Assembly: GCA_964187785.1 (NCBI GenBank)
Contig: OZ076409.1
Span: forward strand, 73,162,001 to 73,226,000
Direction of reading: 5' to 3'
Length of the DNA stretch: 64,000 nt
Source: Amphiscolops sp. MND2022
Taxonomy: Eukaryota
The notes below the pieces were generated by a model. That model was not told where the DNA came from. It did not search any database and was given only the letters and a program-made list of their open reading frames with translations. The first letter of the stretch is position 1. Each line of letters begins with the position of its first letter. Position numbers and translations under genes: made by a program. Below, piece after piece: positions 1-64,000 of this stretch.

Positions 1-647
1 AAACTGTCTCAGGAATGCGGTGTGAAATTTTCAGCTCAATCGGACTTAAACTCGGGGAGATATAGCGTTTTTCCGGAGCGGGGGGGTTTCATTTTTCTAA
101 CGGTCCAGCTTATCTTTGCCATTTTTTCGAAAATGCACTCGCCTAAAGGCCTCCCCTGGCCGGTTTTATTCCCAGCAAAACCATTTGGCCCTAAATACGG
201 AGTTTCAGCGTTCCAGCATTTCCGGGCGAAAAGTTGTGGGACTTAGAAAATTTCAAAAATTTTCAAAAAATTTTTTTTCCGTTATTTGGGCCCCCAAAGT
301 GGGGGAAAGCACCCCCCAACCAGTAAAGCAAGTGAATGCATGTGGAAAGCCCTTGTTTAGAGGAGAAAAATGCCGTTTAGAACGTCTTTTTATCTTGGCT
401 CAACGTTGACTTATGACGTTTTGAAGGTGATGTTTGGAGGTGTAAAGCACGTGAATAGTAAACGTTATGAGTATTTATCTGATCTGAAAGCCATTGAGAT
501 GCAATATGGTTTGCTCAAAACGTAATTCATTGCAGTTTGGCAATCAATCAACACCCTTTGTTGTCGTTTGACATACTTTTTTGTTGTTATAATAAAAAAT
601 TTTGTGTATTTATTCATTTTTTTCTCATCAAATAACTTGGAACAGTT

Positions 648-692
648 GAGTACATTCCATCCCCCCCTTCCGGGGGAGATGAGAATGTACTC
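648..692. other. Long imperfect inverted repeat H1 (GAGTACATT...AATGTACTC), representative copy
   Basis: Arms GAGTACATTCCATCYCCC / GGGAGATGAGAATGTACTC; present in types A, B, X, G, E, F, H and K. Confidence 0.85.
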
Positions 693-898
693 GCAAAAAG
701 CACCGAACTACGGCCCTTACCTTCCCGAGCTACGCAGTATAAGGATTACATATTGGTTCCGACATTTTCATAGAGTTATATCTTGGTAATCTGTCTGGAT
801 ATGCCGAAAAATCAGCACGTGCCTTTTAATACCAAGTTGCTCACAACGACAATTATTTTATATCAACGCCCCCATATTTATCAACGCCCCCCGTCCGT

Positions 899-918
899 GG
901 GCATGCCGAGGCATGCCC
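899..918. promoter_or_regulatory. Conserved palindrome GGGCATGCC-GA-GGCATGCCC, representative copy (putative protein-binding site or hairpin; p53-consensus-like)
   Basis: Perfect 9-bp inverted repeat, nearly invariant at 30 unit ends; function is inferred. Confidence 0.6.
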
Positions 919-963
919 TTCGACGACCCGCACCAAAATATGCGTTAGCGCGGTAGCTGCTAG

Positions 964-2278
964 GTGCCGGGATTTCTATTCGATAAAGTATGTGGCGCGC
1001 CTTGGGTAGGGTCCCTTGCGCGCTCTTGGGTATGGTGTTCACCAGCTAGGAAACAGGGGTCGATTTTTCGGGATCTCCTAAACTAGCCACACGATTTGGC
1101 TGAAATTTGGCACACGTACTCCCCTCGGCACGGTGAAGATGATTTCCTACTGACGTTTTTCCCGCAAAATTTTTTTTGTTGTCCAAAATAACGGTTTTTG
1201 GGGTAAAATTTTGAATTTTTTTTAAATTTTATCTTATATCTCGCCACCGGTTTACGCTAGCGCTTCAAAACCCTGCTAAAGAAAGCTTGCAAACTGTCTC
1301 AGGAATGCGGTGTGAAATTTTCAGCTCAATCGGACTTAAACTCGGGGAGATATAGCGTTTTTCCGGAGCGGGGGGGGTTTCATTTTTCTAACGGTCCAGC
1401 TTATCTTAGCCATTTTTTCGAAAATGTACTCGCCTAAAGACCTCCCCTGGCCGGTTTCATTCCCAGCAAAACCATTTGGCCCTAAATACGGAGTTTCAGC
1501 GTTCCAGCATTCCCGGGCGAAAAGTTGTGGGACTTAGAAAAATTCAAAAATTTTCAAAAAAATTTTTTTCCGTTTTCCGCCCTCCCCCCCTAGGGGAAAA
1601 GACCCCCCAACCAGTAATTTGAGTGAATTCATGTGGAAAGGCCATGTTTAGACGAAAAAATTGCCGTTTAGAACGTCTTTCTATCTCAACCTGACATTGA
1701 CTTATGAAGCTTTAAAGGTGATGTTTGGACGTGTGAAGAATGTAAAAAAAGGAATTTTTTTGATTTTATTTAATCAGAAAGTCATTGAATCACACGCTGT
1801 GAAGCCCAGAGCGTGGTTTCTAATAGTTTGGTATCGTTTAAACGCATTTTGATGTCTTTTTACTCTGTTTAAAAAACTTTTCTCATGAAAATTAATAAAT
1901 TTTGATTACTTTTCTTACTTTCCATTAATTTTTTTTTCTTATATTTTTACTTGAAACAGTTGAGTACATTCCATCTCCCTTCCCGGGGGAGATGAGAATG
2001 TAGTCGCAAAAAGCCGCGAACTACGGCCCATACCTTCCCGAGATACGCAGTATAAAGATAACATAATGGTCCAGACATTTTAATGGAGTTGTATCTTGGT
2101 AATATGTCTGGATTTGCAGAAAAATCAGCACGTGCCATTTTATACCAAGTTGCTCGCAACGACAATTAATTTAAATCAACGCCCCCCACAAAAATCAACG
2201 CCCCCCGTCCGTGGGCATGCCGAGGCATGCCCTTCGACGACGTGCACCAAAATATGCCCCGAGCGCGTTAGCAGCTAG
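964..2278 (+). mobile_element. Type A unit (1315 bp)
   Basis: Starts GTGCCGGGATTTC. 5' hairpin 995-1023, GAGTACATT hairpin ~1962, palindrome 2213-2232, ends CTAG. Confidence 0.75.
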
Positions 2279-3592
2279 GTGCCGGGATTTCTATTCGATA
2301 AAGTATTTTGCGCGGTTGGGTAGGGCCCCGTGAGCGCGCCAGGGGATTGTGTTAGAACAACCGGAAATTCGGCATACGATTTTGGCGATTTTCTAAACTA
2401 TCCATACGATTTGGCTCAAATTTGGCATACGGGTTCCTGAGACAGATATAAGAACTAATTCCTACTGGCGTTTTGCCCGGAAAATTTTTTTTGTTGCCCA
2501 AAACTGAAATTTTCGGCAAAAAAATGCGATTTTTTTTGAAAATTTTTTTTTGAGAGGCCATATCTTTTTTCAGGGTGCCCGGAGCGGGACGCGTTAAACT
2601 GATTATAAACTCTACGGTTCATGGGCTTTACGGAGAACCTAGGCTCGTTTCGCTCGGACAAATAGTCTTGGAGATATAACGGTCTTTTTCGGGAATTTTT
2701 TGAAAATTTTTCTAACGGTCCAGCTTATCTTTGCCATTTTTTCGAAAATGTACTCGCCTAAAGGCCTCCCCTGGCCGGTTTTATTCCCAGCAAAACCATT
2801 TGGCCCTAAATACAGAGTTTCAGCGTTCCAGCATTCCGGGGCGAAAAGTTGTGGGACTTAGAAAAGTTTCAAAATTTTTCAAAATTTTTTTTTCCGTTTT
2901 CCGCCCTCCCCCCCGAGGGGAAAAGACCCCCCAACCAGTAATTTGAGGAAATTCATGTGGAAAGGCCATGTTTAGAGGAGAAAAATGCCGTTTAGATCGT
3001 CTTTTTATTTTAACCTGTCGTTGACTCATGTTGTTTTGAAGGTGATGTTTGGATGTGTGAAGCATGTGAAAAGGTAATTTATTGTGTCTTTAGCTCTTCT
3101 AAAAGCCATTGAGATACACGATGTGTGACTCAGAACGTGTTTAATTCTAATTTAGCAATGCATCAACACTTTTTTGTGTCTTTTGACTCTGTTTAAAAAA
3201 ATTTTTCCGACTAAAATCAAAAATTATTTATAATTATTCACATTTTTTTTTTGATCTCATGACTCGAAACAGTTGAGTACATTCCATCTCCCTTCCCGGG
3301 GGAGATGAGAATGTACTCTTTAGAGACCAGGTACTACAGTACTTACCTTCCCCGAGCAACGCCCCATAAAAATTGCGTTTTGACACAGATATTTTGACAA
3401 AATTTTATCTTTGTAATTTGACTGGAAATGAAGAAAATGCCGCACGTGCTCTTTTATATCAAGTATCTCAACAACGCCATCTCTTTTACGTCAACGTCCC
3501 ATACTTTAAATCAACGCCCACCGTCCGTGGGCATGCCGAGGCATGCCCTTCGACGACGTATAGCAAGATATACCTTGAGCGCGTTAGCCTAG
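2279..3592 (+). mobile_element. Type A unit variant (1314 bp)
   Basis: Starts GTGCCGGGATTTC. Shares the CCATTTGGCCCTAAATAC core; hairpin ~3275, palindrome 3529-3548, ends CTAG. Confidence 0.75.
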
Positions 3593-4878
3593 GTGCCGGG
3601 ATTTCTATTCGATAAAGTATGTGGCGCGTGTGGGTAGGGTCCCTGGCGCGCTCTTGGGTATGGTGTTCACCAGCTAGGAAATAGGGGTCGATTTTTCGGG
3701 ATCTCCTAAACTAGCCACACGATTTGGCTGAAATTTGGCACACGTACTCCCCTCGGCACGGTGAAGATGATTTCCTACTGACGTTTTGCTCGCAAAATTT
3801 TTTTTGTTGTCCAAAATAACGGTTTTTGGGGTAAAATTTTGAATTTTTTTAAAATTTTATCTTATATCTCGCCACCGGTTCACGCTAGCGCTTCAAAACC
3901 CTGCTAAAGAAAGCTTGCAAGCTGTCTCAGGAATGCGGTGTGAAATTTTCAGCTCAATCGGACTTAAACTCGGGGAGATATAGCGTTTTTCCGGAGCGGG
4001 GGGGTTTCATTTTTCTAACGGTCCAGCTTATCTTTGCCATTTTTTCGAAAATGCACTCGCCTAAAGGCCTCCCCTGGCCGGTTTTATTCCCAGCAAAACC
4101 ATTTGGCCCTAAATACGGAGTTTCAGCGTTCCAGCATTCCCGGGCGAAAAGTTGTGGGACTTAGAAAAGTTCAAAAATTTTCAAAAAATTTTTTTTCCGT
4201 TTTCCGCCCTCCCCCCCTAGGGGAAAAGACCCCCCAACCAGTAATTTGAGTGAATTCATGTGGAAAGGCCTTGTTTAGAGGAGAAAAATGCCGTTTAGAA
4301 CGTCTTTTTATCTTGGCTCAACGTTGACTTATGACGTTTTGAAGGTGATGTTTGGAGGTGTAAAGCACCTGAATAGTAAACGTTATGAGTATTTATCTGA
4401 TCTGAAAGCCATTGAGATGAATATGGTTTGCTCAAAACGTAATTCATGGCAGTTTGGCAATCAATCAACACCCTTTGTTGTCGTTTGACATACTTTTTTG
4501 TTGTTATAATAAAAAATTTTGTGTTTTTATTCATTTTTTTGTCATCAAATAACTTGAAACAGTTGAGTACATTCCATCCCCCCCTTCCGGGGGAGATGAG
4601 AATGTACTCGCAAAAAGCACCGAACTACGGTCCTTACCTTCCCGAGCTACGCAGTATAAGGATTACATATTGGTTCCGACATTTTGACAGAGTTATATCT
4701 TGGTAATCTGTCTGGATATGCAGAAAAACCAGCACGTGCTTTTTTATACCAAGTTGCTCACAACGACAATTATTTTATATCAACGCCCCCATATTTATCA
4801 ACGCCCCCCGTCCGTGGGCATGCCGAGGCATGCCCTTCGACAACGTATACCAAGATATGTTCGAGCGCGTTAGCCTAG
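3593..4878 (+). mobile_element. Type A unit (1286 bp)
   Basis: Head matches the 964 unit and tail matches the 1-963 unit. Palindrome 4816-4835, ends CTAG. Confidence 0.75.
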
Positions 4879-6151
4879 GTGCCGGGATTACTATTCGATA
4901 AGGAATTTTGCGCGGTTGGGTAGGGCCCCGTGAGCGCGCCAGGGGATAGTGTTAGAACAACAAGGATTTGGGCATCAGTTGGGAGCGATTTTCTAAACTA
5001 TCCGTACGATTTTGCTGAAATTTGGCACGAAGCTTCCTTGGAACATTCTAAGAACAAATCCCTACTGGCGTTTTGCTGGGAAAAATCAAAAAGTTGGTCA
5101 AAAATGCGATTTTCCGACAAAATTTTGGGGTAAAATTTTTTTGAAACGTTATATCTCGCCACAGGGTCACGCTAGCGCCTCGCAACCTATGATCGTGTTT
5201 TGTTGGGCGTTGTCTGTAGAACACGTATGCCAAATTTGGTGGCGATCGGACTTAAACTCAGGGAGATATAGCGATTTTTTAGGTGCATTTTTTGACATTT
5301 TTTGCATTTGCCGATTTATCTCTGCCGTTTTTGCTCAAATTTTTTTTGAGACACTCTCCTAAAGACCTCCCCTGGCCGGTTTACCTCCCAGAAAAACCAT
5401 TTGGCCCTAAATACGAAGTTTCAGCGTTCTAGCATTCCCGGGCAAAAAGTTGTGGGACTTAGAATAGTTTTTATGGTAACGCAAAATGTGTAAAGTCAAC
5501 TTCAGGCCTCCCAAAGTCAAAGAACTTCCACACAACTAGGATTGCAAGTGGGTGCATGTGGAAAGTACTCGGATAGACGAGAAAAATGAGCTATAGAACG
5601 ACTCTGTAGCTTAACCTGACGTTGACTTATGACAATTTTAGTGTGAGCTTGCTATTTGGTGTAAAAATTCAAATGATGAAAATCGAAGCTAAGTCTCATC
5701 CAAAACTCATCGGAATACGTTCAATGCATCCCAAAGCGGATTAATTCGAGATGTTTAGTGCAGCAACACCATTCAAGACCATTTGACCCATTTTTATAAG
5801 TTTTGACAACGTATTATTCATACGAGAGCACGAAACAGTTGAGTACATTCCATCTCCCTTTCGGGGGAGATGAGAATGTACTCGCTAAAGTCCAGGTACT
5901 ACAGCCCATATTTGCTTTTATGCGACGCTCTTATGCTAGTGCGCATACTTTTTAATCGTTTAACTGAATTAATTTTCTTCTGTCTGCACTTTGACTTTGA
6001 CTTGACATATAGTGAACGTTTTGTCTTACAACTTACAAATGAGTAACGTCAACGCCCCATCCTTGCATCAACGCCCACCGTCCGTGGGCATGCCGAGGCA
6101 TGCCCTTCGACGACGTATGCCAAGATATATCCCAAGCGCGGTAGCCGCTAG
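4879..6151 (+). mobile_element. Type A unit variant (1273 bp)
   Basis: Head resembles the 2279 unit; interior carries the CCACACAACTAG module seen in types G, E and F. Hairpin ~5841, ends CTAG. Confidence 0.72.
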
Positions 6152-7420
6152 GTGGCCGTGTCTTTTCGACGTGCTTTTGCATTGAGGAGTGGGTAGGGCC
6201 CCGCGACGACCTAGAAGAATTGGATGCTCACCGAAACGTGCAGAATTCTACGAGATCTCATAGTTTGAGCCATACGATTTTTCTGAAATTTGGCATGTGG
6301 CCTGGAATTGGTGAGTAGGTAAAACGTGTAGGAGGTGATTTTTCCCAAATTCCACTGTGAGACGAGATATGGGCAAATAACGGTCCCAAAAATGGCAAAA
6401 ATGCACTTTTTTCAACTTTGTCAGCCCATATCTCGTTCCCAGGTGCCCGGAGCGGGACGCGTTAAGCTGATTATAAACTCTAGGGTGTTGAGGCTGTACG
6501 GTGAACTTGGGCCCGTTCCGATCGGACTTGTAGTCTTGGAGAAATAACGGTATTTTTGGGGAACCTTTTCTAACGGTCCAGCTTATCTTTGCCATTTTTT
6601 CGAAAATGTACTCGCCTAAAGGCCTCCCCCTGGCCGAATTTACTCCCAGCAAAACCATTTGGCCCTAAATACGGAGTTTCAGCGTTCCAGCATTCCCGGG
6701 CGAAAAGTTCTGGGACTTGGAAAATTTTCAAAAATTTTCAAAAATTTTTTTTTTCGTTTTCCGGGCCCCCAATGAAGGGGAAACGACCCCCCAACCAGTA
6801 TTTTGAGTTAATTCATGTGGAAAGCCCTTGTTTTGACGAGAAAAATACCGTTTAGAACATCTTTTTATCTTGACTCAACGTTGACTTATGACGTTTTGAA
6901 TGTGATGTAAGGATGTAGGAGGCATGTGATAAGTTGATGTTTTGAGTCTTTATCTCATATGAAAGCGGTTGAGATGCAAGCTGTCCTGCTCAAAACGTCT
7001 TTCGTTGTAATTTTCCAGTGCACCAATACCCTTTGGTGTCATATAAACATACTTTTTGTCGATATATTAACAATTTTAATGTATTTATTCCAATTTTTAT
7101 TATCTTATAACTCAAAACAGTTGAGTACATTTCATCTCCCTTTCGGGGGAGATGAGAATGTACTCGCTAAAGACCTAGCGCCATGACCAAAAGTTTGAAA
7201 CCCACGTTTTTTATCTTCTTACAGACTTGTTTTTGTATTTTTTCGGATTTTTTTAAAAATTAATATACTTGAAATACATTACTTGACTTTACTACTACAA
7301 CCCACCTCCAACGACAACGCCCCCCTGCTTGCATCAACGCCCACCGTCCGTGGGCATGCCGAGGCATGCCCTTCGACGACGTATGCCAAATGCCCAGTGC
7401 CACGCAGTCATTATCGCTAG
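6152..7420 (+). mobile_element. Type B1 unit (1269 bp)
   Basis: Starts GTGGCCGTGTC; near-identical to 8703-9970. Confidence 0.75.
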
Positions 7421-8702
7421 GTGGCCGTGTCTTTTCGACGTGCTTTTGCATTGAGGAGTGGGTAGGGCCCCGCGACGACCTAGAAGAATTGGATGCTCAC
7501 CGAAACGTGCAGAATTCTACGAGATCTCATAGTTTGAGCCATACGATTTTTCTGAAATTTGGCATGTGGCCTGGAATTGGTGAGTAGGTAAAACGTGTAG
7601 AAGGTAATTTTTCCCAAATTCCACTGTGAGAGGAGATATGGGCAAATAACGGACCCAAAAATGGCAAAAATGCACATTTTTCAACTTTGTCAGCCAATAT
7701 CTCTTTTCCAGGTGCCCGTAGCGTTCCGCACGTGGACATCAATATTGCTCAGCGCTGTTGGAGGAGTGCGTGGACAAATTTTGATTTAAATCGGACTTAA
7801 ACTTGACGAGAAATTAACGGTTTTTTGGGCGTTTCCGGGGTAAATTTTTTAACGGTCCAGCTTATCTTTGCCATTTTTTCGAAAATGTACATGCCTAAAG
7901 GCCTCCCCCTGGCCGAATTTACTCCCAGCAAACCCATTTGGCCCTAAATACGGAGTTTCAGCGTTCCAGCATTCCGGGGCGGAAAGTTGTGGGACTTGGA
8001 AAAATTTCAAAATTTTTTCAAATTTTTTTTTCCCGTTTTCCGGGCCCCCAATGAAGGGGAACGACCCCCCAACCAGTATTTTGAGTGAATTCATGTGAAA
8101 CGCCCATGTTTGGAGGAGAAAAATGCCGTTTAGAACATCTTTTTATCTTAACTTGACATTGACTTATGACGTTTTGAATGTGATGTTAGGATATATGAAG
8201 CATGTTAAAAGTTGAAGTTTTGAGTCTTTATCTGATCGGAAAACCATTGAGATACAAGCAGTTTTGCTAAAAACGATTTTCATTGTAGGTTAGCAGAGTA
8301 TTAGTACACTTTGATGTCATTTGAGTATTTTTTTTCTTCTATATAATAACTGTTTTTATGTATTTATTCCAATTTATCTCATCTTTTAACATCAAGCAGT
8401 TGAGTACATTTCATCTCCCTTTCGGGGGAGATGAGAATGTACTCGCTAAAAACCTAATGCTATGGCGCCAATGTTTGGATGGGAAGTTTTCTATGCTTTG
8501 AAAAAAGTTATTTTTAATTACTTGATTTTTTAAAACAATAATTAACATGAAGTACATTACTTGCTCCTACTACTACCACCATACATCTCTAACGTCAACG
8601 CCCCCTGCTTGCATCAACGCCCCATCGTCCGTGGGCATGCCGAGGCATGCCCTTCGACGACGTATGCCAAATGCCCAGTGCCACGCAGTCTTTCCCCGCT
8701 AG
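7421..8702 (+). mobile_element. Type B2 unit (1282 bp)
   Basis: Starts GTGGCCGTGTC; near-identical to 9971-11253. Confidence 0.75.
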
Positions 8703-9970
8703 GTGGCCGTGTCTTTTCGACGTGCTTTTGCATTGAGGAGTGGGTAGGGCCCCGCGACGACCTAGAAGAATTGGATGCTCACCGAAACGTGCAGAATTCT
8801 ACGAGATCTCATAGTTTGAGCCATACGATTTTTCTGAAATTTGGCATGTGGCCTGGAATTGGTGAGTAGGTAAAACGTGTAGGAGGTGATTTTTCCCAAA
8901 TTCCACTGTGAGAGGAGATATGGGCAAATAACGGTCCCAAAAATGGCAAAAATGCACTTTTTTCAACTTTGTCAGCCCATATCTCGTTCCCAGGTGCCCG
9001 GAGCGGGACGCGTTAAGCTGAATATAAACTCTAGGGTGTTGAGGCTGTACGGTGAACTTGGGCCCGTTCCGATCGGACTTGTAGTCTTGGAGAAATAACG
9101 GTATTTTTGGGGAACCTTTTCTAACGGTCCAGCTTATCTTTGCCATTTTTTCGAAAATGTACTCGCCTAAAGGCCTCCCCCTGGCCGAATTTACTCCCAG
9201 CAAAACCATTTGGCCCTAAATACGGAGTTTCAGCGTTCCAGCATTCCCGGGCGAAAAGTTGTGGGACTTGGAAAATTTTCAAAAATTTTCAAAAAATTTT
9301 TTTTCGTTTTCCGGGCCCCCAATGAAGGGGAAACGACCCCCCAACCAGTAATTTGAGTGAATGCATGTCAAAAGCCCTTGTTTTGACGAGAAAAATACCG
9401 TTTAGAACATCTTTTTATCTTGACTCAACGTTGACTTATGACGTTTTGAATGTGATGTAAGGATGTAGGAGGCATGTGAAAAGTTGATGTTTTGAGTCTT
9501 TATCTCATATGAAAGCGGTTGAGATGCAAGCTGTCCTGCTCAAAACGTCTTTCGTTGTAATTTTCCAGTGCACCAATACCCTTTGGTGTCATATAAACAT
9601 ACTTTTCGTCGATATATTAACAATTTTAATGTATTTATTCCAATTTTTATCATCTTATAACTCAAAACAGTTGAGTACATTTCATCTCCCTTTCGGGGGA
9701 GATGAGAATGTACTCGCTAAAGACCTAGCGCCATGACCAAAAGTTTGAAACCCGCGTTTTTTATCTTCTTACAGACTTGTTTTTGTATTTTTTCGGAATT
9801 TTTTAAAAATTCATATACTTGAAATACATTACTTGACTTTACTACTACAACCCACCTCCAACGACAACGCCCCCCTGCTTGCATCAACGCCCACCGTCCG
9901 TGGGCATGCCGAGGCATGCCCTTCGACGACGTATGCCAAATGCCCAGTGCCACGCAGTCATTATCGCTAG
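8703..9970 (+). mobile_element. Type B1 unit (1268 bp)
   Basis: Copy of 6152-7420 at offset 2551; the ORF track shows the same offset (6248 vs 8799). Confidence 0.75.
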
Positions 9971-11253
9971 GTGGCCGTGTCTTTTCGACGTGCTTTTGCA
10001 TTGAGGAGTGGGTAGGGCCCCGCGACGACCTAGAAGAATTGGATGCTCACCGAAACGTGCAGAATTCTACGAGATCTCATAGTTTGAGCCATACGATTTT
10101 TCTGAAATTTGGCATGTGGCCTGGAATTGGTGAGTAGGTAAAACGTGTAGAAGGTAATTTTTCCCAAATTCCACTGTGAGAGGAGATATGGGCAAATAAC
10201 GGACCCAAAAATGGCAAAAATGCACATTTTTCAACTTTGTCAGCCAATATCTCTTTTCCAGGTGCCCGTAGCGTTCCGCACGTGGACATCAATATTGCTC
10301 AGCGCTGTTGGAGGAGTGCGTGGACAAATTTTGGTTTAAATCGGACTTAAACTTGACGAGAAATTAACGGTTTTTTGGGCGTTTCCGGGGTAAATTTTTT
10401 AACGGTCCAGCTTATCTTTGCCATTTTTTCGAAAATGTACATGCCTAAAGGCCTCCCCCTGGCCGAATTTACTCCCAGCAAACCCATTTGGCCCTAAATA
10501 CGGAGTTTCAGCGTTCCAGCATTCCGGGGCGGAAAGTTGTGGGACTTGGAAAAATTTCAAAATTTTTTCAAAAATTTTTTTTCCCGTTTTCCGGGCCCCC
10601 AATGAAGGGGAACGACCCCCCAACCAGTATTTTGAGTGAATTCATGTGGAACGCCCATGTTTGGAGGAGAAAAATGCCGTTTAGAACATCTTTTTATCTT
10701 AACTTGACATTGACTTATGACGTTTTGAATGTGATGTTAGGATATATGAAGCATGTTAAAAGTTGAAGTTTTGAGTCTTTATCTCATCGGAAAACCATTG
10801 AGATACAAGCAGTTTTGCTAAAAACGATTTTCATTGTAGGTTAGCAGAGTATTAGTACACTTTGATGTCATTTGAGTATTTTTTTCTTCTATATAATAAC
10901 TGTTTTTATGTATTTATTCCAATTTATCTCATCTTTTAACATCAAGCAGTTGAGTACATTTCATCTCCCTTTCGGGGGAGATGAGAATGTACTCGCTAAA
11001 AACCTAATGCTATGGCGCCAATGTTTGGATGGGAAGTTTTCTATGCTTTGAAAAAAGTTATTTTTAATTACTTGATTTTTTAAAACAATAATTAACATGA
11101 AGTACATTACTTGCTCCTACTACTACCACCATACATCTCTAACGTCAACGCCCCCTGCTTGCATCAACGCCCCATCGTCCGTGGGCATGCCGAGGCATGC
11201 CCTTCGACGACGTATGCCAAATGCCCAGTGCCACGCAGTCTTTCCCCGGCTAG
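9971..11253 (+). mobile_element. Type B2 unit (1283 bp)
   Basis: Copy of 7421-8702; ends CCCCGGCTAG. Confidence 0.75.
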
Positions 11254-12645
11254 GTGGTCGGGTATTTTTTTTTACTCGTAGATGGCGTTTGCGAGGCTTT
11301 GGGGAGGGCCCCGTGCCGAGCCTGTACCGAAATTTACCACATACCAGAAGTGTCCGATTTAATCGAGATCTCAAAAACTAACCGTTAGAATTCTCTGAAA
11401 TTTTGCATGTGGCCCCTAATCAATGAGTAATGAAAAAGTGTAGAAGTGACGGTTGCTGAAAAACTTGTCTTTGTTGCACTTTTTGCGCAATTTTTGTCGC
11501 ATTGTTGCGTTTTTTATGTCATTTTCGAGTTTTCAAGCAAAAAACTCATAGATGCTTTGTTCCTAGCGTATCAAGTGTGGAGCACGAAAAGTTGTAGCAT
11601 CTTCCATTACGTATGCTGAGAAAATTTGGTTGCCCTCGGATTACCCCCCACAGAGATAGAGGGGTGCATCCGTGTATTTTTGACCCCTAAATTTGGGAAA
11701 TTGCTAATTTTCGTAATAAAGCCGTAGATTTAGCGCGTGCACACCCTGCTGAAGATTTGTTAGGCATTTTGAGATAGATCCGATGACATGCGTTGAGTTC
11801 ACCCCCATCACCCCCTTGACCGGAAATGAACGTTTTTGTGCACTTTCAGACCGGAAGTCTCCATTTTCACCGGTAAGGAGGCATTGTACGAGCAACTAGC
11901 AGGATATCAAAAGTGAAGTATAACCTGGGGTCAACTTAATGACCACGTGTTGTCCAGTCATGGGTTTCACTATGACCGGAAATGGGCTTAAAACCCCCTT
12001 TTGGTAGTATTTTTATCAATTTTCCTTGTGCTTGGTCCACATTCAAGTTGCGTAAGTCAGTTGAACCAGTGAGAGCATAAAATATATATTCACTGCGTAG
12101 TCGTAACTGACACTGCCAGATACCGGAAGTAACCCCCTGTGACCGGAAGAGGTCAATTTTGACCGGAAATGGTCCAAAAAGTAGCGTAAATGCAGTTTTC
12201 AATGCTTCTTAAGGTCAAGTTATTAGTATTTTTCAATTTGAATGCTTTTTTCCACGCAAAAAGCTAACATCGTTGCATGTTTTGCTGAAGATCAGAAAAG
12301 TGATCACCATTGTCACCCCCGATAGCCTTTCAAGTTGACCTTTGGTCAATCTTGAAGGCTATCTGTTCTGAAAACGAAAAATAGTGGAATTTTGTTTCCT
12401 CCTTTCTCTTGATATTTTTCCTTCAAATCAAGTTGTCAAAAGAAAGACATTTGTTCAACTGAGTGATCTGAAACCTGTCCAGAGGTGTCACCCGGACGAA
12501 TACCATTTCAAGCTGAAGTACACAAATCAGGGTAGTATTAGACATCACACACTCCTACCAACTCCCACCGTCTGTGGGCATGCCGAGGCATGCCCTTCGA
12601 CGACGTATGCCAAATAGCGCTACAGGGCGCCCCCATTCCCGCTAG
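11254..12645 (+). mobile_element. Type C unit (1392 bp; ACCGGAA-rich, GATAGCC hairpin)
   Basis: Starts GTGGTCGGGTAT. ACCGGAA at 12122/12142/12162, GATAGCC...GGCTATC hairpin 12321-12363, then palindrome and CTAG. Confidence 0.72.
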
Positions 12646-14020
12646 GTGGTTGGGGCGGTCCCCAGAACGCACAAGGAGGCGCGGGGAGGGTCCTGCGCCG
12701 ACGTAGAATAATTTCATATAATACTAGTATCCTACATGGGTGTTTTAGAAGCGATTTTGGAATCTAACCGTAGGATTTGGATAATTTTTTGCATGCGGCC
12801 ATAACTCGAAATTCTAAGAACTTTTTCCTACTGTCATTTTCCCCGCAAATTGTTTTTTGTTGACTTATGGCCGAAAAACCGGAAATAACGTCCTTTTTAA
12901 ACGTTATATCCGAAGTGTCGTCATAACTTTTTTCCAGGGCATGCTAGCGTTCTCGTTTACTTTTACACTTAGTTGCAGCATCTCAAAATACAACTGGTGG
13001 AAAATTTTGGTTGCATTCGGATCACCCCCCACCGAGATAAAAGGGTTCCCCCCTCCAGTTTTACCCCCCAAATTTGCAAAAAAGCCAATTTTGAGCATGA
13101 AGCCGAGGATTTAGCGTACCCGCACCCTTCTGATGTTTTGTTGTACGTATTAGGGTCAATCTGACGACATGTGTGGTTTTCACCCCCAACCCCCCTGGGA
13201 CCGGAAATGACACTTTTTTGTGTTTTTTGGCAGAATTTAGCCTTTTTCATTATTAGGCAGTCGTTTTAAGGACTCCTAGCAGGATATCGAAATTGAAATA
13301 CAACCTGATCACAACCCAGTGACAACATGTTGGCCACTTGGAGGTATCATCATGACCGGAAATGGGGTCAACCCCCCTTTTTGTGACCGCTTTTTGACCT
13401 TGTGCACCAAAATGTCAACAACTTGAGGCCTAATGAGACATTCAAATCTGTACAAAGATAAAATGTTAGACAACCGAAGTCCCGGAAGAACTTTAGCATA
13501 TACCGGAAGTTACCCCCCATGACCGGAAGTTACCCAACGTGACCGGAAATGGTCCAAAAATTAATGTAAAGTTGAATTTTTCACTATTTCAAGACCACTT
13601 TCATTCCCAAAACTAGCCTACTGGCTTGTTTTCCTGAATTTATGGAAATTGATGAGCTCTATCACCCCCGATAGCCTTCGAAGTTGACCTTGCGTCAACT
13701 TTGGAGGCTATCGATACTGAAAATGAACAACAAAGTACATTGTTGCTCTCGGTTTTTTCCCGTTGTTTTTCCTCAAACATTCTTGAGACATATACATGGC
13801 CGTTGGTTGAAATCAATATTTAGCCCATGTTATAGCTGGAGCAGCGAAGCGTTACACAGACTGGTGTGGTTTTGAAATTACATTATTTAAATTAACAACT
13901 GACCGTCCTAGTCAACTCCACACATTCATACCAACGCCCACCGTCTGTGGGCATGCCGAGGCATGCCCTTCGACGACGTATGACGAATCCACTCCAACGA
14001 CACCCGCAGTCCTCAGCTAG
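12646..14020 (+). mobile_element. Type D unit (1375 bp)
   Basis: Starts GTGGTTGGGGCGG; near-identical copy at 27166-28554. Hairpin 13669-13713, ends CCTCAGCTAG. Confidence 0.78.
12678..12699 (+). other. 5' subterminal hairpin with conserved NNGGGY loop, representative copy
   Basis: GGCGCGGG-GAGGGT-CCTGCGCC; equivalent hairpins with different stems occur after nearly every junction. Confidence 0.8.
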
Positions 14021-16205
14021 GTGGAGGTTATTTTATAATAATTAAAGTGTTTTTTTCCGGAGTTTGTGGCTTTGGAAAAAACAAAAGGCGAGAAATTGGG
14101 CACTCCGGGCTGAACCGTATACACTCAAAATTCGCCCAATATTTATACGATCTCGAAACCCAGCCGTACGATTTGGCTGAAAATTTGCATGCGGCTAAAA
14201 AATCAGATTCTAAGAACTATTTCCTGCTGACATTTTTTTGAAATTTTTGTGTACGTTTCCCCCCCGCCCCCTAAAGGGGTCAATTTTCCCCAATTTTGCA
14301 CTTTTTAGTCAAATTCTCAAAACTGGTGGATCTGAGCTTTTTCCCGATGGGGACAACTTTTAACAAGCGCTGTTCAGTAGACCTTTTTGACTTTTTACTT
14401 TGGTGGTACGTTCACCCCCCAAGGAGGAAATGGCGTTTTTGTGACTTCCGGTCGAGACTTTTTTCACCCAAAAAATAGAAATAAGCCAGTTTTGAGCAGG
14501 AAGGAGTGGATTTAAAGTGTCTGTACCCTGCTAAAAATTTGTGGGGCGTGTAGCGATATATCTCATAGCAAGTCTGGTTTTCACCCCCGAACCCCCCTCG
14601 AGACCAAAATTCACCCAAACGTTTTACCTCTATTTGTGGTTTTTTCACAAAATGTCGTCATTTCCATCGGCAAAGATTTGAATTAGGGGCTCCTAATAGG
14701 GTACCAAAGTTCAAGTACACTTGGAGTGCAACTGAGTGACCCTTTTTGGGCCTCTCGTGTGTTCGGCAATAACCGGAAGTTGTATAAACCCCCCTTTTTT
14801 GACGTTTGTTGACCTTGAGACTCGCGCTTAGATGACGTTTATGTCGCGCAAATCCTACAAACCAGTATTAGAATGACATGCTAGCCAACTAGAGAGCAAT
14901 AAGGGAAACTATACTATACCGGAAGTAACCCCCTCTTGACCGGAAGTTGTCATTTTTGACCGGAAATGGTCCAAAACCTAGCGTGAAAGCTGTTTTTCAT
15001 TGCTTTTAAAGTCAACTTATTACTTTTTTCACTCTGCGCGAGCTTGCCTTCAGGTTCGTTAGTGTTGCCCGTACACACTGCAACAAATATACATCTGTAA
15101 AATTTTCGCTATAATATCGTCGGAGAGAGAAATAACGGGTTTTTGGGTTTTTTTTTCAAAAATATTAGTGTTTATCTGTCATTTTTACCCAACGTTATTG
15201 AACAGTAGAACCATAGGGGTTAGTCTTCGCCCAAATATATGCCTAACAAAAGCACTTGTCCCATTGGTTGCAGTTTGGGCGTTTTAGCTTTGCCTGGTCA
15301 CAAGTTAGGGGACTTGAAAAACTTTCAAAATCATTTCCGAAATTTTTTTCTAAACGTCACGTCTCCCAAAGTTAAGAAACTTCCTCACAACTAGGACCGC
15401 AAGTGAATGCATGTGGTTAGACCTATAAATGGAGAGAAAAACTCCGTTTAGAACATCTCTTTATCGTAACGTGACGTTAAGAGATGTTGCTTTGAATGTG
15501 AATTTGATAATGCGTCGAGAAGTAAAAGTGTGTAAATGGAACCTTTGTCTCGATAAATACTCCTCGCAATACATGCGATGAACCCCAATTACCCTCAGTT
15601 TCAGTTGCTTAGTACATCAACGTCTTCCAAGGACCTTTTATCTATTTTGAAAATGTCGAAATCATTATTAATATCAGTTATCAAGAAACACATGAGCACA
15701 TTCTCATCTCTCCCCATCGGGTGAGGTGAGAATGTTCTTGCTAAAAGCCAGGTACTACGGCCCCCTTTTGTTTTAATACGATGCATTCTCTGCTTTAGCT
15801 CATAGATATTTTTTTTCGCCTGATTGTTTGTATACTCTCTGACTTCTTGTTATAAATCTCTCGTCATTACTTTACATAAATATACAACCAAAAATCATTA
15901 TCGTCAGCGCCACATACATTTAGACGCCCACCATTCCGTAGGTATGTCGAGGCATACCTTTCGATTACGTATGTCAAAACGCAAACGTGATAAAAAGTGC
16001 TGGAAGTCTCAAACAGTGACAAACAAATTTGACTACTTGAAATATGGGAGGTTTTTATATGGAACTTACACATAGCTGACATTTCACAACTTTGCAGCTG
16101 ACGCCCACATGCCAACATCAACGCCCACCGTCCGTGGGCATGCCGAGGCATGCCCTTCGACGACGTATAGCAAATCCCTTTCACCGACGCGCACTCTCCC
16201 GCTAG
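14021..16205 (+). mobile_element. Type X chimeric unit (2185 bp)
   Basis: 5' part resembles C/D (ACCGGAA at 14918/14939/14959); 3' part resembles G/E (CACAACTAGG module ~15386, hairpin ~15694). Degenerate palindrome 15940-15959 plus an intact one before the CTAG. Confidence 0.68.
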
Positions 16206-17480
16206 GTGGCCGGGAACTTTTTTTCCTGCATTTTTCTGTCCAATTGGGGGAGGGGCCCCAAGTGGCTGTTATCCGGTTTTACTACCTACCCTAAACACGC
16301 TCAAAAAATGACGATCTCGAAAACCACCCCTTAGATTTTCCTGAAACTTTGCATACAGGCCTAGAATCAAATCCTAAGAACTATTTCCTACTGGCGTTTT
16401 TCCGAATTTTTTCAAAAAGTTGGTCAAAAATGCAACAAAAGTTGCCAATGGACATAAAAAACGCAACTTTTCGACTTTGAGGGCCCATAACTTTTTTCAG
16501 AGTGCCCGGAGCGATTCGCACAATAACAACAATAATGCTCAGCATTGTCGGAGGAGTGCGTGGACGAAGTTTGAGGTGAATCGAATGAAAATTGATTGAG
16601 AAATAAACGCAAATGTTTGTGCATTTGTTGCAAACACCAGTCTATCTCTGCCATTTTCGCCAAAAATTTTTCCCAGAGCCTTTATAGGAGGCAACCCCTG
16701 CCCAAATTTCTGCCGAGCAAACTCTTTTGGCCCTAAATACGGAGTTTCAGCATTCTAGGATTCCCGGGCGAAAAGTTGTGGGACTTAGAAAAATTTCAAA
16801 AAAACGCAAAAATTGTAAAAAGTAACTTCAGGCGCCCCAAAGTCTCAAAACTTCCACACAACTAGTATTGCAAGTGAATGCATGTGGAAAGTACTCGGAT
16901 AGACGAGAAAAATGAGCTATAGAACAACTCTGTAGCTTAATCTGAAGTTGACTTATGACTTTTTGAGTGTGAGCATCCTATAGGATTTTAATGTCAAAAA
17001 TGAGATTTTGTAAGTCATGTCTCATCAAAAACTCATCGGAATACGTTCAATCATCCCCATAGCTGTTCAATCACCGTTGCTTAGTAGAGCAACGCCATTT
17101 AATGTCTTTGGACCCATTTTGAAAATTTTCCTTACCGTCTTATTCGTCCGATATCACGAAACAATTGAGTACATTCCATCTCCCCCCTTGTGGGGGAGAT
17201 GAGAATGTACTCGCCAAAGACCTAAAACAATGGCCCATATTGGTTTTTATTTGACTTTTCTCACAATATTGCACACGGATAGCTGTGTTTGGTAAAAGTT
17301 TTCCTTTGCACCATGTCTCCAGAAGCAAACCCACTTCTTTAGCTTACTACTTCTACTCAAACATCACTAACGTCAACGCCACACACTCTCACTAACGCCC
17401 ACCGTCTGTGGGCATGCCGAGGCATGCCCTTCGACGACGTATGCCAAATAGCGCCACAGGGCGCCCCCAATTTCCGCTAG
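16206..17480 (+). mobile_element. Type G unit (1275 bp)
   Basis: Starts GTGGCCGGGAAC. Hairpin ~17167, palindrome, then GCGCC-ACAG-GGCGC hairpin and CTAG. Confidence 0.72.
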
Positions 17481-19859
17481 GTGGTCGGGGCGCTCTCCCA
17501 ACCTCTTCCGCCGCCTCGGGGAGGGTCCTGATTGGCGGCACCCCTTATGGAAAACTTACTGTTAGAAACGCACCAGTGTAATGCTGATTTCGAAAACCAC
17601 CCGTACGATTTTGCTCAAATTTTGCATGTAGCTCCCAAATTCCAATACAAGAACTAATTCCTACTGCCATTTTTCCGGGAAAACTCAAAAAGTTGGTCAA
17701 AAATGACATTTTCTGAGTGAAAAATGGCCATTTTTTGACTTTTTTATTTTTGATCGGCTATAACTTTTTCCAGGGTGCTCGGATCGAAAAAAGTTTGTAT
17801 AGGTAAAGTTGTTTGGCACTTCGAGTAGAACTCGTAGACAAATTTTGGTTGAGATCGGATGAAAATTGACTGAGAAATAACCGAAAAACCATCGATTTTT
17901 TGAAAAAAATTTTGACACACTAGTATGACTCTGCCGTTTTTCGGCCAAAGTTCTTTCTAGAACCTCGTCTAAAGTCCTCCCCTGGCTGAATTACCTCCCA
18001 GCAAAACCATTTGGCCCATTTGCCGAAGTTTCAGCGTTCCAGCATTCCCCGGGTAAAAGATAAATGACTTAGAATTTTTACAAAAAAATTTCAAAAAAAA
18101 ATTTTTTTTCTTCAAGCTTCCCAAAGTCAAGGAACTTCCACACAACTAGTATTGCAAGTGAATGCATGTGGAAAGTGCTTGAATAGACGAGAAAAATGAG
18201 CTATAGAACGACTCTGTAGCTTAACCTGACGTTGACTTATGACAATTTGAGTGCGTGCTTGCTATGTGGCGAAATTGAGGAACAACCTAAAATGAAAGCT
18301 AAGTCTGATCTAAAACTTACCGAATTGCTTTTATTCAGCCCCAAAGCTGTTCAATTGCCGCTATGTAGTGCAGCAACACTATCCAAGGCTTTTTAGGACG
18401 TTTTTAAGATGTCATTATGTTCTTTTTGGACAGTTTTTTTTGTACAAATAGGACTTTATTTTTCGGGACCTAACACTTTTTGCCAAAAAAGTCAAACTTC
18501 GTCCACACAACTTAGATTGCAAGTGAATGCATGCGGAGAGTGCATGAAGTGATGAGGAAAATGAGCTATAGAACGCCCGTTTCCGACAACTTGACATGGA
18601 CTTATAAGAGTTTGAAAAATCACAAAAAAAATGAACAACAATTCACTAACAGTGAGTTTGTAGTAAATGGCCCATATTTCCATACACAAGATTCTCAGCA
18701 CAATTCTATACCTTTTCGTTTTTGTTGTCCGTGATTGTGCAACAAATAAGTATTGGTAAAAGTTTCTGTAAAACATCGCCGGAAAGAGAAAAATGCGGAG
18801 TTTATGAGTAATTTTGTTTGAAAAATGACAAAATAGTCTATCTCTGCCGTTTCAGCACAAATTTTTTAAAAAAAGACGCCCAGTAGGTAACCCATGGGCT
18901 AATTTCGTCTCAACAAAACGGTTGGGGTCATTTGCCGCAGTTTTAGCTTTATAGCATTCTCCGGGTAAAAGTTGTTGAAATTAGAAAATTTTTGAAATTT
19001 TTTCAAATTTTTTTTTAACTTCAGGCGGCCCAAAGTCAAGAAACTTCCACACAACTAGGATTGCAAGTAGATGCATGTGGAAAGCCCAGTAATTGGGGAG
19101 AAAAATGCCGTTTAGAACGTCTCTTTATCGTAACTTGATGTTGACTTATGATTCTTTAAATGGGAGCTTGATTTGAGGTTAAGAAGTCAAAGTGTGTAAA
19201 TGGAACGTAAGTCTGGTCAAAAACTCATTGGAATACATGCAATGAACCTCAACTTATCCTCAATTACAGTTGTCTAGTGCAAAGGTCTTTCAAAGTTGTT
19301 TCACTTCTTTTGATAAGTGTTGATGGTATAAACCATCAGTTATAGAGAAACACGTAAGTACATTCTCATCTCTCCCCATCGGGGGAGATGAGAATGTACT
19401 CACCAAAGGTCAAAACTACTAAATGCCTTTTTTCTGTACCATTTTATGTCACTGTCGAAACAAACATAAACAAATTAGTTTCCGACTCCTCCTTGGGGTT
19501 TTGGTTTGACTTCTGTAAAAAAAAAGGGTACGAGGACTTGGAGATCTTTTAAGTGTTCCAAAAGAGACCTCCTATTTCACACCGTGGAAAACTTGAAGAC
19601 ATTTGTCATGAAATCACCTACTAGGCTTCTCTCTGAGTACGCAAGTTCAATAAGTAACACATTTTATCTTCCATATTTGCTCCGATGACCAGGATTGGAA
19701 ACTAAATTAACCCAAGGTACTTAGCCAAAACGAGCAATACCAACTTTTGATTGAAAACCTCATCACAGTTTTTCTTTGAAAATTACCTTCATTGACTTCT
19801 CAATTTATCAACTCAATCTCCTTAAGCGGCCCTATTTTGACACAAGCCTGCAGCGCTAG
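17481..19859 (+). mobile_element. Type E unit (2379 bp; lacks terminal palindrome)
   Basis: Starts GTGGTCGGGGCGCTCTCCC, ends CAAGCCTGCAGCGCTAG. Near-identical copies at 22409 and 24788 (identical ORFs at 17697, 22625, 25004). Confidence 0.8.
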
Positions 19860-21130
19860 GTGGCCGCGTCTTTTAGATGGACTTTTAGCCCTGAGGCGCG
19901 GGTAGGGTCCTGCGCCGACCTGGTGAAAATATACTCCTGGCAAATGGCCCGAATCGGAGACGATCTCAAAACTGGCCCGTACGATTTTCCTGAAAATTTG
20001 CATGTGGCCCCCAATTGGCGAGCAATGAAAAAGTGTAGGAGGTCATTTTCTCCTGGTTTCATTGTGAGACGAGATATATGAAAAAAACAGACCCCAAAAT
20101 GACGAAATTTTCACTTTTTTACCAAAAATGTGACATTATCTCCTCAGACAAGGCTCGGAGCAAACTTTTTCAGGACCCAAACCTGCAGCAGACTGTTAGA
20201 GCAGTGCACACAGTAAGTTTGAAGGAAATCGGATAATCACATGTGGAGAAATTGACGTTTTTCCGGCGAAATTTTTCGCAAATGCAGTCTATCTCTACCG
20301 TTTTTTGCCCAAATTTTTTTCGAGACCCTCTCCTAAAGGCCTCCCCTGGCCCAATTTCCTTCCAACAAAACCATTTGGCCCTAAATACGAGGTTTCAGCG
20401 TTCCAGCATTCCCCAGTGAAAAGTTATGGGACTTAGAAATTTTTCAAAAATTTTCAAATTTTTTCTAAAAAAGTTCAGGCCGCCCAAAGTGAAGAAACTT
20501 CCACACAACTAGTATTGCAAGTGAATGCATGTGGAAAGCCCTGCACTTGACGAGAAAAATGCCGTTTAGAACGTCTTTTTATCTTTACTTGATGTTGACT
20601 TATGATCTTTTGAGTAACGTATAACACGTGATCACAGTAGTGAAAATCCTAATTTTCAATAATTTTCAAACAATAACGCATGAAAAGAATCTGGAAAAGG
20701 TTCCGATGGGTCAGTCGGGATGTCTGAAGCATGTGTACATTCCCGTAGTGTATAGCGGATGTATTTGGGACTTATTAGAAACTGTGATATATTTCATACA
20801 AGTCTTTGTTTCTCTTAGAATCTTATGCAGTTGAGTACATTCCATCTCCCTCTCAGGGGAGATGTGAATGTACGTTGCCAAATGCCTTGTAAAGTTCACA
20901 TGTTTGATGGACTTAACTAAGTAAACAAGTGTGAGTTGCGTTTGCCGAATCGCTACAGCAAAAAATACTAAAACTTTAGTCAGATTGAATGGTTTTTGTC
21001 TTTAGTGTTTCTTCTTGTTTAGCCGACTTCCACATCCAAACATCAACGCCCACCGTCCGTAGGCATGCCGAGGCATGCCTTTCGACGACGTATGCCAAAT
21101 ACCCAATGCCACACAGTCTTTTCCCGCTAG
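19860..21130 (+). mobile_element. Type F unit (1271 bp)
   Basis: Starts GTGGCCGCGTC; diverged copy at 28555-29825. A/T-variant palindrome 21061-21080. Confidence 0.78.
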
Positions 21131-22408
21131 GTGGTCGTTAGCATGGGATTTTCTTTATGAGCGTAGTCCACTTTTTTTAGGCCGGGGTAGGGTCCCGGGC
21201 CGTTACCAATTTCTTACGGAGGAAAAATGTGAAAATCTGCGAGTTTAAAAAATTGGCCCGTACGATTTGGCTGAAAATTGGCATACAGCATCGTCTTGGT
21301 AAACAAATGACTTTGTCCTAGTGACATTTTGCCCAGAAAATTCAAAAAGTTGGTCAAATTGAAAATTTTTTGACCGTCTAAGGCTAAAATTTGACTTTTT
21401 CGCTTTTTTTGGTCAATTTCCTCAGAACTGGTTGATTTTGGTGAAGTAAGTCATAAGAGGTTATAAGGTCTGCAAATAGCCATCAATTGGCTTGCATAAT
21501 CAGATTTTGTCAAAAGTGTTTAGTTTTTTCAAAATTTCACACTTTTTTTTCATTTCAGTGTTTTTTGATACAATTTATTGAATTTTTACTAAGTTCCACT
21601 AAATATTTTTAAAATGTTTTTAAAAAACCTTTTTTTGCACGTTTTTGATGTTTTTTGCTCTCCCATATAGGTTTTCGCATACGGGGAACCTGAATCTGAC
21701 AACGAAATAATTTTATTCCGCAGTTCAACTTACGCCATTTTTAATAGTGAAAAATCACTCATTTTCAATCTAACGAGTGAAAATATCAGAATTTAAAAAC
21801 CTAAAGTTGAGTTTAAGGCGACTTACAGGTAGAAACAAATGCTCAGAAACAAACTGATTTCTTGTATTAGCTAAAGAAAGCCTTTAAAATTCTTTTTACT
21901 TTCTTTAAATCAAAATTCGACACTTTTCATGAAAGTTGTCAGTGGAAAAAATTTATCATTTTTTAAATTAAAAACTTGCTTTGTTGGTCATTTCCGTTAG
22001 TCATTAGTAGCTGTGTAATGCTCCAAAGCCTTTCAAGTTCTTTTGACCCTATTTGAAAATTTTTGATACTGCATAATCAATCCGAGAGAACGAAACAGTT
22101 GTGTACATTCCATCTCCCTCTTGGGGGAGATGAGAATGTACTTCCTAAAGTCTAGGTACTACAGATCATATTTGGTTTTATGCGACGCCCTCTATGCTAG
22201 TGCATATAAATACAAGTTGTTTGGCTGGATTTTGCTTCTGACTTGACGTATACTGTACGTTTGGTACTGACAATACCCATCATTTACATAACAAACGTCA
22301 ACGCCACATACCCTTACCAACGCCCATAGTCCGTAGGCATGCCGAGGCATGCCTTTCGACGACGCGCGCCAAACACAAGCGCGCCCGCACTTTTGCGGTA
22401 GCGGCTAG
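21131..22408 (+). mobile_element. Type H unit (1278 bp; unique AT-rich interior)
   Basis: Starts GTGGTCGTTAG. 5' loop TAGGGT 21188-21193, hairpin ~22101, A/T-variant palindrome 22335-22354, CCGCA-CTTT-TGCGG hairpin before CTAG. Confidence 0.72.
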
Positions 22409-24787
22409 GTGGTCGGGGCGCTCTCCCAACCTCTTCCGCCGCCTCGGGGAGGGTCCTGATTGGCGGCACCCCTTATGGAAAACTTACTGTTAGAAACGCA
22501 CCAGTGTAATGCTGATTTCGAAAACCACCCGTACGATTTTGCTCAAATTTTGCATGTAGCTCCCAAATTCCAATACAAGAACTAATTCCTACTGCCATTT
22601 TTCCGGGAAAACTCAAAAAGTTGGTCAAAAATGACATTTTCTGAGTGAAAAATGGCCATTTTTTGACTTTTTTATTTTTGATCGGCTATAACTTTTTCCA
22701 GGGTGCTCGGATCGAAAAAAGTTTGTATAGGTAAAGTTGTTTGGCACTTCGAGTAGAACTCGTAGACAAATTTTGGTTGAGATCGGATGAAAATTGACTG
22801 AGAAATAACCGAAAAACCATCGATTTTTTGAAAAAAATTTTGACACACTAGTATGACTCTGCCGTTTTTCGGCCAAAGTTCTTTCTAGAACCTCGTCTAA
22901 AGTCCTCCCCTGGCTGAATTACCTCCCAGCAAAACCATTTGGCCCATTTGCCGAAGTTTCAGCGTTCCAGCATTCCCCGGGTAAAAGATAAATGACTTAG
23001 AATTTTTACAAAAAAATTTCAAAAAAAAATTTTTTTTCTTCAAGCTTCCCAAAGTCAAGGAACTTCCACACAACTAGTATTGCAAGTGAATGCATGTGGA
23101 AAGTGCTTGAATAGACGAGAAAAATGAGCTATAGAACGACTCTGTAGCTTAACCTGACGTTGACTTATGACAATTTGAGTGCGTGCTTGCTATGTGGCGA
23201 AATTGAGGAACAACCTAAAATGAAAGCTAAGTCTGATCTAAAACTTACCGAATTGCTTTTATTCAGCCCCAAAGCTGTTCAATTGCCGCTATGTAGTGCA
23301 GCAACACTATCCAAGGCTTTTTAGGACGTTTTTAAGATGTCATTATGTTCTTTTTGGACAGTTTTTTTTGTACAAATAGGACTTTATTTTTCGGGACCTA
23401 ACACTTTTTGCCAAAAAAGTCAAACTTCGTCCACACAACTTAGATTGCAAGTGAATGCATGCGGAGAGTGCATGAAGTGATGAGGAAAATGAGCTATAGA
23501 ACGCCCGTTTCCGACAACTTGACATGGACTTATAAGAGTTTGAAAAATCACAAAAAAAATGAACAACAATTCACTAACAGTGAGTTTGTAGTAAATGGCC
23601 CATATTTCCATACACAAGATTCTCAGCACAATTCTATACCTTTTCGTTTTTGTTGTCCGTGATTGTGCAACAAATAAGTATTGGTAAAAGTTTCTGTAAA
23701 ACATCGCCGGAAAGAGAAAAATGCGGAGTTTATGAGTAATTTTGTTTGAAAAATGACAAAATAGTCTATCTCTGCCGTTTCAGCACAAATTTTTTAAAAA
23801 AAGACGCCCAGTAGGTAACCCATGGGCTAATTTCGTCTCAACAAAACGGTTGGGGTCATTTGCCGCAGTTTTAGCTTTATAGCATTCTCCGGGTAAAAGT
23901 TGTTGAAATTAGAAAATTTTTGAAATTTTTTCAAATTTTTTTTTAACTTCAGGCGGCCCAAAGTCAAGAAACTTCCACACAACTAGGATTGCAAGTAGAT
24001 GCATGTGGAAAGCCCAGTAATTGGGGAGAAAAATGCCGTTTAGAACGTCTCTTTATCGTAACTTGATGTTGACTTATGATTCTTTAAATGGGAGCTTGAT
24101 TTGAGGTTAAGAAGTCAAAGTGTGTAAATGGAACGTAAGTCTGGTCAAAAACTCATTGGAATACATGCAATGAACCTCAACTTATCCTCAATTACAGTTG
24201 TCTAGTGCAAAGGTCTTTCAAAGTTGTTTCACTTCTTTTGATAAGTGTTGATGGTATAAACCATCAGTTATAGAGAAACACGTAAGTACATTCTCATCTC
24301 TCCCCATCGGGGGAGATGAGAATGTACTCACCAAAGGTCAAAACTACTAAATGCCTTTTTTCTGTACCATTTTATGTCACTGTCGAAACAAACATAAACA
24401 AATTAGTTTCCGACTCCTCCTTGGGGTTTTGGTTTGACTTCTGTAAAAAAAAAGGGTACGAGGACTTGGAGATCTTTTAAGTGTTCCAAAAGAGACCTCC
24501 TATTTCACACCGTGGAAAACTTGAAGACATTTGTCATGAAATCACCTACTAGGCTTCTCTCTGAGTACGCAAGTTCAATAAGTAACACATTTTATCTTCC
24601 ATATTTGCTCCGATGACCAGGATTGGAAACTAAATTAACCCAAGGTACTTAGCCAAAACGAGCAATACCAACTTTTGATTGAAAACCTCATCACAGTTTT
24701 TCTTTGAAAATTACCTTCATTGACTTCTCAATTTATCAACTCAATCTCCTTAAGCGGCCCTATTTTGACACAAGCCTGCAGCGCTAG
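22409..24787 (+). mobile_element. Type E unit (2379 bp)
   Basis: Near-identical to 17481-19859. Confidence 0.8.
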
Positions 24788-27165
24788 GTGGTCGGGGCGC
24801 TCTCCCAACCTCTTCCGCCGCCTCGGGGAGGGTCCTGATTGGCGGCACCCCTTATGGAAAACTTACTGTTAGAAACGCACCAGTGTAATGCTGATTTCGA
24901 AAACCACCCGTGCGATTTTGCTCAAATTTTGCATGTAGCTCCCAAATTCCAATACAAGAACTAATTCCTACTGCCATTTTTCCGGGAAAACTCAAAAAGT
25001 TGGTCAAAAATGACATTTTCTGAGTGAAAAATGGCCATTTTTTGACTTTTTTATTTTTGATCGGCTATAACTTTTTCCAGGGTGCTCGGATCGAAAAAAG
25101 TTTGTATAGGTAAAGTTGTTTGGCACTTCGAGTAGAACTCGTAGACAAATTTTGGTTGAGATCGGATGAAAATTGACTGAGAAATAACCGAAAAACCATC
25201 GATTTTTTGAAAAAAATTTTGACACACTAGTATGACTCTGCCGTTTTTCGGCCAAAGTTCTTTCTAGAACCTCGTCTAAAGTCCTCCCCTGGCTGAATTA
25301 CCTCCCAGCAAAACCATTTGGCCCATTTGCCGAAGTTTCAGCGTTCCAGCATTCCCCGGGTAAAAGATAAATGACTTAGAATTTTTACAAAAAAATTTCA
25401 AAAAAAAATTTTTTTTCTTCAAGCTTCCCAAAGTCAAGGAACTTCCACACAACTAGTATTGCAAGTGAATGCATGTGGAAAGTGCTTGAATAGACGAGAA
25501 AAATGAGCTATAGAACGACTCTGTAGCTTAACCTGACGTTGACTTATGACAATTTGAGTGCGTGCTTGCTATGTGGTGAAATTGAGAAACAACCTAAAAT
25601 GAAAGCTAAGTCTGATCTAAAACTTACCGAATTGCTTTTATTCAGCCCCAAAGCTGTTCAATTGCCGCTATGTAGTGCAGCAACACTATCCAATGCTTTT
25701 TAGACGTTTTTAAGATGTCATTATGTTCTTTTTGGACAGTTTTTTTTGTACAAATAGGACTTTATTTTTCGGGACCTAACAATTTTGCCAAAAAAGTCAA
25801 ACTTCGTCCACACAACTTAGATTGCAAGTGAATGCATGCGGAGAGTGCATGAAGTGATGAGGAAAATGAGCTATAGAACGCCCGTTTCCGACAACTTGAC
25901 ATGGACTTATAAGAGTTTGAAAAATCACAAAAAAAATGAACAACAATTCACTAACAGTGAGTTTGTAGTAAATGGCCCATATTTCCATACACAAGATTCT
26001 CAGCACAATTCTATACCTTTTCGTTTTTGTTGTCCGTGATTGTGCAACAAATAAGTATTGGTAAAAGTTTCTGTAAAACATCGCCGGAAAGAGAAAAATG
26101 CGGAGTTTATGAGTAATTTTGTTTGAAAAATGACAAAATAGTCTATCTCTGCCGTTTCAGCACAAATTTTTTAAAAAAAGACGCCCAGTAGGTAACCCAT
26201 GGGCTAATTTCGTCTCAACAAAACGGTTGGGGTCATTTGCCGCAGTTTTAGCTTTATAGCATTCTCCGGGTAAAAGTTGTTGAACTTAGAAAATTTTTGA
26301 AATTTTTTCAAATTTTTTTTTTTAACTTCAGGCGGCCCAAAGTCAAGAAACTTCCACACAACTAGGATTGCAAGTAGATGCATGTGGAAAGCCCAGTAAT
26401 TGGGGAGAAAAATGCCGTTTAGAACGTCTCTTTATCGTAACTTGATGTTGACTTATGATTCTTTAAATGGGAGCTTGATTTGAGGTTAAGAAGTCAAAGT
26501 GTGTAAATGGAACGTAAGTCTGGTCAAAAACTCATTGGAATACATGCAATGAACCTCAACTTATCCTCAATTACAGTTGTCTAGTGCAAAGGTCTTTCAA
26601 AGTTGTTTCACTTCTTTTGATAAGTGTTGATGGTATAAACCATCAGTTATAGAGAAACACGTAAGTACATTCTCATCTCTCCCCATCGGGGGAGATGAGA
26701 ATGTACTCACCAAAGGTCAAAACTACTAAATGCCTTTTTTCTGTACCATTTTATGTCACTGTCGAAACAAACATAAACAAATTAGTTTCCGACTCCTCCT
26801 TGGGGTTTTGGTTTGACTTCTGTAAAAAAAAGGGTACGAGGACTTGGAGATCTTTTAAGTGTTCCAAAAGAGACCTCCTATTTCACACCGTGGAAAACTT
26901 GAAGACATTTGTCATGAAATCACCTACTAGGCTTCTCTCTGAGTACGCAAGTTCAATAAGTAACACATTTTATCTTCCATATTTGCTCCGATGACCAGGA
27001 TTGGAAACTAAATTAACCCAAGGTACTTAGCCAAAACGAGCAATACCAACTTTTGATTGAAAACCTCATCACAGTTTTTCTTTGAAAATTACCTTCATTG
27101 ACTTCTCAATTTATCAACTCAATCTCTTTAAGCGGCCCTATTTTGACACAAGCCTGCAGCGCTAG
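24788..27165 (+). mobile_element. Type E unit (2378 bp)
   Basis: Tandem copy of the preceding unit with a few substitutions and indels. Confidence 0.8.
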
Positions 27166-28554
27166 GTGGTTGGGGCGGTCCCCAGAACGCACAAGGAGGC
27201 GCGGGGAGGGTCCTGCGCCGACGTAGAATAATTTCATATAATACTAGTATCCTACATGGGTGTTTTAGAAGCGATTTTGGAATCTAACCGTAGGATTTGG
27301 ATAATTTTTTGCATGCGGCCATAACTCGAAATTCTAAGAACTTTTTCCTACTGTCATTTTCCCCGCAAATTGTTTTTTGTTGACTTATGGCCGAAAAACC
27401 GGAAATAACGACCTTTTTAGACGTTATATCCGAAGTGTCGTCATAACTTTTTTCCAGGGCATGCTAGCGTTCTCGTTCACTTTTACACTTAGTTGCAGCA
27501 TCTCAAGATACAACTGGTGTTAAATTTTGGTTGCATTCGGATCACCCCCCACCGAGATAGAAGGGTTCCCCCCTCCTGTTTTACCCCCCAAATTTGCAAA
27601 AAAGCCAATTTTGAGCATGAAGCCGAGGATTTAGCGTACCCGCACCCTCCTGATGTTTTGTTGTACGTATTGGGGTCAATCTGACGACATGTGTGGTTTT
27701 CACCCCCAACCCCCCCTTGGACCGGAAATGACACTTTTTTGTGTTTTTTGGCAGAATTTAGCATTTTTCATTATTAGGCAGTCGTTTTAGGGACTCCTAG
27801 CAGGATATCGAAATTGAAAAACAACCTGATCACAACCCAGTGACAACATGTTGGCCACTTGGAGGTATCATCATGACCGGAAGTGGGGTCAACCCCCCTT
27901 TTTGTGACCGCTTTTTGACCTTGTGCACCAAAATGCCAACATCTTGAGGCCTAATGAGGCATTCAAATCTGTACAAAGATAAAATGTTAGACAACCGAAG
28001 TCCCGGAAGATCTTTAGCATATACCGGAAGTTACCCCCCATGACCGGAATTTACCCAATGTGACCGGAAATGGTCCAAAAATTAATGTAAAGTTGAATTT
28101 TTCACTATTTCAAGACCACTTAATTGAAACTTTTCAATCTCAAAACTAGCGTACTGGCTTGTTTTGCTGAATTTATGGAAATTGATGAGCTCTATCGCCC
28201 CCGATAGCCTTCGAAGTTGACCTTGCGTCAACTTTGGAGGCTATCGATAAAGAAAAATGAACAACAAAGTACATTGTTGCTCTCGTTTTTTTCCCGTTGT
28301 TTTTCCTCAAACATTCTTGAGACATATACATGGCCGTTAGTTGAAATCAATTTTTAGCCCATGTTATAGCTGGAGCAGCGAAGCGTTACACAGACTAGTG
28401 TGGTTTTGAAATTACATTATTTAAATTAACAACTGACCGTCTTAGTCAACTCCACACATTCATACCAACGCCCACCGTCTGTGGGCATGCCGAGGCATGC
28501 CCTTCGACGACGTATGACGAATCCACTCCAACGACACCCGCAGTCCTCAGCTAG
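27166..28554 (+). mobile_element. Type D unit (1389 bp)
   Basis: Copy of 12646-14020 with different neighbours on both sides. Confidence 0.78.
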
Positions 28555-29825
28555 GTGGCCGCGTCTTTTAGATGGACTTTTATCCTTGAGGCGCGGGTAG
28601 GGTCCTGCGCCGAGCTGGTGAAAATATACTACGTCCAAATCGCCCGTTCCGGAAACGATCTCAAAACTGGCCCGTACGATTTTCCTGAAACTTTGCATGT
28701 GGCCCCCAATTGGCGAGCAATGAAAAAGTGTAGGAGGCCATTTTTCCCAAATTCCATTGTGAGAGGAGATATATGAAAAAAACGGACCCCGAAATGACGA
28801 AAATTTCACTTTTTGACCATTAATGGGACATTATCTCCCCGGACAATGCTCGGAGCAAAATTTGTCAGAACCCAAACTTATTGCAGGCTGTTAGGAGAGT
28901 ACGCACAGTAAGTTTGAAGGAAATCCGATAATCACATGTTGAGAAATTAACGATTTTCCGACAAAATTTTTTGCATTTGCAGTCTATCTCTGCCGTTTTT
29001 TGCCCAAAATTTTTTCGAGACCCTCTTCTAAAGACCTCCCCTGGCCGGTTTACCTCCCAAAAGAACCATTTGGCCCTAAATACGAAGTTTCAGCGTTCCA
29101 GCATTCCCCAGTGAAAAGTTATGGGACTTAGAAAATTTTCTTAAATTTTCAAAATTTTTCTAAAAAAGTTCAGGCCGCCCAAAGTGAAGAAACTTCCACA
29201 CAACTAGTATTGCAAGTAAATGCATGTGGAAAGCCCTGCACTTGACGAGAAAAATGCCGTTTAGAACGTCTTTTTATCTTAACTTGATGTTGACTTATGA
29301 TCTTTTGAGTAGCGTATAACACGTGATCACAGTAGTGAAAATCCTAATTTTCAATAATTTTCAAACAATAACGCAGGAAAAGAACCTGGAAAAGGTTCCG
29401 ATGGGTCAGTTGGGATGTCTGAAGCATGTGTACATTTCCGTAGTGTATAGCGGATGTATTTGAGACTTATTAGAAATTGTGATAAATTTTATACAAGTCT
29501 TTGTTTCTCTTAGAATCTTATGCAGTTGAGTACATTCCATCTCCCTCTCAGGGGAGATGTGAATGTACGTTTGCCAAATGCCTTGTAAAGCTCACAATTT
29601 TGATGGATTCAATTAACTAAACAAGTGTGATTTGCGTTTGCCGAACCACTGCGACAAAATATCCTAAATCTATAGCGAGATTGTATGGTTTTTGTCTTTA
29701 GTGTTTCGTCTTGTGTAGCCGACTTCCACATCCAAATATCAACGCCCGCCGTCCGTAGGCATGCCGAGGCATGCCTTTCGACGACGTATGCCAAATACCT
29801 AATGCCACGCTGTCATTATCGCTAG
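28555..29825 (+). mobile_element. Type F unit (1271 bp)
   Basis: Homologous end-to-end to 19860-21130. A/T-variant palindrome 29757-29776. Confidence 0.78.
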
Positions 29826-31362
29826 GTGGGCGGGGGTAATTCCCCTTCAAAAAATTCGGCCGGCGGGTTGGGTCCTGCCGGACGTCAAATAGTGTGAAAC
29901 ATCCAGTAGGAAACGGCGACATAAATCAGCGATTTTAAAATTTAACCGTTAGAATTCGGACTTGGAGTGCATGCGGCCCCAAAATGCCCATACGAATCGA
30001 AGTTCCTGCTGACGTTAAGCGATAAAAACATTTTATAAAAATTTATGGCCCATTTTACGTTCACCTATAAGGGTAAAATGAGGAAAATTTTTACAAAGTC
30101 GCTGATAACTCAAAATACATTATTTTTTGGACTTTGACTGTGAAACAAGCTTAGAACCTTCATTTCGTGGCTGTGGCATTGCACTGAACACAAAAGATGT
30201 AAAGTTTTTACATTTTTCGAAAATTCGACATTTTTGATTTTTTTTCACTACTATCAGTACACTATATGTCAAAAACACCTCTGAAAAAAATTATTATTTA
30301 CTTAAAATTGAAAACCTTGGTATCCATGGTTTCTGTCGGAACCTACTCGCTGCCAAACACCCAACAGTTTGCATCCAATGTGAATTTAAAATTTTTTTCG
30401 AGGTCATAAGGGTTTCACAAGGTTTTCATAACTTAGTATTAAACTACAAACTGGTCATATTCAACATAATATCTTTGTCGAGGCATGTCGGATATAGTCC
30501 TATTGCTCACGAACGGTCCTACTGGCAACGTAATAACCATTTATAGAAATGTAAAGTTATAAAAAAAATTTTTCACCCGGTCTTCAGTCATTTTTCAGTC
30601 ATTCGGAACTTAACTTAGAAAAATTTCGACCAAAATATCCATTTTTTGTCAGGTCGAAAAATCAAATTCAGATTTTTAAGCAAAATTATTAACTCTGACG
30701 TAACTCATGGGGCCCATGATACTCGAAACAACGATTGACACTGGTATCAATGGCTCCAATAACATATGAGTCGCGATAAGACGTTATTTTGAGCATTACG
30801 TCTCAATTGAGGTAAAGATCTCGCAAGCCAGCGATCACTGTGAAATGTGATTTCATCAAAAATTTACTCTTTTTTGTCAATCACTATGTGCACAGAATGC
30901 GTAGGGTGCGTTTCAGCACTATATTGAGGTTTTTGAAGGCATCGAGTTGCTCAAGGGGTGGTATGAGACATTTTTGTCCCATATACTACTGTATTTTCCA
31001 AAATTTTTAGCCCAGTATCTGGAAATACAAACTTGACAAAATACTTTCAACTACTTTATTCAAAGGTTACAATATAGATGAACACTGTGGTTGATCAGAA
31101 TCTTTCATCTCTTTCGTTTTCCGAAATATTTCCCTTCGCATGTGTTACATTCGTAGCAGAAAAAAAATCGAAACTGAAAAATACGCAATTTTGCTAATAT
31201 AGAATCGCAATGATTGTGCCTAAAAACTCTTTAAACACTTCTAACGCAACCTTACTCACCCAACATGATCGAAAATGCTATTCACAATGGTGACATGTGC
31301 TCTTTCTACGATCCTGGCTGGACAAGGTTTGCATATTTTTCAAGTACCTGTCAGCTAAATCT

Positions 31363-31412
31363 TGTGATAGCCTTTTCAGTTGGCCTTGTGTCAACTTGGG
31401 AAGGCTATCACA
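31363..31412. other. Long imperfect inverted repeat H2 (TGTGATAGCCTT...AAGGCTATCACA), representative copy
   Basis: 12-bp perfect outer arms plus inner AGTTGGC/GTCAACT pairing; present in types C, D and J. Confidence 0.85.
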
Positions 31413-31778
31413 TCAAAAAACCATCAACAAAAATAATTTTTGTTTATTGGATCTTACAGTCGATACTTTTTTTCGTGATTCTATACTACCGTTAGTATAT
31501 TTCATCAGGTCACCTTACGATTGCATTCAGTCTTTGATAAAAACCTATGAACTCAAAGTCACATTTATATTTTTTTTTGCCAAAAAAAACATCAAAAATA
31601 TCTAAAATATATAAAATAGAGTCTTTAACATTTTTACATTTCTAGTTTCTGCCGTTATTAGGCCCATCAACTTCCTACAGCCACGCTCTCTGTCATTAGT
31701 ACAACGCCACATAGTGTTGCGACGTTCACGGTCTGTGGGCATGCCGAGGCATGCCCTTCGACGACGTATGCCGAATAC

Positions 31779-31808
31779 CGCGGGCCTACGCCCGCGCTCC
31801 CCGGCTAG
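31779..31808 (+). terminator. Helitron-like 3' terminus: GC hairpin, 8 nt, CTAG (representative copy)
   Basis: CGCGGGC-CTAC-GCCCGCG, then CTCCCCGG, then CTAG. This matches the established Helitron 3' layout (hairpin ~10 nt before CTRR). Confidence 0.6.
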
Positions 31809-34800
31809 GTGCGCGGGGTTATTCCCCCCGTTTGTCCCCGGCCGGCGGGTAGGGTCCTGACGGCCGTCCTTAATCATGAAGCTTGCTGTTTAGCGCAAAA
31901 AGCCCACAAAAACGCCGATTTTAAAAACTAACCATTAGAATTTGTTCGTAGATTGCATGCGGCCCTAAAATTTGCATACGAATGGAAGTTCCTGCTGACG
32001 TTAAGCGATAGAAACATTATAAAAAAAGTTATGGGCGTTTTTTGGTCGAAAAATTGAACATTTTCAAAAAAATTTTTAGAAATTGGCTAATATCTTAAAA
32101 TGCAGTAATTTTTAGACATTGACTGTTTTACAAGCTCGGAACCTTCATTTCGTGTCTATTGCATTGCACTGAACACAAAAGATGTAAAGTTTTTACATTT
32201 TTTGAAAATTCGAGATTTTTGAAATTTTTTTCACTACTATCAGTACCCCATATGTCAAAAACACATCAGAAAAAAGTTTTTATTTGCTTTAAATTGGAAA
32301 CCTTGGTATCCATGGTTTCTGTCGGAATCTACTCGCTGCCAAACACCCAACAGTTTGCATCCAGTGTGAATTTAAAATTTTTTTCGAGGTCTTAGGTGTT
32401 TCACAAGGATTTCTCAACATGGTTTTAATTTACAAATTGGTCATTTTGAACACAATATTTTCATCGAGGCTTGTCGGCTATAGTCTTAATGTTATAGAAC
32501 GGTCCCACTGGCAACGTAGGAACCATTTATAGTAATAGAAAGTTTTAAAAAATTTTTTTCACCCGGTCTTCAGTCATTTTTCAGTCATTCGGAACTTAAC
32601 TTAGAAAATTTTCGTCTCGAATACCCATTTTTGGTGAAGTCGAAATTTGAATTTCAGCACTTGAAGCAAAATTTTTTACTCTGACGTAACCAGTGGGGCT
32701 CATGATACTCAACAACACCGTTGGGTTTGATACCAGTGGCTCCAATAACATATGAGTCGGGATAAGACGTTATTCAGAGCAAAACCTCTAAATCGGAGTA
32801 AACATCTCGGAAGCCTGGGATCACAGTGAAATGTGAGATCACCAAAAGTTTACATATTTTTGTCAATTACTATGTACACAGAGTGCATAGGATGAGTTTC
32901 AGCACTATAATGAGGTTTTTGAAGTAATCGGCCTGCTCAAGGGGGTGTATGAGACATTTTTTTCCCATATAGTACTGTATTTTCCAAAATTTTTAGCCCA
33001 TTATCTCAAAAACCTAACTTCGCAAAATGCTTTCAATTACTTTATTCTAAGGTTAGAATATGAATGAACACTGTGGTTGATCAGAACCTCTCATTTTTTT
33101 GTTTTCCGAAATATTACCTTCGCATGGGTTACATTTATGGCAGAAAAGAAAGCAGAAGATAAAAAATACGCTATTTTGCTAAGATAGAAAAGCGATGATT
33201 GTGCCTAAATACCCTTTAAATACTTCTAACGCAACCTTATGGTTCGAATAGGATTGGAAATACCGTTCACAGTCCTCACATGTACTCTTTCTACAATCCA
33301 GACTGCACTTTTTTTGAAAATTTTACATGTAGCTTTAAGCTGAATCTTGTGATAGCCTTTTAAGTTGGCCTTGTGTCAACTTGGGAAGGCTATCACCACA
33401 AAAAACTATAAACAAAATTACCATTTGTTAGTTTGATTTTGCTGTCGATGCCTATTTTCGTAATTCGATCATATCGTTAGATCCTTCCATCAGGTCAGCT
33501 AACGATTGCTTCCAGTGTTTGATAAGAATGTATGAACTTGAAGAAAATTCTTTTTTTTTTGTTTACAAAAAATAAAAACGAATAATTAAAAAAACCTAAT
33601 TGGAATAATTAAAACCACTAGGAAGTATAACGTCTATCTTTTCGACCGTTATCATCCCCAGCCATCCCCAACGTCCTCGCAATGTATGTCCTTATTACAA
33701 CGCCGCGTCACATAGCGTTCCGACGCCCATAGTCTGTGGGCATGCCGAGGCATGCCCTTCGACGACGTATGCCAAATGAGCCATACCCGCACTCTGGAGT
33801 GCGGTAGCGGCTAGGTGGGCGGGGGTAATTCCCCAACAAAAAAATCGGCCGGCGGGTCGGGTCCTGCCGGCCGTCCAAAATCAAAATCCTCCTAGTAGAA
33901 AACGGCCGGTCAAACGAGCTATTTTTTTATTTAACCGTTAGAATTTGGGTTTAGATTGCATGCGGCCATGAAATGGCCATACGAATCGAAGTTCCTGCTG
34001 ACGTTTTGCGATTGAAACACTTTATAAAAAGTTATGACCAATTTGTCATTCACCTAGAAGGGCAAAATGAGGAAAATTTTAACAAAGTCGCTGATAACTC
34101 AAAATGTAATAATTTTTGGACTTTGACAGTGAAACAAGCTTGGATCTGTCATTTCGTGGCTGTGGCATTGCACTGAACACAAAAGATGTAAAGTTTTCAT
34201 ATTTTTTGAAAATTCGACATTTTTGAATTTTTTTTCACTACTATCAGTACCCCATATGTCAAAAACACCTCAGAAAAAAATTTTTATTTGCTTTAAATTG
34301 GAAACCTTGGTATCCATGGTTTCTGTCGGAACCTACTCGCAGCCAAACACCCAACAGTTTGCATCCAATGTGAAAATAAAAATTTTTTCGGGGTCATAAG
34401 CATTTCACAAGGATTTCTCAACTTAGTATTAATTTACAAAATGGTCATTTTGAACATAATATTTTCATCGAGGCTTGTCGGCTATAGCCTTAATGTTCTA
34501 GAACGGTCCCACTGGCAACGTAGCAACCATTTATAGTAATATAAAAGGTTAAAAAAATTTTTTCACCCGGTCTTCAGTCATTTTTCAGACATTCGGAACA
34601 TAACTTAGAAAATTTTCGACCCAAATACCCATTTTTGTCAGGTCGAAAATTAAAATTCAGCTATTAAAGCAAAATTATTTACTCTGACGTAACCAGTGGG
34701 GCCCATGATACTCAAAAACACCATTGGCACTGGTACCAATGGCTCCAATAACATATGAGTCGCGATAAGACGTTATTTTGAGCAATACGTCTCAATTGAG

Positions 34801-37800
34801 GTAAAGATCTCGCAAGCCAGCGATCACTGTGAAATGTGATTTCATCAAAAATTTACTCATTTTTGTCAATAACTATGTGCACAGAGTGTGTAGGGTGAGT
34901 TCCAGCACTATAATGAGGTTTTTGAAGGCATCGGGTTGCTCAAGGGGTGGTATGAGACAATTTTTTCCTATATACTACTGTGTTTTCCAAAACTTTTAGC
35001 CCATTATCAGGAAAAAATAATTTGACAAATTACTTTCAACTACTTTATTCAAAAGTTACAATATAGATGAACACTGTGGTTGATCAGAAACTTTCATCTC
35101 TTTCGTTTTCCGAAATAATTCCCTTCGAATGTGTTACATTTGTAGCCGGAAAAAAAAACCGAAACTAAAAAATACGCGATTTTGCTGAGATAGAACCGGG
35201 ATAATTGTGTCTAAATACTCTTTAAATACTTCTAACGCGACCTTACGGACCCAAAAGGATTAAAAATGCCACTCACAATGCTGACATGTGCTCTTTCGAC
35301 GATCCTGGCTGGACAAGTTTTGCAAATTTTTCAAGTACCTGTTAACTGAATTTTGTGATAGCCTTTTAAGTTGGCCTTGTGTCAACTTGGGAAGGCTATC
35401 ACATCAAAAAACTTTCAACAAAAAAACTTTTTGTTTATTGGATATTGCTGTCGATACCTTTTTTTGTGATTCTATACTACCGTTAGTATATTCCATCAGG
35501 TCACCAGACGATTGTATTCAGTATTTGATAAAAATTTATGAACTCGAAGTCTCTTTCATATGTTTTTTGTTCAAAAAAATTATCAAAAAAATTTATATTA
35601 TAAACATTAGAGTCTTTAACTTTTTTATTCCCCAATTTTCCAGTGTTATTAGGCTCATCAACTTCCTACTGCCACATCCAGACATTAGTACAACGCCACA
35701 AAGTGTTGCGACGTCCACCGTCTGTGGGCATGCCGAGGCACGCCCTTCGACGACGTATGCCAAAAATAGCGCCCTCCGCGGTCACTACCGCGGTAGCAGC
35801 TAGGTGGGCGGGGGTAATTCCCCAACAAAAATTACGGCCGGCGGGTTGGGTCCTGCCGGACGTTCAAATAGCGCGAAGCATCTAGTAGAAAACAAGGAGT
35901 CCTGAAACAGCGATTTTAAAATTGAACCGTTAGAATTTGGTTTTAGATTGCATGCGGCCCTAAAATCCCCATACGAATGGAAGTTCCTGCTAGCGTTAAG
36001 CGATTGAAATAATATATAAAAAGTTATGGCCTATTTTTGGGTCACCGAGAAGGTCAAAATGAAGAAAATTTTAACTAAGTTGCTGATAACTCAAAATGTG
36101 TTAATTTTTGGACTTTGACTGTGAAACAAGCTTAGAACCTTCATTTCGTGGCTGTGGCATTGCACTGAACACAATAGATGTAGAGTTTTTACATTTTTTG
36201 AAAATTCGACATTTTTGATTTTTTTTCACTACTATCAGTACACTATATGTCAAAAACACCTCTGAAAAAAATTATTATTTGCTTAAAATTGGAAACCTTG
36301 GTATCCATGGTTTCTGTCGGAACCTACTCGCTGCCAAACACCCAACAGTTTGCATCCAATGTGAATTTAAAATTTTTTTCGAGGTCATAAGGGTTTCACA
36401 AGGTTTTCATAACCTAGTATTAAACTACAAACTGGTCATTTTCAACATAATATCTTTGTCGAGGCATGTCGGATATAGTCCTATTGCTCACGAACGGTCC
36501 TACTGGCAACGTAATAACCATTTATAGAAATGTAAAGTTATAAAAAAATTTTTTCACCCGGTCTTCAGTCATTTTTCAGTCATTCGGAACTTAACTTAGA
36601 AAAATTTCGACCAAAATATCCATTTTTTGTCAGGTCGAAAAATCAAATTAGGAATTTTAAGCAAAATTATTAACTCTGACGTAACCCATGGGGCCCATGA
36701 TACTCAAAACAACGATTGACACTGGTATCAATGGCTCCAATAACATATGAGTCGCGATAAGACGTTATTTTGAACATTACGTCTCAATTGAGGTAAAGAT
36801 CTCGCAAGCCAGCGATCACTGTGAAATGTGATTTCATCAAAAATTTACTCTTTTTTGTCAATCACTATGTGCACAGAATGCGTAGGGTGCGTTTCAGCAC
36901 TATAATGAGGTTTTTGAAGGCATCGAGTTGCTCAAAGGATGGTATGAGACATTTTTGTCCCATATACTACTGTATTTTCCAAAATTTTTAGCCCAATATC
37001 TGGAAATACAAACTTAACAAAATACTTTCAACTACTTTATTCAGAGGTTACAATATAGATGAACACTGTGGTTGATCAGAAACTTTCATCTCTTTCGTTT
37101 TCCGAAATATTTCCCTTCGCATGTGTTACATTCGTAGCAGAAAAAAAAATCGAAACTGAAAAATACGCAATTTTGCTAATATAGAATCGCACTGATTGTG
37201 CCTAAAAACTCTTTAAACACTTCTAACGCAACCTTAGGCACCGAAAATGATCGAAAATGCTATTCACAATGGTGACATGTGCTCTTTCTACGATCCTGGC
37301 TGGACAAGGTTTGCATATTTTTCAAGTACCTGTCAGCTAAATCTTGTGATAGCCTTTTCAGTTGGCCTTGTGTCAACTTGGGAAGGCTATCACATCAAAA
37401 AACCATCAACAAAAATAATTTTTGTTTATTGGATCTTACAGTCGATACTTTTTTTCGTGATTCTATACTACCGTTAGTATATTTCATCAGGTCACCTTAC
37501 GATTGCATTCAGTCTTTGATAAAAACCTATGAACTCAAAGTCACATTTATATATTTTTTGGCCAAAAAAACATCAAAAATATCTAAAATATATAAAATAG
37601 AGTCTTTAACATTTTTACGTTTCAAGTTTTTGCCGTTATTAAGCCAATCAACTTCCTACAGCCACGCTCTCTGTCATACTGTACAACGCCACATAGTGTT
37701 GCGACGTGCACAGTCTGTGGGCATGCCGAGGCATGCCCTTCGACGACGTATGCCGAATACCGCGGGCCTACGCCCGCGCTCCCCGGCTAGGTGGGCGGGG

Positions 37801-39774
37801 GTAATTCCCCTTCAAAAAATTCGGCCGGCGGGTTGGGTCCTGCCGGACGTCAAATAGTGTGAAACATCCAGTAGGAAACGGCGCCATAAATCAGCGATTT
37901 TAAAATTTAACCGTTAGAATTCGGACTTGGAGTGCATGCGGCCCCAAAATGCCCATACGAATCGAAGTTCCTGCTGACGTTAAGCGATAAAAACATTTTA
38001 TAAAAAGTTATGGCCCATTTTACGTTCACCTATTAGGGTAAAATGAGGAAAATTTTTACAAAGTCGCTGATAACTCAAAATACAATAATTTTTGGACTTT
38101 GACTGTGAAACAAGCTTAGAACCTTCATTTCGTGGCTGTGGCATTGCACTGAACACAAAAGATGTAAAGTTTTTACATTTTTTGAAAATTCGACATTTTT
38201 GATTTTTTTTTCACTACTATCAGTACACTATATGTCAAAAACACCTCTGAAAAAAATTATTATTTGCTTAAAATTGGAAACCTTGGTATCCATGGTTTCT
38301 GTCGGAACCTACTCGCTGCCAAACACCCAACAGTTTGCATCCAATGTGAATTTAAAATTTTTTTCGAGGTCATAAGGGTTTCACAAGGTTTTCATAACTT
38401 AGTATTAAACTACAAACTGGTCATTTTCAACATAATATCTTTGTCGAGGCATGTCGGATATAGTCCTATTGCTCACGAACGTTCGTACTGGCAACGTAAT
38501 AACTATTTATAGAAATGTAAAGTTATAAAAAAATTTTTTCACCCGGTCTTCAGTCATTTTTCAGTCATTCGGAACTTAACTTAGAAAAATTTCGACCAAA
38601 ATACCCATTTTTGTCAGGTCGAAAAATCAAATTCAGATTTTTAAGCAAAATTATTAACTCTGACGTAACCCATGGGGCCCATGATACTCAAAACAACGAT
38701 TGACACTGGTATCAATGGCTCCAATAACATATGAGTCGCGATAAGACGTTATTTTGAGCATTACGTCTCAATTGAGGTAAAGATCTCGCAAGCCAGCGAT
38801 CACTGTGAAATGTGATTTCATCAAAAATTTACTCTTTTTTGTCAATCACGATGTGCACAGAATGCGTAGGGTGCGTTTCAGCACTATAATGAGGTTTTTG
38901 AAGGCATCGAGTTGCTCAAGGGGTGGTATGAGACATTTTTGTCCCATATACTACTGTATTTTCCAAAATTTTTAGCCCAATATCTGGAAATACAAACTTG
39001 ACAAAATACTTTCAACTACTTTATTCAGAGGTTACAATATAGATGAACACTGTGGTTGATCAGAAACTTTCATCTCTTTCGTTTTCCGAAATATTTCCCT
39101 TCGCATGTGTTACATTCGTAGCAGAAAAAAAAATCGAAACTGAAAAATACGCAATTTTGCTAATATAGAATCGCACTGATTGTGCCTAAAAACTCTTTAA
39201 ACACTTCTAACGCAACCTTAGGCACCCAAAATGATCGAAAATGTTATTCACAATGGTGACATGTGCTCTTTCTACGATCCTGGCTGGACAAGGTTTGCAT
39301 ATTTTTCAAGTACCTGTCAGCTAAATCTTGTGATAGCCTTTTCAGTTGGCCTTGTGTCAACTTGGGAAGGCTATCACATCAAAAAACCATCAACAAAAAT
39401 ATTTTTTGTTCATTGGATCTTACAGTCGATACTTTTTTTCGTGATTCTATACTACCGTTAGTATATTTCATCAGGTCACCTTACGATTGCATTCAGTCTT
39501 TGATAAAAACCTATGAACTCAAAGTCACATTTATATATTTTTTTGCCAAAAAAACATCAAAAAGATCTAAAATATATAAAATAGAGTCTTTAACATTTTT
39601 ACATTTCAAGTTTTTGCCGTTATTAGGCCAATCAACGTCCTAGAGCCACATCCTGCCACATACTGTACAACGCCACATAGTGTTGCGACGTGCACAGTCT
39701 GTGGGCATGCCGAGGCATGCCCTTCGACGACGTATGCCGAATACCGCGGGCCTACGCCCGCGCTCCCCGGCTAG

Positions 39775-42700
39775 GTGGGCGGGGGTAATTCCCCAACTAA
39801 AAAATCGGCCGGCGGGTAGGGTCCTGCCGGCCGTCCAAAATCAAAAATATACTAGTAGAAAACGGCCGGTCAAACGAGCTATTTTTTTATTTAACCGTTA
39901 GAATTTGGGTTTAGATTGCATGCGGCCATGAAATGGCCATACGAATCGAAGTTCCTGCTGACGTTTTGCGATTGAAACACTTTATAAAAAGTTATGGCCA
40001 ATTTGTCAGTCACCTAGAAGGGCAAAATGAGGAAAATTTTAACAAAGTCGCTGATAACTCAAAATGTGTTATTTTTTGGACTTTGACTGTGAAACAAGCT
40101 TGGAACCTTCATTTCGTGGCTGTGGCATTGCACTGAACGCAAAAGATGTAAAGTTTTAACATTTTTTGAAAAATTGACATTTTTGAAATTTTTTTCACTA
40201 CTATCAGTACCATATATGTCAAAAACACCTCAGAAAAAAAATTTTATTTGCTTTAACTTGGAAACCTTGGTATCCATGGTTTCTGTCGGAACCTACTCGC
40301 AACCAAACAACCAACAGTTTGCATCCAATGTGAAAATAAAAATTTTTTTTGGGTCATAAGCGTTTCACAAGGATTTCTCAACTTAGTATTAATTTACAAA
40401 ATGGTCATTTTGAACACAATATTTTCATCGAGGCTTGTCGGCTATAGCCTTAATGTTCTAGAACGGTCCCACTGGCAACGTAGGAACCATTTATAGTAAT
40501 AGAAAGTTTAAAAAATATATTTTCACCCTGTCTTCAGTCATTTTTCAGTCATTCGGAACTTAACTTAGAAAAATTTCGACCAAAATACCCATTTTTTGAC
40601 AGATCGAAAATTCAAATTCAACTTTTTAAGCAAAATTACTAACTCTGACGTAACCAGTGGGGCTCATGATACTCAAAAACACGATTGGGACTGGTACCAA
40701 TGGCTCCAATATCATATGAGCCGCGATAAGACGTTATTTTGAGCAATACGTCTCAATTGAGGGAAACATCTCGCAAGCCTGGGATCACAGTTAAAAGTGA
40801 TTTCGTCAAAAATTTACTCTTTTTCGTCAATCACTATGTACACAGAGTGCGTAGGGTGAGTTTCAGCACTATAATGCGGTTTTTGAAGGAATCGGTCTGC
40901 TCAAGGGGTGGTATGAGACATTTTTTTTGCATGTAGTACTATATTTCTCAAAACTTTTAGCCCATTATCTCGAAAAGCTCACTTCGCAAATTACTTTCAG
41001 TTACTCTATTCGAAGCTTAGAATATATATGAACACTGTGGTTGATCAGAAACTCTTGACTATTTTGTTTTTGGAAAAAAACTGCCTTGCATGTGTTACAT
41101 TAGTGGCAGGAAAAATACCAGTAGCTCCAAAAATCACAATTTTGGACGGACAGACCTGCAATGATGCAAAGCAAAAACGTTTCAACAACTTCTGGCGCCA
41201 CTTTTTTTACCCAAGAGGTTCGAAATTACTATTAACAATGCTGACATTCGCTATAAATAAGATCGAGGTCAATTTACTAACACTTAGGTTATACATTTAT
41301 ATCTGAGAAACCATTCTTTGTCAGGTCGCAATTTTAAATTTAGTTTGGGAAGCAATACTTTTAACTCTGAAGCAAACCGTTGGGCCCAAATTACTCAAAA
41401 ACTACAAAAAGACTGTCACCATATGCCCTAATAGCATATGAGATTCGACCGTATGTTTTTAACACAAAAACTCTCATCCGAAGTAAACATGTTGAAAGCC
41501 TTGAATCACCGTGAGAAATGATTTCATCAAAAAATATTCCTTTTTCGTCAATCTTTATCTACACAGAACACGTTGTGTCATTTTCAGCCGTGAAATGAGC
41601 TTCTACCGTAATATGGGTTGCTCAAGGTGTTGTATAAGACAAAAACTTCCTCTTTTCTACTATCTTCTTCAAATATTTCAACCCTTTGTCACAAGAAGTT
41701 AATATTCAAAATCTCTTTGAAATGTTTCTTTAGGTTGGGGTGAAGTGTTAGAACAATAGTTATGATCGAAGAATGATAGTATTGGTGTTTGGACCATGTC
41801 CGGATGAACAAATTGCAAAATCATGAAAAATTTCTTACCATTTTTGGTCATTTTGTCAGTACTAAAAATGTTAGCTGAAAAAGAATTTTTTTGATGGCAC
41901 CATTGGATTCCTCTCAAAAAATTAGCTATATGAACTGTGTAATAACCCCGTATCTTTTCAATTTAAATAATTTTAAAAAGCAAACTTTTTTGACTAAAAT
42001 CCTAAAAATCATACCATTTCCTAAAAAATTTCAAATGCCCCCCATTTGACGTATAAGAATAGCACAGAAAACTATCACTTGACGATCGACTCAACTTCTA
42101 TTGTAGATTACCAGAATTTTGTTTAGAACAATTTTTGACGGATGCAAAAAAAATTTAAACCCTCCAAAAAAGGGCCAAAATTACACGAAAAAATTGACCT
42201 TAAAATTTTAAAATGTCGAAAAATCATCAAAACCACAGCTTCTTGGGGTTCTATCAACTCCACGTGGTCCACAGAGTATGTTAAAACAAGTTTTACCCGT
42301 ATTTGAGCAATATGTGAAAAAGCCGACTTTTTTGGGAATGAAAAACATACCATTTCCTAAAAAATTTCAAACGCACCCCATTTGACGTATAAGAATAGCA
42401 CAGAAAACTATCACATACCGATCGACTCTACTTCCATTGTAGGTTACCAGAATCTTGTTTAGAACAAATGTTGACGGATGCAAAAAAAAATTAAACCCTC
42501 CAAAAATGGGCCAAAATTACACGAAAAAATTGACCTTAAATTTTTAAAATGTCAAAAAATCATCAAAACCACAGCTTCTTGGGGTTCTATCAACTCCACG
42601 TGGTCCACAGAGTATGCTAAAACAGGTTTTACCTGTTTCTGAGCTATATGTGAAAAAACCGACATTTTGGGGAAGAAAAACATACCATTTCCTAAAAAAT

Positions 42701-44537
42701 TTCAAATGCACGCCATTTGCCGTATGAGAATAGCACAGAAAACTATCACATACCGATCAACTCTACTTCTATTGTAGATTATCAGATTTTTGTTTAGAAC
42801 AAATTTTTATGGATATAAAAAATTTTTAAATCCTCCAAAAATGAGCCAAAATAACACGAAAAAATGGACCCTAAATTTTTAAAATGTCAAAAAATTATCC
42901 AAACCACAGCTTCTTGGGGTTCTATCAGCTCCACGTGGTCCACAGAGTATGCTAAAACAGGTTTTGCCCGTTTTTGAGCAGTATATGAAAAAGCCGACAT
43001 TTTTGGGGAAGAAAAACAAACCATTTCCTAAATAATTTCAAATGCAGGCAATTTGCCGTATGAGAGTAGCACAGAAAACTATCACACACCGATCAACTCT
43101 ACTTCTTTTGTAGATTATCAGAATTATGTTTAGAGTAAAGTTTTATGGATATGAAAAATTTTTATACCCTCCAAAAATGGGCCAAAATGACACGAAAAAA
43201 TTGACCTCAAATTTTTAAAATGTCAAAAAATTATCCAAACCACAGCGTCTTGGCGTTCTATCAACTCCAAATGACCTTCAGAGTATACCAAACCAGGTAT
43301 TGCCAATCTTTTGAGCAATATTTAAAAACACCGACTATTTGGCAAGAACACCATAATATGTTCCATATAAGAAGTGAATCATTCCACATATATACCCGGT
43401 CTAATATTTCCAAATTAGCGATAACATTTATACTTGATGGTTTTTGAAAGTGAGCTTCATAAGAGGTTGAGATGTAATAATACGTAAATGGACCCTAAGT
43501 TTCATTGAAATCTCAATGGAATACGTCCAATCAACTTCAATCCTAACTATTATATAACAAAAAACACTTGAATACATTCCATCTCCCCATCGGGGGAGAT
43601 GAGAATGTACTTTTCAAAAGCCAAAAACTTCGAATTTTAAATCTTTTGTAACATTGTATGTAACTGTTGAAACGATGAACGAATAAAAATGCTTCTAGTA
43701 CCTTCATCAATTTTTGCTTCAGCTCCTATTTCTGCAGAACAAAACCAAAAGACACACTTACAGCAGTTAAGTTCGATTGTATAACTCAGTGAATAAAGGT
43801 ATGACTGAGGAAGTTCACAAGTTGTTTCAAAAGTTTCCGGCCTTCCAAAATCATGAAACGTCCACACAACCAAGATAGCAAGTGAAAGAATGCTGAATGC
43901 ACCTTATTAGATGAGATAAATAATGTGTGGAACTTGCCATTATCTCAAGATGACGTTGATTTATGATCTTTTAAGGATAGTTCGATATGTGACCACAATA
44001 GTGGAAGACTTATTACTATTTGAAGAACACCGTGGAAAGCGTTCAGAAAGGACAGTATATTTGTTTCGAGCATGCATGCGTGTGTTCCTTTGGTGACGTT
44101 AGCTTAGTGTACATGACGGAGGTATTCGAGAGATTATGATAGAGTTTACTCACAAGTCTTTGTTTTTTTAAACTTTCTATGCCGTTGAGTACATTCGTAA
44201 GGTACATCCATCCCCTTCTCTGGGAATGTACGTTTGCCAAATGACTGTCATCCAAAATTCGTAATCCGGACGAGTTTAACTACATAAACATGTGATGAGC
44301 GTTTTCAATTCACAACCGAATAACATTTTTTTTCTCGAAAATGATGATGGTTTTGATTTTGATGTCTTCTACTTTTATCATCATGCAAACGACCTTACCA
44401 TGTCTCTCTTCTGTCGTCATTTGTACAACGCCACATAGCGTTCCGACGCCCACCGTCTGTGGGCATGCCGAGGCATGCCCTTCGACGACGTATGCCAAAT
44501 GAGCCATACCCGCACTCTGGAGTGGGGTAGCGGCTAG
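39775..44537 (+). mobile_element. Type K long composite unit (4763 bp)
   Basis: J-like first ~1.3 kb, a diverged partial duplication, a 336-bp internal tandem array, then an F-like tail with a TACATT...AATGTA hairpin ~43571, palindrome and CTAG. Confidence 0.75.
42010..43340 (+). repeat. Internal tandem repeat, ~336-bp monomer, ~4 copies
   Basis: CATACCATTTCCTAAA-like anchor recurs at 42010, 42346, 42681, 43017. Confidence 0.9.
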
Positions 44538-47500
44538 GTGGGCGGGGGTAATTCCCCTTCAAAAAATTCGGCCGGCGGGTTGGGTCCTGCCGGACGTCAA
44601 ATAGTGTGAAACATCCAGTAGGAAACGGCGACATAAATCAGCGATTTTAAAATTTAACCGTTAGAATTCGGACTTGGAGTGCATGCGGCCCCAAAATGCC
44701 CATACGAATCGAAGTTCCTGCTGACGTTAAGCGATAAAAACATTTTATAAAAAGTTATGGCCCATTTTACGTTCACCTATAAGGGTAAAATGAGTAAAAT
44801 TTTTACAAAGTCGCTGATAACTCAAAATACATTAATTTTTGGACTTTGACTGTGAAACAAGCTTAGAACCTTCATTTCGTGGCTGTGGCATTGCACTGAA
44901 CACAAAAGATGTAAAGTTTTTACATTTTTTGAAAATTCGACATTTTTGATTTTTTTTTCACTACTATCAGTACACTATATGTCAAAAACACCTCTGAAAA
45001 AAATTTTTATTTGCTTAAAATTGGAAACCTTGGTATCCATGGTTTCTGTCGGAACCTACTAGCTGCCAAACACCCAACAGTTTGCATCCAATGTGAAATT
45101 AAAATTTTTTTCGAGGTCTTAGGTGTTTCACAAGGATTTCTCAACTTAGTTTCAATTTACAAATTGGTCATATTGAACACAATATTTTCATCGAGGCTTG
45201 TCGGCTATAACCTTAATGTTCTAGAACGGTCCCACTGGCAACGTAGGAACCATTTATAGTAATAGAAAGTTTTAAAAAAATTTTTTCATCCGGTCTTCGG
45301 TCATTTTTCAGTCATTCGGTACTTAACTTAGAAAAATTTCGATCAAAATACCCAATTTTGTCAGGTCGAAAATTCAAATTCAGATTTTTAAGCAAAATTA
45401 TTAACTCTGACGTAACCCATGGGGCCCATGATACTCAAAACAACGATTGACACTGGTATCAATGGCTCCAATAACATATGACTCGCGATAAGACGTTATT
45501 TTGAGCAATACGTCTCAATTGAGGTAAAGATCTCGCAAACCAGCGATCACTGTGAAATGTGATTTCATCAAAAATTTACCCATTTTTGTCAATCACTATG
45601 TGCACAGAATGCGTAGGGTGCGTTTCAGCAATATAATGAGGTTTTTGAAGGCATCGAGTTGCTCAAGGGGTGGTATGAGACATTTTCGTCCCATGTACTA
45701 CTGTATATTGCAAATTTTTTAGCCCATTATCTGAAAAACTAACTTGACAAAATACTTTCAACTACTTTATTCAAAGGTTACAATGTAGATGAACCCAGTG
45801 GTTGATCAGAAACTTTCATCTCTTTCGTTTTCCGAAATAATTCCCTTCGAATGTGTTACATTTGTAGCAGGAAAAAAACCGAAACTAAAAAATACGCGAT
45901 TTTGCTGAGATAGAATCGCAACGGTTGCGCCTAAAATCTCTTTAAATACTTCTAACGCAACTTTACGGACCCAAATTGATTGAAAATGCCATTCACAATG
46001 CTGACATGTGCTCTTTCTACGATCCTGGCTGGACAAGTTTTGCATTTTTTTCAAGTACCTGTTAACTGAACATTGTGATAGCCTTTCAAGTTGGCCTTGT
46101 GTCAACTTGGGAAGGCTGTCACATCAAAAAACTGTCAACAAAAATACCACTCGTTTATAGGAAATTGCTGTCGATGCCTAATTTTGTGATTCGATCATGT
46201 CGTGAGTTCCTTCCATCAGGTCAGCTAACAATTGGATTCAGTGTTTGATAAGAACCTATGATTTTTTTTGACAATTTTCGTTTTTTCTTGCAAAGAAAAA
46301 GTACAAATAAACAATATAAAACAAAATTGTAACCTTTAGGAAGTTTAACTTTACCTTTTTTTAACCGTTACCATCACTTTCGACCCTGTACGACCTCGCA
46401 ATGTCCTTATTACAACGCCACATAGTGTAGCGACGCCCACAGTCTGTGGGCATGCCGAGGCATGCCCTTCGACGACGTATGCCGAATGCACTGCGGCTAC
46501 GCCCGCAGTCACCGGCTAGGTGGGCGGGGGTAATTCCCCTTCAAAAAATTCGGCCGGCGGGTTGGGTCCTGCCGGACGTCAAATAGTGTGAAACATCCAG
46601 TAGGAAACGGCGACATAAATCAGCGATTTTAAAATTTAACCGTTAGAATTCGGACTTGGAGTGCATGCGGCCCCAAAATGCCCATACGAATCGAAGTTCC
46701 TGCTGACGTTAAGCGATAAAAACATTTTATAAAAAGTTATGGCCCATTTTACGTTCACCTATAAGGGTAAAATGAGAAAAATTTTTACAAAGTCGCTGAT
46801 AACTCAAAATACATTAATTTTTGGACTTTGACTCTGAAACAAGCTTAGAACCTTCATTTCGTGGCTGTAGCATTGCACTGAACACAAAAGATGTAAAGTT
46901 TTTACATTTTTTGAAAATTTGACATTTTTGATTTTTTTTTCACTACTATCAGTACACTATATGTCAAAAACACCTCTGAAAAAAAATATTATTTGCTTAA
47001 AATTGGAAACCTTGGTATCCATGGTTTCTGTCGGAACCTACTCGCTGCCAAACACCCAACAGTTTGCATCCAATGTGAATTTAATTTTTTTTTCGAGGTC
47101 ATAAGGGTTTCACAAGGTTTTCATAACTTAGTATTAAACTACAAACTGGTCATTTTCAACATAATATCTTTGTCGAGGCATGTCGGATATAGTCCTATTG
47201 CTCACGAACGGTCCTACTGGCAACGTAATAACCATTTATAGAAATGTAAAGTTTTAAAAAAAATTTTTCACCCGGTCTTCAGTCATTTTTCAGTCATTCG
47301 GAACTTAACTTAGAAAAATGTCGACCAAAATATCCATTTTTTGTCAGGTCGAAAAATCAAATTCAGATTTTTAAGCAAAATTATTAACTCTGACGTAACC
47401 CATGGGGCCCATGATACTCAAAACAACGATTGACACTGGTATCAATGGCTCCAATAACATATGAGTCGCGATAAGACGTTATTTTGAGCATTACGTCTCA

Positions 47501-50500
47501 ATTGAGGTAAAGATCTCGCAAGCCAGCGATCACTGTGAAATGTGATTTCATCAAAAATTTACTCTTTTTGTCAATCACTATGTGCACAGAATGCGTAGGG
47601 TGCGTTTCAGCACTATAATGAGGTTTTTGAAGGCATCGAGTTGCTCAAGGGGTGGTATGAGACATTTTTGTCCCATATACTACTGTATTTTCCAAAATTT
47701 TTAGCCCAATATCTGGAAATACAAACTTGACAAAATACTTTCAACTACTTTATTCAAAGGTTACAATATAGATGAACACTGTGGTTGATCAGAAACTTTC
47801 ATCTCTTTCGTTTTCCGAAATATTTCCCTTCGCATGTGTTACATTCGTAGCAGAAAAAAAAATCGAAACTGAAAAATACGCAATTTTGCTAAGATAGAAT
47901 CGCAATGATTGTGCCTAAAAACTCTTTAAACACTTCTAACGCAACCTTACGCACCCAAAATGATCGAAAATGCTATTCACAATGGTGACATGTGCTCTTT
48001 CTACGATCCTGGCTGGACAAGGTTTGCATATTTTTCAAGTACCTGTCAGCTAAATCTTGTGATAGCCTTTTCAGTTGGCCTTGTGTCAACTTGGGAAGGC
48101 TATCACATCAAAAAACCATCAACAAAAATAATTTTTGTTTATTGGATCTTACAGTCGATACTTTTTTTCGTGATTCTATACTACCGTTAGTATATTTCAT
48201 CAGGTCACCTTACGATTGCATTCAGTCTTTGATAAAAACCTATGAACTCAAAGTCACATTTATATATTTTTTTGCCAAAAAAAACATCAAAAATATCTAA
48301 AATATATAAAATAGAGTCTTTAACTTTTTTACGTTTCAAGTTTCTGCCGTTATTAAGCCAATCAACTTCCTACAGCCACGCTCTCTGTCATACTGTACAA
48401 CGCCACATAGTGTTGCGACGTGCACAGTCTGTGGGCATGCCGAGGCATGCCCTTCGACGACGTATGCCGAATACCGCGGGCCTACGCCCGCGCTCCCCGG
48501 CTAGGTGGGCGGGGGTAATTCCCCAACTAAAAAATCGGCCGGCGGGTTGGGTCCTGCCGGACGTCAAATAGTGTGAAACATCCAGTAGGAAACGGCGACA
48601 TAAATCAGCGATTTTAAAATTTAACCGTTAGAATTCGGACTTGGAGTGCATGCGGCCCCAAAATGCCCATACGAATCGAAGTTCCTGCTGACGTTAAGCG
48701 ATAAAAACATTTTATAAAAAGTTATGGCCCATTTTACGTTCACCTATAAGGGTAAAATGAGGAAAATTTTTACAAAGTCGCTGATAACTCAAAATACATT
48801 AATTTTTGGACTTTGACTGTGAAACAAGCTTAGAACCTTCATTTCGTGGCTGTGGCATTGCACTGAACACAAAAGATGTAAAGTTTTTACATTTTTTGGA
48901 AATTCGACATTTTTGATTTTTTTTTCACTACTATCAGTACACTATATGTCAAAAACACCTCTGAAAAAAATTATTATTTGCTTAAAATTGGAAACCTTGG
49001 TATCCATGGTTTCTGTCGGAACCTACTCGCTGCTAAACACCCAACAGTTTGCATCCAATGTGAAATTAAAATTTTTTTCGAGGTCTTAGGTGTTTCACAA
49101 GGATTTCTCAACTTAGTTTCAATTTACAAATTGGTCATATTGAACACAATATTTTCATCGAAGCTTGTCAGATACCGCCCTAATGCTCACTATTGGGCCT
49201 ACTCGCAACGTTGGAACCGTTTATAGTAATAGAAAGTTTAAAAAAATATTTTCACCCGGTCTTCAGTCATTTTTCAGTCATTCGGAACTTAACTTAGAAA
49301 AATTTCGACCAAAATACCCATTTTTTGTCAGGTCGAAAAATCAAATTCAGATTTTCAAGCAAAATTATTTACTCTGACGTAACTAGTGGGCCCCATGATA
49401 CTCAAAAACACGATTGGGACCGGTACCAAGGGCTCCAATTTCATATGAGCCGCGATAAGACGTTATTTTGAGCAACACGTCTCAATAGAGGTAAACATCT
49501 CGCAAGCCTGGGGTCACAGTGAAAAGTAATTTCATCAAGAATTTACTCATTTTTGTCAATCACTATGTGCACAGAGTGCGTAGGGTGCGTTTCAGCACTT
49601 TAATGAGGTTTTTGAAGGCATCGGTCTGCTCAAGGGGTGGTATGAGACATTTTTTTCCTGTATACTACTGTATTTTCCAAAACTTTTAGCCAATTATCTG
49701 GAAAAACTAACTTGACAAAATACTTTCAATTACTTTATTCAAAGGTTACAATATAGATGAACTCTGTGGTTGATCAGAAACTCTCAACTATTTTGTTTTC
49801 CGGAAAAAATCACTTCGCATCTGTTACATTTGTAGCATGAAAAAAAGCAGAATCTAAAAAATACGCAATTTTGTTAAGATAGAATCGCGTTTATTGTGCC
49901 TAAAAAGTTAATAAACACGTCTGACGCCACCATACAGACCCAAAATGATTGAACATGTCAATCAGAATGCTGACATGTGTTCTATCTACGATCATGGTTG
50001 GACAATTTTTGCATTATTTTCAAGTACCTGTTAACTGAATCTTGTGATAGCCTTTTAAGTTGGCCTTGTGTCAACTTTGGAAGGCTATCACATCAAAAAA
50101 TTATCAACAAAAATGCTTTTTGTTTATACAATGTTGTTTTCGATAAACATTTTTGCGATTCTAAGCTACCGTTAGTACCTTCCATGAGGTCAGCTAACCA
50201 TAGCATGCAGTCTCTGATAAAAAATTATGAACTCAATTACATTTTTCTAAAATTTTTCTCAGAGAAAAGTACAAATAAATAAAAACAATATAAAATTCTA
50301 ATCTCAAACAACTATAAATTGTTTGTTTTTCACCGTAATCAGTTTACGACCCATCACCCTATGTCACGGCACCGTCATTAGTACAACGCCACATAGTGTT
50401 GCGACGTGCACAGTCTGTGGGCATGCCGAGGCATGCCCTTCGACGACGTATGCCGAATACCGCGGGCCTACGCCCGCGCTCCCCGGCTAGGTGGGCGGGG

Positions 50501-53500
50501 AAATTTCACCCCGTTTGTATTCGGCCGACGGGTAGGGTCCTGGCGGCCGACGATCCGCCTTAAGCTAGCGGTATGTAGCAGAAATTGCAAAAAAAAGACC
50601 TAAAATTTAATCTAACCATTAGAATTTGCTCAAAATTTGCATGCGGCCCTCAAATCCTATTGCAAGACGAAGTTCCTGCTGACGCTAAGCGTTCTATAGA
50701 CTTTATAAAAAGTTATGGCCACATTTTTGATCACCTAGTAAAGTAAAATGAGGAAAATTTTTACAAAGTCGCTGATAACTCAAAATGCAATAATTTTTGG
50801 ACGTTGACTGTGAAACAAGCTCGGAACCTTCATTTCGTGTCTGTTACAATTCACTAAACACAAAAGACGTAAAGTTTTTACATTTTTTGAAAATTCGACC
50901 TTTTTGAAATTTTTTTCAATACTATCAGTACCTCATATGTCAAAAATACGTCTGAAAAAATTTTTTATTTGCTTTAAATTGGAAACCTTGGTATACATGG
51001 TTTTTGATGGAACCTACTCACTGCCAAAGACTCAACAGTTAGCATCCAATGTGAAATAAAAATTTTTTTCGAGGTCATAAGTGTTTCACAAGGTTTTCAT
51101 GACTTAGTATTAAATTACAAACTGGTCATTTTCAACATAAAAATTTGGTCGAGGCTTGTCGGATATAGTCTAAATGCTCACGAATGGTCCTACTGGCAAC
51201 GTAGGAACCATTTATAGTAATAAAAAGTTTTAAAAAAATTTTTTCAACCGGTCTTCAGTCGTTTTTCAGACATTCGGAACTTAACTTAGAAAATTTTCGT
51301 GTCGAATACCCATTTTTGGTAAAGTCGAAATTTGAAATTCAGCTCTTGAAGCAAAATTATTTACTCTGACGTAACCAGTGGGGCTAATGATACTGAACAA
51401 CACCGTTGGGACTGATACCAGAGGCTCCAATAACATATGAGTCGGGATAAGACGTTATTCGGAGCAAAACCTAAAAATCGAAGTAAACACCTCGAAAGCC
51501 TGGGATCACAAGGAAAAGTGATTTCATCAAATGTTCACTCTTTTTTGTCAATCACTATGTACACAGAGTGTGTAGTGTGAGTTTCAGCACTAAAATGTGG
51601 TTTTTGAAGAAATCGGGCTGCACAAGGGGTGATAAGAGACACATTTCTGTCATATACGACTAAGTTTCCAAACATTTTTAGCCAATTATCTCAGAACTCT
51701 AACATCGTAAAACACTTTAATGTACTTTTTTCAAAGGTTTGAGAATAGATGAACACTGTGGTTGATCAGAAACACTCAGCTCTTTGGTTTTCTAGAATAA
51801 TTCCCTTCGCATGTGTTACATTTGTAGCATGAAAAAAAAAAACAGAAGCTTGAAATTATGGATTTTTTCTACGATAGATTTGCAATTATTGTACCTAAAA
51901 ACTATTTTAACACTTCTCGCACCTTTTTACGGATCTAATATCATTGAAAATGTTATTCACAATGCTGACATGTGTTCTTTCTATGATCCGTACTGAGCAA
52001 TACTTGCATATTTTATATGTACCTGTTAACTGAATCTTGTGATAGCCTTCTGAGTTGGCCTTGTGCCAACTTGGGAAGGCTATCACATCAAAAAATTTTC
52101 TTCAAAAATACTTTTTGTTTATTGGATATTACAGTCGATACCCTTTTTCGTGATTGTATACTACCGTTAGTATCTTCCATCAGGTCACCTGACGATAGCA
52201 TGCAGTGTTTGAAAAATACCTATGAACTCGAAAACATTTGTTTTATTATTTGTTATATAATTTATTTTTGAAATAATAAATATCAACTTCTAACCTTTAT
52301 ATACTATCACATTTGTTGTCTCTTCCGTTATCAGTCTTCCGTCACCCATGATCAGCCTATGTCATGACCCCGTGATTTGTACAACAACGCCATATACCAA
52401 CACATCAACGCCCACCGTCTGTGGGCATGCCGAGGCATGCCCTTCGACGACGTTTGCCAAATAAGCCTTACCCGCACTCTGGAGTGCGGTAGCAGCTAGG
52501 TGGGCGGGGGTAATTCCCCAACAAAAATTACGGCCGGCGGGTTGGGTCCTGCCGGACGTTCAAATAGCGCGAAGCATCTAGTAGAAAACAAGGAGTCCTG
52601 AAACAGCGATTTTAAAATTGAACCGTTAGAATTTGGTTTTAGATTGCATGCGGCCCTAAAATCCCCATACGAATGGAAGTTCCTGCTGGCGTTAAGCGAT
52701 TGAAATAATATATAAAAAGTTATGGCCCATTTTTGGGTCACCGAGAAGGTCAAAATGAAGAAAATTTTTACAAAGTCGCTGATAACTCAAAACACATTAT
52801 TTTTTGGACTTTGACTGTGAAACAAGCTTGGAACCTTCATTTCGTGGCTGTGGCATTGCACTGAACACAAAAGATGTAAAGTTTTCACATTTTTTGAAAA
52901 TTCGACATTTTTGAATTTTTTTTCACTACTATCAGTACCCCATATGTCAAAAACACCTCAGAAAAAAAATTTTATTTGCTTTAAATTGGAAACCTTGGTA
53001 TCCATGGTTTCTGTCGGACCCTACTCGCAGCCAAACACTCAACAGTTTCCATCCAATGTGAAAATAAAATTTTTTTCGAGGTCATAGGTGTATCACAAGG
53101 ATTTCACAACTTAGTATTAATTTACAAAATGGTCATTTTCAACATCATATTTTCATCGAGGCATGTCGGATATAGTCCTAATGCTCACGACCGGTCCTAC
53201 TGGCAACGTAATACCCATTTATAGAAATATAAAGTTTTAAAAAAATATTTTCACCCGATCTTCAGTCATTTTTCAGTCATTCGGAACTTAACTTAGAAAA
53301 ATTTCGACCAAAATATCCATTTTTTGTCAGGTCGAAAAATCAAATTCAGATTTTTAAGCAAAATTATTAACTCTGACGTAACCCATGGGGCCCATGATAC
53401 TCAAAACAACGATTGACACTGGTATCAATGGCTCCAATAACATATGAGTCGCGATAAGACGTTATTTTGAGCAATACGTCTCAATTGAGGTAAACATCTC

Positions 53501-56479
53501 GCAAGCCAGGGATCACTGTGAAAAGTGATTTCATCAAAAATTTACTCATTTTCGTCAATCACCATGTGCACAGAATGCGTAGGGTGCGTTTCAGCACTAT
53601 AATGAGGTTTTTGAAGGCATCGGGTTGTTCAAGGGGTGGTATGAGACAATTTTTTCCCATATACTACTGTATTTTCCAAAACTTTTTGCCAATTATCTGG
53701 AAAAACTAACTTGACAAAATACTTTCAACTACTTTATTCAAAGGTTACAATATAGATGAACACTGTGGTTGATCAGAAACTTTCATCTCTTTCGTTTTCC
53801 GAAATATTTCTCTTCGAATGTGTTACTTTTGTAGCCGGGTAAAAAACCGAAACTGAAAAATACGCAATTTTGCTGAGATAGAATCACAATGGTTGCGCCT
53901 AAAATCTCTTTAAAGATTTCTAACGCGACCTTACGGACCTAAAATGATTGGAAATGCCATTCACAATGCTGACATGTGCCCTTTCTACGATCCTGGCTGG
54001 ACAAGTGTCGCATATTTTTCAAGTACCTGTTAACTGAATTTTGTGATAGCCTTTCAAGTTGGCCTTGTGTCAACTTGAGAAGGCTGTCACATCAAAAAAC
54101 TATCAACAAAATTACGTTTCGTTTATGTAATAATGCTGTCAATGATTAATTTAGTGATTCTATCCTACCGTTGGTACCTTCCATCAGACCAGATAACGAT
54201 TGCATTCAGTCTTTGATAAAAACCTATGAACTCGAATAGATTTTTCTGTTTTTTTTTCTAACAGAAAAGTAAAAAATAATAAATTTTTTATTAATAACAC
54301 CTTTAAGTACTATTACTTTCACACACAATCGTTACCGTGATCAGCCACACCCACCCCGTGCGGCCTCGCCCTGTTAGTAGTGCAACGCCACATATTAACA
54401 TCAACGCCCACAGTCTGTGGGCATGCCGAGGCATGCCCTTCGACGACGTATGGCAAATTTAGCGTTGCCCGCACTCTGGAGTGCGGTAGCAGCTAGGTGG
54501 GCGGGGGTAATTCCCCAACAAAAATTACGGCCGGCGGGTTGGGTCCTGCCGGACGTCAAATAGCAAAGAATATCTAGTAGGAAACGGCGACACAGAATCG
54601 CGATTTTTAAATCTAACCACAATTTTTTGGACTTGGAGTGCATGCGGCCCTGAAATGCCCATACGAATCGAAGTTCCTGCTGACGTTAAGCGATTGAAAT
54701 AATATATAAAAAATTATGGCCCATTTTTCACTCACAAAGAAGGGTAAAATGAGGAAATTTTTAACAAAGTCGCTGATAACTCAAAATGTGTTAATTTTTG
54801 GACATTGACTGTGAAACAAGCTCGAAACCTTCATTTCGTGGCTGTGGCATTGCACTGAACACAAAAGATGTAAAGTTTTTACATTTTTTGAAAATTCGAA
54901 ATTTTTGAAATTTTTTTCACTACTATCAGTACCCCATATGTCAAAAACGCCTCAGAAATTTTTTTTATTTGCTTTAAATTGGAAACCTTGGTATCCATGG
55001 TTTCTGTCGGATCCTACTCGCAGTCAAACACCCAACAGTTTGCATACAATGTGAAAATAAAAATTTTTTCGGGGTCATAAGCGTTTCACAAGGATTTCTC
55101 AACTTAGTTTCAATTTACAAATTGGTCACATTGAACACATTATTTTCATCGAGGCGCGTCAGATACCGCCCTAAAGCTCACGGACGGTCCTACTGGCAAC
55201 GTAGCAACCATTTATAGTAATATAAAAGATTAAAAAAATTTTTTCACCCGGGCTTCAGTCATTTTTCAGTCATTCGGAACTTAACTTAGAAAAATTTCGA
55301 CCAAAATACCCATTTTTTGTCAGGTCGAAAAATCAAATTCAGATTTTTAAGCAAAATTATTATTTCTGACGTAACTCATGGGGCCCATGATACTCAAAAC
55401 AACGATTGACACTGGTATCAATGGCTCCAATAACATATGAGTCGCGATCGGACGTTATTTTGAGCAATACGTCTCAATTGAGGTAAAGATCTCGCAAGCC
55501 AGCGATCACTGTCAAATGTGATTTCATCAAAAATTTACTCATTTTTGTCAATCATTATGTGCACAGAATGCGTAGCATGCGTTTCAGCACTATAATGAGA
55601 TTTTTCAATGCATCGAGTTGCTCAAGGGGTGGTACGAGACATTTTTGTCCCATATACTACTGTATTTTCCAAAATTTTTAGCCCAATATCTGGAAATACA
55701 AACTTGACAAAATACTTTCAACTACTTTATTCAAAGGTTACAATATAGATGAACACTGTGGTTGATCAGAAACTTTCATCTCTTTCGTTTTCCGAAATAT
55801 TTTCCTTCGCATGTGTTATATTTGTATCAGAAAAAAAATCGAAACTGAAAAATACGCTATTTTGCTAATATAGAATCGCAATGATTGTGCCTAAAAACTC
55901 TTTAAACACTTCTAACGCGACCTTACGCACCCAAAATGATCGAAAATGCTATTCACAATGGTGACATGTGCTCTTTCAACGATCCTGGCTGGACAAGGTT
56001 TGCATATTTTTCAAGTACCTGTCAGCTGAATCTTGTGATAGCCTTTTAAGTTGGCCTTGTGTCAACTTGGGAAGGCTATCACATCAAACAACCATCAACA
56101 AAAATAATTTTTGTTTATTGGATATTACAGTTGATACCTTATTTCGTGATTCTATACTACCGTTAGTATATTCCATGAGGTCACCTTACGATTGCATTCA
56201 GACTTTGATGAAAACCTATGAACTCAAAGTCACATTTATATATTTTTTGCCCAAAAAATCATCAAAAACATCTAATATATATAAAATTGAGTCTTTAACT
56301 TTTTTACGTTTCAAGTTTCTGCCGTTATTAGGCCAATCAACTTCCTACAGCCACGCTCTCTGTCATACTGTACAACGCCACATAGTGTTGCGACGTGCAC
56401 GGTCTGTGGGCATGCCGAGGCATGCCCTTCGACGACGTATGCCGAATACCGCGGGCCTACGCCCGCGCTCCCCGGCTAG
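44538..56479 (+). mobile_element. Six type J units: 44538-46519, 46520-48504, 48505-50490, 50491-52499, 52500-54496, 54497-56479
   Basis: Same architecture and collinear interior as the J units at 29826-39774; lengths 1982-2009 bp. Confidence 0.8.
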
Positions 56480-59400
56480 GTGGGCGGGGGTAATTCCCCA
56501 ACAAAAAAATCGGCCGGCGGGTCGGGTCCTGCCGGCCGTCCAAAATCAAAATCCTCCTAGTAGAAAACGGCATGTCAAACGAGCTATTTTTTTATTTAAC
56601 CATACGAATTTCACCATTTTTTGCATGCGGCCCTGAAATGGCCATACGAGACGAAGTTCCTGCTGACGTTTTGCGATGTAAATGTTTTATAAAAAGTTAT
56701 GGCCGATTTGTCATTCACCTAGAAGGGTAAAATGAGGAAAATTTTAACAAAGTCGCTGATAACTCAAAATGTGTTAATTTTTGGACTTTGACAGTGAAAC
56801 AAGCTTGGAACTGTCATTTCGTGGCTGTGGCATTGCACTGAACACAAAAGATGTAAAGTTTTCACATTTTTTGATAATTCGACATTTTTGATTTTTTTTT
56901 CACTACTATCAGTACACTATATGTCAAAAACGCCTCTGAAAAAAATTTTTATTTGCTTAAAATTAGAAACCTTGGTATCCATGGTTTCCGTCAGTACCTA
57001 CTCGCTGCCAAACGCTCAACAGTTTGCATCCAATGTGAAAATATAATTTTTTTCGAGGTCATAGGTGTTTCACAAGGATTTCTCAACTTAGTATCTATTT
57101 ACAAATTGGTCATTTTGAACCCATTATTTTCATCGAAGCGTGTCAGATACTACCCTAATGCTCACGAATGGGCCTACTGGCAACGTTGGAACCATTTTTA
57201 GTAATAGAAAGTATTAAAAAAATATTTTCACCCGGTCTTCAGTCATTTTTCAGACATTCGGTACTTAACTTAGAAAAATTTCGCATCAAAAACCCATATT
57301 TGGTAGGGTCGAAATTTGAAATTCAGTTTTTTATGCAAAATTATTAACTCTGACGTAACCAATGGAGCCCATGATACTCAAAAACACGATTGGGACTGGT
57401 ATCAGTGGCTCCAATAACATATGAGCCGCGATAAGACGTTATTCAGAGCAAACGCTCTAAATCGAAGTAAACATCTCTGAAGCCTGGGATCACAGTGAAA
57501 TGTGATATCACCAAAAGTTTACTCTTTTTTGTCAATCACTATGTACACAGAGTGCGTAGGGTGAGTTTCAGGACTATAATGAGGTTTTTGAAGTAATCGC
57601 GCTGCTCAAGGGGTGGTATGAGACTATTTTTTCCCATATACTACTACATTTCCATAAATTTGCAGTCCATTGTCTTGGAAAGATAACTTCACAAAAACAA
57701 TTTTTCTACTCTATTCAGTTATTAGAATAAAGTTGAACACTGTGGGTGATCAGAAATGCTCAATTCTTTTGGTTTTTAAAAAAAGTCCTTCGCATTCGTT
57801 ACATTTGTGGAAGGAAGGTTATCAGTAGCTCCAAAAAAAACGAAATTTAGCACGAACAGACATGCAACTATGCAAAGCAAAAACGTTTTTACAACTTCCG
57901 ACGTCATTATTTTACCCAAGAAGTTCGAAAATATCATTCGCAATGCTGTCATTCGCTATATATACGATCGCGGTCAATTTACAAACATTTAGATTTCATT
58001 GTTCTGCTTGAAAACCAATTTTTGTCAGGTCGAAATTTTAAATTTTACCTGGGGAGCAATACCCTTCACGCTGAAGTAAACAGTGGGGCCCAAGTTACTC
58101 AAAAACAAGAAAGAGACTGCTACAATATGTCCTAATAACATATGGACCACGATAGTACGTTTTTCACACAAAAAACTCTCATCCGAAGTAAATATGTTGA
58201 AAGCTTTTAATCACCGTGAGAAGTGATTTCATCAAAAAATAACTCTTTTTTGTCAATCACTATTTACACAGAATTTGTAAAGTTAGTTTGAGTCATGAAA
58301 TGAGGCTTTACCGTAATATGGGTTGCTCAAGGTGTTATATAAGACAAAAACTTCCTCTTTTCTACTAGCTTCTTCAAATATTTCAACCCTTTGTCACAAT
58401 AAGTTAATATTCAAAATCTCTTTGAAATGTATCTTTATGTTGGGGTGAAGTCTAAGAACAATAACTATGATCGAAGAATGCTAGTACTGGTGTTTGAACC
58501 ATGTCCGGATGAACAAATCACAAAATCATCAAAAAATTGTTCCCTTTTTTGGTTATTTTGGCAGTACTAAAAATGTTAGCCGATAAATAATTTTTTCGAT
58601 GGCACCATTGGATTCCTCTCAAAAAGTTGGTTATATGACCTGTGTAATAACCCCGTATCTTTTCAATTTAAATATATTTAAAAAGCCAACTATTTTGACC
58701 AAAATCCTAAAAATCATACCATTTCCTAAAAATTTTCAAATGCACCCCATTTGACGTATAAGATAAGCACAGAAAACTATCATATACCGATCAACTCTAC
58801 TCCTATTGTAGATTATTAGAATTTTGTTTAGAATGAATTTTGATGAATAATAAAAAAATTTTGAACCCTCCAAAAATGGGCCAAAATTACACGAAAAAAT
58901 TGACCTTAAAATACCAAAATGTCAAAAAATCATCAAAACCCAGGCTTCTTGGGGTTCTATCAACTCCGCGTGGTCCACAGAGTATGCTAAAACAGGTTTT
59001 ACCCGTTTTTGAGCAATATGTGAAAAAGCCGACATTTTTGGGAAAGAAAAACATACCATTTCCTAAAAAAATTCAAATGCACGTCATTTGCCGTATTAGA
59101 ATAGCACAGAAAACTATCACATACCTATCAACTCTACTTTCATTGCAGATGAACAGAATTTTGTTTAGAATAAATTTTACCGGATAATAAAAAAATTTGA
59201 ATCCTTCAAAAATGGGCCAAAAATGCACGAAAAAATGGACCTTAAAAATTTAAAATGTCAAAAAATCATCAAAACAACAGCTTCTTGGGGTTCTATCAAC
59301 TCCACGAGGTCCACAGAGTATGCTAAAACAGGTTTTACCCGTTTTTGAGCAATATGTGAAAAAGCCGACATTTTTGGGAAAGAAAAACATACCATTTCCT

Positions 59401-61240
59401 AAAAAAATTCAAATGCACGCCATTTGCCGTATGAAAATAGCACAGAAAACTATCACATACCAATCAACTCTACTTTCATTGCAGATGAACAGAATTTTGT
59501 TTAGAATAAACTTTACCGGATAATACAAAAATTTGATTCCTTCTAAAATGGGCCAAAATTACACGAAAAAATGGACCTTAAAATTTTAAAATGTCAAAAA
59601 ATCATCAAAACCACGGCTTCTTGGGGTTCTATCAACTCCACGTGGTCCACAGAGTATGCTTAACCCGGTTTTACCCATCTTTGAGCAAAATGTGAAAATA
59701 CCGACATTTTTGGAAAAGAAAAACATGCCATTTTCTAATAAATTTCAAATGCACGCCATTTGCTGTATGAGAATAACACAGAAAGCTGTCACATACCGAT
59801 CAACTCTACTTCCATTGTAGATTATCAGAAGTTTGTTCAGAATAAATTTTGAAGGATAATAAAAAAATTTGAATCCATCAAAAATTGGCCAAAATTACAC
59901 GAAAAAATTGACCTTAAAATATCAAAATGTCAAAAAATCATCAAAACCACAATTTCTTGGCGTTCTATCAACTCCATATGATACCAAACCAAGTACTGCC
60001 AATCGTTTGAGTTATAATAAAAAAACGTCTTTTTTGGCAAGAATTCCATACCATAAATAATAATCATGTTCCATATAAGAAGCGAATCATTTCAGATATA
60101 TACCCTGTTCATTTTTTTAATATTACCGATTATTAATTTATTAGATGTTTTGAATGTGAGCTTCCTAAAAGGTTCAGGTGTGATGATACGTAAATAGAAC
60201 CTTAGTTTCATCGAAATCTCAATTGAATATGTCCAATCTTAACCATCAGATAACAAGAAACACTTAAGTACATTCCATCTCCCCATCGGGGGAGATGAGA
60301 ATGTACTTTCGAGAAGCCAAATACGTCCAACATTCAAACTTTTGTAACTTTGTATGTAACTCCTGAAACGAAGAAGGAATAAAATTGTTTCTGGTACATA
60401 CATGAGTCTTTACTTCAGCTTCTATTTCTGCTGAACAAAACCATTCGACTCTTTTGCCGGAGTTAAGATCGATTGTATTACCCAGTGAACAAAGGCATGA
60501 CTGAAAACGTTTACTACTTTGTTCATAATTTTCCGGCCTTCCGAAATGATGAAACGTCCACATAACTAAGATAGCAAGTGAATGACTGCGAAATGCACCT
60601 TATTAGATGAGGTAAATAACGTGTAAAACTCTCCTTTATCCTAACATGAGGTTGAGTAATGATCATTTGAGAATAGTTTGATATGTGAATACAATAGTAT
60701 AAAACAAGTACATTTTATATGAATAACGCCGTGGAAAGCGTTCAGAAAGGACAGTAGGCTTGTTTGGAACATGTATGTGTGGTGTCCCTTGGTGGCGTTC
60801 GCTTAGTGTATATGTCGAGGGGTATTCGAGTTGTTATGATAGAATTTACACACAAGTCTTTTGTTTTTTGGTTTTTTTAAAATGTCGTTAAGTACCTGCA
60901 TTCTATCCCCTTCTCAGAGATGACGTGAAGTTACGTTTGCTAAATAAATGTCATCGAAAGATCACACTCCCGACGAAATTAACTATCTTAACACGTGTTT
61001 AGAATTTTAAATAAACAACCGTATAAGATTTTTATATTTCATTGAGTTTGATGAAGTCTTTTGTTCTTCTCACTACTATTTCAACCAATACACATATCCG
61101 TTACCATATCACATGTCTCCATTAGTACAACGCCACATAGCGTTCCGACGCCCACAGTCTGTGGGCATGCCAAGGCATGCCCTTCGACGACGTATGGCAA
61201 ATGGAGCCATGCCCGCCGTCTTTACGGCGGTAGCGGCTAG
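56480..61240 (+). mobile_element. Type K long composite unit (4761 bp)
   Basis: Collinear with 39775-44537 but diverged. Hairpin ~60267, palindrome 61163-61182, terminal hairpin CCGCCGT-CTTT-ACGGCGG, CTAG 61237-61240. Confidence 0.75.
58715..60050 (+). repeat. Internal tandem repeat, ~336-bp monomer, ~4 copies
   Basis: Anchor recurs at 58715, 59052, 59388, 59724. Confidence 0.9.
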
Positions 61241-64000
61241 GTGGGCGGGGGTAATTCCCCAACAAAAAAATCGGCCGGCGGGTCGGGTCCTGCCGGCCGT
61301 CCAAAATCAAAATCCTCCTAGTAGAAAACGGCCGGTCAAACGAGCTATTTTTTTATTTAACCGTTAGAATTTGGGTTTAGATTGCATGCGGCCATGAAAT
61401 GGCCATACGAATGGAAGTTCCTGCTGACGTTTTGCGATTGAAACACTTTATAAAAAGTTATGGCCAATTTGTCATTCACCTAGAAGGGCAAAATGAGGAA
61501 AATTTTAACAAAGTCACTGATAACTCAAAATGTAATAATTTTTGGACTTTGACAGTGAAACAAGCTTGGAACTGTCATTTCGTGGCTGTGGCATTGCACT
61601 GAACACAAAAGATGTAAAGTTTTCACATTTTTTGAAAATTCGACATTTTTGAATTTTTTTTCACTACTATCAGTACACTATATGTCAAAAACGCCTCTGA
61701 AAAAAATTTTTAATTGCTTAAAATTAGAAACCTTGGTATCCATGGTTTCCGTCAGTACCTACTCGCTGCCAAACGCTCAACAGTTTGCATCCAATGTGAA
61801 AATATAATTTTTTTCGAGGTCATAGGTGTTTCACAAGGATTTCTCAACTTAGTATCTATTTACAAATTGGTCATTTTGAACACATTATTTTCATCGAAGC
61901 GTGTCAGATACCACCCTAATGCTCACGAATGGGCCTACTGGCAACGTTGGAACCATTTTTAGTAATAGAAAGTATTAAAAAAAATATTTTCACCCGGTCT
62001 TCAGTCATTTTTCAGACATTCGGTACTTAACTTAGAAAAATTTCGCATCAAAAACCCATATTTGGTAGGGTCGAAATTTGAAATTCAGTTTTTTATGCAA
62101 AATTATTAACTCTGACGTAACCAGTGGAGCCCATGATACTCAAAAACACGATTGGGACTGGTATCAGTGGCTCCAATAACATATGAGCCGCGATAAGACG
62201 TTATTCAGAGCAAACGCTCTAAATCGAAGTAAACATCTCTGAAGCCTGGGATCACAGTGAAATGTGATATCACCAAAAGTTTACTCTTTTTTGTCAATCA
62301 CTATGTACACAGAGTGCGTAGGGTGAGTTTCAGGACTATAATGAGGTTTTTGAAGTAATCGCGCTGCTCAAGGGGTGGTATGAGACTATTTTTTCCCAAA
62401 TATACTACTACATTTCCATAAATTTGCAGTCCATTGTCTTGGAAAGATAACTTCACAAAAACAATTTTTCTACTCTATTCAGTTATTAGAATAAAGTTGA
62501 ACACTGTGGTTGATCAGAAATGCTCAATTCTTTTGGTTTTTAAAAAATTTCCTTCGCATTCGTTACATTTGTGGAAGGAAGGTTATCAGTAGCTCCAAAA
62601 AAACGAAATTTAGCACGAACAGACATGCAACGATGCAAAGCAAAAACGTTTTTACAACTTCCGACATCATTATTTTACCCAAGAAGTTCGAAAATATCAT
62701 TCGCAATGCTGTCATTCGCTATATATACGATCGCGGTCAATTTACAAACATTTAGATTTCATTGTTCTGCTTGAAAACCAATTTTTGTCAGGTCGAAATT
62801 TTAAATTTTGCCTGGGGAGCAATACCCTTCACGCTGAAGTAAACAGTGGGGGCCAAGTTACTCAAAAACAAGAAAGAGACTGCTACAATATGTCCTAATA
62901 ACATATGGACCACGATAGTACGTTTTTCACACAAAAAACTCTCATCCGAAGTAAATATGTTGAAAGCTTTTAATCACCGTGAGAAGTGATTTCATCAAAA
63001 AATAACTCTTTTTTGTCAATCACTATTTACACGGAATTTGTAAAGTTAGTTTGAGTCATGAAATGACGCTTTACCGTAATATGGGTTGCTCAAGGTGTTA
63101 TATAAGACAAAAACTTCCTCTTTTCTACTAGCTTCTTCAAATATTTCAACCCTTTGTCACAATAAGTTAATATTCAAAATCTCTTTGAAATGTATCTTTA
63201 TGTTGGGGTGAAGTCTAAGAACAATAACTATGATCGAAGAATGCTAGTACTGGTGTTTGAACCATGTCCGGATGAACAAATCACAAAATCATCAAAAAAT
63301 TGTTCCCTTTTTTGGTTATTTTGGCAGTACTAAAAATGTTAGCCGATAAATAATTTTTTCGATGGCACCATTGGATTCCTCTCAAAAAGTTGGTTATATG
63401 ACCTGTGTAATAACCCCGTATCTTTTCAATTTAAATATATTTAAAAAGCCAACTATTTTGACCAAAATCCTAAAAATCATACCATTTCCTAAAAATTTTC
63501 AAATGCACCCCATTTGACGTATAAGATAAGCACAGAAAACTATCATATACCGATCAACTCTACTCCTATTGTAGATTATTAGAATTTTGTTTAGAATGAA
63601 TTTTGATGAATATTAAAAAAATTTTGAACCCTCCAAAAATGGGCCAAAATTACACGAAAAAATTGACCTTAAAATACCAAAATGTCAAAAAATCATCAAA
63701 ACCCAGGCTTCTTGGGGTTCTATCAACTCCGCGTGGTCCACAGAGTATGCTAAAACAGGTTTTACCCGTTTTTGAGCAATGTGTGAAAAAACCGACATTT
63801 TTGGGAAAGAAAAACATACCATTTCCTAAAAAAATTCAAATGCACGTCATTTGCCGTATTAGAATAGCACAGAAAACTATCACATACCAATCAACTCTAC
63901 TTTCATTGCAGATGAACAGAATTTTGTTTAGAATAAATTTTACCGGATAATAAAAAAAATTGAATCCTTCAAAAATGGGCCAAAAATACACGAAAAAATG
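61241..64000 (+). mobile_element. Type K unit, 3'-truncated by window edge
   Basis: Near-identical to the 56480 unit at offset ~4761 (ORFs 56953/61714 and 58840/63603). Confidence 0.75.
63478..64000 (+). repeat. Start of the ~336-bp internal tandem repeat (truncated)
   Basis: Anchor at 63478 and 63815. Confidence 0.85.

Follow-up and report, generated by a model that had tools for sequence, protein, structure and literature searches.

In Helitrons, a hairpin followed by CTAG acts as the terminator; bypass of this terminator gives new 3′ ends, and head-to-tail circles close, according to the account of Helitron ends in PMC4778049. Few eukaryotic DNA transposons are target-specific, according to PMC8869645. 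The consensus p53 response element, as given in an extract of PMC3485254, comprises two RRRCWWGYYY decamers with a spacer of 0–13. Such sites in transposons are usually taken as accidents that the host later put to use; an invariant p53-type site at the ends of numerous non-coding elements that have diverged would imply that p53-family binding is needed by the element.

The window, the whole 64,000-nt stretch of DNA analysed here, is a head-to-tail array of 32 whole non-coding units and two cut units in a single orientation (Table 1). More than 30 differing, gene-less units are chained together, with one short sequence at every joint. Unit types switch exactly at (G/C)CTAGGTG joints, and nesting was never seen in the whole window. 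This core has 33 matches, all on the plus strand and only at junctions, against 1.06 expected in the window. At all 33 joints GTG comes directly after CTAG, no head carries a 5′ TC, and every unit in the array is flanked by the G-rich core, so that the joint is neither A next to T nor TT. The same 7–8-bp core bounds each unit and is common to neighbours, and thus constitutes a short terminal direct repeat.

Where units with the same head follow different tails, identity extends no more than 4 bases to the left of CTAG (27 of 29 comparisons); where the same tail precedes different heads, it extends no more than 2 bases to the right of CTAGGTG (8 of 9). The type that lacks the terminal module described below adjoins three different heads and is preceded by three different tails, with the core alone in common. 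Because its joints share nothing but the core, homologous crossing-over within the module cannot yield them. The breakage site is CTAGGTG, 39–54 bp from the module; the module itself is not broken.

Ordinary block duplication has also been active, as U05–U08 show, and the identity of U13 and U16 could be due to gene conversion. Tails have been swapped across types (U09 and U12 are 94% alike over the last 90 bp), so that gene conversion plays a part. Like families are clustered along the array, and units are mosaic. In the 2-kb family, of which 11 of 14 units were used, adjacent units are 84.4% alike (9 pairs), as against 85.4% over all 55 pairs.

Table 1. Positions of the array, its units and their conserved elements in the window.
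Feature	Position	Strand	Remarks
Array, uninterrupted	1..64000	+	U01–U32, 1268–4763 bp; both array ends outside the window
Junction core (G/C)CTAGGTG, first of 33	959..966	+	33 matches; type switches map here
Other junction cores (starts)	2274, 3588, 4874, 6147, 7416, 8698, 9966, 11249, 12641, 14016, 16201, 17476, 19855, 21126, 22404, 24783, 27161, 28550, 29821, 31804, 33810, 35799, 37786, 39770, 44533, 46515, 48500, 50486, 52495, 54492, 56475, 61236	+	Motif count
Terminal module, first copy	864..932	+	Two CAACGCC repeats, dyad, TTCGACGAC tail
20-bp dyad, a zero-spacer p53-type response element by sequence match, first of 30 copies	899..918		
Other dyads (starts)	2213, 3529, 4816, 6086, 7352, 8633, 9902, 11183, 12576, 13949, 16136, 17410, 21061, 22335, 28483, 29757, 31737, 33738, 35726, 37719, 39703, 44461, 46448, 48433, 50419, 52423, 54419, 56408, 61163		
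A..T outer-pair variant of dyad	21061..21080		Also at 22335, 29757 and in L002 (a metagenome contig)
Decayed second module inside U11	15905..15975	+	Dyad 15940–15959; double change keeps pairing, removes p53 core C and G
Head hairpin, NNGGGY loop (example)	995..1023	+	Stem sequence varies by type, pairing kept; U11 without
Tail hairpin between module and CTAG (2-kb family example)	33787..33804	+	Five different 7-bp stems there in the family
Internal imperfect dyad, version 1	1965..2002		About 290–310 bp from 3′ end in most 1.3-kb types; also in L002
Internal imperfect dyad, version 2	13670..13712		320–460 bp from 3′ end in U09, U10, U18 and the 2-kb family
U13, module-less type	17477..19855	+	Last ~450 bp unique within the window, yet end is GCTAG
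U16	22405..24783	+	2379/2379 identical to U13; neighbours differ on both sides
U17	24784..27161	+	99.5% identical to U13/U16
Two-unit block, present twice	6148..11249	+	U05–U06 / U07–U08; 98.7% and 99.5%
2-kb family	29822..64000	+	14 units, 76–98% alike, mosaic; three are the long form
336-bp internal tandem repeat	42005..43355		Long unit U25; also 58710–59976 in U32

An earlier note on this DNA had singled out a near-invariant module close to the 3′ ends. Its dyad, GGCATGCC-NN-GGCATGCC, is indeed kept at 30 ends, with 30 matches at up to 2 mismatches against 0.00 expected in 100 shuffles. The exact G..C 20-mer accounts for 25 of these; three have an outer A..T, one an inner mismatch (35726) and one a central AA (61163). 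TTCGACGACGTATG is exact in 23 of the 30 modules. Conservation exceeds that of the flanks, a check the note had named: the major-base fraction is 0.96–0.98 in the dyad and tail against 0.41–0.43 upstream, in 15 chosen representative unit ends. Altogether about 55 bp are 96–98% conserved across unit types with unrelated upstream flanks, well beyond the 20-mer. From the end of the palindrome it is 39–54 nt to the start of CTAG and 43–58 nt to its end, as reported. The module marks 30 of 33 unit ends and is absent entirely at 19856, 24784 and 27162. According to the note, a module commonly missing from recently mobile copies would count against its reading, and this is partly the case, three units that are 99.5–100% identical being without it.

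Other parts of the earlier description required adjustment. Two (A/G)ACGCC repeats 18–20 nt apart had been placed before the dyad in most units. The examples at 864/882 and 6050/6069 are correct, and 18 of 30 modules have two exact repeats within 60 nt upstream, with the spacing holding in 15 of the 18; 11 modules have one repeat and one has none. The suggested extension of the stem by CGTC..GACG shows no covariation: on the left its outer base is C in 19 copies, A in 9 and G in 2, while the partner is G in 29 of 30. The distances of palindrome and NNGGGY loop from the junction mirror each other coarsely, but they belong to different, shuffled units and disagree at single junctions (46 versus 55 at 21127; 54 versus 40 at 35800). 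The joint outer-base change to A..T is present at 21061, 22335 and 29757. This change, called compensatory in the note, also fits the p53 consensus and may represent one or two events rather than three; the variant occurs in two window types and in L002. Each dyad arm is palindromic in itself with a 10-bp period, a property of 0.4% of random arms. A doubly symmetric p53-family site is a better description of the dyad than a hairpin with compensatory substitutions.

In 29 of the 30 copies, the dyad reads RRRCWWGYYY twice with spacer 0 and one mismatch, at position 10, and the 64 kb contain no p53-type site elsewhere. Random dyads of the same shape fit the p53 consensus in 3 of 10,000 cases, in a test picked after the motif had been seen. 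Half-sites in unit bodies are not enriched (98 versus 93.8 in shuffled sequence). Three observations argue against a p53-family binder: position 10 is G or A in all 30 copies and never the consensus pyrimidine; C4 and G17 changed together in the decayed copy at 15940, so that the dyad was kept and the p53 core lost; and conservation is wider than the 20-mer. Graded apart from the question of the enzyme, a p53-family protein as the putative binder of the module is an even call. Across many diverged families the p53-type site keeps a set subterminal position and is their most conserved part, which points to use by the element and not to host exaptation.

Relatives were sought in other data. A metagenome scan returned two loci, L001 and L002. 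The L002 contig, from another dataset, carries a module that is 51/51 identical in a body about 70% alike; it keeps the module and junction layout, and its joint reads CGAG instead of CTAG, one base changed. L001 was rejected as a relative: it is 62% GC and gene-dense, has the dyad only, with bacterial-terminator-like flanks, and is not among the 40 highest-ranked BLAST rows. Scans of a viral contig collection and of prokaryote genomes gave 0 matches each. Among sequencing runs, X1 alone was listed as containing such sequence (share 0.06), and no RNA run was listed. Its comparison with positions 11250–21126 yielded 32 contig pieces, 7 of them at 99% identity or above, 6 at 95–99%, 1 at 90–95% and 18 below 90%; at a depth of 2–5 and with nothing usable at a joint, these show a close organism and further subfamilies. 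The conservation within the array and the L002 identity support the prediction that the module, as a protein-bound cis sequence of a mobile element, is under selection; an origin or transposase-binding role is a possible candidate for it.

Hairpins lie on both sides of the joint. Of 33 heads, 32 have an NNGGGY loop that starts 38–55 nt beyond CTAGGT. Across 12 types, head hairpins folded from their own arms reach −8.8 kcal/mol against −5.7 for swapped arms (permutation p 0.0002), and 9 of 14 distinct stems contain G.T pairs whereas none contains A.C. The head hairpin is more stable on the plus strand in 11 of 12 types, related types not being independent, and G-richness may be the cause. In the 2-kb family and in U15 the tail hairpin has a clear 7-bp stem; most 1.3-kb types have a weak one of 3–5 bp or none, and U13 has none. 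In 6 of 6 hand-picked tails, the fold is slightly more stable on the minus strand. Version 1 of the internal dyad lies 500 bp from the 3′ end in U11 and U13, and 960 bp from it in U25.

Among 57 stop-to-stop frames of at least 90 aa there were 3 weak Pfam matches, all below cut-off; neither a Rep nor a recombinase was found. No RNA genes were found, and no Rfam family, ribozymes included, was matched at gathering score, with one weak match (E 0.31) in 23 kb; an HDV-like ribozyme in the head was rejected on its topology and by Rfam. Sub-terminal inverted repeats are lacking in 17 representatives, whose longest own-end matches are 5–8 nt and average 5.7, as against 6.0 between types and 5.9 in shuffled sequence. 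None of 12 units tested has end-to-interior repeats of DIRS/Ngaro type at E<0.01, and 0 of 32 whole units have a 5′ truncation or an A-rich tail. Double insertion of DDE transposons with a common target duplication was rejected for want of terminal inverted repeats, and spliced-leader genes, suggested by AG before GT at the joint, were rejected, since the part that would form the exon is the one that varies. CRESS-virus origins carry a conserved nonanucleotide in a stem-loop; this motif has 7 matches against 9.3 expected and none at a unit end. Kinetoplast minicircles are marked by the CSB-3 12-mer, which gave 0 matches at up to 1 mismatch.

That mobile units have stacked site-specifically is highly probable. 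If so, an HUH enzyme is somewhat favoured over other enzymes. The full reading we prefer, put forward tentatively, is that non-autonomous elements form circles and insert again at the junction they carry, probably through a rolling-circle (HUH) enzyme, and that the module is a host p53-family site. An enzyme encoded elsewhere, likeliest of the HUH nicking type (Helitron- or Replitron-like), would start at the head, peel off the plus strand and stop at CTAG after the tail hairpin. The circle would be closed with a CTAGGTG joint and then inserted into an existing identical joint. Since every insertion would yield two sites open to further use, arrays would grow without nesting. Terminator bypass, which gives Helitrons new 3′ ends, fits the unique U13 tail. 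The module would serve as a cis element that binds a protein and improves success, but would be neither indispensable nor the site of cutting. Most simply, a host p53-family tetramer would sit on its doubly symmetric core and, in the germline or in damaged cells, cause the end of the element to open or to be transcribed. Against this preferred reading stand the tail hairpins, which are clear in U15 and the 2-kb family alone, the missing head hairpin of U11, heads without TC, a joint that is not A next to T, and the CGAG of L002; nor was an autonomous element, an empty site or a solo insertion seen in the window.

The shared 7–8-bp core at every joint would also suit a Crypton-like tyrosine recombinase that forms circles by crossover in a 7-bp core and re-integrates joint into joint, a cargo-less analogue of an integron with the module and head hairpin as arm-type or single-strand recognition sites. 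Conservative crossover accounts for precise ends and the lack of nesting; Cryptons have 4–6-bp terminal direct repeats and a proposed circle movement (in a section of PMC3212892), and some CryptonV families are target-specific (in part of PMC8869645). We consider this enzyme unlikely: no inverted arms of 11–13 bp surround the core, whose flanking columns vary freely without a dyad, 28 folds gave no common cross-junction pairing, animal Cryptons are without terminal repeats in the same section of PMC3212892, and the core differs by one base in L002. The earlier note's view of the module, as an origin or transposase site that belongs to the element itself, with iterons and an extruded hairpin bound by the element's enzyme, would make the p53 match a coincidence; it fits either enzyme and is a serious possibility, if still a doubtful one. 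All of about 55 bp are conserved, the decayed copy is a true double stem change, and in rolling-circle plasmids the origin is marked by direct repeats next to a hairpin (in a passage of PMC10288648). A hairpin has no need of self-palindromic arms, however; the cut site lies 39–54 bp off at a variable distance, three near-identical units do without the module, 12 of 30 modules lack two exact repeats, and covariation is lacking in the extended stem.

A library of satellites needing no dedicated enzyme, in which long repeats with a conserved host-protein box undergo illegitimate recombination at a short motif, would explain the clustered like families, mosaic units, duplicated two-unit block and 336-bp internal repeats; conserved motifs are obligatory monomer junctions in Meloidogyne satellites, as described in part of PMC3694981. 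It is very unlikely, given that switches shun the near-identical 55-bp module and sit in the 8-bp core, that neighbours are not homogenised and that hairpins covary at both ends. The module lies about 40–75 bp upstream of the next head, the region in which small-RNA promoters lie, and G.T wobble suits RNA as much as single-stranded DNA, as expected if the tail were a p53-driven promoter of the next unit, whose RNA would start at the joint and either be the template that a site-specific retroelement copies back or encode a small structured RNA. This route is the most improbable of those weighed, the module-to-joint distance varying by 15 nt and the units having neither 5′ truncation nor A-rich tail (32 of 32), no Rfam family and no DIRS/Ngaro repeats (12 of 12 tested).

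It is a rather unlikely prospect that the array represents a class of mobile DNA not yet described in animals: integron-like libraries of diverged cassettes without genes, for which their own circle joint is the sole insertion site, with movement licensed by a host p53-family protein through a conserved subterminal response element and with module-less units of the U13 type as cheats on a neighbour's site. If the cassette and p53 reading were true, the guardian of the genome would time transposition. Own-joint targeting, if true, would amount to a harmless-harbour strategy and a direct route from mobile element to satellite array, and would point the way to a new enzyme that integrates DNA sequence-specifically. 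In the literature searched, with Repbase Reports and subscription journals outside its scope, such an array is undescribed; a Repbase entry is possible.

At their termini, the units fail the tests for Helitrons, Helentrons/HINE, DIRS and a classical tyrosine-recombinase site, and the likenesses that follow are to systems as portrayed in parts of the papers cited. Like non-autonomous Helitrons (HLE1; Helraiser/Helibat; PMC4778049, PMC11417382), the units have no terminal inverted repeats, and they share precise head-to-tail joints, read-through 3′ ends and internal tandem repeats. Helitrons end in CTRR, with a hairpin about 11 nt before the 3′ end; the units read CTAG at 33 of 33 window joints and CGAG in L002, with a clear hairpin before it in the 2-kb family and U15. 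Unlike Helitrons, they lack a 5′ TC or an A-to-T target, stack many families at one self-made site without nesting, and carry an invariant module 39–54 bp inside the end. HINE/DINE-1 elements (non-autonomous Helentrons, HLE2; PMC4067079) are likewise non-coding, with palindromes near both ends and central repeats, and the palindromic motif near the 3′ end, 38–60 bp in HINE, has its counterpart here. In contrast to HINE, the units have no 12–15-bp sub-terminal inverted repeat match at the head, and their joints are G-rich, not TT or T-rich. Replitrons (PMC10288648) resemble the units in a short direct repeat at both ends, a right-end hairpin and non-autonomous partners, and their insertion after RG is compatible with a joint of AG followed by GTG. 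Replitrons have been described from plants, algae and protists; the units lack their fuzzy ends and variable duplications, and mixed arrays are not described in the part of that paper drawn on. With Cryptons (PMC3212892), the units share a presumed circle and a short terminal direct repeat, of 4–6 bp there and a 7–8-bp core here, a feature not specific to Cryptons; unlike tyrosine-recombinase sites, in which two inverted arms of 11–13 bp enclose a 6–8-bp spacer, they have no inverted arms round the core. Meloidogyne satellites (PMC3694981) also carry a short conserved motif at the joints of divergent repeats, whereas the units here are of kilobase length with structured ends, and neighbours are not homogenised. 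The zebrafish element EnSpm-N6_DR (PMC3485254), like the units, is a non-autonomous DNA element with a two-decamer p53 site.

The window is a single array in which the core (G/C)CTAGGTG occurs 33 times, always on the + strand, against 1.06 matches expected, and divides the sequence into 32 whole units of 1268–4763 bp. These comprise 1.3-kb types, one 2.2-kb type, one 2.4-kb type and a 2-kb family that includes a long form, with similarity between many types limited to blocks at 65–80%. GC content is 33–44% and CpG is undepleted (0.97). The window yielded no Pfam match above the cut-off in 57 frames and no Rfam family or tRNA gene; the array motifs were not found in viral or prokaryote sequence collections. 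The host is presumably an invertebrate; internal motifs of the units appear to resemble invertebrate Helentron-associated repeats. In the long units there are fresh tandem copies of 336 bp, about two nucleosome repeats in length. The array is genuine, is not random and shows more structure than ordinary satellites do.

Features of the array and of one outside contig (window positions unless a contig is named)
Feature	Position	Remarks
Internal long imperfect dyads	1965–2002, 13670–13712 and equivalents	two unrelated versions, same relative place
Apparently composite unit U11	14017–16201	only unit without a head hairpin; a second, decayed module lies 242 bp from its end
Unit bodies of diverged ~330–340-bp modules	17477–19855; 39771–44533	
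450-bp tail of the module-less type	19396–19855	unmatched elsewhere in the window
Head with several + strand G-runs (example)	29826–29880	possible quadruplex or R-loop signal
Lone p53-like half-site	30456–30475, and at the corresponding position of further 2-kb units (e.g. 32465, 36400, 45195, 49160, 55150)	centre varies: CATG, CTTG, CGTG, CGCG
Module dyad as a longer hairpin	metagenome contig L001, 8001–8024	intergenic, on a GC-rich contig of bacterial type; regarded as coincidence

The module placed at the unit ends by the earlier note, with correct distances, is present at most of them and absent from 3 of 33. Its dyad occurs in 30 copies (0.00 expected), 25 of them exact, three with an A..T outer pair where that note had located them, and two with one other change; the tail 14-mer is exact in 23/30, and two exact repeats precede the dyad in 18/30. 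In a chosen set of 15 representatives, made up of 14 types from the window plus the metagenome contig L002, the major base reaches 0.98 in dyad columns and 0.96 in tail columns, against 0.41–0.43 at −150 to −40 in the upstream flank, compared without gaps. The proposed stem extension lacks covariation (the outer base is C in 19 copies, A in 9 and G in 2, opposite a fixed partner), and the supposed mirror distances either side of the joint disagree at single joints.

Each dyad arm is itself palindromic and repeated with a 10-bp period. Relative to the p53-family decamer RRRCWWGYYY, as given in an extract of PMC3485254, the 20-mer forms two spacer-less decamers with one mismatch, at position 10, in 29/30 copies. 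The window holds no other such two-decamer site, and unit bodies show no overall excess of half-sites. Among random dyads of the same shape, 0.03% fit the consensus and 0.4% have self-palindromic arms, a test picked after the motif was seen, so that its figure flatters the match. The outer G..C to A..T change, previously read as compensatory, needs no hairpin because it remains within R..Y. Against p53, position 10 departs from the consensus in every copy, the conserved stretch spans ~55 bp, and a paired change has removed the two core bases from the decayed copy at 15940. This loss is compatible with a hairpin, with some other protein that binds the dyad, or with palindrome repair by template switching. 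The chance that a p53-family protein binds the dyad is about even. For the module taken alone, an origin or binding site of the element itself, akin to the earlier proposal, is a possible but tentative reading.

The other end signals are structural. A head hairpin with an NNGGGY loop occurs at 32 of 33 joints, its stem varying in sequence with pairing kept: own arms fold at −8.8 and swapped arms at −5.7 kcal/mol (12 types, p 0.0002), and 9 of 14 distinct stems contain G.T, none A.C. The 2-kb family has a tail hairpin after the module, 6–10 nt before CTAG, with five different stems; the tail hairpins examined were hand-picked, are weak in most 1.3-kb types and are slightly more stable on the − strand. 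Upstream of the module, 290–500 bp from the end, lies a long internal dyad, present in every type tested and with conserved asymmetric bulges; this dyad could prime second-strand synthesis. Structure-only signals suggest a single-stranded step, and the sequence-invariant block suggests a DNA-binding protein.

Clustering of the 33 joints gave 12 heads, 19 tails and 26 combinations, although it was ungapped and some tails are thus over-split. In 27/29 comparisons identity extends no more than 4 bases to the left of CTAG, and in 8/9 no more than 2 bases to the right of CTAGGTG. The module-less units U13 and U16 are identical (2379/2379) and U17 is 99.5% so, with three different tails before them and three different heads after; their 450-bp tail is a candidate for captured DNA. 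Crossing-over in the module is unsuitable as an explanation, because switches would fall in the near-identical module and the module-less tail offers no substrate. Adjacent units of the 2-kb family average 84.4% and all pairs 85.4% (11/14 units used); unit order therefore looks like draws from a pool. Similar heads group along the array (U01–U04, U05–U08, U20–U33) although adjoining units show no greater similarity, which may reflect temporal bursts or insertion matched to family. None of the window's units has an internal copy of a head or of the intact module.

The array is best explained by circle copying and joint insertion: putatively mobile, non-autonomous units would be copied, from a presumed strand, via a circle closed at CTAGGTG, which would insert into an existing joint, mobilised by an HUH enzyme acting in trans. 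A tyrosine recombinase is an unlikely mobilising enzyme. The units, the core, the hairpin covariation and the invariance of the module are demonstrated; mobility, circle, strand, enzyme class and p53 binding are inferred. Mosaic units, swapped tails and a duplicated two-unit block show ordinary processes also at work. U11 seems to combine D-like with G-like parts. As the source of the array, satellite shuffling is improbable, and so is an RNA route.

The family extends beyond the window. L002 (1172 bp) contains one complete joint, with core CGAGGTG, an upstream body 70–73% like U14/U19 and a downstream head 72% like U10; its module matches U14 at 51/51 positions and all 14 types at 44–51/51. 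It may represent a different species, or else a further subfamily within a single species. Sequencing run X1 gave thin pieces with similarity from 99% to under 90%, and neither source held a solo insertion.

The units appear to work like a rolling-circle element. Passages of PMC4778049 describe for Helraiser a hairpin 11 nt before the terminal CTAG, precise head-to-tail circles, a required left end, a right end not strictly required, and read-through yielding new 3′ ends; U13, with intact head, foreign 450-bp tail and final CTAG, fits such read-through. The literature searched, with Repbase outside its scope, held no matching description, and the array probably represents a variant, so far undescribed, of non-autonomous elements that form circles and target themselves; it carries a candidate p53-family site. 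As defined in portions of PMC11417382, PMC4067079 and PMC13085455, HLE1 differs from the units, which have no 5′ TC or A|T, and so does HLE2/HINE, since they lack sub-terminal inverted repeats and TT. Short terminal direct repeats are common to the units and, in extracts of PMC10288648 and PMC3212892, to Replitrons and Cryptons, respectively.
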